DNA of 64,000 bases. Source: Eledone cirrhosa (lineage: Eukaryota). Under the pieces are notes generated by a model, which was not told the DNA's origin, searched no databases, and saw nothing but the letters and a program-made list of their open reading frames with translations. The stretch covers positions 28,954,001 to 29,018,000 of the forward strand of contig OZ024743.1 of NCBI GenBank assembly GCA_964016885.1, in the 5' to 3' direction. The position numbers and the translations under genes are program-made. Positions 1 to 64,000 of the stretch are shown piece by piece. The number at the start of each line of letters is the position of its first letter. Within the stretch, counting starts at the first letter, position 1.

Positions 1-95
1 CCCTTCCTAACACCAACCTCATTTACAGTGAGTGCTGGGTGCTTTTTTGCCGTGGCACCTCCACAACTACTTTGCAGTGGAATGATAGGGACTGG
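1..95 (-). mobile_element. Fragment of RTE-associated structured 3' module (window edge)
   Basis: Closely matches parts of 50331-50445 (cccttcctaacaccaacctcatttacagtg...gccgtggcacctccacaac). Confidence 0.7.
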
Positions 96-110
96 GGTCA
101 CACATATCTT

Positions 111-260
111 CACCTCTCATTTCTACAGCTGAGGAAACTGGAGCAATGTGAAATAAAGTGTCTTGCTCAAGGAAACAACACATCATCCAGTCTGAGAATT
201 GAACTCACAACCTTTCGATTGCAAGGCCAATGCTCTAACCACTAAGCCATGTGCCTCCAT
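111..260 (-). mobile_element. tRNA-derived SINE, family 1 (CORE-like)
   Basis: Minus strand reads ggaggcacatggcttagtggttagagc (A box), gagttcaattc (B box), tccttgagcaagacacttt; near-identical copy at 46308-46479. Confidence 0.8.
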
Positions 261-506
261 GTGTCTTCTTAACTCTTATATTTCATTATTTAGATGTCCA
301 GAGTGAGACTTTTACAAGAGGAGCCTAATTATCTGATTATGTCAAGGAAGCATTTTACAATATAAACACACACACAATGGTTGTCTGCTCATGTCCAAGA
401 GTGACCAGCCTTGACAATAAAAATAATCATGTTTTGAACAGTCACTCTTTAAGTTTGACAGACTCTAACATGTTTTTCTGAAGACCTTTCAAACTAAACA
501 GCTTAC

Positions 507-624
507 ATGCACATTAGTATACAAATATACATTTTGATGTCTAGCATTGCTTTTTAAGCCATTAATAGATCTGCAAACCTTCCCATATGTACAGCATATT
601 ATACAATTTATTGCCATGAACATA
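507..624 (-). pseudogene. Decayed exon, cyclic-nucleotide-binding-domain-like (YVHGNKLYNMLYIWEGLQIY*)
   Basis: Bounded by tatag| and |gtaag; peptide resembles CNBD GDxxxxMYxIxxG; contains in-frame stops. Confidence 0.4.
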
Positions 625-770
625 CTATAGTCAAGGTATTGTCTGATCTTGTGACTTTATGGGTGACATATATGCCCATGAATATTACAGACTAAGTTTA
701 CCCCATCCACTTTACAAATTATGCTTTTTCATGCAGCTCACGTAACTTTTGCACCCACTTCATCCTGTTT

Positions 771-1135
771 CTATTTTCTCCAATGGTTGTGATGAAAAGC
801 ATTTCTTTCCCAGTTGACATCACTTATTTTCAATGCTTTCAAAGAGAAGTTTGCACAATCCTTAAAATACAGCCTGCATTTGAACTGATGATGCTTTCTG
901 TATACAAGCTCACCATTCAATATCTGATTTGGAATCCTCTGATCATTTATTTGCATGGGTTGGATAGGTCTTTTCCAACACAACATCCCCTCACTTGCCA
1001 TGGTCATTCATTAACTCGACTATGAGTTTCAGTGATTTGATATCAGCTCTCAGAAACTCTGCCCAGCTCTTCCTTGGTCTCCCTCTACTGTAGCTCCTTT
1101 CCACTAGGATTTCTTGGCACTTCTTCACCCAATAA
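771..1135 (-). mobile_element. Old RTE/BovB-like LINE 3' fragment
   Basis: ORF 771-1007 DQRIPNQILNGEL...RLYFKDC matches the RTE C-terminal RIPKxxLYGEL...KD motif. Confidence 0.6.
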
Positions 1136-1144
1136 TTGTCATCC

Positions 1145-2050
1145 ATAAATGAGGAGTTTAAGACTGGCTGTCCATGGAAACTTTTTTATGGTTCATATAG
1201 CTGAATCAATAGAATAATGAGAGAACAAATCTCAACTGAGCAAACAAAATTTACAAAAGGCCTGAAAGTAAACTTAGCAAACCCTAAAGTGCTAATACGT
1301 AGGAAAGAAGACAGGATACTGATCCCATCAGGGAAAATGGGCCTATTCAATATGCAGAAAAGGAATAGGTAGAAACTCTATATGCAAATCTTGACTACAC
1401 AAGAGGTAATTGATAGTAAATAAATGTCAGTGATATAAACCTTTTCCAATCACATGAGGATCCATAAAAGTGGTTGATAACTTTTGCTAACTACGTAATC
1501 TAATAAGCAGTGGAGGAGGGTGATCAGAGAGTATAGCTGCTAGAATAAGGATAGGATGGAAAAAGTTTAGAGAGCTACTGCCTCTGTGTGTGAAGTCCGA
1601 TGCTGCATAGTAGTGAAAAAAGGGCAGTGACTGCAACAGATATGCATGGGCTGGAGAGAAATGAAGCAAGCATGCTTCGATGGATGTGCAATGTAAATGC
1701 AAGAGAATAGTAGAGCTTGGATGAACTGAGGGAAAAGCTAGGTGGTATAAGAGGTGTCAGATGTAGTGTGCAAGAAAGGAGACTGCAATGGTATAGACAA
1801 ATTATCTGCATGGTTGGTGATTGTTGGGTGAAGAAGTATCAGGAAATCCCAATAGAAGGAATCCACAGTAGAAGAAGACCAAGGAAGACTTGGGTAGAGG
1901 TGGTGAGAGCAGATCTCAAATCGGTGAAACAGAGAGGAGATGACAAACGAAGCAAGAAGTGGAGAGATGCTGTGCTGAAAAAGACCCATCCAACCCATGC
2001 AAGCATGAAAAAGAGAATGTAAAAATGACTGGGATGATGATGATGATGAT
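1145..2050 (+). mobile_element. Degenerate RTE LINE 3' part (family A)
   Basis: LREKLGGIRGVRCSVQERRLQWY...RPRKTW...THPTHASMKKRM then (GAT)n tail. Confidence 0.85.
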
Positions 2051-3555
2051 ACATATATATATATATAAGTGGACATTAAATAATGGTGATAACGACATAT
2101 ATATATATAAATAATTTTGTTTTATGAAGCTATATATTTACATATATATATTTAAGTAAATTTTCTCTATAAAGTATAAGGTCTCTTAAGACCAGTAAAT
2201 GGCTTTAATTTCTGCAGAGTTATGTACATGTGTAACAAAACTTCTTTTGGCTAAAATACATTTCTATTACATGTAACATTCTCACAAGATGAACAGCAAC
2301 TTCCATTGGCTATATAAACTAAAGCATACATAAAGAGACACTACAAAATGCCTGCAGCAAATTTGAGCTCCAAATTTATGAGCTGATTACATAATAACTT
2401 ATTCACATGACTATTTTCACTGTGTAGGGGAGGAAAACATAAATTAACAAAAGAATTTCTTTTTAAATTTGTAAATGTAACAAATATATTTAAAAAGTGT
2501 AGAAAATATTCTCGGGGGGAATTATTTTAAGAATTAATAGACCTCAATAGAAATCAATTCTTACAAAAAAAAAAAATTAATGTTTGGGGGTGTAAAATCA
2601 AAACCTGGCATTCAGCTTTATTTTGAAAAAGTTGTTTTCTTTATCAGTGAATTTGGACAAAACAAACTAAACATGTGTGAACAAAATAACAGAAATTAAA
2701 ATGTTTTATAGGCACAGGCATGCACAAGTTAATTTTGTTTGCAGCCATGTGGTTCCAAGTTCAATTCCAGGGCATTAATTACATTTTGAACAAGTATCTA
2801 TTACTATAGACTTGGCTATACAAGTGTGAGTGGAATTTGGTAGATCCATCATCATCATTCTCATCAGTTTTACATCCATTTCTCCATGCTGGCATAAGGT
2901 GGATGAGACATGGATGCCCTTGCCCTAGCTGATGTTAACCCTCAGTCTTTTTTTTATTTTAAGTAAGTTATGGATCTTTGCATATCTAACAGGATTTCTG
3001 TTCATGTGGAATGTAAAATATTACTACCTTTGATGATGAGTTTGAATGGGAAGAGAAGGGAAAAGACAAACACAAAAATGAAGATATATGCATTGGCTTC
3101 TTACAGTTTTCATCTATCAAATTCATTCACAAGGCACTGGCACATAGTAGAAGATACTTAGCCAAGGTGCTACACAGTAAGTCAGAACCTAAGACCATGG
3201 GATTACAAAACAAACTTCTTAATCATGCAGCTATGCCGACTCATATGTGTGTGTGTGTGTGTGTGTCCAGTTTCGAATTGGTATCCCATACCCCTGTATG
3301 TTCTAAGAGGTGAATGAAAGGGTTTCTGCCAGAAAAGATATCTGGCTGTAAAACTTTGTCTCAAAAAAGACCCCATGATGTGTATGTAGCTTGTTGTGGG
3401 GCTTGCAAGGCTAACCTTTGCTTTAACATGGAAGATGGCCTGAAATATCAACAGGGATTGATATGATCAATTGAAACAGCTGAAGACAGTGCTGTAGCAC
3501 ATTTACTGAAACCAATAAGAAAATAAATAAGGAATGTGAAATAGACACTATGAAA

Positions 3556-5619
3556 TTATCATCATCATCATCATTTTACGTCCGCTTTTCCCTGCTTGCA
3601 AGGGTGGGACAGGACCTATTCAGCACAGCATCTCTCCACTTGTCACGGTCCTTCGTCATCTCCACTGTGAACTTCAGCGAACTGAGGTCTGCGCTCACCA
3701 CCTCCGCGCATGTTTTTTGTGGTCTTCCTCTACTAGGTCTTCCTTCAACTGGCATTTCTTGGCACTTCTTCACCCATCGGTCATCCTCCATGCGCATCAC
3801 ATATCCAAACCATCGCAGTCTCCTCTTCCGCACTCAACAATTTATCCCTCTCAGACACAGTCTCTCTCTAAACACATCCATGCTCGGCCATTGACGCACA
3901 TTGACATTGCATATCCAACGGAGCATGCTTGCCTCATTTCTCTCCAGCTGTTGCATATCTTCTGCAGTTGCTGCCCATGTCTCACTACCATGCAGGCATC
4001 ATATAACCCGCCTTCTGTATGCAGGAAGAAACCCTTCTTCGTCAGCAGAGAAAGCAACTTCCTAAACTTCTTCCAACCCATCCTTATTCTAGATACTATG
4101 GCCTCGGAACACCCCCCTCCCATGCTAATCTGATCACCTAGATACAGGAAGCTATCAACTACTTCTATAGAACCAACCTGCATTTGCAAAATGTGTCTAT
4201 CAATGCGACTTCTACTGTCAAATTTCCCTGTACATCTACTGCATACGTATTTCTCCCTACCTCTTAGTTTGCCTGCTATTCTACTACATCTCTTGTGTAC
4301 CCAAGATCTGCATTGTGTACATTTTATAGAATTCATGCCAGTTCCTTTTTTGCATATCTAACATGGCCATTTCCCTGATGGAATCAGAGTTTTGTCCTCT
4401 TTTCTACTCATCAACACTTTTGTTTTAGCTAGGTTCTCTCTCGGTCTTCTTGATTCCAACTGCTGTTTCCATAGCCAGAATTTATTCTCCAGCTCCTCTA
4501 CTGATTCTACTATAAGAACCAGATCGTCGGCATAGAGAAGTTCCCATGGACAGCCAGTCTTAAACTCCTCTGTTATGGCTTGGAGGACTATAATGAACAA
4601 GAGAGGGCTGACGACCGAACCCTCATGTACTCCTACTTGTATCTGGAATTCCTCACTAAACTCCATTCCTACCCTCACTTTACTGACAGCACCTCTGTAC
4701 AAAGCTTCTATTGTCCTCAAGCCATTCCTCAACACCTAGCTTCCTCAGGGACCACCAGATAACAGATCGGGGTACCCTATCAAAGGCCTTCTCTAGGTCA
4801 ACAAAAGCTAAGTATAGTGGCGTATTCATCTCTAAGAACCTCTCTTGTAATTGTCTCACTAAGAAGAGGGCATCCGTTGCACTTTTCCCAGGCACAAAAC
4901 CAAACTGCATCTCATCTAGTTTGACCCTTTCTCTAATTAGTTGTGCTAATATCCTTTCTGCCACTTTCATAACCTGATCCACCAGTTTTATGCCCCTATA
5001 ATTGCCCCCCTCCAGAGTATCCCCTTTACCTTTGTAGCAATTTATGAGAATACTGCTGCACCAGTCTTTGGGTATGACACCACCATATATAGACTGATTG
5101 ATGATGCGTGCAACCAGTTCAGTGCCTATGTCCCCTGATGCCTTCAGCATCTCAGCAACTATCCCCGACGGTCCAGCAGCCTTATCATTTTTCATTTCCT
5201 TAATCGCCTCTTGGACCCTATATTCATCAATCTCAATAGCTGGTCCCTCTGTCAGATCTACTGGGGGTAATTTCTCTCTCTCCCATTTGTTCTCCACATT
5301 CATCAGTCTTTCATAATGACATTTCCAGGCCTCCTTTTTCTGATCATTCGTGACACTAAGTACACCGGCATCATTCCGGACACATTTATCTCCAACAACA
5401 TCCTGATTTGCATTGACACACTGCCTTGCAATGTGGAACATCGAACGTCTCTGATCTTCCCGTCTCAGAACATTGGCAAACCTCCTACTCTCAGCCCCCC
5501 TGCGTGCTAAGTACACCTGACACGGCTGTATATCCTTCTCTACTCCCACCCTTTTTCAAAGCCTTCCATGCTAGTCTTTTGTCTCTAATGGCCCTATGTA
5601 CTGTGCTGTTCCACCACCA
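3556..5619 (-). mobile_element. 5'-truncated RTE LINE (family A), frameshifted RT
   Basis: ORFs 4680-5549, 4358-4735, 3851-4336, 3576-3833 give NYRGIKL, QFGF, FVDLEKAFDRV, GSVVSPLLF, YADD, RRLRWFG; (CAT)n tail at 3557-3573. Confidence 0.95.
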
Positions 5620-6194
5620 GAGAGAGAGAGTGAGAGAGAGAAAATGAATAGACCCTAGTTCTTGACTTGTATTTTGTTTAATGACACCAATAGATTAAAA
5701 AGCAAAGTTGACCATCACAGGATTTAAACTCAGAGGACATAGAGTTGGAACTAGTAGTACAAAGTATTTTATGAAATGCTTTAATGAGGAATTCAGTGTG
5801 CAGATAGGAGTTCATCAAAGCTTTATTTCCAACCTAGTTCTATTTATTATAGTTATTCAGGCCATAACAGAGGAGCTTGTGTATTGTTCTTATAGCCAAA
5901 TATGTGGAAGAGTTAAAGAAGTAACTCCAAAAAAGAATTGACCTTATCTGTGGTGGGCCATCCATTATCATTATACAATTCATCAGAAATGAAAGTAGAT
6001 GTTAAATTATAATGATGCTGACAATGTTGAATGAGTGTGTTACATTGGAATTTGTTATATATATATATATATATATAATAATGATATATATATATATAAT
6101 GATAATGATATACATATATATATATATATATATATAATATATATCATTATCAGTGTTTAACGTCCATTTTTCTATGCTATCATTTATATTACTA

Positions 6195-6622
6195 TTACAC
6201 ATCCATCAAAGCGTAGTAGCTTCATTTCTTTCCAATCTTCACAGGTCTTCTGCACACAATGCCCAAGTCTCACCTCCATGCAAATTGCTGTTCATATACA
6301 TGCACATATAGTCTGCCCTTCATTTTGAAGTCAAAACCTTTTGTAGGTAGCAATGGCAGTAGCTCCCTGAACTTTCTCCAACCCATTCTCACTCAGGCTA
6401 CTGTGCTTTTCGAACACCTCCTCCACTGCTAATTTGGTCAACCAGGTAACCGAAACTACTACTTCTAGAAAGCCCTCTGGGCATTTGAAGGAGCTTGTAT
6501 CCTGTGGGCTCTTGCTAATTACTGCACCTGTGCATTGGCAACATGTAAAACATGCGTTCTTTGCTAGCCTACCTGAGATACCACTACATCTCATGTGTAC
6601 CCATAGTTTGCACTTGGGACAC
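6195..6622 (-). mobile_element. RTE LINE internal fragment
   Basis: CPKCKLWVHMRCSGISG...FTCCQC zinc finger, homologous to the 50481-51881 ORF. Confidence 0.8.
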
Positions 6623-6737
6623 ATATGAGAGAGAGATAAAGGACCAATCTTAAATTCATATGCATTCATACAAATATGTATAAACATGTCAGTATATACA
6701 TTTATTTTACACACTCTCACACACACACACACACACA

Positions 6738-6769
<32 letters not shown>

Positions 6770-7092
6770 CTTACTTATACACAATCAAAATATTTATTCA
6801 TATGCTTACATAATTTATAAATCATCATCATCATCATCATATGTACATATTTGTATTTTAACAGAGTGATATAGATATAGGAATAAATATATCGATACAT
6901 AAGCAGATGAATAATGTACCTAACATATATGCACTCTTATCTATATAAAGTTATAAACTATACATTTGCATACATATCTATATCTATATCCACCTACTCA
7001 TAAACAGACATACTCACTCATATATATGTGTACATTTACACACACATATATATATACACGTAAATATAGGTATCATATATAAACATATATAC

Positions 7093-7796
7093 GTAAGACG
7101 ACAGCTGTATAACAAAGTGCAGGGCAATAAAGATAGACGGTAGCCACGGAGTAGGCAGACCCAGAAAAACATGGGACGAGCTGATAAATTCCGACCTCAC
7201 ACGCTTACACCTCTCCAAGACAATGTCACTGGACCGAGACCTTTGGCGGTACTCAGTAATAGAGAAGACCCGCCTTACCTATATACAAAGTAAAAACCTA
7301 CTACAGTCAGTAGGCATCTCTATCAAAACACACCCCCGTCCCACCACCTCCACCCCATCCACACCGCCCCTTTCAATGTAAAGTTATGTTGGTCCCACAA
7401 CATCCAGGCCGAAACAAATGAGATCGTGTAGGTGTCACGACAAAAAAAAAACACAGTCCACGCTGTAAATGTGGCCGTGTAGGCAACACGGTAAAAACCT
7501 CCCAGCCCCACACTGTAAATGTGGTTGGTGTTAGGAAAGGCATCCAGCTGTAGAAAACCCGCCAGACAGTCCACGCTGTAATGTGGCCGTGTAGGCAACA
7601 CGGTAAAAACCTCCCAGCCCCACACTGTAAATGTGGTTGGTGTTAGGAAGGGCATCCAGCTGTAGAAAACCCGCCAGACAGTCCTATGCGAGCAAGACAA
7701 CCACTCTTGCCTCAAGTGGGAAAACCCCCGTCCAAACCCATGCAAGCGTGGAACACGGACGCTAAACCTGATGATGACGATGATGATGATGATGAC
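7093..7796 (+). mobile_element. RTE family B 3' end with duplicated structured 3' module
   Basis: DDSCITKCRAIKIDG..RPRKTW coding end, then ~110-bp duplicated module and (GAT)n; near-identical inverted copy at 60975-61750. Confidence 0.9.
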
Positions 7797-8949
7797 ACAT
7801 ACAATGTACACAGCCTCGCACATATACATAGGTACAAACATAAGCAGATAGGCATAAACAATTACCTGCATATATTCATCAGTAGACTTACATTTACATG
7901 TCCAGAGATGCAAACTAATTGAATACATGCATTCATAGAGATACTTATAAAGATATGGATATCATTTGCACATGACATATTCTTTCACATGTAAATAAAC
8001 AAATAGATATAAACACTCCACTCCTTGGTGTAACCCAGCTTGTGGAGTATGTATCTTTACTTTTAGTATGAATCGAGTGTAAGAGTTGTTATGTGTACCT
8101 ATTGAGTTGTAGAAAATTGAAAGAATAGTAGTTTGTCCAGGGGCTCTTATTGCTATGTGTGATGCTATTATTAAGCCGGCTTATAGTATTTAAATGACTT
8201 TATGACTTTGTGGTTACAAGATATTATTAATTCCTGTTTTATTTTTGTTTAGTGGAGATCATTATCTAAAATACACACACATTTGTGTGTGTCTGGGGAG
8301 AGAGAAAGTGATCTTTGGTTTGCAATTCTTAGGATTTTACATTTATTTAAAAAATAATTGTTCAGAATAATATTTTTATATTCTTTCTGGTTTCAGTCAT
8401 TGAACTGTGGTTGTGCTGAAAAACTGTCTTTAAGGGTTTAGCTGATGTACTAACCCCAGTAGTTATTTGGTTTTTCAAATCTGATACACATTTCATTAAT
8501 TGCTATTTGTCAAACTGCTAAGTTATAGGATATAAACAAACAGTGGTAGTGTAAATATAAACACAAGCATGGACACGCGCACACATGAACATTTCTGCAC
8601 AGTTTCTACCTACCAAATTCATTGACAAAACATTGGTCAACCAGAGACTATTGTAGAAGAAACTTGCCCAAAGTGACATGGAATGGGACTAAACCCAAGA
8701 TGATTTAATAGTGAAGCAAACTCCTTAACTACACAGCTACATCTATACCTATCAATATAATTTCTAAGAAGGTAAACCAGTTATTAATATTATTTATTGT
8801 GTGTGAACTTCGTAAAGATAAGTGTTCATTTTTTATATCTCCAAAATTGTGTTGAAATTGTATGTGTAATGATTGTGAGAAGCTTCATAAGGGGATTGTA
8901 TATATATATGTTTCCATTGTTTCTGCACATTATTTCTTCATATATTCTT

Positions 8950-9092
8950 CACATAGAGTTACGGCCCTTGCCATTCTGAGTTCAAATCCCGCCGAGGTTA
9001 ACTTTGCCTTTCATCCTTACGGGGTTGATAAAATAAAGTACCAGTAATACACTGGGTAATTGCTGGCCTCGTGCCTAATGTAGAAACAATTA
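8950..9092 (+). mobile_element. SINE family 2 (partial)
   Basis: gagttcaaatcccgccgaggttaactttgcctttcatccttacggggttgataaaataaagtaccag...gaaacaatt; many copies in the window. Confidence 0.85.
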
Positions 9093-9199
9093 TTTCTTCG
9101 TAAAGATGGGTGTTCATGTTTGTGTTGAATTTGTAGAGACTTGTATATGTATATATGTATGTATGTGACTTATAAACTGTGTTAAAAATTGTATGTATA

Positions 9200-12100
9200 A
9201 GCCATTACGGTTCTCACTTACACTGCCACCACATTCGGTATACATGTCTGATGCTGTATTCTAACCACTCCCTCATGAATATATCATAGAACAGACAAGG
9301 GATGGACGGAGGCTCCATAAGCCATAATGTAGGCAACCCCTCTAGGAGAGCTACCACTCCGAATAAATTGGTGTGGAGTAGAGAAGTCCCCTAAGTCCAG
9401 TAAGACAACTTCTCTAATGCTGGTGGCACGAATAAAAGAACCCAGTCCATGATGTAAAAATGGAGGGGTGGTTAGGGCCCCTGAGTCCAGTAAGACGACC
9501 TCTCTAGTGCTGGTGGCACGAATAAAAGCACCTAGTCCATGCTGTAAAATGGAGGGGTAGAAAGGGCCCCTGAGTCCAGTAAGACATCCGCTCTAGTGCT
9601 GGTGGCACGAATAAAAGCACCTATTCTATGCTGTAAAGTGGTGCTGGTGTTAGGAAGGGCATCCAACCAGTATATATACTACTGCCAAAAACTATGAGCA
9701 CAACAAGTGAGAATTACAACAACTGCGTCAACAGCAATAAGACTAACCATGTTAGGGCTGCGCACAGTAGTGGGGTGGCTGGTGCGGCCATGTGCGAGAA
9801 CCCCCCCCCCCCCCCCCCCGACCATCATCAAACAATTGCACAACAGGAAAAAGAACAAGTCATCGCATCTCAGAGTTGCCACACTTAATGTTGGCACTCT
9901 AACAGGTAGATCTGGTGAAATAGTGGAGATGGTGGAGAGAAGGCATGTGGATGTTTGTTGCGTGCAAGAGGTGAGATGGAGAGGTGCCTCTGCGAGACTA
10001 TTCACAGGCAAACATCTTAGTTATAAGCTTTTCTGGGTGGGTAATGATGATGGGTTAGGGGGAGTAGGCATTTTCCTGGCTGAGAGATGGATCGATAAGA
10101 AAATAGAGGTAGTTCGAGTTAGTAATAGAATATTAAGCTTAGATTAGTTTTAGGCAAGAGACTACTGACAATCATCTCTGCCTATGCTCCCCTGGCAGGC
10201 CTAGGTAAAGAAGAGAAAGACTGCTTTTACGAGCAACTTTTACAAACAGCCGCAATGACGGAGGATGGAGACATCGTTATGCAAGCAGGGGACTTCAATG
10301 GTCATGTTAGACAGTTCCAGGATGGTTACACAGGGGTACATGGTGGGCATGGTTACGGCTCAAGAAATGAAGAAGGAGTGAGACTTCTTGAATTTTGTGA
10401 TACAAGTGCACTAACCATTTGCAACACTAACTTCCAGAAACCTGCCAACAACCTAATAACCTACAAATCAGGCGTGAACATAAGCAAGATAGACTTCTTG
10501 CTAATTAGGCAGCGGGACAAACAGATGGTGTTAAATACCAAGGCATACCCTGGGGAAGAATGTACCCCACAGCATAGATTAGTCATTAGTGATATCTCAG
10601 TAAGCAAAAGACGGAATCAGACATACAGGAAGGTGTGGAGAAGAAAGGTCTAGAAGTTAAAAGATCTTTCACTAAAATACAAATTTAGGAAAGCCCTTCA
10701 AGATGTGTATGACGAAAAAGAAGACGATTTAGAGTCGTATGCCAGATGATAACTGGAATTTTTTACTTGACAACTTACTGCAGGTTACTGAAGAAACCTG
10801 TGGCTGGAGCAGAGCTCCTACCAGACAGAGAGTGACCTGGTGGTGGAACAGCATAGTAGATAGGGCCATTAGAGACAAAATATTAGAAAGGAATGCTTGG
10901 AAGAAAGGTGTGAGCAGAGAAGGATATACAGCCGCTAAGAGAGAAGCTAGACGTCAGGTGTACCTAGCATGTAGGGAAGCTGACAGTAGTAGGTTTGCCA
11001 ATGTTGCGACGGGAAGATCAGAGATGTGTGGTGGTCCGCATTGCAAGGCAGTGTGTCAGTGCTAATCAGGATGTTGTTGGAGATAAATGTGTCCGGAATG
11101 ATGCTGATGTACTTAGTGTCATGAATGATCAGAATGATCAGAAAGGAGGCCTGGAAATGTCATTATGAAAGACTGATGAATGTGGAGAACAAATGGGAGA
11201 GAGAGAAATTACCCTCAGTAGATCTGACAGAGGGACCAGCTATTGAGATTGACGAATATAGGATCCAAGAGGTAAAAATGATAAGGCTGCTGGACCGTTG
11301 GTGATATTTGCTGAGATGCTGAAGGCATCAGGGGACATAGGCACTGAACTGGTTGCACGCATCATCAATCAGTCTATATATGGTGGTGTCATACCCAAAG
11401 ACTGGTGCAGCAGTATTCTCATAAATTGTTACAAAGGTAAAGGGGATGCCCTGGAGAGGAGCAATTATAGGGGCATAAAACTGATGGATCAGGTTATGAA
11501 AGTGGCAGAAAGGATATTAGCACAACTAATTAGAGAAAGGGTCAAACTAGATGAGATGCAGTTTGGTTTTGTGCCTGGGAATAGTGCAACGGATGCCCTC
11601 TTCTTAGTGAGATAATTACAAGAGAGGTTCTTAGAGAAGAATAAGCCACTATACTTAGCCTTTGATGACCTGGAGAAGGCCTTTGATAGGGTACCCCAAT
11701 CTGTCATCTGGTGGTCCCTAAGGAAACTAGGTGTTGAGGAATGGCTTGGGAGGACAGTGCAAACTTTTTACAGAGGTGCTGTCAGTAAAGTAAGGGTAGG
11801 AATGGAGGTTAGTGAGGAATTCCAGATACAAGTAGGAGTATATCAAGGTTCGGTCCTCAGCCCGCTCTTGTTCATTATAGTCCTCCAAGCCATAACAGAG
11901 CATTTTAAGACTGGCTGTCCATGGGAACTTCTCTATGCTGACGATCTGGTTCTTATAGCAGAATCAGAGAAATGGCCATGTTCGATATGCAGAAAAGGAA
12001 CTGGCATAAATTCTATAAAATGCACACAATGCAGATGCTGGGTACACAAGAGATGTAGTGGGATAGCAGGCAAACTAACAGGTAGGGAGAAATACGTATG

Positions 12101-12802
12101 CAGTAGATGTACAGGGAAATTTGACAGTAGAAGTCGCATTGATAGACACATTTTTCAAATGCAGGTTGGTTCTATAGAAGTGGTTGATAGCTTCCTGTAC
12201 CTAGGTGATCAGATTAGCATGGGAGGGGGTGTTCCGAGGCCATAGTATCTAGAATAAGGATGGGTTGGAAGAAGTTTAGGGTGCTGCTTCCTCTGCTGAC
12301 GAAGAAGGGTTTCTCCCTGCGTACGAAAGGTCGGTTATATGATGCCTGTGTGAAGAGCACAATGCTGCATGGTAGTGAGACATGGGCAGCAACTGCAGAG
12401 GATATGCGACAGCTGGAGAGAAATGAGGCAAGCATGCGTTGGATGTGCAATGTCAATGTGCGTGAATGACCCAGCATGGATGTGTTAAGAGAGAAACTGT
12501 GTCTGAGAGGGATAGAATGTAGTGTGCAAGAGAGGAGACTGCGGTGGTATGGACATGTGATGCGCATGGAGGATGACCAATGGGTGAAGAAGTGCCAGGA
12601 AATGCCAGTTGAAGGAAGATGTGGTAGAGGTAGACCACGAAAAACATGGGCGGAGGTGGTGAGAATAGACATCAGATCACTGAAGCTCACGGTGGAGATG
12701 ACAAAGGACCGTGACAAGTGGAGAGATGCTATGCTGAATAAGACCCATCCCACCCTTGCAAGCAGGGAAAAGCGGACGTAAAATGATGATGATGATGATG
12801 AT
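9200..12802 (+). mobile_element. Near full-length RTE LINE (family A): 5'UTR with 3x ~90-bp repeats, APE endonuclease, RT; disabled by stops/frameshifts
   Basis: LRVATLNVGTL, VCCVQEVRW, AGDFNGH, IDFLL, QHRLV (APE); QGSVLSPLLF, YADD (RT); ends HPTLASREKRT* + (GAT)n. The 5' boundary is approximate. Confidence 0.95.
9385..9668 (+). repeat. Three ~90-bp tandem repeats in the RTE 5'UTR
   Basis: cccctgagtccagtaagac...tgctggtggcacgaataaaagcacc recurs at ~9388, ~9477 and ~9566. Confidence 0.85.
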
Positions 12803-14099
12803 ATATACCCATGAATTATTGATGGTCATGAGAATGACGACTCAATACTAAAGTAGAGTTTGAATATTCCTATATTATGGCTAAGTAAGTTTGGTACTCT
12901 GGAGATTCACTTGTGCACTCACAGAATCATCAGACAAGACTAAATTTTCAGTAAATAGGGGAAAACTCAAGGGAGGTTGGAGGATAGATATTTTTGAAAG
13001 GGTATGAAGGGAGGGAAAGAAGTGAGTTATGTAAAGAGAAGTGTGAAGAAAAAACAGTAAAGAAAGAACTACAATAAATATGGAAGGTGTGACATGGTAT
13101 GTGCGATGATGATGATGATGATGATAAAGTTGATGATAAGAGTTTGTAAGATTTGTAAAAGGAATGAAGCTTTAGTTGATGATTACGATGATGAATAGGG
13201 GAAATGGATGGATGGATGGATGGTCCCATAATGCTTGGGGGAGTCGTACAGCGCTTTTAGGGCATCTTTAAACCTGGGAGAGCCTATCCTGCACCAGGTC
13301 TGAATACACTAGATTTCTTCCAGAGAAGGATAGAGAATAAGATAGTGAGAAAGAGACACAGTGGAAAAATCAGCCCCAGTATTATACTCCTTTTATCGAC
13401 CTGGAATGGATGAAAGGCAAAGTTGACCTTGGCAGGATTTGAACTCAGAGAGCAGAGAACCAAAATAAATGTTGTGTTTAAAAGTACATTAGTCGAAACA
13501 TTTTTTTCAGTTCAATAGTTTTCACTAAAAATAAGAAACACAAAACAGGAATACACAAGTTCAATTTTAATGTTATATATGTATGTATGTGTGTGTATGT
13601 ATGTATGTGTGTGTATGTATCTGTGTGTATGTATGTATACAGGTATATATATATATCATTGTTTTACTTCCACTTTTCTACGTTGGTATGGGTTGAATGG
13701 GATGGTTTAAGATAATGTTTTACAGCAGGATGCTCTTCCTAGTGTCAATGCCTTTAGTTGCTTCTTATGCTACACAGGGATACTGTGTATCAATTCTATA
13801 AACCAGGATACAAAAATAATATACAAAATCATAAACATATATCAAGCCTGCCACCATTACCAGTTATATATTGTTGCTCAACATGTTTTCTGTTTTGTCA
13901 TACACCATGACTTAGCTACTGTTTTAGATACCTGCAGAGATAGACCACTCTCTCAATCCACACACCCTTAACACAGCTGGGAGGAGAGAGGGCTGCATTT
14001 ATTTAACCCATAGATGGAAGCAAGGTTTATTTGAAGTTGACCTTTATCTGCCTTGTGACAGCATTGTCATAGGGTATGCACAGATTTTATAGACCTAAC

Positions 14100-14745
14100 A
14101 GTGTTAAATGTTGGGTTACTCCACTTTGGTGGCTGATGTAACTATTGGTCCATGGCTGCTTATTAGCCTCTCAATCACTGTCAGAAAGACTGAAGTTTTG
14201 TATCAGCTGGAACCTAGAATGCCAGAACATGAACCTCAGATTGTCCCAATCATGAATCAGCTTCTGAATATAATGAAGAAGTTCACCTACATAGCCTGTG
14301 CAATTTCTAATGAAACAGCCTGGATGCAGAGGTGGATTGCAGCATCCAGTCTACAGCAGTCACTTTTGGAAAGCTCAATGACTGTCTGTGGAAACAATGG
14401 GGCATAAAACAGTTTATAAAATGCAAAGTATCCTGAGCACTGGAAACAATGGGGCATAAAACAATTTATAAAATGCAAAGTATCCTGAGCACTAATGCCA
14501 TCCTGTTGTTGTACTTACACATTAAAAACCTTATGAGTTTCCAGTTGGACCAACTACAGTCCATAATAAATATTCCCTGGTGAAATCACAGGTGGTTCTG
14601 CAGTGCACAAGTTTTCTCAGTGTTTAGCCCATTCTGCTGTAGTCACAGCTATACTGGGTTGGACATGGAATTCTTATGAAGGACATGAGGATCCCCAAGG
14701 ATGTGAGCTGAGATGTGGAAGCCGTCAAAGAGGACACCCACACAC
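14100..14745 (+). mobile_element. Highly degenerate RTE/BovB-like fragment
   Basis: ISLSITVRKTEVLYQ...KFTYI motif typical of the RTE RT C-terminal part. Confidence 0.55.
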
Positions 14746-15299
14746 AGATATCATCATAATGATTTAACGTTCACTTTCCCTGCTAGCAAGGGTTGGACAG
14801 GTCTTCACAGACCGAGTTTGTACTGAAGCAGGGCCACTGACCTGCCAGACAGGCTGGGAGTTTGCATTTCACATATGGTTATGTGTTCTACCTAGTGCAT
14901 GTTATCGTGGCACCAGCACTACAGAGGTTGTTGTATCTTTAACACAACTGGAGTGTCCTCCTTAACTTTTGTTTAGCAACCTTTCTATGGCTGGATGTCC
15001 TTCCTAATACCAACAAATTTACAACGTCTGCTGGGTGTTTTTATTGTATAGATCACCAACACAAGGGATCTTGTCATATCCTTCATAACACTTTTCCCCA
15101 AAACTCTTTATTTGGCAAGTTTCGTACAGCAGGATGTCCTTCTTATCACCAACACTAGGGAAGTTGTCAAGTCCTTGACACAACTCCTAACCCTTTATTT
15201 GGCAAGCTTTCTAGGGCTGGATGCTCTTCCTATCACCAACCACCTTACAGCGTGTAATGGGTATGTTTATCGTGTAGATCATCAACACTAGATATATAC

Positions 15300-15594
15300 A
15301 GTCCACCCCCTGTAATGTGGTCATCCTGATGACAACAAATAAGCACCCAGTCTACCCTGTAAAGTGGTCATGTTTATGACACCACAAAAGGTACCAAGTT
15401 GCCCCTGTAAGGTGCTGGTGTTGGTGACATGATAAAAAGTACACTATCCAATATGTCAGTTGGTCGTAAATGTGGTTGGTGTTAGGAAGGGCATCCAGCT
15501 GTAAAAACCAAGCCAGAAACAGTTTTGTATGAGCAATAGGACAAATCATCTAACCCGTTCAAGCATGGAAAATGGATGTTAAACAGTGATGATT
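15300..15594 (+). mobile_element. Stand-alone RTE-associated 3' module (SINE-like)
   Basis: Repeats of aaagcacccag..ctgtaaagtggtcatg, ggttggtgttaggaagggcatccagctgta, then terminal agcatggaaaatggatgttaaac + gatgat. Confidence 0.75.
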
Positions 15595-15596
15595 AT

Positions 15597-15597
<1 letters not shown>

Positions 15598-15635
<38 letters not shown>

Positions 15636-15647
15636 TGTGTGTGTGTG

Positions 15648-15679
<32 letters not shown>

Positions 15680-15714
15680 CGTGTATGTGTGTGTGTGCAT
15701 GTAGTGTGTGCGTG
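15598..15714. repeat. (GT)n microsatellite
   Basis: Direct reading. Confidence 0.95.
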
Positions 15715-16725
15715 TAAGAAGTGTTATACAGCATTAACCTTGACAATCAGATTCGCAGCTTAAATGCTCAGAGGATTATTATTTCATCTGGCTTCCACAG
15801 AAACAATAGTAAATATAATTATAATAAATGTAAATTATTATAGTTATCTCAAGACATTATAATAGATATAACATCAAAATCAACAATGGCAACATCAATA
15901 ACAATCGAATGAAATATATCCATTGAAGAGACAATTACTGAACTCTATAATTTGAGTTCAACAACTGTTTATTCTCTGCATGATTTGAAATTGAACAACT
16001 ATAATAATACACGAATCCATCTGAAGAGTGATGCAGGTGCAGAATAAATAAAAGGCTTTTACAATCTAAAGGCATTTTTTTTTATTGATTAAAGTTAATT
16101 TTCCCCATATCATTTCATATCTAAACCTACTGGTATACAGTACGGATTCAGGTATGATATGATATGCATACAATTTCTATCCACTTTTTTCTTATTTAGA
16201 TATCTTCAAATTTCATTATTGAAATAAATAAGTAATATCTATATCAGTTGCTACATAGTTGTATAAATCTGTGCATGTGTGTGTGTATATGTATATACAC
16301 ACACACATGTGTGTATATAGCTCTTTCATTCAGGATATTTAGCCATTTAGAACATAACTGCAAGCCCCAAATAGCGCCAATCCTTTTTAATATCTCTCCT
16401 TTCATGTCAATGCTATCACAAAACACCATATCCACATTTCCCTATTAAACCTTTTTAACCCAATAACACGGCTCCACTATGAGTAAGGTTTGGTGCAGCC
16501 AACTGGCCAGTCTTGTCTCATGACGTGGGCAACCTGTCTAACCTATGCAAGCATGGAAAATGGACATTAATTTGTGATGATGATGATGTTGATATATATA
16601 TATATCATCATCATTTTACGTGTATAGGTATGGCGGGTGAGCACTCAATGCTCGCGCAGAGCAGAGTATAATATTATAAGAATAAAGGAACAAAGAATCA
16701 GTGTTACATCATAACATGTTTAATG

Positions 16726-16817
16726 ACATATTACATATGTTTCACTGTCGATCAATTCGAGGAATGATCTATTATTGATCGAACCTGACTCTGGAATTGA
16801 AAGATCCTCAGATATGC
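16726..16817 (-). ncRNA. Type I hammerhead ribozyme motif (Penelope-like pLTR)
   Basis: Minus: GCAUAU-CUGAGGA-UCU...long hairpin...AGU-GAAAC-AUAU-GUA-AUAUGU; stem I GCAUAU/AUAUGU, palindromic stem III, GUA site. Confidence 0.7.
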
Positions 16818-17033
16818 TCCAATATGGAGCTTACATATTGAGGCATATCTGAGGTTCGATCAATAACAGATCGTTCCTCTAACTGATCGATAGTGAAACA
16901 TGTGTAATATGTTATTAAATATGTTATGATGCAACACTGATTCTTTGTTCCTTTATTCTCATATTATATATATCTCCTTTCATGTCAATGCATATATATA
17001 TACATATATATATATATACATATATATATATAC

Positions 17034-17064
<31 letters not shown>

Positions 17065-17087
17065 CATATATATACATATATATATAC

Positions 17088-17176
<89 letters not shown>

Positions 17177-17319
17177 GAGAATAAAGGAACAAAGAATCAG
17201 TGTTGCATCATAACATATTTAATAACATATTACACATGTTTCACTATCGATCAGTTAGAGGAACGATCTGTTATTGATCGAACCTCAGATATGCCTCAAT
17301 ATGTAAGCTCCATATTGGA

Positions 17320-17411
17320 GCATATCCGAGGATCTTTCAATTCCAGAGTCAGGTTCGATCAATAACAGATCATTCCTCGAGCTGATCGACAGTGAAACAT
17401 ATGTAATATGT
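17320..17411 (+). ncRNA. Mirror hammerhead copy with CUGA>CCGA core mutation
   Basis: gcatat-ccgagga-tct...agt-gaaac-atat-gta-atatgt. Confidence 0.6.
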
Positions 17412-18900
17412 CATTAAACATGTTATGATGTAACACTGATTCTTTGTTCCTTTATTCTTATAATATTATACTCTGCTCTGCGCGAGCATTGAGTGCTCAC
17501 TCGGCATACCTATACACGTAAAATGATGATGATATATATATATATATCAACATCATCATCATCACAAGTTAATGTCCATTTTCCATGCTTGCATAGGTTA
17601 GACAGGTTGCCCACGTCATGAGACAAGACTGGCCAGTTGGCTGCACCAAACCTTACTCATAGTGGAGCCGTGTTATTGGGTTAAAAAGGTTTAATAGGGA
17701 AATGTGGATATGGTGTTTTTGTGATAGCATTGACATGAAAGGAGAGATATTAAAAAGGATTGGGGCTATTTGGGGCTTGCAGTTATGTTCTAAATGGCTA
17801 AATATCCTGAATGAAAGAGCTATAGAAGGACACTTCAGTACATAGTGGTTTATAATATTGAAGTTTTCAAAACACTAGTAATATTATTATTTATTTCATT
17901 TCTTAGCTTTTGTTTAGCCATTCGTGAATGGTATCTTTCATGGTTCATTTTTTTCTTATATATCATGAAAAATAGAATTTAATAAAATATGTACTAGACT
18001 TGAAAAAATAAGTACTGAGACTAATATGATTGACTAAACCCAGTCCAATGAGAGAAACCAGTAAAAGAATAAAAGGAAAAAGACAGAATGATAAATAAAA
18101 TCTAGGTTGGAATTAGGAAGGGTATGCAACTGCTTCAAGAAGTCTTATTCAACCCAAGCCAGTATAGAAAAACAAGTTAAAAAGAAATGATAAAGATGAT
18201 GATGGTGAATATTCACTAACTGTTACTCTGAGTTTCATGTGAAACTTCAAGTAATGATTAGTGAATTTTTCTTCTCAGAACATAATAAAACTCTACGATA
18301 CATATTGAGAACACCATTTTCTACTTCTTGTTTGTGTAGCTCTTTACCACTTAGCGTACATGCATACTTGTAATGTAAACACACATATAGGCAGATACAA
18401 AAACATGCACATGTACATATAAACCTAAATAGACATACGTATACATGTGTACAAAAGATAATTTTGTAAACAAAAAAAAAAGATAAAAGATAAAAGATGT
18501 AGCAATTATGAGAAAGACTGATCTTTGGAGTTTAATAATGTTTCAATGAAATGTGTGTGTATGAGTGTAACAAAGTATTATCATATGTATGTGTGCATAT
18601 ACATATTTATTCTATGGGTTCATTACTATTTTAAATGCTTTATCATGAACAGAAAATCTTTCTAAAATCAAAACACTCAGTCATATAAAAATAAAAATAT
18701 ATGTGCTATTATATATTTAAGAGGAAAATGAAAATTATCTGAAACACTAAGAATATTTGGATTTTCTAAATAAATATAGTATTAAAGAGAATTGCTGATG
18801 AGCCTTAAATTTAAATTGCAAACAACTGAAACAATGCCAATATTGTTTAAAATAGTGATATTAACTTAAATGCTAGATAGAGATTTCAGAATAAATGTAC

Positions 18901-19080
18901 GTTGACTACAATATCCCCACATGATATAGTGAATAGAATTGATGTAAATTAAAAAAAGAAGGATAATAAATGATAATATTAAATTTGTTGCTTTTTCTAA
19001 AATGTTATCAGAGTAGATTTCATCAAACTTCAGCAATCTTTCGAATCTAACATTTACAAACATAATAATTCTTCGAATCT
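18901..19080 (-). pseudogene. Exon-like block, CNG channel S4-S5-like (IRRIIMFVNVRFERLLKF...ILSFIILLFLIYINSIHYIMWGYC)
   Basis: Bounded by ctgtag| and |gtac; 180 bp, open, phase-symmetric; basic segment followed by a hydrophobic helix. Confidence 0.5.
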
Positions 19081-19257
19081 CTACAGATATTTGAGAAAAC
19101 ATTATTTTAGATTGCATACTTCCATCTGGGTTTCTTTTGTAGTCTCTTTTACCAATATAAAGGCATATATGTGTGTATGTGTGTGGAAGAAAGAGAGAAG
19201 TTAATACATCATCTCATTTAAATAGTGTGTATGTATGTATGTGTGTGTACACGTGAA

Positions 19258-19385
19258 AGTGCATGGCTTAGTGGTTAGAGTGTTCAGCTCATGATCGTAA
19301 GACCATAAGGTTGATTCCCAGTGGTATGATGTGTCCTTCAGCATATCACTTTATTTCAAATTACTCCAGTTCACTCAGCTGGAAA
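19258..19385 (+). mobile_element. SINE family 1 copy
   Basis: catggcttagtggttagagtg A box; degenerate core. Confidence 0.65.
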
Positions 19386-19669
19386 AACTCTACCTGTATT
19401 TCAAGGGGTCAGCCTTATCAAAGATTTTGTCACACTGAATGCACACCTCTGTAGAAAGCTCAAGCACTTGCACACTAATTTCAAGATCAAGCAGGACCAT
19501 TGATTAAACATCTGGGACACTCATCATCAGAACTGACAGTATGACAGCAAACAGACACATGCATATAGCTGTACATTGAGATAAAAAGGACAGATCCTGA
19601 ACACTATAGATCTCTCCTGCAATCAGACCTGGACACAATGTAGCATGGATCACAGACGGGCAACTCAAG

Positions 19670-20475
19670 CTGGCTGTGGACAAATGTACCACCATGCATT
19701 TTGGGAGGAAAATCCCAGCGTCCACACACTCCCTTCACAACACTAATATCAAGAAGTCTTCTTGTGAACTTGACCTGGGCATTACTGTCAGCAGCGATTT
19801 GTGTTGGACAACGCACATCTCTAAAATTGTCAAGAAGGCCAAGGGTTTCTTGGCATCACTCAGCAAGATCTTTGTCACCCGCTCTCCAGCTATCTATTTA
19901 AAGCTGTATATAGCTATGGTGCGGCTACACGTAGAATTTGCATCACCAGTCTGGAACCCCTATCTTGCTCAGGATATTGACCTCCTGGAAACTGTTCAGA
20001 GATGTGCAATCAAGCAAATAGCCTCCATAAGGCATCTACCAAACTCTGAATGCCTTGCTTCCCGGGGCATGGATACATTGAAACTCTGACGTCTGGCAAC
20101 TGACTTGGTATACACCCACAAAATCATTAACCATCTTGCCAACAACAACCCTGAGCAATTTTTTGATTTCCATGTGTCTAACACACGTGGGCATGCCTAC
20201 AAAGTCAGAAAACAGCAGAGCTCCCATGACCTTCGGAAACACTTTTTCACACTCAAAGTTGCTGAAGCACGGAACAAACTACCTGCATCAGTTGTTAGCT
20301 GCTGACACACTGCATCCTTTAAAACCTCAATGAAATTCGCCAACACTACACTGGATATCCCCCCTCCACACACACACACACACACATGTATATCATGACT
20401 CATACACTGTTCATTTTCCTGACATTTGTACATTATTCTATGTAAGTGCACCTGAGTACTATACTCATTAATTTC
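19670..20475 (+). mobile_element. CR1-clade LINE 3' fragment
   Basis: KCTTMHFG, ELDLGI, LYIAMVRLHVEFASPVWNPY, LETVQR, FFTLKV...NKLP. Confidence 0.9.
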
Positions 20476-22164
20476 ATTATTATTATATATAATGTGTGAA
20501 TGTGTGTGTGTGGTTGTATGTATACATGTGTATTTATGAATGATTTCGTGTGTATATATAAATATGTTTATAATTCACATTTATATATGTATATAATTAA
20601 TATATATGTATATAATTCACATTTACTCACAGTATATTTCGAAACATACCCATATAATTACATGAATCATAACAAAAATTGCATACGTATTTGCTTTTAT
20701 ATGTCTGAAACACTCATTCTATTGATTATCATCTAATCATGCTAAAAGTTCCCCATAAGAGATTATTCAAAAGTATATCACAATCATACACATTTCATTC
20801 AAATCACATGAAAAATGATAACTCCATTGTCAAGGTGTATCTAAAAAAGGATCAATGGCATACATTTTTCTTTGCCATTACCACTTTCATTGTTGCCATC
20901 ATCCTCACTTTAGCATTGGTTCTTTCATATTTGTATAGGAAAGATGGATCTGATGTAAAATATATAATCCATAATCATGTCATCAAGTTTGCTATCTAGT
21001 TTGTAAAGCTACCATCTTGAAATGATCTGACTATTTCTTTCTTGTACGCCCACCTCTGTCTTTCTCTGCTGTGAGTACATCCCACCATCAGCATGATATT
21101 TATTCACTTAACACCCCACCACTAGCACAGTCATCTTTCTTGAATACTTCAACAGATGGTTTTATGTCTTGTCACATTTTTAGTTTACCCAAACACCAGC
21201 TTTAATGCAAGTTATCATTGCATGCAAAACAAAATATCATCATCACTGTTTTACATCTATTTTTCCATGCTAGCGTGGGTTAGACGAGTTGTCCTGTTGT
21301 GGGAAATGCTAGGTCAGGTGATCATGTCTTGCTCATACAGAACTGATTTGTGTGACATGGTGCACATCATAATTTTCTCCGACTTCAGCAGCTCCGAGAC
21401 ATTCAATACTTTTCTTTCACTAATATGTAACATCACACACTTTCATATAGTTCCCTTTTTATATGGAAAACGTAATTGTTTATGGCAATCATTAGCAACA
21501 AGTCCCTAAACTTCTTCCCTACTACCTCTAATTCTAGCACTTATTTCATCATTTAAATAACAGAAACTGAACTCCTATTGGCTCCTGTGAAGCAATCGAG
21601 TAGTTCATATGAATTAATGAGTGCTCCACCTAATTACTCCAATGCATTTATTACATCTAAAGCCCTGCTTCTTTGTCAGTCTATCTCACATCCAATTCAT
21701 TCCAGATGAGCATTGAAATTTGGCCAATTGTATTTTGTCAAAGACTTAACTTTACACTAAGGTTATGTAAGTGTTAATATACTTAATACAGAGAGCATTG
21801 AAAAAAATTAAATTTAGTCAATGATTAATATTATTATTTTTCTTTTCTTTTTATTGCAACTATCAAAGACAACACTGGACATGCTTTGGTCTTATTCTGA
21901 CCTTGTCAACAATACATAGATTTTACTGTATCTCTTGGAGTCACTAAGTAAATGTACAGAATATTGTACATTAGTTAGTGTCAGAAATTTGGTAATTTAG
22001 ATAAATAAAAATTGTTTATAGAATAAATAATTCAGAGATGCCATCCACAGGGTGTTAGCCTTAACATATATTATGACAGGTACATTAAAAAGCTAACTAG
22101 AAATAATTATCTAGTGAGGAGAAACTTGTCTTACATAATAGAAGAGCTGTTACAGACATATACA

Positions 22165-22772
22165 TAGATATATAAATATTAATAGCTTCTGTAAACTAAG
22201 CGATCTAATTATCAGTGGAGAAGGTTGCTCTGAAGGTATGGTAGCAAGAATAAGAAAAGGATGGAGGAAATTCAAGGAACTATTACCTCTGTTGATAATG
22301 GGTTTTTCTCTGTGAATGAAGGGTGGGTTGTATAATGACCATGTCTCAAGTGCAATGTTGCACGGTAATGAGATATGTGGTGAATGCAGAGGATATGTGA
22401 AGGCAGGAGGGTTATGAAGTGAGTGTGATACTTTGGATGTGTAATGATGTGGATGAATATCAAAGCATGGATGAATAAAAGAAAAACCTGGATAAAAGAG
22501 GAATTTGATGTAATGTGCAAGATAGACAACAGTACTGGTATGAACATGAGATGCATACGGATGATGTTCATTGGGTGAAGAAGTGCCAAAAGATCCAGGA
22601 GGAAAGACGCTGCAGTAAAGGAAGGCTAAGACAGGAGTGGTAAGAGCAGATCCCAAAACATTGAACCTTGCAGAGATGGTGAGGAACTTCAATGAGTGGA
22701 GGGAAGTTATGCTGGAAAAGGCCTACCCCAACCCATGGAAACAGAAAAATGGACGTAAAATGATGATGATGA
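22165..22772 (+). mobile_element. Degenerate RTE 3' fragment
   Basis: DNA homology to family A 3' end; ends ggacgtaaaatgatgatgat. Confidence 0.75.
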
Positions 22773-23039
22773 ATTATACATGGAAATTAGAATTTGATAT
22801 ATAAAGATAATTTACAGAGAATTATTGAAAGCATACTAAAATATGTATGTGGTATAAAATATATTGTTTGCTTTCACTGAGTTTCTATTTTTGATTTTTT
22901 TCTTTCTCTGGCTACAAATAATTTACTTTCTCTTTCCCTTTCTCTCCCCTTCCATACACCTTCCTAACACTCCACTCTTCACCAGCTAAGTGTCCATACC
23001 CTAGACCTACCTCACCAATCCCCACCCTACATATATGCA

Positions 23040-23385
23040 CCTCCCCCACCACAGCCCCCAGTCCACATTGTAAAGTGGTTGTTTAGGTGCCATGACAAAA
23101 AGCACCCAGCCAACCCAGTAAAGTGGTCATGTTGGTACGCAACAAAAAGTGCCCAGCCCACACAGTGAAGTGGTCATTTTGGGGACATGATAAAAAGCAC
23201 CCAGTCCACACTATAAATGTGGTTGGCATTAGGAAGGACATCCAGCTGTAGAAACCAAGCCAGAAACAGTTCTGTATGAATAAGATACAGTCATTTGATC
23301 TGACATGTCTCACAAAGGGACAACTTGTCTAACCCATGCTAGATAGAAAAATGAAGATTAAACAGTGATGATGATGATGATGATG
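23040..23385 (+). mobile_element. Stand-alone RTE-associated 3' module
   Basis: Several aaaagcacccag..gtaaagtgg units, ggttggcattaggaaggacatccagctgtag, (GAT)n tail. Confidence 0.8.
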
Positions 23386-23664
23386 TTTCTGATAATGCTG
23401 ATATTGTTAATGATAATGGTAACAAATTGTAGAACTTGCACCTATGTAGGTCTAGCTGACCTCCTATGAAATTTCATCTCATAGGCAGCTTCTTGCATGT
23501 TTTTATAATAAGGGCCACCAATCCTATTATAAAAAGGAACATGAAATCAAAATGTTTTACTCAAGAACAAAATGTCCCACCCAGACCAAGAATTGAACCC
23601 ACAACTTTATGATTGAGTCCAACTCACAAACCACTCAACCACATGCCTTCACGATGGTAATGAA

Positions 23665-24045
23665 AATAATTGTTTCTACTTTTGGCACAAGGCCAGCAAT
23701 TATCCCAGTGTATTACTGGTACTTTATTTTATCGACCCCGTAAGGATGAAAGGCAAAGTTAACCTCGGCGGGATTTGAATTCAAACCATAAAGGGCTGTA
23801 ACTTTTTGCTGCAAAGCATGGCGTCTGAGCCTTTACCAATACTGCCATGAAAATAATAATTGTTTCTACTTTAGGCACAAGGCCAGCAATTACCCAGTGC
23901 ATTTCTGGTACTTTATTTTATCGACCCCATAAGGATGAAAGGCAAAGTTAACTTCGGCGGGATTTGAACTCAGACTGTAAAGTCGTAACTGTGCTTGAAA
24001 GCATGGCGTCCAACCCTCTACCGATACTGCCAATTCACCGCCGTT
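23665..24045 (-). mobile_element. Two tandem SINE family 2 copies
   Basis: aattgtttctac...gatgaaaggcaaagttaac...gggatttgaa occurs twice. Confidence 0.85.
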
Positions 24046-24289
24046 GAAAATAATAATGCTTTGTAATATTAGCACAAGGTCATACATTTAATAATGATGA
24101 TGCTGATGATGATGAGGATGAGGAGGAGATGTAATTAAACATTACAAGGCATTTTGTCTGATGATTTACTAATCCTACTCCCTATCACTCATACATTAGT
24201 AGGATTGATGGATAGTAATACCAGCAACAACATCAACAACAAAGATTATGACAACCATGATACACAGTAGAATAAATGTCCATTCTTAC

Positions 24290-24433
24290 CATTCCAAATA
24301 TTAGGGATTCACATAAGGCTGATGATGGCAATACTTGTTTAATGCGAATTTTGATTAAAGGTTGTGTTGTTTGAGACAAATTTGTTCCTGGGGACAGCAA
24401 AGGCTTGCCACTGGTGTTATCCATATAAAGAAG
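24290..24433 (-). pseudogene. Exon-like block (LLYMDNTSGK...KQVLPSSALCESLIFGM)
   Basis: Bounded by tgcag| and ATG|gtaag; 144 bp open frame in unique DNA. Confidence 0.5.
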
Positions 24434-24532
24434 CTGCATCAAATTTTTTATAAATATTATTAAAACAAAATCAATGGAATTAATCAGAGGAAATATTTAT
24501 AATACTTATTTTCAACTTTAGTTATTAACTTT

Positions 24533-24567
<35 letters not shown>

Positions 24568-25529
24568 ATACATAGATACATACACATATAAACATATATG
24601 TATGCAAACATATATATATATACATACATGTATGCAAACATATATATATATATATATATACATACACACGTGCATATGTGATCGTTGTTACTCGATAAAC
24701 AAGCAAGACTCTTCTCAATTGTGCAATATTTATTTTTAAGAAAAAGAAATAATTTTACTGTAAACAATTCTTATGTCCAGATATAAAGCCAAACGTTTGT
24801 TGGCAATTGGCAAAGTCTTCTCCCTCGTATCATCACCAGCCCAGTGGATTTTGTAATGTTTCTTAAGGCAACTGGATAATTCGCCTTTTTTTTTTTTGGT
24901 ATATGTAAATTGGCTTGCATCATGCAACCTTAAATGGGATTTCAAACATGCATATGATAAGCATACCTTATTTACAATATGAACAAAGGAAAGTGGACAA
25001 TCATTATATTCAGTATGGGGCCATATGTCCTGCTTTCGTGCAGTCCTTTTAAGTTCAGCATACCAAACACATTTCTTTTCTAAGTTATTCACACTGCTTA
25101 ATTTTGTGTCTGTAACCTACTTATAGTGAGCTTCCTCACCAACTACTTTAGTGTGGACGCGGTGCATTATTCGTGCTACAAGCACTAGAGAGGGTGTCTT
25201 ACCAGACTTAAGAGTCTTATCCACTCTGCATCAGTTTATATTTGGTGTCTATTCTCCTAGATGGGTAGCCTTCACTACAGCTTATGAAGCTCACATCTGC
25301 CCTATGCAGTTGTTTTTTTTAAATCAGAGTTACTGCTCTTCTAGATGGTTTGCCTTCACTACAACTTACAGAGTTGACGTCTGCTCTATGCAGTTGATTT
25401 TATTTGGAGTCACTGCACTCCTAGACAAATTGTCTTCACTATGGCTTGCGAAGTGTGTGTGTTTGTGTATCATTATCATCATCATCATTTAATATCCATC
25501 TTCCATGCTAGCATGGGTAGGACCTAGCA

Positions 25530-25851
25530 TGGGTATGACCAAGCATAGACGAGTTGAGAAAGAAACTGGGTATAAGAAGGATAAGTTGTGGTGTGCAGGA
25601 GAGAAGACTGAGATGGTATGGACATGTGATGCGAATGGAGGATGACCACTGGGTAAAGAAGTGCCAAGAAATCTCAGTAGAAAGAAGACGCAGTAGAGGT
25701 AGACCACAAACAAAATGGGCGGAGGTGGTGAGAGCAGACTTCAGATTGCTGAAACTCACGGAGGATATGATGAAGGACCGTGACAAGTGGAGAGATGCTG
25801 GGCTGAATAGGACCCATCCAACCCTTGCAAGTAGGGAAAAGCGGACGTAAA

Positions 25852-25884
<33 letters not shown>
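25530..25884 (+). mobile_element. RTE family A 3' fragment
   Basis: ERRLRWYGHVMRM...HPTLASREKRT* + (GAT)n. Confidence 0.9.
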
Positions 25885-25886
<2 letters not shown>

Positions 25887-26254
25887 ATATACGTACATAT
25901 ATCTTGTTAATCCTGATATATGCAAAAACAGTCTCACTGAAACTATGAAAAGGGATAAAAATCTACAAGCTGAAGTTAAAGAGGGCAGAAAGCATAACCT
26001 ATAAATAATTCTTGAAATAATGGCCAGCTACTTGGTCATGTTTACTTAAAACAAAACTCTGAAAGAATTAGAGGAAAGATTATGCAGCATATGGATATAT
26101 GAACTCTGACTATATTAATTTCTAATATATTAACTTGCTTCATACACTCCATTTATTATAAATCTTTACAGAAATACTGTATATGTTTATATATATGGAA
26201 TTTATTCATAAATATGCTGTGCTGTATGTGCTGGGCCTTAACTGTAATTCTTAC

Positions 26255-26393
26255 TGACAGACAGTACACAATGTGTCCAGAGTGAGAAAATATTATTTTG
26301 TGAAGTTTCCCCTATTATTGTTTATTGCAAATTCTCTGTCGAATAAGATTTTTAGGGAGAAGAAGCAAAAACCCACAGCCGAAAAGCTTGTGC
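26255..26393 (-). pseudogene. Frameshifted exon, start of CNBD (AQAFR..GFCFFSLK...YF/HSGHIV)
   Basis: Bounded by ctatag| and |gtaag; across frameshifts it resembles F..C..GF..L.LK...G.....YFI.SG.V. Confidence 0.45.
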
Positions 26394-27265
26394 CTATAGA
26401 ATTTTAAGACAGTTTAAAGTTTGTATTTTTGCAGTTCGTTTGCACAAAATATTAGTTAACAAAGATCTACAAAATATTTTGAAAGATAATCTAAAATGAA
26501 AAGGCCATAAAATATCAAAGCCAGTAAACCAGAGATTGAACTGGCACTTTTCTTAAAGATAATTTATTGAATTGCTAAGTGTAGTTTTCTAAGAAAATCT
26601 AACAAAAATCAGGCAACCTTTCGAAATGTAATAGTTCATTGTAATGAAATTATTCCATTTTTGCTCAAAGAAAGTCTTTCACAGCATTCCACACTATAGA
26701 ATTAATACTTTCTGGAATCCGGTATGGTGGGCTTTCGAGCAAAAATTCAGTTAAAAGAATCATTGGATAGATTTTACGTGCAAATCCAACTGGTAGGAGA
26801 CCCAGGGTTAGACCCAAGGAAGATGGTTAGATAACATCCATAAGCTTGGTTGGTCTCACTTGAGAATCATGCCGGATGGATTGAAGATAGTTGTTCTGAG
26901 AAGACCTGCTGGAAGGTCTGCTTGAGGACTCTGCCCCTACAACCCTCCTAGGTATATGTGAAAGAAGAAAACTTCTATGTATGCTGTGGATGGTATAGAA
27001 GTGTTGTATAAATCTCCTATTATTTTTGTCTTCTCTCTTTCTCTCTCTATTTTGTGGTAAGAAGGGAGATGGTGTATTTGGTAAGTAATACTTTAAGCCT
27101 ATTAATTTTGAGATAAGTTTTTAGTGGAATAATGTAGAATGAAGTCATCATCATCATCACCGTTTTACGTCCGTTCTTCCACGCTAGCATGGGTTAGACG
27201 GGTTGTCCTGTTGTAGGCAGTGTCTGGTCGGCTGACCATGCCTTGCTCATACAGGAACTGTGTTA

Positions 27266-27520
27266 GACATTTTCACGCTCAGAGTTGCTGAAGCATGGAA
27301 CAAACTACCTGCATCAGTTGTTAGTTGTCGAGACACTGCATCCTTTAAAACCTCCATGCTTCCCGAGATTCGCCAACACTACACCTAATGTTCCCCCTCC
27401 ATACACATACACACATGTATATCATGACTCATACACTATTCACTTCCCTGAGATTTGTATATTATTCTATGTACTATACATGCACCTTTGACGAGTTGTA
27501 GTGCACCTGAGCACTTTACA
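27266..27520 (+). mobile_element. CR1 3' end fragment
   Basis: Homologous to 20240-20460. Confidence 0.8.
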
Positions 27521-28116
27521 CAATACCATCTGCATATGATTCTGTATGTATACTTTGTGAAGATGTAGGAAGGTTACATATGTATAGAATAAAATGTATA
27601 GGTGATAGGAAGGCTTATTACAATCCTCCATCCAAAATATTGCAAATACAGGATATTTAGTTTTTGTATACTCCTAAGTTTGGCGACCTCAACACTAATT
27701 TGCTAATCAACATTTTGTGTTGTTTATTAAAGAGTTTATAAGACAATGTATACAGATTGTGCAACATTGATTTTTGTATAAATTCAATATAAATGTAATG
27801 CTTCATAAAATTGTTTTAGGCATCACTTTTTTTTTTCATCTATTTTAAATATTTTGTGTGTTTTTTTTCTACATGGTATCCATTTGTGTGTAAAGTGTTT
27901 GAATAGAAGACATGGGGAAGAAAAGGTTTCGTGTCATTTTGCTCTAGTTAGTTGCTTTACACTACCAAATAAAAATTATTTCTCCCATTGACTATTCAGC
28001 TATCCAACACTAGCTGAAAAATACATGCACATGTTAGAATTTGCATGACTATCTAAAATTCTGTTATCCTTTAAAATGAAACAAAACTAATAATAAATGT
28101 GAAATTAGTTACTCAC

Positions 28117-28196
28117 ATAGTGTTCTCTGAATGGAATATGGATCGGGTTAATGATACTTGTTAGGACATCACACTTAATGACCATAGGAATATCTT
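28117..28196 (-). pseudogene. Exon, C-linker-like (DIPMVIKCDVLTSIINPIHIPFREHY)
   Basis: Strong splice sites ttattcttacag| and |gtgagt; resembles CNG C-linker DLPxxLRxDI. Confidence 0.6.
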
Positions 28197-28345
28197 CTGT
28201 AAGAATAAAGCATAAATATGTTACCTAATACATTATCAATAATTGAGACAACTTGATTTTGTGCTCTAAAGCTCAAAACTATGCAATTACATTGAATTTT
28301 TAATTCATATTACCTAGCTAACAACTGCAAGTTGAATCTAGATAG

Positions 28346-29018
28346 ACATTACTGTCAGCAGTGATTTGCATTGGACAAAGCACATCTCTAAAATTGTCAA
28401 GAAGGCCAAGGGAGTCTTGGCATCACTCAGTAAAACCTTTGTCAGCGGCTCTCCAGCTATCTATTAAAAGCTGTATATAGCTATGATGCGGCCACACTTA
28501 GAATTTGCATCACCTGTCTGGAACCCCTATCTTGCTCAGAATATTGACCTCCTGGAAACTGTTCAGAGACGTGCAACCAAGCGAATACCCTCCATAAGGC
28601 ATCTACCAAATTCTGAACACCTTGCTTCCCTAGGCATGGATACATTGAAGCTCCGACATCTGGCAACTGTCTTGGTATATACCCACAAAATTATTAACCA
28701 TCTTGCCAACAACAACCCTGAGTACATTTTTGAATTCCATGTGTCTAAGACCTGTGGGCATGTCTACAAAGTCAGAATCAGAAAACTGCAGAGCTCCGAT
28801 GACTTTCGGAAACATTTTTTCATGCTCAGAGTTGCTGAAGCACGGAACAAACTAACAGCATCGGTTGTTAGCTGTTGGGACACTGCATCCTACAAAATCT
28901 CTGAGCTTCCCGAAATTCACCAACACTTCATCTGATATTCCGTCTCTGTACACATGCACACATGTATATCATGACTCATACACTGTTCATTTTCTTGACA
29001 TTTGTACATTATTCTCAC
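28346..29018 (+). mobile_element. CR1-clade LINE 3' fragment
   Basis: RPHLEFASPVWNPYL..LETVQRRATK..FFMLRV...NKL. Confidence 0.9.
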
Positions 29019-29057
29019 ATAATAATAATAACAATAATAATATCTATATCTATATAT

Positions 29058-29905
29058 ATCATCATCATCATCATCATCGTTTAAAATCTATCTTCCACGC
29101 TGGCATGGGTTAGATGGGAATTTGTCCCACTTGAGGTTAGATTTGTCAGGTGACCATGTCTCACTCATATAGGACTATCTGGCAGGTTTTCTACGGCTGG
29201 ATGCCCTTCCTAACACCAACCACATTTACAGTGTGGAATGGGAGCTTTTTACCGTGTTACCTACATGGCCACATTACAGCATGGATTGTGTTTTTTTTGT
29301 TGTGATACCTACACAAACTCATTAGTTTGGACTGAATGTTGTGGTACCAACATAACTTTATAGAGAAAGGGCGGTGTTGGTGGGAATGGGAAGATAGAGT
29401 AGGGGGAGTGGGTTGGGGTGTATATTTGGTTAAGAGGTCCCTACTGACTGTAGGTTTCACTTTGTACATAGGCAAGGCGGGTCTTCTGTATTACTGCGTG
29501 GCGCCAAAGATCTCAGTCCAGTGACATTTTGCCGTAGAGAGGTGCAAGGTTGGAATTCATCAAATCGTTCCAGGTTTTTCTGGGTCTACCTACTTCGTAA
29601 CTTCCATCAATTTTGATCGCCTTGCACTTTTTTATACAGCTGTTGTCTTTCATGCGCATCTCATGACCATACCAACGTAGTCTTCTCTCAAGTAAACAGC
29701 ATCTGATCCCTCTTATTCCTAATTTCTCACTTAGTTCATTTATGTTTTGCCGTTCACGTATATTATTATTACACATCCAACGGAGCATGCATGCTTCGTT
29801 CCTTTCCAGTCTGCATAGGTCCTCTGCACACAATGCCCATGTCTCACTGCCATGTAACATTACTGTTCGTATACAGGCATCATATAATCTGCTTTTCATT
29901 TTTAG
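29058..29905 (-). mobile_element. RTE family B 3' fragment with structured 3' module
   Basis: RLYDACIRTVMLHGSETW...RRLRWYGH...RPRKTW, then module and (CAT)n. Confidence 0.9.
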
Positions 29906-31240
29906 AGAGAAATATATATATATATATATATACACACTCACACACATTAGCAGTAGAATTAAGATACCGTGATTCATAATATAGGCAGATATAATAAGTT
30001 TATATATAGTCTTGCTATAAATGTTTTATGCTGTTTGAGAATGCCAGGCATTCATGTTTCAAGTTTTTTATCCATCATCAGTGATGTTTACTCATTCAGT
30101 ACTGCAACAAGAATAAGCCATAACTTATATACTTTTGCGTATCAAACATTTGCTAGAGATGCTCATTTGCCTATAGTGTGAGCTTGATTGGTTAGGATTA
30201 ATTAACAGTAGCACTAACAGAACATAATTTATAATAGAAGTATATATGAAGGAATGTACAATATGTTTACGCATAACAAACATATATAAGTCTTGCTATG
30301 AATGTTTTAAATGGTGCTCATGTTACAGCTACCACAGTAGTCGTGTGAGAACACCAGACATTAGTGTTTCAGGATTTTAACCCATCATCAGTGATGTTTA
30401 CTCACTTGGTACTGTACCTTAAGAAGCTAAACCTCACAATGCACCATTACAAGCAAGGCACCCTATATGCCCCTCCCTCCTGTCTGTATTCTATATGTAA
30501 TACCCCACCCACAGATACCACCACTCCATTGATTCCTGAACCAATTTCACAATGTGGCTAACTGCAGTACATACCTGACTACACAAAATCCCATTGACTC
30601 CACTCTAATTAACACTCTTATCTATTATCAATATACTTCTTCCACTATCCCCCATTCCACAATCTTCCTATTGCCATTAAGAAATTATTATTGGAAAAAG
30701 AATATGAGATGAATATGCAAAAAATACATTATAGTCTTAATAATAGACATTCTTTCCAATATACTAATTATTTAATAATTCTAAGTATCATTCGTTCCAG
30801 AATATTATGTTTTGACTTCAAATCCTGCCGAGGTCAACTTTGCATTTTATAGTTTTGAGATTGATAAAATATAGTACTAGTACAAATTTCCCTTCACACA
30901 TAATTGCTGGCCATCTGACTAAATTAGAAACAATTATTTACAGGTGAAAAAAAATTACATGTATACCCAGGAGGCAAAGAAATTCTATAGTACACTTAAA
31001 TAGCAAGTTTAATTTTAATGAAGAGTAAATCTTTTGGAAGAAGAACTATCTAAACTGACTAACACCACTCTAGTAATGTTTCACATTATAATAACAATGT
31101 AAATTAGATGGCTATTTTGACAGATATTATCTAGACATGAATCTTATTCAAGTATATTGTTTGTTTCTTATGTTTAACTTCATGATTCTTTTTATTTTCT
31201 GTTATTTGAATATATCTATATATTATTATTTTATATGATT

Positions 31241-31990
31241 GGGCGGTGGATTGGCAGTATCGGTAGAGGGTCGGACACCATGCTTTGACGTATAGAGTTA
31301 CGACCCTTGCCATTCTGAGTTCAAATCCCGCCGAGATTAACTTTGCCTTTCATCCTTACGGGGTCGATAAAATAAAGTACCAGTAATGCACTGGATAATT
31401 GCTGGCCTTGTGCCAAATGTAGAAACAATTATTTTATATGATATTTAGATTATATTTATATGGTGAATTGGCAGTATCGGTAGAAGGTCGGACGCCATGC
31501 TTTGATGCATAGAGTTACGGCCCTTGCCGTTCTGAGTTCAAATCCCGCCGAGGTTAACTTTGCCTTTCTTCCTTACGGGGTCGGTAAAATAAAGTACCAG
31601 TAATACACTGGGTAATTGCGGGCCTTGTGCCAAAAGTAGAAACAATTATTTTATATTATAAAGGGGCGGTGAATTGGCAGTATCGGGAGAGAGTCGGACG
31701 CCATGATTTGCAGCATAGTTACGTCCCTTTACGATCTGAGTTCTTATCCCGCCGAGGTTAACTTTGCCTTTCATCCTTACGGGGTCGATAAAATAAAGTA
31801 CCAGTAATGTACTGGGTAATTGCTGGCCTTGTGCCAAAAGTATAAACAATTATTTTATATTATATTTATAATATATTTATATATTATTATTTTATATGAT
31901 ATTTAGATTATATTTATATATTATTATTTTAAAGTACCAGTAATACACTGGGTAATTGCTGGCCTTGTGCCTAACGTAGAAACAATTATT
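31241..31990 (+). mobile_element. Head-to-tail cluster of three full and one partial SINE family 2 copies
   Basis: Copies start at ~31241, ~31461 and ~31664; tail-only copy at ~31932. Confidence 0.9.
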
Positions 31991-32417
31991 TTATATTATA
32001 TTTATAATGTATTTATATATTATTATTTTATATTATATTTATAATGTATTTATATATATAGTTTTACAAGCAACAAAAAGAGCCATGGAGTTAAACTCAA
32101 GAAACAAACAATATATTTAAATGAGATTCATATCAAGATAATAATATAATCTCTCAAAAAAGCCATCTAAGGGAAGGTTGGTTTTTTAGATGAATATAAA
32201 GATTTTAAAATGAACAGCTTTGTATGATAGAAGCAGGGTGGTTATAAAAGATGTAGTATCAAAAGGGTGTATTTTAGAAATATATGTTCACTTCATATAG
32301 TATTAATTATCAGAAGACATAACCTAAAAGCTTTACATTTTCAATTCAGTGCTACAAAAATGTAAACTACATACTATATTTAACGTAAACTTTAGTTACT
32401 CTATAAATATTAAAATT

Positions 32418-32904
32418 ACTAGCAGAAAAACTACCCTTCAGGTGGTTTTCTACATGCATATGTAGTGTGCATATTGATATTATACGTAACTATATATGCA
32501 TGTAGATATGATACATCAAATAAAATCGTAATTGACAATATCCACAGAAATTGAATGAAGACTGCGTTACACTGTCTTATGTAATCAGTAATATAATACA
32601 TGATACATTAAAAAAAACACGATATTATATATAAACTGCATTAGGAGAAAATTAGTGACGGGAACATGTAAATGTTTATTTAAGCGATCACTAACCGGAA
32701 GTGTTGACATTTGAAAATTTTAAAGAAGTGAATCTTTAAATAAACAATAAAATATATTTAATCAACAGCTACGAAATTTAGTAGATAAATTATGTAATAT
32801 TCATTCATTATTTATTCAAAGTAATCCAACTTATTTTACTAATGGGATAAAAAATTATAAACCGTACGCAGTCCCGCACTCCTTACTTTATTATAGTTTA
32901 GATT
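32418..32904 (+). mobile_element. Possible Helitron-like non-autonomous element
   Basis: Starts actagcag + hairpin (aaaactacc..ggtggtttt) and ends ctttattatagtttagat, like the elements at 54.1 and 61.9 kb. Confidence 0.35.
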
Positions 32905-33084
32905 AGTCATCCATCTACTGTAAAATAGAATGGAAGCTACTTTTAGCTAAAAGTAAACTAAAACAAAACAATATCTATAGCAAGATTTAAGCTTGTCATG
33001 TTATTAGTAATTTAGAACCGTAAATTTACATCTTTTGTGTTTCAACACTATTTTTATGCATAAATACAATTCTTGCACTGATAT

Positions 33085-33745
33085 CATGCTTATACAGTAG
33101 ACACCACACAACAGCAAACAAAATATTAACACCATACATAACACAGTAGACACCTCACAACACAAACATCATACTACGCAATAGGCACCATACAACTACA
33201 AACATATCACTTATACTAAAATCATACTTTTGGTGCGATGTATTTGTGAGGTTCCTAGAAATAGTTAATTGTATTTGTTATATGTGTTTATATTTTCATT
33301 CTAAAATATTTCTGAGCAACGTGTAATGTTATTTACTTATATATTTAAAACAAATAAAAACCCTGGTCTATTTTGTTAGTATATTAATATTAGTAAAAAA
33401 ATAAAAAAAATAAATAAACACAACACAACCACAAATATATCTTACACTAACAGCACATTTATACATTAGATATCACACATTACTTGCATTAACACCATAT
33501 ACAATACAATGGACAGTACAGAGCTTCAAAACTATCACACTAACACTATATACAGTAGACACCACACAACTACAAGCATATCACTTACATCACACTTATA
33601 CAAAAGAGACCCCACAATTACAAACATCACTTGCACTAACACCATACCCAATACAATACACACCACACAACCACAAATATAACTTACACTAACATCATAC
33701 TTATACAATAGACAACACAGAACCTTAAACATACCTCTTACACTT
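33085..33745. repeat. Degenerate AC-rich ~40-bp minisatellite (two blocks)
   Basis: Recurrent tatacagtagacaccacacaac..caaacatatcacttacactaac. Confidence 0.7.
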
Positions 33746-33793
33746 ATATGCTTCCAAAATCTAAAAATATGTATTCTATATCCACTGTAAATA

Positions 33794-33954
33794 AGGTTGG
33801 TGTTAGGAAGGGCATCCAGCTGTAGAAATCAAGGCAGAATCAGTTCCTGTATGAGCAAGACAAGGTCAGCCGACTGGACACTGCTCACAACAGAATAACC
33901 CGTCTAATCCATGCTAACGTGGAAGAACGGACGTAAAACAATGATGATGATGAT
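33794..33954 (+). mobile_element. RTE-associated 3' module fragment
   Basis: ggttggtgttaggaagggcatccagctgtag...cggacgtaaaac + (GAT)n. Confidence 0.8.
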
Positions 33955-34987
33955 ATCCACCAATATATTAGGTACTGCCCACTATAAATTACAATATGTC
34001 AAATGTAAATTTCTTTAAAGTCATAGTTGGACTTGAGGGCTGACGTTTTCTTAGCTGTACTTTTATAATATTATGTAATATTCTCAGATGATCTGGCATT
34101 GATAACCTGATAAATAGGTGGACTGAGGCAATGTAAAATATTTTTACTAATACAACAAAATACATTTGTTGACATCTGATTATAAGCTCTAAGCCAATGA
34201 GGGAGACTGAATACATTCACTCAACCTGCTAGAAATAATTACCAAATATTCTTCAAATCACACCTCATGTCAACTTTGGCTGGGCAGTCCTCTGCTTTAC
34301 AACCATAGTCATTTTGTCATTGTTGAGGCATCTAGCGTACCCCAATGTTTTTAAGATATCTTATTCACCTCCTTCATCTACTTCAGATAAATCTTCATAT
34401 TCATATAATCATGCATACCCAGCAATCTGTTCTAAATGCATTCTTCCCCAGTTGTTATATTTAGTCTGCATGGGTCTCTATCAATGTTTAAGAGAGAGAG
34501 ATATATAACTTCTTTCATATGCTAAATTCAGAAATAGCAGATATCTCTATAAATATTACATAATATCAATAAAATGATATGTAAAAGTATTGTACAACCC
34601 TATATTCAGAAACATAATTTAACATCTATATATCTGGAAAATATACAGAATACTTTAATCAAAGAGGGTATAGGGATAAAACAAAAATAATTTTGAATTA
34701 TTGCTTTTAATACTGATAGTTAAGCAAAATAAACATTACTCCTAATAATAATAAAAGCTTATAATTAAAATTAAAACAAATACGATGTCTCAGATAAGTT
34801 TTAGATAACAAGGATCAGAGAGAATGGAAAGAGAAAATTATATCTCTACGAAAGATACACATTTCTTAGAAGAAAAACAAAACAAAACAATTTAATGATA
34901 TGGAAATTACGACAACCTGAGGAAAGATAGAGAATTATATTTATATTATGAATAGATTTGCATTTATTTAGATAAAGAATTACAAAT

Positions 34988-35028
<41 letters not shown>

Positions 35029-35052
35029 GACAAATATATATATGTATATATT

Positions 35053-35125
<73 letters not shown>

Positions 35126-35333
35126 TATAATATATATATATTTGTCTATATGTATCATCATCATCATCATCATCATTGTTTAACGTCAATCTTCCATGGT
35201 AGGATGGGTCAGACGGCATATATATATAATTATATATATATACCGTCTGACCCATGCTAGCGTGGAAGATGGATGTTAAACAATGATGATGATGATGATG
35301 ATGATACATATAGACAAATATATATATATTATA

Positions 35334-35365
<32 letters not shown>

Positions 35366-35436
35366 AAGGACGTAAAATAAGAAAATATTTTTTTAAAAAA
35401 ATTAAAAAAAAAAATTTTTTTCTTACTTAAATTTTC

Positions 35437-35518
35437 ACTCCAACTAATTAGTTTCTGCAATGGGATAAAGACAGTTATGTAATCCAACTGTCGAGAATTC
35501 ATTGCGTCATCAGGAAGT
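35437..35518 (-). ncRNA. Hammerhead ribozyme, unit 1
   Basis: ACUUC-CUGAUGA-C-GCAAUG..GACAGUU..AACUGUC..CAUUGC-A-GAAAC-UAAUUA-GUU-GGAGU. Confidence 0.85.
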
Positions 35519-36004
35519 CTATTCTCAGTTAAGTCTCCAGGCAATGCGCGGACACTGGCGGCTCATATAAAAATAATAATAATTCGGTAGATCGAACAGC
35601 TTGCGAGGACTGAATTCTATGTACCGAAATTCTCACTGCTTCAAGTCAAATGGCCGATTCTAAAGAATCAATCACGTGACACAGAGGCTAGTTAGAAGGA
35701 ATGGGATGGTAAGATGACTGACGCCTACTAACACCCCAAAAAAAAAAATTTTTTTAGAAGTGGTTTTGACAAGTTTGCTCGACAAATCAGTGATTTGGAG
35801 ATAAATATAGATAATTTAATATATCAACTAACATAAGCGCACAGATGCACGCCCATGCCAGCAAATACACAGGTTATGTCATAGTACCTAGGTGGTTCAA
35901 TGCAGGAGAATGCAGAACAATAATATAAAGGACGTAAAATAAGAAAATATTTTTTTAAAAAAATTAAAAAAAAAAAAAAAAATGTTTTTCTTACTTAAAT
36001 TTTC

Positions 36005-36086
36005 ACTCCAACTAATTAGTTTCTGCAATGGGATAAAGACAGTTATGTAATCCAACTGTCGAGAATTCATTGCGTCATCAGGAAGT
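36005..36086 (-). ncRNA. Hammerhead ribozyme, unit 2
   Basis: Identical to unit 1. Confidence 0.85.
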
Positions 36087-36567
36087 CTATTCTCAGTTAA
36101 GTCTCCAGGCAATGCGCGGACACTGGCGGCTCATATAAAAATAATAATAATTCGGTAGATCGAACAGCTTGCGAGGACTGAATTCTATGTACCGAAATTC
36201 TCACTGCTTCAAGTCAAATGGCCGATTCTAAAGAATCAATCACGTGACACAGAGGCTAGTTAGAAGGAATGGGATGGTAAGATGACTGACGCCTACTAAC
36301 ACCCCAAAAAAAAAATTTTTTTAGAAGTGGTTTTGACAAGTTTGCTCGACAAATCAGTGATTTGGAGATAAATATAGATAATTTAATATATCAACTAACA
36401 TAAGCGCACAGATGCACGCCCATGCCAGCAAATACACAGGTTATGTCATAGTACCTAGGTGGTTCAATGCAGGAGAATGCAGAACAATAATATAAAGGAC
36501 GTAAAATAAGAAAATATTTTTTTAAAAAAATTAAAAAAAAAAAAATTTTTTTCTTACTTAAATTTTC

Positions 36568-36649
36568 ACTCCAACTAATTAGTTTCTGCAATGGGATAAA
36601 GACAGTTATGTAATCCAACTGTCGAGAATTCATTGCGTCATCAGGAAGT
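36568..36649 (-). ncRNA. Hammerhead ribozyme, unit 3
   Basis: Identical to unit 1. Confidence 0.85.
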
Positions 36650-37135
36650 CTATTCTCAGTTAAGTCTCCAGGCAATGCGCGGACACTGGCGGCTCATATA
36701 AAAATAATAATAATTCGGTAGATCGAACAGCTTGCGAGGACTGAATTCTATGTACCGAAATTCTCACTGCTTCAAGTCAAATGGCCGATTCTAAAGAATC
36801 AATCACGTGACACAGAGGCTAGTTAGAAGGAATGGGATGGTAAGATGACTGACGCCTACTAACACCCCAAAAAAAAAAATTTTTTTAGAAGTGGTTTTGA
36901 CAAGTTTGCTCGACAAATCAGTGATTTGGAGATAAATATAGATAATTTAATATATCAACTAACATAAGCGCACAGATGCACGCCCATGCCAGCAAATACA
37001 CAGGTTATGTCATAGTACCTAGGTGGTTCAATGCAGGAGAATGCAGAACAATAATATAAAGGACGTAAAATAAGAAAATATTTTTTTAAAAAAATTAAAA
37101 AAAAAAAAAAAAATGTTTTTCTTACTTAAATTTTC

Positions 37136-37217
37136 ACTCCAACTAATTAGTTTCTGCAATGGGATAAAGACAGTTATGTAATCCAACTGTCGAGAATTCA
37201 TTGCGTCATCAGGAAGT
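37136..37217 (-). ncRNA. Hammerhead ribozyme, unit 4
   Basis: Identical to unit 1. Confidence 0.85.
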
Positions 37218-37696
37218 CTATTCTCAGTTAAGTCTCCAGGCAATGCGCGGACACTGGCGGCTCATATAAAAATAATAATAATTCGGTAGATCGAACAGCT
37301 TGCGAGGACTGAATTCTATGTACCGAAATTCTCACTGCTTCAAGTCAAATGGCCGATTCTAAAGAATCAATCACGTGACACAGAGGCTAGTTAGAAGGAA
37401 TGGGATGGTAAGATGACTGACGCCTACTAACACCCCAAAAAAAAAATTTTTTTAGAAGTGGTTTTGACAAGTTTGCTCGACAAATCAGTGATTTGGAGAT
37501 AAATATAGATAATTTAATATATCAACTAACATAAGCGCACAGATGCACGCCCATGCCAGCAAATACACAGGTTATGTCATAGTACCTAGGTGGTTCAATG
37601 CAGGAGAATGCAGAACAATAATATAAAGGACGTAAAATAAGAAAATATTTTTTTAAAAAAATTAAAAAAAAAAATTTTTTTCTTACTTAAATTTTC

Positions 37697-37778
37697 ACTC
37701 CAACTAATTAGTTTCTGCAATGGGATAAAGACAGTTATGTAATCCAACTGTCGAGAATTCATTGCGTCATCAGGAAGT
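37697..37778 (-). ncRNA. Hammerhead ribozyme, unit 5
   Basis: Identical to unit 1. Confidence 0.85.
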
Positions 37779-38261
37779 CTATTCTCAGTTAAGTCTCCAG
37801 GCAATGCGCGGACACTGGCGGCTCATATAAAAATAATAATAATTCGGTAGATCGAACAGCTTGCGAGGACTGAATTCTATGTACCGAAATTCTCACTGCT
37901 TCAAGTCAAATGGCCGATTCTAAAGAATCAATCACGTGACACAGAGGCTAGTTAGAAGGAATGGGATGGTAAGATGACTGACGCCTACTAACACCCCAAA
38001 AAAAAAAAATTTTTTTAGAAGTGGTTTTGACAAGTTTGCTCGACAAATCAGTGATTTAGAGATAAATATAGATAATTTAATATATCAACTAACATAAGCG
38101 CACAGATGCACGCCCATGCCAGCAAATACACAGGTTATGTCATAGTACCTAGGTGGTTCAATGCAGGAGAATGCAGAACAATAATATAAAGGACGTAAAA
38201 TAAGAAAATATTTTTTTAAAAAAATTAAAAAAAAAAAAATTTTTTTCTTACTTAAATTTTC

Positions 38262-38343
38262 ACTCCAACTAATTAGTTTCTGCAATGGGATAAAGACAGT
38301 TATGTAATCCAACTGTCGAGAATTCATTGCGTCATCAGGAAGT
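38262..38343 (-). ncRNA. Hammerhead ribozyme, unit 6
   Basis: Identical to unit 1. Confidence 0.85.
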
Positions 38344-38925
38344 CTATTCTCAGTTAAGTCTCCAGGCAATGCGCGGACACTGGCGGCTCATATAAAAATA
38401 ATAATAATTCGGTAGATCGAACAGCTTGCGAGGACTGAATTCTATGTACCGAAATTCTCACTGCTTCAAGTCAAATGGCCGATTCTAAAGAATCAATCAC
38501 GTGACACAGAGGCTAGTTAGAAGGAATGGGATGGTAAGATGACTGACGCCTACTAACACCCCAAAAAAAAAATTTTTTTAGAAGTGGTTTTGACAAGTTT
38601 GCTCGACAAATCAGTGATTTGGAGATAAATATAGATAATTTAATATATCAACTAACATAAGCGCACAGATGCACGCCCATGCCAGCAAATACACAGGTTA
38701 TGTCATAGTACCTAGGTGGTTCAATGCAGGAGAATGCAGAACAATAATATAAAGGACGTAAAATAAGAAAATATTTTTTTAAAAAAATATTTTCTTATTT
38801 TACGTCCTTTATATTATTGTTCTGCATTCTCCTGCATTGAACCACCTAGGTACTATGACATAACCTGTGTATTTGCTGGCATGGGCGTGCATCTGTGCGC
38901 TTATGTTAGTTGATATATTAAATTA

Positions 38926-38977
<52 letters not shown>

Positions 38978-39045
38978 AGATTACATTTATTGTATTTAGC
39001 CATGTAGAACGATAATTTTTTTTTTAGTTATCATATATATATATA

Positions 39046-39568
39046 TCATCATCATCATCACCGTTTTACGTCCGTTCTTCCACGCTGGCATGGGTTAGAC
39101 AGGTTGTCCTGTTGTGGGCAGTGCCCAGTTGGCTGACCTTGTCTTGCTCATACTAGAACTGATTCTGGCTTGATTTCTACAGCTGGATGCCCTTTCTAAC
39201 ACCAACCTCATTTACAGTGATTTCTGGGTGCTTTTTTTCTGTGGCACCTACACGGCCACTTTACAGTGTGGGCTGCGTGCTTTTTTGCCGTACCACCTCC
39301 ACAACCACTTTGCAGTGGGAGGGGGTGGGGGCATATTGTCTATATGCTTCAGCTTCGGCTTGTTCCTGTGGGAAGTCGGGTATTCTGTATTACTGCATGA
39401 TGCCAGAGGTCACGGTCGTGTGTCATCTCCCTTGAGAGATCCAATTGGGTAAGTTTGGCTTTTATCAACTCACCCCAAGTCTTCTTGGGTCTCCCCACTC
39501 CGCGGCTTCCATCGACTTCTAGTGGTCTGCACCTTTTTATGCAGCTGTCATCCTTCATACGCATCACA
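39046..39568 (-). mobile_element. RTE family B 3' end with 3' module
   Basis: VMRMKDDSCIKRC...GRPKKTW; collinear with 50163-50696. Confidence 0.9.
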
Positions 39569-40609
39569 TATATATATATACATAAACAAATATTGTGTGT
39601 GAAGCTTGAACAATTGAGCTTATGAAGCATTGGGGAAATAAATTTATAGATGTAGGATGCTCAATAACTGAAAATAACTGGAATTACAGTCAGTTTCTAA
39701 ACAATGGCTAATAAAAATTGGGTAACGGTCTTTCAAGATGGAAAAAGATGTTACCAGCTGCTACTAGGAAGAACCAAAGACCATATCTCTAAGATACAAA
39801 CTGAGTGCTCTCATCATTGAGCTAAGGGACCCATCACAACAGGTCTCTAGGCTCAATGGTGAGAGCACTCAGCCAGTATCTGAGAGACACAGAGTTTGAT
39901 TCTCCGTAGAGGTCACGGGAAACCTCTTCTGATATCAATCCCTAGGCATCAATGGGACTACCCAGAGATTGATTGAACTTTTAGACCAAATACATTTGTA
40001 TACAAAATGAAAATATATAAAATAATACAATAAAATACAACTCACTTATACAGTTTCTGATTTTCTGTTTTTATTTTCTATTCATTTTATATTCTATTTA
40101 ATTTATTTACTTTTGTACATGAGTCGATGAGAGGTGAAGGATTCCATGAAAGGGTTAATGGTGCAAAAGGTTTGGGGATTCCTACCTTATAAGATATTGA
40201 TTACAGTAAGAAATCACAAGCCTACATAACCCTCAAACTACATGCTACAATTAAAGAGAAAGGAACATATTGGATAAATGTACTCCTAGACATGTTATCT
40301 AATAAAATATTTTTTTAAATGATCACAGTTGGAATATCTTTCATCGTAGGTCTTAGAGTTGATTTGAGGATAAACACAAACAACAAAGCCACATGTAATT
40401 TCTGCCTCCCTTTCATCTCACCAGTCTTGGAAACTCAGCACAATCTCATGAGTTCTGCTTCCTATGACTAAGCTATAGACAAAATAACGAAAACTGGAGT
40501 CTATATTATTATTGTCCAAATATATTTGCCTAGAATCTTTTAGACAGACAACACAGCATAAACAAGTGTTTGAAGGCCTTTTACCTCATTAGAGCAAGAG
40601 TTAGACTTG

Positions 40610-40900
40610 TAGGCCTCATGATAAGCTTTTCCATTTTGCCATGGTGTCTGCAACCCTCCCCACCAAACTGCTGTTCTTCATTTCTTTCTTCATAATTTTT
40701 ATGTCTCTCATTGTTTTCCCCCTTTCTCGACTTCCATCTACATCCATTTCTATCACTCCTCTCACACAGTCACTCCCACCCTTTCTCAACATATGACCCA
40801 ACAATCCCATTCCATTTCTCTTCATTGGCTCCTCTATTCCAACAACCATCTCCAATTCATTGTTTCTTTGCCTCTTGCTGTGCAATACTTCATTCATCCA
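40610..40900 (-). mobile_element. Very old RTE 3' fragment
   Basis: LLGHMLRK...MDVDGSRERGK motif. Confidence 0.55.
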
Positions 40901-40989
40901 AAGAAATATTTTCATTTCTGTTCTTTACAGTCAAACTCCAACACAACTCTAACTTAGAATATTTTTAAAGGCATTAAATTTTTCATGTT

Positions 40990-41091
40990 ACATCAATTTT
41001 TTTTATAAAGTAAATAACAAAGAACCCAGTATGATGGGAAAACAAAATAATAGTGGATAAACCCAGTTTAAATTTCTAGGTGATATACTAC
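40990..41091 (-). pseudogene. Exon-like block, pore-exit/S6-like (GSISPRNLNWVYPLLFCFPIILGSLLFTL*)
   Basis: Acceptor ttatttgtatgctag|; resembles GDIxPxN followed by the S6 helix; in-frame stop next to an A-run. Confidence 0.45.
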
Positions 41092-41167
41092 CTAGCATAC
41101 AAATAAGACACAAATATAAAAACATTTGAGTAATGTGTTTTCTTATTGTCATTATCATTATTATTTT

Positions 41168-41340
41168 TGGCAGCATAGAGTTATAGCCTTTATAATCTGA
41201 GTTCAAATCCTGCCGAGGTTAACTTTGCCTTTCATCCTTACGGGGTCAATAAAATAAAGTTCCAGTCACGCATTCGGGTCGATTTAATCGACTTTCCCTT
41301 CTCCAAAAATTGCTGGCCTTGTGCCTATATAAGAAACCAT
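41168..41340 (+). mobile_element. SINE family 2 variant
   Basis: gagttcaaatcctgccgaggttaactttgcctttcatcc. Confidence 0.8.
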
Positions 41341-44300
41341 TATTATTATTATTGTTCTTTGTGTCTCAGTCATTGATGTTATTTAACTTGAAAGTTTGTT
41401 GAAATGAATATCAAGCCACTACCTGCAGCCTCAGACATTCAGGACGTATCAGAGGGTTCTTGCTGTTCCTAGCAAGCATGCTTTTTGAAGTGTTCCAAAA
41501 TGCGGGGCTGGACTAATCTTCTTTAACCATCCTTGGAAACTCTTTGAGATAGTACTTAGTGCAAATATGACAATCGGGACGACCTTGATTTCATCGCAGT
41601 TCCAAATCCTTTTTAACTCCCACTTTAAGTCCTGGTATCGGTTAATTTTCTGTCAAATTGGCAGGCTACATCTACAATCAGGCACAATCTTTTTTCCTTG
41701 TCCAAATCCACCAGGTCAGGCCTATTGTGTTCTAATTTCTTGTCCGTCTGTATCCTAAAATCCCATAGCACCTTCACCTGATCGTTTTATATCACTGACT
41801 CTGGCTTATGCTCATACCACTTCTCAGAATGTGGCAAATTGTTTAATTTGTATAGATGCCAGTCGATCACCCTTCCTACCACATCATGTCTCCAGCCTTT
41901 GTAGTGAGTCTGGGCTAGGCGTTTACACTCGGATACAATGTAAGCCACAGTCTCCTCTCTCTCTCCACAGATCCTACACAATGAGCTAGCCTCCTCCTTG
42001 TCGATATGGTGTTTGACCCACTTCATACTGAGGGCTTGCTCTTGCACAGCCATTAGCATTCCTTCTGTAGCTTTTTTAAGGTCTCCTCTTTTTAACCAGT
42101 TCGATGTCTGTGGATCTCTTAATTCCGTTTTCTTAAAGAAGGTGCTATGAAAGGATTTTTCATGAAGGCTGCTCTTCCTCCTTGGACATCCCCTGGTCTA
42201 TTGTCTTCTCCTTCAGTACAATTTTGAGCATTGGCTCCCTACTGTCAGCCACATATTTGTGCAGGCTGTTTTTCTCCATCTGAACACAGTCTTCTATGCT
42301 GATAAGACCTCTTCCACCTTCAGATCTCTTTAAGTAGAGTCTATCAGCATCACTCCTCTTGTGGAACATGGTGTAGATAGTCATTAGCTTCTTAGTCTTC
42401 ATATCCATTTCTTTTTTTGTTCAGTAATATTCCATTTCAGAATTCCCGCACTGTACCTAATAATAGACACAGCTCCGGAATTTACTGCACTTATGACATT
42501 CCTACTATTTAGATGTGAATTTAGTATGTTCCTTACTCTCCTTATGTATTCAGATCTTACCAATTCCTTCATTTTTTTGTTCTTGATGTCATCTGCCTCC
42601 AGAACACCTAAATATTTGTATCCCTCTTCAATGTCAATTTCCTTTATCATCTCACCTATTGGTACCTGTATTCTGTTGTTTCTGTTCAATTTACCCCTCT
42701 TCAACACTAGGACTCCACACTTAACACCAAATTGCATACATATATCATTGCTGAAAATACGGACAGTGTTATCAAGTACATCCAACTCCTTCTCACTCTT
42801 CCTAAAGAGTTTAAGATCGTCCACGAAGCTCTCCTCTTCCCAACTTGTATCCTGCTCTCACTTTTCGCAACATGATGGACAGGGGTATCAGGGCAAGGAC
42901 AAACAACAAAGCGGACAAACTATCTCCCTGGAAGATACCTCTCTTGATCTTCACGCCTCCCAAGGATTCTCCACCTGATGTTAACTGTTTCCCAGGACTT
43001 CATACTTTTGCTTAAGAGCTGTCTGATGTTATCTGCCACCTTGAAGATCTCTAGGCTTTTGGTTATCCAAGAATGAAGTACCATGTCGAATGCCTTTTTG
43101 TAATCTATCCATCCCATGGCAAGACCAGTGTGCCTCCTCTTGCAATTCCTCATTACCATCTTATCAATAACTGGTCTTTTGTACCACGGGACTTCTTTCG
43201 GCATCCTTTCTGTTCGTCCGGTAAAAAGTTGTTTATGTGGAGGTGATAGTATATTTCCTCAAACACAATGCTTGTTAACAGTTTCCACATTACGGACAAA
43301 CATGTGATAGGCCTATAGTTGATAACATCATTACCCTTGATTCGGTCTTTCATTACCAGAACTGTGGTATCTTTTGTCAACCATTCAGGTACTACACTCG
43401 ATATCAAGCAGTCATTGAATATGGTAGTCAGTTTTGGGTGGAGGGATGTTATATTTTTAATCTAATACCCTTGTACACCATCTGGGCCTGGTGATTTCCA
43501 GTTGGTTAGTTTTTTGGCCTGCCCTTTAAGAGTTTCAACTGTGATACTCAAATCAGGTTGTTGGTGTGCTTGTTCACTAATCTCCTTTTGAACTGTCTCA
43601 ATCCATACTGCCTGACTATTATGTTCAACATCCTGCTCCCATATACTCTCCAGAATGTCTTAGTCTGTTCCACCTCAGGGATCAAGTCGTTGCCTCTTTC
43701 TTTCCCTTCAAGCTGTTCAAACATCTTCTGGTTGTTGTCAAACATGAGGTTCTGTCTATACTGACTGACTCTGTTCTCATACTGCCTAATCTTTGCACTT
43801 TTTGCTACAATGCGTTGCTTCAGTTCCTCTATAATAACATTTAGCTCTTTTCCCCTAGTTTCGTATTTTATTTTCAATCTATCTTTTTTAATGTCCCATT
43901 CAGTAAAAACTCAAGCTTTCCAATGTTTTTTCTCATTTCCTTGATTTCACCATTCAGTCGTCTCTTCCACCAAGGTTCTGATTTTTCTTGTTTGTTGTTT
44001 CCTCTCGTTTTTATACCAAGTAATTTCTTCACCACATTTGGAGTTGCTTTGAGGATATTGTTGCATTGGTGAAGCTTCCTCGCCTCAAGGTATGGGATGA
44101 CCTTATTTACCTTAGCTGTTATTCCTTTTAACTTTTTCCTGTCTACAAATCTTAGGTTCATAGGTTTTCCACTATCATTGTTCATTTCATCTACCACTAA
44201 GTTCAGGATATCAACCAAATCTTGCCCTAGCCCGTCACCATTCATTTCCTCATTGGCCGTATCTTTGTTCCAGATGTTATTTATTTCAGCATTCAGATCA

Positions 44301-44850
44301 TTGTCTGCTTCGGATGCTTCCTTAGGTCTCTCAACTTCTTCACCTTCATTTCCCACTGGTTCATTTGCCTGATATACTCCACTCTCCATTTCCAACTTAA
44401 TCTCTCTGCTCAGTTCCTCCAGTTCCAACTCACTTATCCATCTATTAGTTCTTATTACACGAGCCTGTCCGGCCAATTTTTGTTCACCTAATTTAAATAG
44501 ACCAATCTCATTGCAGATGTTATGCATCCGTTTCCTATAGCTTTTTTCCATGAGTTAACTCTTCAGGTAACATTTCATGACAGTTCTATTCAATTCTTTC
44601 GTCCAGTTGGTTCTTGTCCCATTCCTTCTTCTTCCTCCAACACCAGTAGTATTTAGATGACAGCCAGGTCCCTGCTGCTGGGTCAGGGAGCACTTGCTGG
44701 GTGAGAGTCTTTCACATGACGTTCCAGTTTCCTTTTCACTGTTATTCGAACTGTTTAGGTTCCACATTTAAACACTCATATCGAGGATTGGTGAATTTAT
44801 GGTTACATCACCGCCGGTGATTTTAGTGTGGCACCATCACGTTGTAGACG
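41340..44850 (-). mobile_element. Near full-length R4/Dong-like RLE non-LTR retrotransposon, disabled
   Basis: WTKELNRTVMKCY, PWWKRRL, NYRPITCL, EQKGC, WIDYKKAFD, DDLKLF, YKYLG, GGRGL, CRICGEREET..IVSEC..RHD zinc knuckle; (TAA)n at the 3' end. Confidence 0.9.
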
Positions 44851-45165
44851 AAAGTAAATAAATAAATAAATGAACAAAAACATAAAAAAATAAAATAAGT
44901 TTCATTGTAATGTTTGAATGTCTGACTTAGTTTTTTTCCTTTTTTGTTTTTCAAGGCCAGTACCATCGGTTACTAGTGTTGTTGTTACTGCTGCTGCTGT
45001 TTTTGATTTTAGCTACGCTAAACTCGTAGTCATAGCAACGAGGGAGATATGGGGGTTGCGTTCAAGACTTTTGAAATTTGTTCTTCTTTTGATGTTGTGT
45101 TTGTTTTTGTCTGTTCTGTTCTGTAATTTTTCGACTTGTTACTTATCATTATTATGCAAGGTTAA

Positions 45166-45465
45166 GGGGCGGTGGATTGGCAGTATCGGTAGAGGGTCGG
45201 ACGCCATGCTTTCCAGCATAGTTACGTCCCTTTACGATCTGAGTTCAAATCCCGCCGAGGTTGACTTTGCCTTTCATCCTTACGGGGTCGATAAAATAAA
45301 GTACCAGTAATGCAATGGGTGATTGCTGGCCTTGTGCCTAAAGTAGAAACAATTATTATGCAAGGTTAACTTTGCCTTTCATCCTTACGGGGTCAATAAA
45401 ATATAGTATCAGTAATAAACTGGAATAATTGCTGGCCTTGTGCCAAAAGTAGAAACAATTATTAT
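45166..45465 (+). mobile_element. SINE family 2 copy plus tandem partial copy
   Basis: ggcggtggattggcagtatcggtagaggg...gagttcaaatccc...; tail repeated from ~45362. Confidence 0.85.
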
Positions 45466-46049
45466 TCAAGTTGACATTGTTTAAACTAAACATTTTGAGA
45501 AAGCTTAGAGATATTATTATTATTATTATTATTATTAAACAATGTTGATTATAGTTAAGGGATTAATGCTAAAACTAGTGCTCCTTTGGAATTAATTATT
45601 CTATGAATTATTCATGAATATTTTATTGTAAAAAAATAAGTTTAGAGATAGGAAATATGAGTGAAGAAGATAGCTTTAGAAAGAAAAAAAAAAAGAAAAT
45701 TGTAAAATAGGGTTTGAAATGAAAATAATTGATCCCCTGAGGACACTTGCTTTTACACATTTTTAATCAGAATAAATATTATGTAATGGCTACATAGATA
45801 TTGGTTATTAAATGACTATAGAGGAGATGACTGAACATTTTTTATGTGAATTTCTTTTTAACTTTGATTTGTATTTTATGAAACAATACTTATAGATATT
45901 TTACTTAGAGCAATGGAATGAATACACACAGATGTGTGCTTGTGCATGTGAGTGTGAGAATGTGTACACATTCATTTTTCACATTCATTTTTCTAGATTA
46001 TGTTTGAAAATTTTAGAAATTTGCATAATATGAATTATTGGAATTCTTC

Positions 46050-46234
46050 TTGGCACATCAGTTTATAGTTTTCTTTAGAACCATGGTGCCATTCCTATTA
46101 CTGATCATTGAGCCGTTAACTTGGAATGGTATCTGTGTTTAACCAGGAACAATGAGACAATCCACATAATGTGCCAAGCTTAACAGCATAACAATGTTTC
46201 TAGCAGTTTTTAAGTCATAATTAAGGAGATCCAA
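46050..46234 (-). pseudogene. Decayed exon, S5-like (LDLLNYDLKTARNIVMLLSLAHYVDCL..*)
   Basis: Acceptor ttgatag|; HxxxC motif of CNG S5; stop follows. Confidence 0.4.
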
Positions 46235-46307
46235 CTATCAACACATTTACACACTCTCTCTCTTTCTTTCTCCCTCCCTCCCTCTATCTATCTATCTTTT
46301 ACTATCC

Positions 46308-46479
46308 ATGGAGGCACATGGCTTAGTGGTTAGAGCATTGAACTCATTGAACTCACAATCGAAAGGTTGTGAGTTCAATTCTCAGACTGGGTGATGTGGT
46401 TTCCTTGAGCAAGACACTTTATTTCACATTGCTCCAGTTTACTCAGCTGTAGAAATGAGACGATAGGGACTGGGGTCCA
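46308..46479 (+). mobile_element. SINE family 1 copy
   Basis: A/B boxes plus tccttgagcaagacactt. Confidence 0.8.
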
Positions 46480-46481
46480 TA

Positions 46482-46645
46482 TCATTCCACTGCAAAAGAT
46501 CCAGAGGCAGTAGCAGATGTTCTACCATGCAGCATCGTGCACCTCACACAGGCATTATATAACCGGACTTTTGCATGCAGGGAGAAACCCGTCTTTGTCA
46601 GCAGAGGAAGCAGCTCCCTTAACTTCTTCCAACCCATCCTTATTT
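46482..46645 (-). mobile_element. RTE internal fragment
   Basis: IRMGWKKLRELLPLLTK..RLYNACVR..MLHG. Confidence 0.8.
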
Positions 46646-47223
46646 TCAATATATATATATGCACACTTCCTAATTGCCCCATCAACAACACAGAAGTGTG
46701 CATGAGAACATATATGGTCTATAACAAAGGTTCTCAACGGGGAGGCATATGCACCCCCAGGGGGCCTTTCGGAACTCCAGGGGGGGGGGGGGGCGTTTGG
46801 GAGTAAGGTCGCGTTAGGGGGGCGTTTGGAGCTTGAGGGGGGGGGGGGGTAGGGGGCGCTGGAAGACTCTTTAGTTTGGTAAGTTTTATAAGCCATATTT
46901 GTATGTCTTTGAGACACCCAGTGTGAATGCCTTTGAATGAACTTGCAGACTGCATAACTATAGTCTGGCTGCAGCTGTGAGCAGGCGTGTCTAGACATTA
47001 ACCGGTAATTGAGATCCTAAAAATGAAAAAACCCATAGTCATTTGGGTCAAAGGACACTTTGAGTGCAGCCAGTTAGAATCTTATCTTTCCTTCACCGAT
47101 AACAATGCATTTCAAGTCTGAAATTATTGACTCAACCGTAACGAGTTAACACTATGTAGATCTACTTTATTCCCTATTGTATAAATAATATTACAAATAA
47201 AAAAAGAAAGAAAACACAGAAGC

Positions 47224-47577
47224 GGGTAGCACACATATCTAGGACCACATACAACACATAAGCAGGTAATACATACATCTAGGACCACATACAACACATA
47301 AGCAGGTAATACAAACATCTAGGACCACATAACACATAATCAGGTAATACAAACATCTAGGACTACATACAACACAATCAGGTAATACATACATCTAGGA
47401 CCACATACAGCACATAAGGATGTAATACACACATCTAGGACCACATACAACACACAAGCAGGTAATACATACAGCTGGGACCACATGCAATACATAAGCA
47501 GGTAATACATACATCTAGGACTACATACAACACACAGGCAGGTAATACATACATCTAGGACCACATACAACACACAT
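47224..47577. repeat. 40-bp minisatellite, ~9 copies
   Basis: Unit aggaccacatacaacacataagcaggtaatacatacatct. Confidence 0.95.
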
Positions 47578-47578
47578 T

Positions 47579-48616
47579 GTTTCATGTGCTACGGACGATG
47601 CAGGAGCAATGGTCGGCCTACATAAGGGCTTCGTCACTCTTCTGAAGAGAGAAAATCTATCTGTATTTGCTGTTCATTGTGTCATTCATCGACAACACTT
47701 GGCTGCGAAGAAATTCAGCAAGCCTCTGAGCAAGTCCTTGCAGGTGGCCATTGATGTCATCAATTTTATCAAACGCCATTCCCTCAATGAACGAATTTTC
47801 CAGCAACCATGCCAAGATAATGACGAAGAATTCATCAAGTTGCTCCTTCATACTGAAGTGAGGTGGCTTTCAATGGGCAAGTGCCTTACTCACTTCTTTG
47901 AACTGTTTGACTATCATTGAGTTTCTGAGAGGATGCAACACAGAACTGTACAAGAAAACCCTCGACTGCGCCTACCTCACCAACATCTTCGACAAATGCA
48001 ATAGCGTCATTTTGGCTTTGCAGGGGAAAAAGATCACCTTGTTTAAAGCAAGGAATGCTGTGAAAACATTCGTGGCCAAATTGAATGTCATCGAAAGGAA
48101 TCTTTGTTGATGGGAATTCTATAATTTTCCTAGTGTCGCCAATGTTCAAAACATTGTAAGCGATGACCAACTCCAAATTTATACCACTCATCTCCGTGCG
48201 CTGCAAGACAACATGAGATAACGGTTTGTCAACCTTTTGCCGATGGACATCCCAATGTGGATAGCAGATGCTTTCATAGCTAACGTCGACGATTTGGACG
48301 TTAAATTTCAGGAAGAATTCATTGAACTTCAAGCAGATGACATGATCAAAATTAGATTTCCCAAAATAGGTGAACCCCTTTTTGGGATGCAAGAGGAAAT
48401 TCAGCGTTGATTTCCACACCTACATGCAGAGGCTAAGAGCCTTTTCCAAGCTCATACTTAGCCGAGAGGAGGTTTGATGTTGTTTCCAGACTACACAGTA
48501 AGGCTCGCAACCGCTACAATGTAATTACACGTGGAGATCTCTGGCTACATATTAGGAAAATTCAGCCTCACGTCAAAGCGTTAGCTAGACTCCATGAAGC
48601 TCAAGGGTCCAATTGA
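47579..48616 (+). pseudogene. hAT Buster/Charlie transposase C-terminal half, frameshifted
   Basis: ATDDAGAMVG, HCVIHRQHL (CxxH), LLHTEVRWLS, AYLTNIF, LQGK. Confidence 0.9.
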
Positions 48617-49613
48617 AATGAGTCAAAGTTAAAGTAAGTTGATTTATACGAAAACTTGGATATGCTATTGTTACAAAGCAAACTAACAATTTTTATTTGT
48701 AGTTGCAGTCTGACTGGACTGGAAACCATCTACTACAATTCAATTACTCATTTGTTGTATATATTTTACCATTTATTAATAAATATACCCTCCCGCGTGG
48801 TCATGAAAACCCTCTTCCGTGGTCTCTAAGCTCACAAAGCAGGGGGACATCAAGTTTGATATCAACATTTATTCTGTCCGTTTCATTAAAGGGAAAATTG
48901 GAAAGCTTTGAAATGATATAATTGCCACTTTCTTCCAGATAAGGGCACTCTTGGCATAGACAGAGTTTCTCTTGTATAAATGTTCAAAATAGCTGGTATC
49001 GCCTGGTGGGAATATAACAAATTCAACTGGTCCTTATTCATAAAAAAGAACATTTATGTTCCTTTTTTTGAAATTTATTTATTTCCTTTCAAGGAATGTA
49101 TTTATACTCTCAGCTGCCTGAATATTGTTAATCAATATTTTAGTAATCTACTGATATCAAAATCAGTAGTATATTGAAAAATGGAAAAATAAGGTGATTT
49201 CAAGGGACAAAAGGGGGTGTTTGGCCTAAATGGGTTGAGAACCTGTGGTCTATAAGATCACATGCAAAAAATGTAGCTCCTCATACATCAGAAGTACCAT
49301 AAGGAGGCTACATATACGGCGCAAGAAGCATGTGACAATGAGAGCCTCTTGCATTAAAAAACATCATGACAGATGCCACAACCAAGACATTGAGGTCACC
49401 ATTGCGGCGACTGAAAAGAATATAAGCAATTTAAGGATTAAAAAGGCCATTTTCATCAGCCAAATAAAACCAGGGATAAATAATAGGTCAGAAATGTTCA
49501 AGGCAAAATGGTTACTGTAGCAACCTAGTGCATGCATTTTTCAGACACATAGACCAGTTAGGGAAGAAAACTTCAAACATTCATTTTGTTTTGTCTTGGA
49601 GTGTTTCCACTTC

Positions 49614-49651
49614 ACATTTGAAAAGAAGGTAATAGCCCTGAAATATCATGT
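49614..49651 (+). ncRNA. Degenerate minimal hammerhead in the Penelope pLTR
   Basis: ACAU-uUGAaaAGA-AGG-UAAUAG-CCCU-GAAAUAUC-AUGU, ~95 nt after the endonuclease stop; core mutated. Confidence 0.45.
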
Positions 49652-49957
49652 TAAAATACACTGGGTAAAACATTACTTTGTTTTATTTTGTTTCATTTGA
49701 CATCATTTGTCCTTTGTAATTTTATACCACATTGTACTGGCTTTTAAAAAATTATCAGTCTTATATATATATATATCATCATCATCATCATCGTTTAACG
49801 TCTATCTTCCACGCTAGCATGGGTTTAGACGGGTCCATATATATATATATATACACACACGTACATATATAATTTTATTAAAAAGCACCTCTTACAGAAT
49901 CAAGAGGTCATCAGAGAAAGAAACAGAACTAGTCCTGTAAGAGTCATTTGCATTAAA

Positions 49958-50130
49958 ATAATTGTTTCTACTTTTGGCACAAGGCCAGCAATTATCCCAG
50001 TGTATTACTGGTACTTTATTTTATCGACCCTGTAAGGATGAAAGGCAAAATTAACCTCGGCAGGATTTGAACTTAGACCATAAAGGGACGTAACTCTATG
50101 CTGCAAAGCATGGCGTCCGACCCTCTACCG
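49958..50130 (-). mobile_element. SINE family 2 copy
   Basis: Reverse complement of the family 2 consensus. Confidence 0.85.
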
Positions 50131-50162
50131 TGTTCTTGCATTAAAATAATACCACCTCTTGA

Positions 50163-50170
50163 TCATCATT

Positions 50171-50201
<31 letters not shown>

Positions 50202-51881
50202 CCGTTTTACGTCCGTTCTTCCATGCTAGCATGGGTTAGACGGGTTGTCCTGTTGTGGGCAGTGTCTGGTCGGCTGACCATGCCTTGCTCATACAGGAAC
50301 TGATCTGGCTTGATTTCTACAGCTGGATGCCCTTCCTAACACCAACCTCATTTACAGTGAGTGCTGGGTGCTTTTTCGTGGCGCCTACACGTCCACTTTA
50401 CAGTGTGGGCTGGGTGCTTTTTTGCCGTGGCACCTCCACAACCACCTTGCGGTGGAGGGGGGGCATATTATTTATATGCTTCAGCATGTACCCATGGGAG
50501 GTCGGGTACCCTGTATTACTGCGTGACGCCAGAAGTCACGGTCGTGTGTCATTGACTTTGAGAGGTGTAGTTGGGTAAGGTCGGCTTTTATCACCTCATC
50601 CCAAGTCATCTTGGGTCTCCCCACTCCGCGGTTTCCATCAACTTCTAGTGCTCTGCACCTTTTTATGCAGCTGTCATCCTTCATACGCATCACATGTCCA
50701 TACCAGCGTAACCGCCTCTCCTGCACGCAGCATTTGATTCCTCTTATGCTCAGTCTCTCTCTCAATTCCTTTATGCTTTGTCGTTCACGTATATTACTTG
50801 TACACATCCATCGGAGCATGCAGGCTTCGTTTCTCTCTAATCTACGTAAGTCTTCCACCTTCAGCGCCCAGGTCTCACTACCATGCAACATCGCTGTTCG
50901 GATACACGCATCATACAGTCTGCCTTTCATTCTGAGGGAGAAGCCTTTTGCAGCTAGCAGTGGTAGTAGTTCCCTAAACTTCTTCCATCCCGTTCTTACC
51001 CTAGTTATTGTACTTTCTGAGCACCCACCTCCGTTGCTAATTCGGTCACCTAGGTAGCAGAAGCTGTCTACTGTTTCTACAGGGCCCTCCCAGAGATTGG
51101 TGGTACTTGTTTCCTGTGGCTGTTTGCTTGCTGTTTCAGCACAGCTGCTGCATGTGAATCCTACATTCTTAATTAAGCTTCCTGAGATCCCGCTACATCT
51201 CTTGTGTACCCATTGTTTGCATTTGGGGCAGAGAATGGAGTTCCTACCTACACCTTTCCTACATACTGAGCAAGGCCATTTCCCTGAGGGGATCTGGGTT
51301 CTGTTTTCTCGTCTACTTATAAGGACCTTAGTCTTTGTCATGTTGACTTTGAGGCCCTTTCTCTCTAGTCCCTGCTTCCATGTTTGGAATTTATTCTCTA
51401 GTTCTACCATAGATTCAGCTATGAGTGCGAGGTCATCAGCATACAGGAGTTCCCATGGGCATTCGGTCTTAAACTCCTCCGTTATTGCCTGCAGGACTAT
51501 GATGAACAGGAGAGGGCTAAGAACAGAGCCCTGGTGGACCCCAACCTGTACGCTAAATTCCTCGCTATACTCATTGCCAATCCTAACTTTGCTGACTGCT
51601 CCCCTATACATGGCTTGCACCGCTTTCACAAGCCATTCATCTACTCCTAGTTTTCTAAGAGCCCACCAGATTACTGCACGTGGAACTCTGTCAAAGGCTT
51701 TCTCAAGGTCGACAAATGCCAAGTAGAGTGGCTTACTTTTAGCTAGGTACTTTTCCTGTAATTGCCTCACAAGGAAGAGGGCATCAGTGGTGCCTTTCCC
51801 TGGTACAAACCCAAATTGCATCTCGTCTATATTCACCCGGTCCCTAATCAGCTGTGCTATAACTCTTTCTGTTACTTTCAT
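50163..51881 (-). mobile_element. 5'-truncated RTE LINE family B with open RT ORF (50481-51881) and ~300-bp structured 3' extension
   Basis: 466-aa ORF with QFGF, FVDLEKAFDRV, QGSVLSPLLF, YADD, zinc finger, RRLRWYGH; (CAT)n tail. Confidence 0.95.
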
Positions 51882-52029
51882 CTTTTAAAATCAAAAATCT
51901 AAAATTAAAGTTTCAAAATACACTGAAAATGTTAGGTTTCATAGTAAGATATGTATCATAATATACATATGTTAAAATCTGAACACCAACAGTGTCACTA
52001 TCAGCTGTTTTGGGGCTTTCCAAAAGCAA

Positions 52030-52156
52030 TGAAGTGATAGCAATTAGAGTGTGGGACTCATGATCATAAGGTTGTGGGTTTGGTTCACGGAATGGGTTGT
52101 GTGTTGTGTTCTTGTGCAAGACACTTCATTTCATGTTGCTCTAGTTTACTCAACTG
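52030..52156 (+). mobile_element. Degenerate SINE family 1
   Basis: gtgttcttgtgcaagacacttcatttca core. Confidence 0.55.
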
Positions 52157-52564
52157 AAAGAAAAAACAATTATCAGAAGCAACAGCTGGAGTTTAACCCT
52201 GTAACAGACTGAAGTAATAATCTTTTGGCAGTGGATTCTTTACAGACCCAACTTACTAATAGTTTTCTTGGACATTGTTGTTTTACTTTTTGTATCTGTA
52301 TAACATTACAATCTTTTAAAAGAGGAAACCTATTAATGTCTCAATATGCTCATATAGCTAGAATTTCTCATTATTAGACAAAATTAGCAACTGAAAGATT
52401 ATAATGGCCTGATCACTGCATGGTCAATCTTAATCCCAAAAGATGAATTATTCATTGATAGCATGGAAATGCATAAAAGGAATCTGAGAGATTCAATCTA
52501 CTTTAATTTCTTGAATTCTTCCTTTTACAGCTAACCTAACCAGAAGTTATATAAATGTATATAG

Positions 52565-52812
52565 CAGTGGTCATGTGGGTGTCATTACAAAAAGCACCCA
52601 GTCCACACTGTAAAGTGGTCATGTAGGAGTCATGACAAAAAGCACCCAGCACACACTGTAAATGTGGTTGGTGATAGGAAGGGCATCTAGCTTTAGAAAT
52701 CTAGCCAGAAAGTCCCATATAAGCAAGACACGGTCATCTGACCCAACTTGACTCTATTGGGACAACCTGTCTAACCAATGCTAGCGTGGAAAATGGATGT
52801 TAAATGATGATT
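52565..52812 (+). mobile_element. Stand-alone RTE-associated 3' module
   Basis: gtcatg..catgacaaaaagcaccca units; ggttggtgataggaagggcatc; terminal tgctagcgtggaaaatggatgttaa. Confidence 0.8.
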
Positions 52813-53859
52813 ATGGTGAAATGTGTGTTTGTGTAGATGCATATATGGGTATGTATATATATAACAATAATACAAAAATCCACCAGATTACAGATGGATG
52901 GATACACACATATTTGAAAATTAATATAATCTCCATAAATGAGGCAACATACATACTATTATTTTACTAATGAAGATTATGATGATTATAATGATGAACA
53001 CACACTAAACTATCCTTTCTTCCACCCCAAATATTTTACCCACACAACCAGAAAACTCTGTCTGTCTATTTAAAAACCTATGTGAATAAATAGTGGTTTT
53101 TACTTCAGACACATTGCTAATTTTTGTATGGGAGCAACATATTGTAGTTAGATATTTTTGCTGCCATATTGCTATTAAAAGGCACTATTATGATTTTGAA
53201 AGAATTTAGAAAATAGAGAATAATTTGGATGGATTTAGTAAATTAATTAAGATGACAATGGCTCTTACATAAAATTATGATGGAACGTTTTTAAATTAAT
53301 CTAACCACTTTAACACAAACAGTTTTGTAATATGGAACCAGGGGTGATTTCATGTGATTTGGTATCAAAAACATCAATCAAATCATGTATTTACTAATAC
53401 TTAATTTATCAAAAGTGGAGGAATAATATGTACTGTAATGTTAACTACAGCAAGATTTCAACTCATAAAGGAGATGAATTAAATATCATTGTTCCATTAC
53501 CGTTGTTCTCTTAATGATATAAAATAGTATGATATGAGCCTAATTTTTCATGTTTACATAAATATTATTTAAATTACTGTATTTTGTCTTTCCCAATAAA
53601 ATCTGCCATTTTCTTGAGACCTTCCATATATTGAAGTTAAAGCTGGTTCAGGAATTGAGCCCACAACATTATGGTGTTGGAATTACGGTGGATCGTCTTT
53701 AACTTTAACAATATATATCGACAGTTGATCAACAAGATCCCAGATCTCATTCGCTTCACGAGTGGGGTGGAGCTCGTCAAATTGGACTGAAGAAACAATG
53801 TTTCCATTGGTCTTTCCAATTGCTAATACTATCTATTAGTCGCAAATCCAGGTAGAAGG

Positions 53860-53979
53860 AGCAACGTGAAATAAAGTGTCTTGCTCAAGGACATAACACA
53901 TCGCCCGGTCCGGGAATCAAACTCACAACTTCATGATTGTGAATCCAATTCTCTAACCACTCAGCCACAGACCTTCACA
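53860..53979 (-). mobile_element. SINE family 1 copy
   Basis: Minus: tggctgagtggttagag..gagtttgattcccgg..tccttgagcaagacacttt. Confidence 0.8.
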
Positions 53980-54118
53980 TAATATATATAAAAGGTCACA
54001 ATAACAAACTTTCTGAAAAATGTCTAACATAAACACTTTTAAAGAAATGAATCATGAAATAATCAGAAGCCCGAAATTTCATTAAAGCTTGATAACTTTG
54101 TAAGCAAATTTTATTTAA

Positions 54119-54628
54119 TACTAGCAGAGGTACCCGGTGTTGCTCGGGTATTAAATAGCAGTTATGTATACCATTTATGTCAATACTTCAGTGCTGCTTC
54201 GAAAACTATACTTTTACAAAATCATCCGCTTTTTCCAAAAGGAGGTTCCTGCCCCCACAGGTCCCCTACTCAATATGTGCCAATTCTGAGAATTCACATT
54301 CATCTGTAAAACAAACGTAGCCCATGTGTCAAGTTTTGTGAAAATCGGTTGCGAACTCCAGAAGTTATGACGTTTTGTTGCATTGCACTGCAGTGCTTCA
54401 GTCGACTCCAAGGAAGTGGTTAAAGGGGGTTATCTGCCGGGAGGCCCTATAATCAATATCTGGAAAAATGAAAGTGCCCATGACCATCCGGAGTACATAA
54501 GTAACCTGTCTTAAGTTTGGTGAAAATACTGTAGAAATGCATAAGGTTTACACACACGTGCGCGTGTTTGTGTGTGTGTATGTATTTGTGTGTGCGTATG
54601 TATGTGTATGTCCGTCGGCGCATATATA
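54119..54628 (+). mobile_element. Helitron-like non-autonomous element (Lep1/HINE-like)
   Basis: 5' actagcag + hairpin tacccggtgttgctcgggta; internal caagttttgtgaaaatcggt motif; microsatellite end. Confidence 0.55.
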
Positions 54629-55004
54629 CTGGCCTAAATCTTCACTATTTACTTTTACTATTTTAATAACCTCTGTCATTTTCGTTTTCAATTTTATTTA
54701 CATCATACTTAAACTCCGGGGCTGGAAATCATTCGGTTATATTAAATAGAATATTAGTCTAACGACTTCATTTACACCATAAACTTGGTCTTGTCTTTGC
54801 ATGAAATTGTTCTTCTTGGTCCACATAACAACGTATTATCCTCACTTTTTTTCGGTTCATTACCAGGGAACGTCTTCACAAACCAAAATATCGCCTTCCT
54901 GTTTTCCTCCGGTTGAAACGTTTCTCGAAATATTTACTTATGTGTTCACAGATTAAATTTTTTAGTTTCAGAAGATCCCGTTAATGTTGAAAGCAGCGAT
55001 TCTT

Positions 55005-55040
<36 letters not shown>

Positions 55041-55619
55041 AAGAGAGATGTTTTGTACGGCTTTTGGAGGAAGGAATGATCAGCAGTACGTTGTTCGGTA
55101 TTATTACGGAAAGGTGTAGCAGAGAATCCCACATGGACTAACAGCTCGGGAGGAACCTGCTTACCTCGAAGATTCATTTGCCATCGTTCTTGTCAACGCT
55201 CCGTTTACTTGGTATTTGTTGGTCTACAGTTAGATGAATGGCGCACAAAGGGTTAATGTTTATTGGCAAGAAGTTTTTTGAATAATAAAAGACGGGTTAA
55301 AGCGACCTACAATGTATCTGTGTGTGTATATATATATATATATCATAAATCATGTCTTTAGAATCATCAGATAATAAAATATATACTATTTCTTCTTCTA
55401 ATTAGCATAACTAACCATATAAAAAATCATCATTTTTTAATTTATTAATTCTTCATAGAGCTTAAAAGTTATCTGATGATTCTAAAGACATGATTTATGA
55501 TATAATGCTCTGATTTTTTAATTTATTAATTCTTCATAGAGCTTAAAAGTGACCAGTTACAACATGTATATATCTATAACTTTATGTATATGTTAACCTT
55601 TATATATATATATATATAT

Positions 55620-55815
55620 AAGTGGTTACACAACAGTTAGTTCACCATACCAAGAACAATCGTTTCACCTTAGCGGATCCTCAGCTGAGGATCCGCTAAG
55701 TAGAACAATTGTTCTCGGTATGGTGAACTAACTGTTGTGTAACCACTTCTATCTAACTTGTCCCATGGACTGAGTGCTCTACCACTACGGATATAACCTT
55801 CCAGTGTTCTACCAC
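55620..55815. mobile_element. Palindromic HHR-containing fragment (Penelope-like) in (TA)n
   Basis: ~64-bp arms centred at 55684/55685; minus arm reads CUGAGGA-UCC-GCUAA-GGU-GAAAC-GAUU-GUU. Confidence 0.65.
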
Positions 55816-56143
55816 TATATATATATACACAGATACATATATATATATATATATATATGTGTGTATGTATGCATATATATATATATACATGTGTGTGTAT
55901 GTATGTATATATATATACATATATTTTTATGTGTATATTTATATATGTGTATATCTATATATGTGTATGTGTTTGTATATGTATATATATATATTGTTAT
56001 GCTTTGAGAGGGTCATGTTGCCAATAAGAAACACACGCACCAGTTGCTTTCACTCCAATTTATTATAAATTAAATTTATCAATTTAAGAATTTATAAATT
56101 TCCGGTTGGTTGGTTCCCATAACTGGACGGTTGTTCATATATT

Positions 56144-56186
56144 GTCAAAGTTCTTTCGTCACACATTCTGTGACCTCTTCAGAGAC
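56144..56186 (-). ncRNA. Minimal type I hammerhead (stem I mismatch)
   Basis: GUCU-CUGAAGAG-GUCACA-GAAUG-UGUGAC-GAAAG-AA-CUU-UGAC. Confidence 0.65.
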
Positions 56187-56277
56187 TGGGGATTCTTTTC
56201 TTTGTTTTTGTGCCTCTCCTTTGTGCTTCTCCTTGACAGAACAAAGAGAGGCACAAAAACAAAGAAAAGAATCCCCA

Positions 56278-56320
56278 GTCACTGAAGAGGTCACAGAATG
56301 TGTGACGAAAGAACTTTGAC
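56278..56320 (+). ncRNA. Minimal type I hammerhead
   Basis: GUCA-CUGAAGAG-GUCACA-GAAUG-UGUGAC-GAAAG-AA-CUU-UGAC; stem I GUCA/UGAC. Confidence 0.8.
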
Positions 56321-56996
56321 AATATATGAACAACCGTCCGGTTATGGAACACACCAACCAACCGGAAATTTATAAATTTAATTTATAATAAATTGAAGTG
56401 AAAGCAACTGGTGCGTGTGTTTCTTATTCGCAACATGACCCTCTCAAAGCATAACAATATCGGTTTCAACACACGTTTTCAGATAAAGAATCTTGCTAAA
56501 CAAATTCAGAAACGAAATATATATATATATATAGTTAAAAGAATAGAGGTGTAACACACAAGTTATTATATATTGGTAAACGGAATAGAAAATGCTGACA
56601 AATTGTTCACAGTTGAAAAATGGTTTAATTAGGAATAAAAGAGTATTAGTGATTGTATGGGTTAGTATTCAGTTGTGGTTTTAAGTTTTTAAGTTTTTAC
56701 CGGTTGCGCATTTCTAAATGCTTTTCAAAAATAATTTTGAGATAGAGTGTCCGTGCTGTTTGCTCTGATCTGATTAGTTTTGGGAATTCTACCTGTTTTT
56801 ATGTTAAAAAAGTGGCTCCAGCGTTATTTTTGTGTTGCAAAAATGCTTGTGGTCAAAACAATTTTGATTGGTCGGTAGAGGTCATGTGAATGTAAAAAGT
56901 TGATTTTGCGCCAAGACTGTTTTTATGTTAAAATGTTAAAAAAGTGGCTCCAGCAAAAATTATTGGTCAAAACAATTTTGATTGGTCGGTAGAATC

Positions 56997-59030
56997 AAAA
57001 GGGTGGGAGTAGGGAAGAATATACAGCCACTAAGAGAGAAGCTAGACGTCAGGTGTACTTAGCACGCAGGGAGGCAGAGAGTAGGAGGTTTGCCAATGTT
57101 CTGCGACGGGAAGATCAGAGGCGTGCGGTGTTCCACATTGCAAGGCAGTGTCAATGCAAATCAGGATGTTGTTGGTGATAAATGTGTCCGGGATGATGCC
57201 GGTGTACTTAGTGTCACGAATGACCAGAAAAAGGAGGCCTGGAAATGTCATTATGAGAGACTGATGAATGTGGAGAACGAATGGGAGAGAGAGAAATTAC
57301 CCTTGGTAGATCCGACAGAGGGACCAGCTATTGAGATTGACGAATATAGGGTCCAAGAGGCGATTAGGGAAATGAAAAATGGTAAGGCGGCCGGACCATC
57401 GGGAATAGTTGCTGAGATGCTGAAGGCATCAGGGGACGTAGGCACTAAACTGGTTGCACGCATAATCAATCAGGCTATATATGGTGGTGTCATACCCAAA
57501 GACTGGTGCAGCAGTATTCTCATAAATTGCTACAAAGGTAAAGGGGATGCTTTGGAGAGGAGCAATTATAGGGGTATAAAACTGATAGATCAGGTTATGA
57601 AAGTGGCAGAAAGGATTTTAGCACAACTAATTAGAGAAAGGGTCAAACTAGATGAGATGCAGTTTGGTTTTGTGCCTGGGAAGAGTACAACAGATGCCCT
57701 CTTCTTGGTGAGACAAATGCAAGAGAGGTTCTTAGAGAAGAATAAGCCACTATACTTAGCCTTTGTTGACCTAGAGAAGGCCTTTGATAGGGTACCCCGA
57801 TCTGTCATCTGGTGGTCCCTAAGGAAGCTGGGTGTTGAGGAATGGCTTGTAAGGACAGTGCAAACTTTGTACAGAGGTACTCTCAGTAAAGTCAGGGTAG
57901 GAATGGAGTTTAGTGAGGAATTCCAGATACAAGTAGGAGTACATCAGGGTTCGGTCCTCAGCCCGCTCTTGTTCATTATAGTCCTCCAAGCCATAACAGA
58001 GGAGTTTAAGACTGGCTGTCCATGGGAACTTCTCTATGCTGACGATCTGGCTCTTATGGCAGAATCAGTAGAGGAGCTAGAGAATAAATTCCGGCTATGG
58101 AAACAGCAGTTGGAAGCAAGAGGACTGAGAGTAAATCTAGCTAAGACAAAAGTGTTGATGAGTAGAAAAGAGGACAAAACCCTGATTCCGTCAGGGAAAT
58201 GGCCATGTTCGATATGCAGAAAAGGAACTGGCATAAATTCTATAAAATGCACACAATGTAGGTCCTGGGTACACAAGAGATGTAGCGGGATAGCAGGCAA
58301 ACTAATAGGTAGGGAGAAATATGTATGCAGTAGATGTACAGGGAAATTAGACAGTAGAAGTCGCACTGATAGACACATTTTTCAAATGCGAGAGGGTGCT
58401 ATAGAAGTGGTGGATAGCTTCCGGTACCTAGGAGATCAGATTAGCATGGGAGGAGGGTGTTCCGAGGCCATAGTATCTAGAATAAGGACGGGTTGGAAGA
58501 AGTTTAGGGAGCTGCTTCCTCTGTTGACGAAGAAGGGTTTCTCCCTGCGTACGAAAGGCCGGTTGTATGATGCCTGTGTGAGGAGCGCGATGCTGCATGG
58601 TAGTGAGACATGGGCAGCTACCGCAGAAGATATGCGACGGCTGGAGAGAAATGAGGCAAGCATGCTCCGTTGGATGTGCAGTGTAAATGTGCGTGAACGA
58701 CCCAGCATAAATGTGTTGAGAGAGAAACTGTGTCTGAGAGGGATAGAATGTAGTGTACGGGAGAGGAGACTGAGGTGGTATGGACATGTGATGCGCATGG
58801 AGGATGACCGATGGGTGAAGAAGTGCCAGGAAATGCCAGTTGAAGGAAGACGTGGTAGAGGTAGACCACGAAAAACATGGGCGGAGGTGGTGAGAACAGA
58901 CCTCAGATCATTGAAGCTCACGGTGGAGATGACGAGGGACCGTGACGAGTGGAGAGATGCTGTGCTGAATAAGACCCGTCCCACCCTTACAAGCAGGGAA
59001 AAGCGGACGTAAAATGATGATGATGATGAT
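56997..59030 (+). mobile_element. 5'-truncated young RTE LINE (family A) with open RT ORF to 59012
   Basis: 640-aa ORF with all RT motifs and zinc finger; ends RPTLTSREKRT* + (GAT)n. Confidence 0.97.
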
Positions 59031-59094
59031 ATATATGTATATATGTATATGTGTATATATATATAAGTATATATGTATGTGTGTGTGTGTGTGA

Positions 59095-59375
59095 TGTAGC
59101 GAAGATAATACGTCAGCAATGACGTGTTCGTCAGAATGTCGTTATACAGACATACAGACAGATATTATAAGGGCTCGACGGAGATCGATAACCGGTGCCT
59201 AACATCCCTTTAACAACAGAAAATTGAAAAATAAAAGCTGCAGTTAGTATCTTTAGACTGCAAGGAATATATAAATGCAAGTTTGAAGTCAATCGGAGTA
59301 GAAATGTGGATTTGTATAGACTTTGCAAAAATGAGGACACACACAGACAACAACAGTTTTATATATATATAGATT
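59095..59375 (+). mobile_element. Helitron-like non-autonomous element 3' part (inverted copy ~60550-60830)
   Basis: caagtttgaagtcaatcggagtag...acacacagac...ttttatatatatatagat; further copies at 61770-61885 and 62480-62754. Confidence 0.55.
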
Positions 59376-59923
59376 AAAGTTAATGAGGGTTTCAAAAAAA
59401 GGAAATGTAAATATTTTAAAATTCAATGATTAAAACACAACCAAATATTTCCAAATTTAAATTTGGAGAACAAAAAGAATTCACAATTGATGACATGAAT
59501 ATTTTGGAAAAATTAAAATAATACAAAAAGAATAACTATTATTAGATCTCTTTTCTCAGTGACTTTATTTGTTTAACTTTGACTTTATGATGAAAATTTT
59601 CTCTCTATAGACAAAGAATTTTGAAACTATAAAGCTTCTGGCTATTTGAATTTGTCTAGAAAATGATATTATCAGCAGTAGTTGAAAGTCTAATAAATGT
59701 TTACCTATCTAGGATTGCTATATTGTGGAATATCTCTTTCATTTATTCCTGTTGTGTTATATATTTAAATTCACGGCTTAACTACACTAAACTAAGTCAT
59801 ATTGCTCCTGTCTAATTTTAGAGGTCCCAGCCGTAGACTGTGGGTCCTGACCCTTCAATTAAAAATTGATTTGTTTCAGTTCTCATTGTTGTTTGAAAAT
59901 TTCATTCAAAAATAATAACGTAC

Positions 59924-60022
59924 CTTCACGATAGATATGTTAGCCTTTCGAAAAGGCAGAATTAGATTATGGATTTTGATATCTTTCTCAACAACATTAA
60001 TAATGGATGAGAGCAGAAACAG
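59924..60022 (-). other. Exon-like block (LFLLSSIINVVEKDIKIHNLILPFRKANISIVK) inside the inverted-repeat loop
   Basis: Bounded by attgtag| and AAG|gtacg; 99 bp open frame. Confidence 0.4.
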
Positions 60023-60931
60023 CTACAATATGGAATAGCAAACAGTTGATGATGTTTCTCACTGTGGATTTAATTCTAGTCTGCAGCACTCCCAGTGGTT
60101 ATCAATATTTTAGAACTTCATGTTGATGGAACCACTTAAATTATATTTAATGCTTCAATAAAAAAAAAAGAAAATTTTAAAGCTTTTACTTGTTTCTTAT
60201 TTACATGAATTAAAATTATCATTAAACATTTATTAGACTTTCAACTACTGCTGATAATATCATTTTCTAGACAAATTCAAATAGCCAGAAGCTTTATAGT
60301 TTCAAAATTCTTTGTCTATAGAGAGAAAATTTTCATCATAAAGTCAAAGTTAAACAAATAAAGTCACTGAGAAAAGAGATCTAATAATAGTTATTCTTTT
60401 TGTATTATTTTAATTTTTCCAAATTATTCATGTCATCAATTGTGAATTCTTTTTGTTCTCCAAATTTAAATTTGGAAATATTTGGTTGTGTTTTAATCAT
60501 TGAATTTTAAAATATTTACATTTCCTTTTTTTGAAACCCTCATTAACTTTAATCTATATATATATAAAACTGTTGTTGTCTGTGTGTGTCCTCATTTTTG
60601 CAAAGTCTATACAAATCCACATTTCTACTCCGATTGACTTCAAACTTGCATTTATATATTCCTTGCAGTCTAAAGATACTAACTGCAGCTTTTATTTTTC
60701 AATTTTCTGTTGTTAAAGGGGTGTTAGGCACCGGTTATCGATCTGCGTCGAGCCCTTATAATATCTGTCTGTATGTCTGTATAATGACATTCTGACGAAC
60801 ACGTCATTGCTGACGTATTATCTTCGCTACATCACACACACACACATACATATATACTTATATATATATATATACATATATACATATATATACACATATA
60901 CATATATACACATATATACACATATACACAT

Positions 60932-60974
<43 letters not shown>

Positions 60975-60977
<3 letters not shown>

Positions 60978-61750
60978 TCATCATCATCATCATCATCAGG
61001 TTTAGCGTCCGTGTTCCACGCTTGCATGGGTTTGGACGGGGGTTTTCCCACTTGAGGCAAGAGTGGTTGTCTTGCTCGCATAGGACTGTCTGGCGGGTTT
61101 TCTACAGTTGGATGCCCTTCCTAACACCAACCACATTTACAGTGTGGGGCTGGGAGGTTTTTACCGTGTTGCCTACACGGCCACATTACAGCGTGGACTG
61201 TCTGGCGGGTTTTCTACAGCTGGATGCCCTTCCTAACACCAACCACATTTACAGTGTGGGGCTGGGAGGTTTTTACCGTGTTGCCTACACGGCCACATTT
61301 ACAGCGTGAACTGTGTGTTTTTTGTCGTGACACCTACACGATCTCATTTGTTTCGGCCTGGATGTTGTGGGACCAACATAACTTTACATTGAAAGGGGCG
61401 GTGTGGGTGGGGTGGAGGTGGTGGGACGGGGGTGTGTTTTGATAGAGATGCCTACTGACTGTAGTAGGTTTTTACTTTGTATTTAGGTAAGGCAGGTCTT
61501 CTCTATTACTGAGTACCGCCAAAGGTCTCGGTCCAGTGACATTGTCTTGGAGAGGTGTAAGCGTGTGAGGTCGGAATTTATCAGCTCGTCCCATGTTTTT
61601 CTGGGTCTGCCTACTCCGTGGCTACCGTCTATCTTTATTGCCCTGCACTTTGTTATACAGCTGTCGTCTTTCATGCGCATCACGTGACCGTACCAACGTA
61701 GCCTTCTCTCGAGTAAACAACATCTGATCCCTCTTATTTCTAATTTTTTC
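60975..61750 (-). mobile_element. RTE family B 3' fragment with duplicated module
   Basis: MRMKDDSCITKC..RPRKTW; near-identical to 7093-7796. Confidence 0.9.
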
Positions 61751-61943
61751 CTATATATATATATATATATACTAACTGCAGCTTTTATTTTTCAATTTGC
61801 AGATACTAAATGCAGCTTTTATTTTTCAATTTTCTGTTGTTAAAGGTGTGTTAGGCACCGGTTATCGATCTCCGTCGAGCCCTTATATATACATCATCAC
61901 TGTTTTACGTCCGTTCTTCCACGCTAGCATGGGTTTACTATAC

Positions 61944-62754
61944 ATTAGCTAGCAGTGGTACGCGGCGTTGTACGGGATAAGGTATTTTGGAATGCGGGCC
62001 GACAACAGACCTAATCGTGGAAAAGCTGGATGCCTGGACAATATGTAAAGAAAATAAACCGAATACTCTGATGGCTGGATAATCTAAGATTTTCCTCGAT
62101 GAAGCAGGAAAAAGGTAGGTTTTCACCTACTGCGGGCCCTAGGGGATCAAGAAAATGAATTTTTTTATGTGCATAACACTCCCTGAAATATAAGTAATAC
62201 ATATGTAAAGTTTGAAAAAGATCTGTTGGGTACTTCTCGGGTTTCACACACACATACATACATCATTCCTCAGTTTTATATATATACATATATAGATTAA
62301 AATAACAGATTAAAGTTTAAGCAAAGAATCGTTGCTTTTCCCCTTAATGGGATCTTCTGAAACTAAAAACATCAATCTGTGAATGCAGAAGTAAATATTT
62401 CGAAAAATGTTGCAACCGAAGCAAAACAGGAAGACGATACTTTGGTTCGTGAAGATGTTCCCTGGGAATGAACGGATAATAGCGAACATAATACGTCATC
62501 AATGTTCGTCAGAATGTTGTAATGTAGACAGCCAGGCATACAGATATTATAAGAGCGCGACGGAGATGGATAACCGGCGCCTAACACCCCTTTAACAACA
62601 GAAAATTGAAAAATAAAAGCTGCAGGTAATATCTTTAGACCACAAGGAATATATAAATGCAAGTTTGAAGTCAATCGGAGTAGAAATGTGGATTTGTATA
62701 GACTTTGCAAAAATGAGGACACACACACACAGACAACAGTTTTATATATATAGA
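61944..62754 (+). mobile_element. Two adjacent Helitron-like non-autonomous elements
   Basis: ctagcagtggtacgcggcgttgtacggga start; aaagtttgaaaaagatc / caagtttgaagtcaatcgg motifs; each ends ttttatatat..tagat. Confidence 0.5.
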
Positions 62755-64000
62755 TAACGATCATGTCAACTTTACAATGTACTTACTGATGCCTATTGGA
62801 ACAAAAGGAGCTGATTATCAGATTGGACCAAAGTAACTATGTTTCCATTGGTTTTTGTTGATATTGTCTGCCAGTCACAACTCATGGTAAAAGCAACACT
62901 GTTTTTCCGCTGACAGGAAGTGGGATTTGAACCCAGAATCTACAGAACCAGAACAGATGCCACAAAGTATTGCATCGAACTCATTGATAATTCCATTAAT
63001 TTATTTCTCTTGGATTGGTACTTTATTTATCAATCTTGAAAGGCTGGAGGGCAAAGTTGAACTTGGCAGGACATAAGCTCAGAACACAGAAAGCTGGAAC
63101 AAATGCCAAGACATTTAATCTGATGCTCTAATGGCTTAGTCAGTGCACTGGCTGTTGATGCCAACTGACAGTCAGGCTAACATGTCTTACGACTACAGTG
63201 CAGCACTTGTGACAGTATGTGAACTACCAACATTTTGGGTCATAGTCCTAAAACCAATCAATTCAGCAAACTGTGATCCTAACACTTCAATTTAAATTCT
63301 TTAATTAAGTTTTCATAAGTAAATACAACAATCAATATACCTGACATGATGGATCCACTAACTTATGGCATCTAAAACTTTAGCAATATGATTTCTTTTA
63401 TTCAAGGTGAAATATGTCTCACTGTATAATTGGCAAGTGTTTGTTCATAATACCATAGACTTCAATGGGATACTAACTATGCAGGAAAGAAGTATTACAA
63501 TGGAAGTATGAAGATAGAACTTATGAGCTCCAGAGAAATCTATAATTCCTCCAACATATCTTAATCAGACAGCCTATTATAATATTCAATACATATTGTT
63601 TACCCTAGATCAGCTCTGATCAAGTAAACCTATGATCAAAAAGTATGCCATTCACAACCATTTCATGGTATTCTTGGTTTTATTTTTCAGATGCAGTACA
63701 TCTAGAATCACATTATCTAATGTCCTTTTTTTAAGATAGCAATGTGTGATTTAAGGGATATTTGGCTGGTATTTCTCGAAGAAGAGGTGAACATGTAGAG
63801 GCACTCTCATTGGCTTGGCACAACACATGTATAGTGGAGTGGAAACCAGTGCCTACACTGTTATTTTATAGAACTAAAGCATAATGTACAACACATTGGT
63901 AAACTCCATATTTCAGATGTCCAGGTATCAGTCATGGTTCTAATCAAATAGATTATGAAATCTTAAAAGAATTTAGATGTCTATGATTATGTGAAACATT

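Follow-up and report, generated by a model that had tools for sequence, protein, structure and literature searches.

The window, by which we mean the whole 64-kb stretch of DNA analysed here, contains hammerhead-bearing sequences of six families (A-F). A first-pass annotation had placed such ribozymes at five sites and overlooked the sixth family at 30.4 kb; type I folds are indeed found at 16.8, 35.5-38.3 (six), 55.7 and 56.3 kb, whereas the core at 49.6 kb is non-canonical. A descriptor scan for type I hammerheads, in which stem I had to comprise 4 bp or more and 100 block-wise dinucleotide shuffles served as controls, returned nine motifs in the window (16811(-), 30391(-), six within 35513-38338(-), and 56282(+)) against 0.24 per shuffle, with none of the 100 shuffles attaining nine. 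Across 400 kb of unselected sequence, 41 motifs stood against 0.45 in shuffles, and a chance origin of the motifs is thereby refuted. Two expectations of the first-pass annotation held in the same 400 kb: (TA)n lies within 200 nt of 36 of the 41 motifs against a background of 27%, and inverted arms accompany 22 of 41, as compared with 20 of 366 control probes (paired hits are not independent). The sample extrapolates to roughly 3x10^5 hammerhead motifs genome-wide, and its density is close to that of the window (41 per 400 kb; nine per 64 kb). Accordingly, the suggestion that these 40 kb form an unusual cluster was rejected, the density being near the genome average.

The core CUGANGA / GAAA / UH together with stems I-III is present within the window in families A, B, E and F, and in genome copies of family D. 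The G10.1-C11.1 pair occurs only in E; it is replaced by U-U in A, D and F and by C-A in B, and an axolotl U-U variant is described with some activity in the available text of PMC7229834. Compensatory changes mark the base of stem II in B-type hammerheads (GCAAUG/CAUUGC, GAAAGG/CCUUUC, GUAAGG/CCUUAC, GGAAUG/UAUUCC), where one position stays paired although it takes four Watson-Crick types. Families B, D and E carry U at position 17, which makes the weakest cut triplets. The Rfam hammerhead models gave no match to the window sequence, and a hammerhead-like match at 55433 was set aside as chance, its core being absent in relatives.

Six families and their arrangement

Family A is non-coding and lies in two fold-back copies. 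Copy 1 (16619..16968, -) consists of a long arm with a ~55-nt tail and an inverted short arm, and bears a type I hammerhead (16726..16817, -) with a 6-bp stem I, CUGAGGA, a 61-nt stem II closed by U-U, a palindromic stem III (ACAUAUGU) and a predicted GUA cut. Copy 2 (17173..17517, +) has the core CCGAGGA at 17326(+), a U4-to-C change, and sits inside a local inverted duplication of ~1.5 kb (16315-17823) that is centred on (TA)n and holds a 24-nt templated insert. The inverted pair first seen at 16.7 and 17.4 kb is thus two fold-backs, doubled by this separate duplication. No PLE (Penelope-like element) protein match was found for family A, whose longest genome copies reach about 730 nt; at none of 22 loci is the 3' arm preceded by a direct copy of itself, as would be expected of tandem organisation, and seven extend to a common 5' boundary, at (TA)n(TG)n. 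Family A appears to work like a non-autonomous PLE.

The tandem families are B and F. Family F (29933..30415, -) comprises two ~310-bp tandem units, with an intact hammerhead at 30391 (7-bp stem I, GUC) and a decayed one at 30081. While (TA)n adjoins all five elements recognised in the first pass, TA targeting does not hold equally for every family, since F shows it at 3 of 15 parsed loci (25 loci in all). The long tandem arm of family B (35366..38788, -), the youngest of the non-coding families, contains six 561-568-bp units with one hammerhead each (C3 at 35513, 36081, 36644, 37212, 37773 and 38338, all -), characterised by a 51-nt stem II closed by C-A, the stem III ACUAAUUAGU, and GUU; it terminates in (TA)n at what we call the short start site. 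The inverted arm (38773..38927, +), which overlaps it by 16 nt at the junction, terminates in (TA)n at the long start site, 122 nt past the short one. Inverted arms were confirmed at all four elements said to possess them, although this one lacks a hammerhead. Non-coding tandem units, a type I hammerhead in each and dispersed copies are features that B has in common with non-LTR retrozymes. Predicted folds of the monomers do not stand out (z -1.7 to +1.3), and in the predicted circle of B the full hammerhead does not form, stem I having probability 0 by structure prediction.

The remaining families are linked to coding elements. Family C begins with a 5'-truncated start (46661..46724, +) that adjoins (TA)6 and encodes the EN linker cysteines and first GIY-like motif. 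Its endonuclease is interrupted by a DNA transposon (46725..49247; 14-bp TIRs, 8-bp TSD GTCTATAA), which from the TSD length we take to be of the hAT superfamily. The 3' part (49256..49762, +) resumes with the GIY-YIG C-terminus and 3' pLTR, ending in (TA)n. The non-canonical minimal hammerhead (49614-49651) does lie downstream of a GIY-YIG 3' fragment, as first noted. The core reads CTGAAAA at 9 of 21 parsed loci (30 loci, nine unparsed) and departs from type I; the TTGAAAA of the window, seen at 1 of 30 loci, resembles a U3-A8 variant (PMC4209133). In broken genome copies, C follows RT and GIY-YIG fragments. C is apparently a Nematis/Neptune-type PLE, the choice between the two names being made by motif only, from those broken copies.

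The family D fold-back (55621..55814; long arm +, short arm -) is the 3' end of a putative Hydra-clade PLE. The intact core at 55684(-), in the short arm, has a stem I of only 2 bp because the inversion centre cuts it; genome copies restore it as CGAG/CTCG. A 2.58-kb pLTR-ORF-pLTR unit carries D at either end; it has RWR, DKT, CxCX5C, CxxC and CxH but no CCHH (L402, L275, L405), in keeping with the traits of the Hydra clade (RWK, DKT, CxCX5C, no CCHH, CxxC + CxH, <3 kb, TA target), and Pfam returned no family for its 585-aa frame. With a one-arm query, junctions varied and 9 of 30 loci had no inverted arm within 1.5 kb; D as a fixed, MITE-like hairpin unit was rejected on these grounds. The family E fold-back (55994..56516, +) is the 3' pLTR of a Neptune-type PLE with a 56-nt tail, a hammerhead at 56278-56320(+) and an inverted short arm at 55994-56227, in which the hammerhead at 56182(-) has a broken stem I. 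E lies downstream of RT, CX4CxxC and a CCHH GIY-YIG (Pfam GIY-YIG E=1e-4); the order of RT, then cysteine linker and CCHH GIY-YIG, typical of Neptune/Nematis, is found in both E and C. Judged by these motifs, three of the five sites are 5'-truncated ends of coding PLEs (Hydra, Neptune-type and Nematis/Neptune-type) and two are non-coding. The 55.6 and 56.1-56.3 kb elements are truncated ends of coding elements rather than non-coding parasites.

Paired ends in (TA)n

Head-to-head arms have two fixed 3' ends, 55-122 nt apart, in (TA)n, and most of their inner junctions show short overlaps. The RNA continues with TA (2-5 nt) at all six readable start sites, and TA follows the long end at 18/22 (A), 29/30 (D) and 28/30 (E) loci against a 9.7% background. 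Ends were counted in the best 40 candidates per search. The 40 arrays of B include 27 inverted ones, of which 26 paired a long with a short end, one was short+short and none long+long; independent choice of ends would give at most 50% mixed pairs (P about 2e-7). A 75%-diverged subfamily, B', gave 12 long+short and one short+short among 13 arrays with both ends seen. For A, D and E, where the long arm was selected by the query, the partner at 82 loci was short in 43, long in none and other in five, with 34 lacking an inverted arm. One D locus (L140) has two long arms.

One might suspect, from the 99-100% identity of the arms of B and from the silence of Rfam, that fold-back artefacts of library or assembly account for the inversions and chance for the motifs. 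Against the motif excess (41 versus 0.45), the 5-19% divergence between arms in A and E, their fixed asymmetry, and ends common to hundreds of loci, this is scarcely credible. An origin at the DNA level, whereby slippage or unequal exchange would expand units after a simple insertion and inversions would arise from cruciforms at (TA)n or from template switching during replication, draws on the inverted duplication around family A and on period-2 variants in single arms. Inversion of DNA would not, however, pair a long fixed end with a short one, each flanked by its own unique sequence, nor do variants spread contiguously through part of an array (one partial case, of period 2, among 40 arrays). 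We regard such an origin as highly improbable, and for B, D and E it is already unlikely.

Based on sequence comparison, we think it likely that three coding PLE ends and two non-coding hammerhead elements owe their (TA)n footprint to Penelope RT-endonuclease priming on both strands. The enzyme would cut (TA)n, probably as a dimer on a single RNA; one cDNA would start at each of two TA-bearing RNA sites, and microhomology, often at small palindromes, would then link the two cDNAs. Where the link is made early, the short fold-backs of A, D and E would result, and these may be dead ends because their hammerhead is either truncated or trapped in a hairpin. That one dimer on one RNA would always fire once per TA-bearing start site, one per strand, with many laps on circles, is a tentative proposal that we place a little below an even chance. 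Under this proposal the rule would be common to Hydra, Neptune-type and non-coding passengers.

The shared insertion mechanism first proposed is borne out insofar as coding and non-coding families have one footprint, but a common footprint does not show a common enzyme. The anticipated link to PLE ORFs likewise extends to C, D and E, but not to the non-coding families A, B and F, for which comparison of tails with D and E yielded no helper. Pairwise local alignment of non-coding tails with the Hydra (D) tail gave no similarity above shuffles, and a weak A-E similarity was equalled by 13 of 300 shuffles (only D and E were compared as partners).

The template of family B

The family B template would probably be a monomer circle, arising through predicted hammerhead cutting and ligation and copied for up to 11 laps; on balance we favour this reading. 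Six array-private substitutions are fixed in all covered units of five arrays, and four of the six span both arms, a pattern that fits rolling-circle RT of a monomer circle. cDNA stops at the B hammerhead cut site were sought and none found, the nearest inner junctions falling at unit positions 469-480 and the predicted cut at 488.

Alternatively, the same Penelope-type insertion could have used as template long linear RNAs, transcribed from a small number of homogeneous master arrays and left uncleaved, with the hammerhead as a passenger. For Poseidon PAc, the substrate is mainly uncleaved RNA and the two strands do not differ in start sites (PMC11167929), and linear multimers therefore have a place among the candidate templates. 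A multimer template at the present singleton density predicts about six mirrored singletons, yet none occurs among the 16,810 positions compared in the same phase; private fixed substitutions are as numerous as expected if each insertion passed through a single monomer, and compensatory changes conserve stem II. We consider linear templates unlikely. The mirror count leaves out four variants that stem from an older stray fragment in L125 (11 non-mirrored variants becoming seven), and any assembly errors among the singletons would weaken the test. In favour of the circle, two variants alternate in phase in both arms of one B array. On the other side stand a variant at unit position 162, masked in the mirror test, whose alternation in one array is confined to a single arm, and a tract variant that in the window array marks units 2 and 4, not 6. 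An apparent period-4 pattern in one array proved to be poly-T length noise.

Relation to known elements

Hammerheads, inversions, tails and TA preference have already been published for PLEs, and a link with retrozymes has been proposed; the comparisons below draw on the available text of each source. Like Hydra-clade PLEs (Craig et al., 2021; PMC8557442), D is <3 kb, has RWK-like and DKT motifs, CxCX5C, CxxC + CxH and no CCHH, and combines a pLTR hammerhead and (TA)n target with an inverted 5'-truncated copy and a tail at one end. It differs in its 65-nt tail (30-40 in that clade), the U-U closing stem II and the predominance of tiny fold-backs, its clade being set by motifs. Families E and C share with Neptune/Nematis (PMC8557442; PMC4209133) a C-terminal GIY-YIG with CCHH, a cysteine linker, and a minimal hammerhead whose stem III is palindromic and in which A9 is followed by an unpaired base, while C stands apart in its family-wide non-canonical core. 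Opposite-strand hammerhead pairs 100-700 bp apart were reported earlier (Cervera and de la Pena, 2014; PMC4209133).

Families B and F resemble metazoan non-LTR retrozymes (PMC7229834; bioRxiv 10.64898/2026.07.22.740005) in their non-coding, low-GC tandem units with one type I hammerhead each. PLEs as helpers and circular templates have been proposed for retrozymes (Cervera and de la Pena, 2020, PMC7229834; Li, Clavereau and Pollet, 2026). B differs in its 564-bp units, the 51-nt stem II closed by C-A, and head-to-head arrays that have two fixed end sites in (TA)n. The available text of PMC7229834 does not use the words inverted, microsatellite or target site, that of the bioRxiv paper describes no inverted arrays or tails, and the passages covered by a literature search mention no inverted retrozyme arrays with two fixed ends. 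A literature search on the presumed host group brought up nothing on hammerheads. In vitro, Poseidon PAc uses two internal RT start sites that define the tail (Frangieh et al., 2024; PMC11167929), and both strands of its AT-rich target are cut and extended by a predicted dimer. Its start sites are not homologous to the target and are alike between strands, in contrast to the window families, which use one start site of each kind per insertion, each carrying 2-5 nt of TA.

The origin of tandem and inverted PLE insertions, and the copying of retrozymes from circles, are called open in the available texts (PMC8557442; PMC11167929; PMC7229834). Two features lead to predictions that can be tested in the in vitro system already established: the near-strict combination of a long with a short end, seen in non-coding families as well as in three PLE types, and the haplotypes that the two arms of very young arrays have in common. 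This genome is saturated with such elements and the window is an average sample of it; its value lies in the pairing rule rather than in any cluster. If true, our reading would imply ~3x10^5 hammerheads, or one per 10 kb, above the counts given in the available text of the literature compared, and would back the life cycle proposed for retrozymes with direct evidence from a genome.

Hammerhead density in the window and beyond

The window (G000:C4:28954001-29018000, from a genome of 3.0 Gb) is AT-rich and contains many LINE fragments and (TA)n tracts. Searched with a type I hammerhead descriptor requiring a stem I of >=4 bp, it yielded nine motifs, as against 0.24 in shuffled window sequence. 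These comprise one motif of family A (16811, minus strand), six copies of family B (35513-38338, minus), one of family E (56282, plus) and one at 30391 (minus) that was absent from the first-pass annotation and represents a sixth family, F, an old 310-bp tandem at 29933-30415 (minus). The family D hammerhead (55684, minus) retains the core with a stem I of only 2 bp in this copy, and the one in family C, at 49.6 kb, departs from the canonical form. Stem II is long in A (61 nt) and B (51 nt); its closing pair is U-U in A, D and F and C-A in B. Rfam models matched none of the window hammerheads. Their stems III are palindromic, which is compatible with the dimer mode of the hammerhead as outlined in PMC4209133.

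Forty 10-kb control stretches at preset genome positions contained 41 motifs, spread over 18 of the 40, compared to 0.45 in shuffles. The suggested TA association and enrichment of inverted pairs hold: (TA)4 lay <=200 nt downstream of 36 of the 41 motifs (background 27%), and an inverted copy lay upstream of 22 (control 20/366). At this motif density, five families in 40 kb are ordinary for this genome, and the supposed special character of the cluster was overrated. We estimate 1.8-4.6 x 10^5 hammerheads genome-wide (bootstrap range); figures obtained with descriptors different from ours are ~9,000 in Xenopus tropicalis (PMC4209133) and, from a section title, up to 120,000 in axolotl (PMC7229834).

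Coding and non-coding families

All six families are genome-wide repeats, with first-look candidates (only the best 40 of each family were scored) numbering 2481 for C, 2378 for D, 2500 for E, 3351 for A, 598 for B and 885 for F. Family D runs upstream into an RT-GIY-YIG frame whose RT has 32,355 first-look candidates; one pLTR-ORF-pLTR copy of 2.58 kb carries Hydra motifs, by which D is filed as a Hydra PLE. Upstream of E lie an RT, a CX4CxxC linker and a CCHH GIY-YIG, and upstream of C a decayed RT and GIY-YIG; by motif, both are filed as Neptune/Nematis-type PLEs. The window copy of C begins at 46661, adjoining (TA)6, and a 2.5-kb DNA transposon (46725-49247; 14-bp TIRs, 8-bp TSD) containing transposase-like fragments interrupts its GIY-YIG.

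Families A, B and F matched none of six PLE protein pieces and hold no ATG frame >89 codons. Family A, up to ~730 nt long, is filed as a non-autonomous PLE-like element; at 7 of 22 loci its 5' end coincides with a (TA)n(TG)n boundary. Family B is a tandem of a 564-bp unit, 99-100% identical between chromosomes; copies of F are ~80% identical to one another, and their association with TA is weak (3 of 15 parsed loci). Both are provisionally filed as non-LTR retrozymes, pending RNA data. Further loci (L317-L346, L363) represent two additional B subfamilies (units of 530 and ~528 bp, ~73-75% identical), in which the start sites are still homologous and stem II covaries. Ten or more other hammerhead families (L347-L386), many with long stems II, include several pairs with one short and one long distance to (TA)n (49/143, 55/164, 41/113 and 46/137 nt).

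A 1.5-kb inverted duplication with (TA)n at its centre (16315-17823) takes in unique flank as well as the A fold-back, so that both are present twice; within it, 16969-16992 is a 24-nt copy of 16392-16415, suggesting template switching. A 675-bp inverted pair (59029-59703 / 60223-60897, 97%), grouped with 62525-62731, consists of captured flank and a repeat ending TTTTATATATATATAGAT, which we presume to resemble Helentron-type non-autonomous elements. The TA-flanked fold-back at 55344-55600 belongs to a different tandem family, in whose relatives the compared stretch has no hammerhead core. Abundant repeats adjoining (TA)n (54800-55005, 56534-57000, 62300-62520) recur in the flanks of retrieved loci. 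Two LINE RT frames (57063-59012, plus, 649 codons; 50481-51884, minus, 467 codons), which we take to be of the RTE-like clade, end in (CAT)n. Elsewhere, at G000:C12:17.02-17.48 Mb (L236-L243), eight near-identical region copies ~60 kb apart form a large tandem segmental repeat.

A shared insertion footprint

Arms are arranged head to head, both 3' ends lying within (TA)n. Every family possesses a long and a short fixed 3' end, spaced 122 nt in B, ~115 in its diverged subfamily B', 65 in D, ~57 in E and ~55-80 in A. Among 40 B arrays, 27 were inverted and 13 one-armed; the inverted arrays paired long with short in 26 cases, short with short in one and long with long in none. B' behaves likewise (12 of 13 long and short, one with two short ends). 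For A, D and E the long arm was selected, and 43 loci then had a short partner, 0 a long one and 5 another kind; one D locus with two long ends occurred in an earlier 30-locus set. Inner junctions are variable, mostly with short overlaps, and those of D prefer the palindromes AGCT and ACAATTGT. The first-pass annotation had proposed a TA-targeting guild of Penelope helpers and ribozyme parasites sharing one insertion mechanism; the footprint is indeed shared across families, but D and E, which are truncated ends of coding PLEs, were mislabelled.

For PLEs, PMC8557442 describes TA targets, inverted 5'-truncated copies and a tail present at only one end, and PMC11167929 shows two RT start sites with both strands extended. 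To this the present analysis adds the counts, the cross-family rule and its occurrence in non-coding elements. Inverted retrozyme arrays ending at two fixed sites did not come up in the literature searched, supplements aside.

Template of family B and a proposed priming mode

Although arms extend to 6.3 kb, the predicted B cut, at unit position 488, is followed by the two start sites after 76 and 198 nt; the template is therefore a circle or an uncut multimer. Over 71,616 compared bases we counted 31 singletons, four of which came from an old stray fragment, six array-private substitutions in 5 arrays, each fixed in every covered unit, and one partially shared variant, of period 2 and in phase across both arms of locus L108. 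Homopolymer lengths differ between successive units. Multimers at the present singleton density predict ~6 mirrored singletons; 0 were found in 16,810 same-phase positions. The variant pattern fits laps around one monomer and, in one case, a dimer. Against monomer laps stand one alternating variant restricted to one arm, the possible inclusion of assembly errors among the singletons, and the predicted lack of stem I in the circle, a lack that could just as well protect it.

PLE enzymes are reported to nick AT-rich DNA and to start internally at two sites (PMC11167929). The anatomy, counts and ORF links of the families are direct observations. An enzyme dimer on a single RNA may prime one time at each start site, with 2-5 nt of TA pairing assisting and microhomology joining the two cDNAs. 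Short fold-backs form strong predicted hairpins (-107 to -358 kcal/mol) and may be dead ends. Family B, finally, would depend on a borrowed enzyme acting on a putative RNA circle derived from the predicted cleavage.
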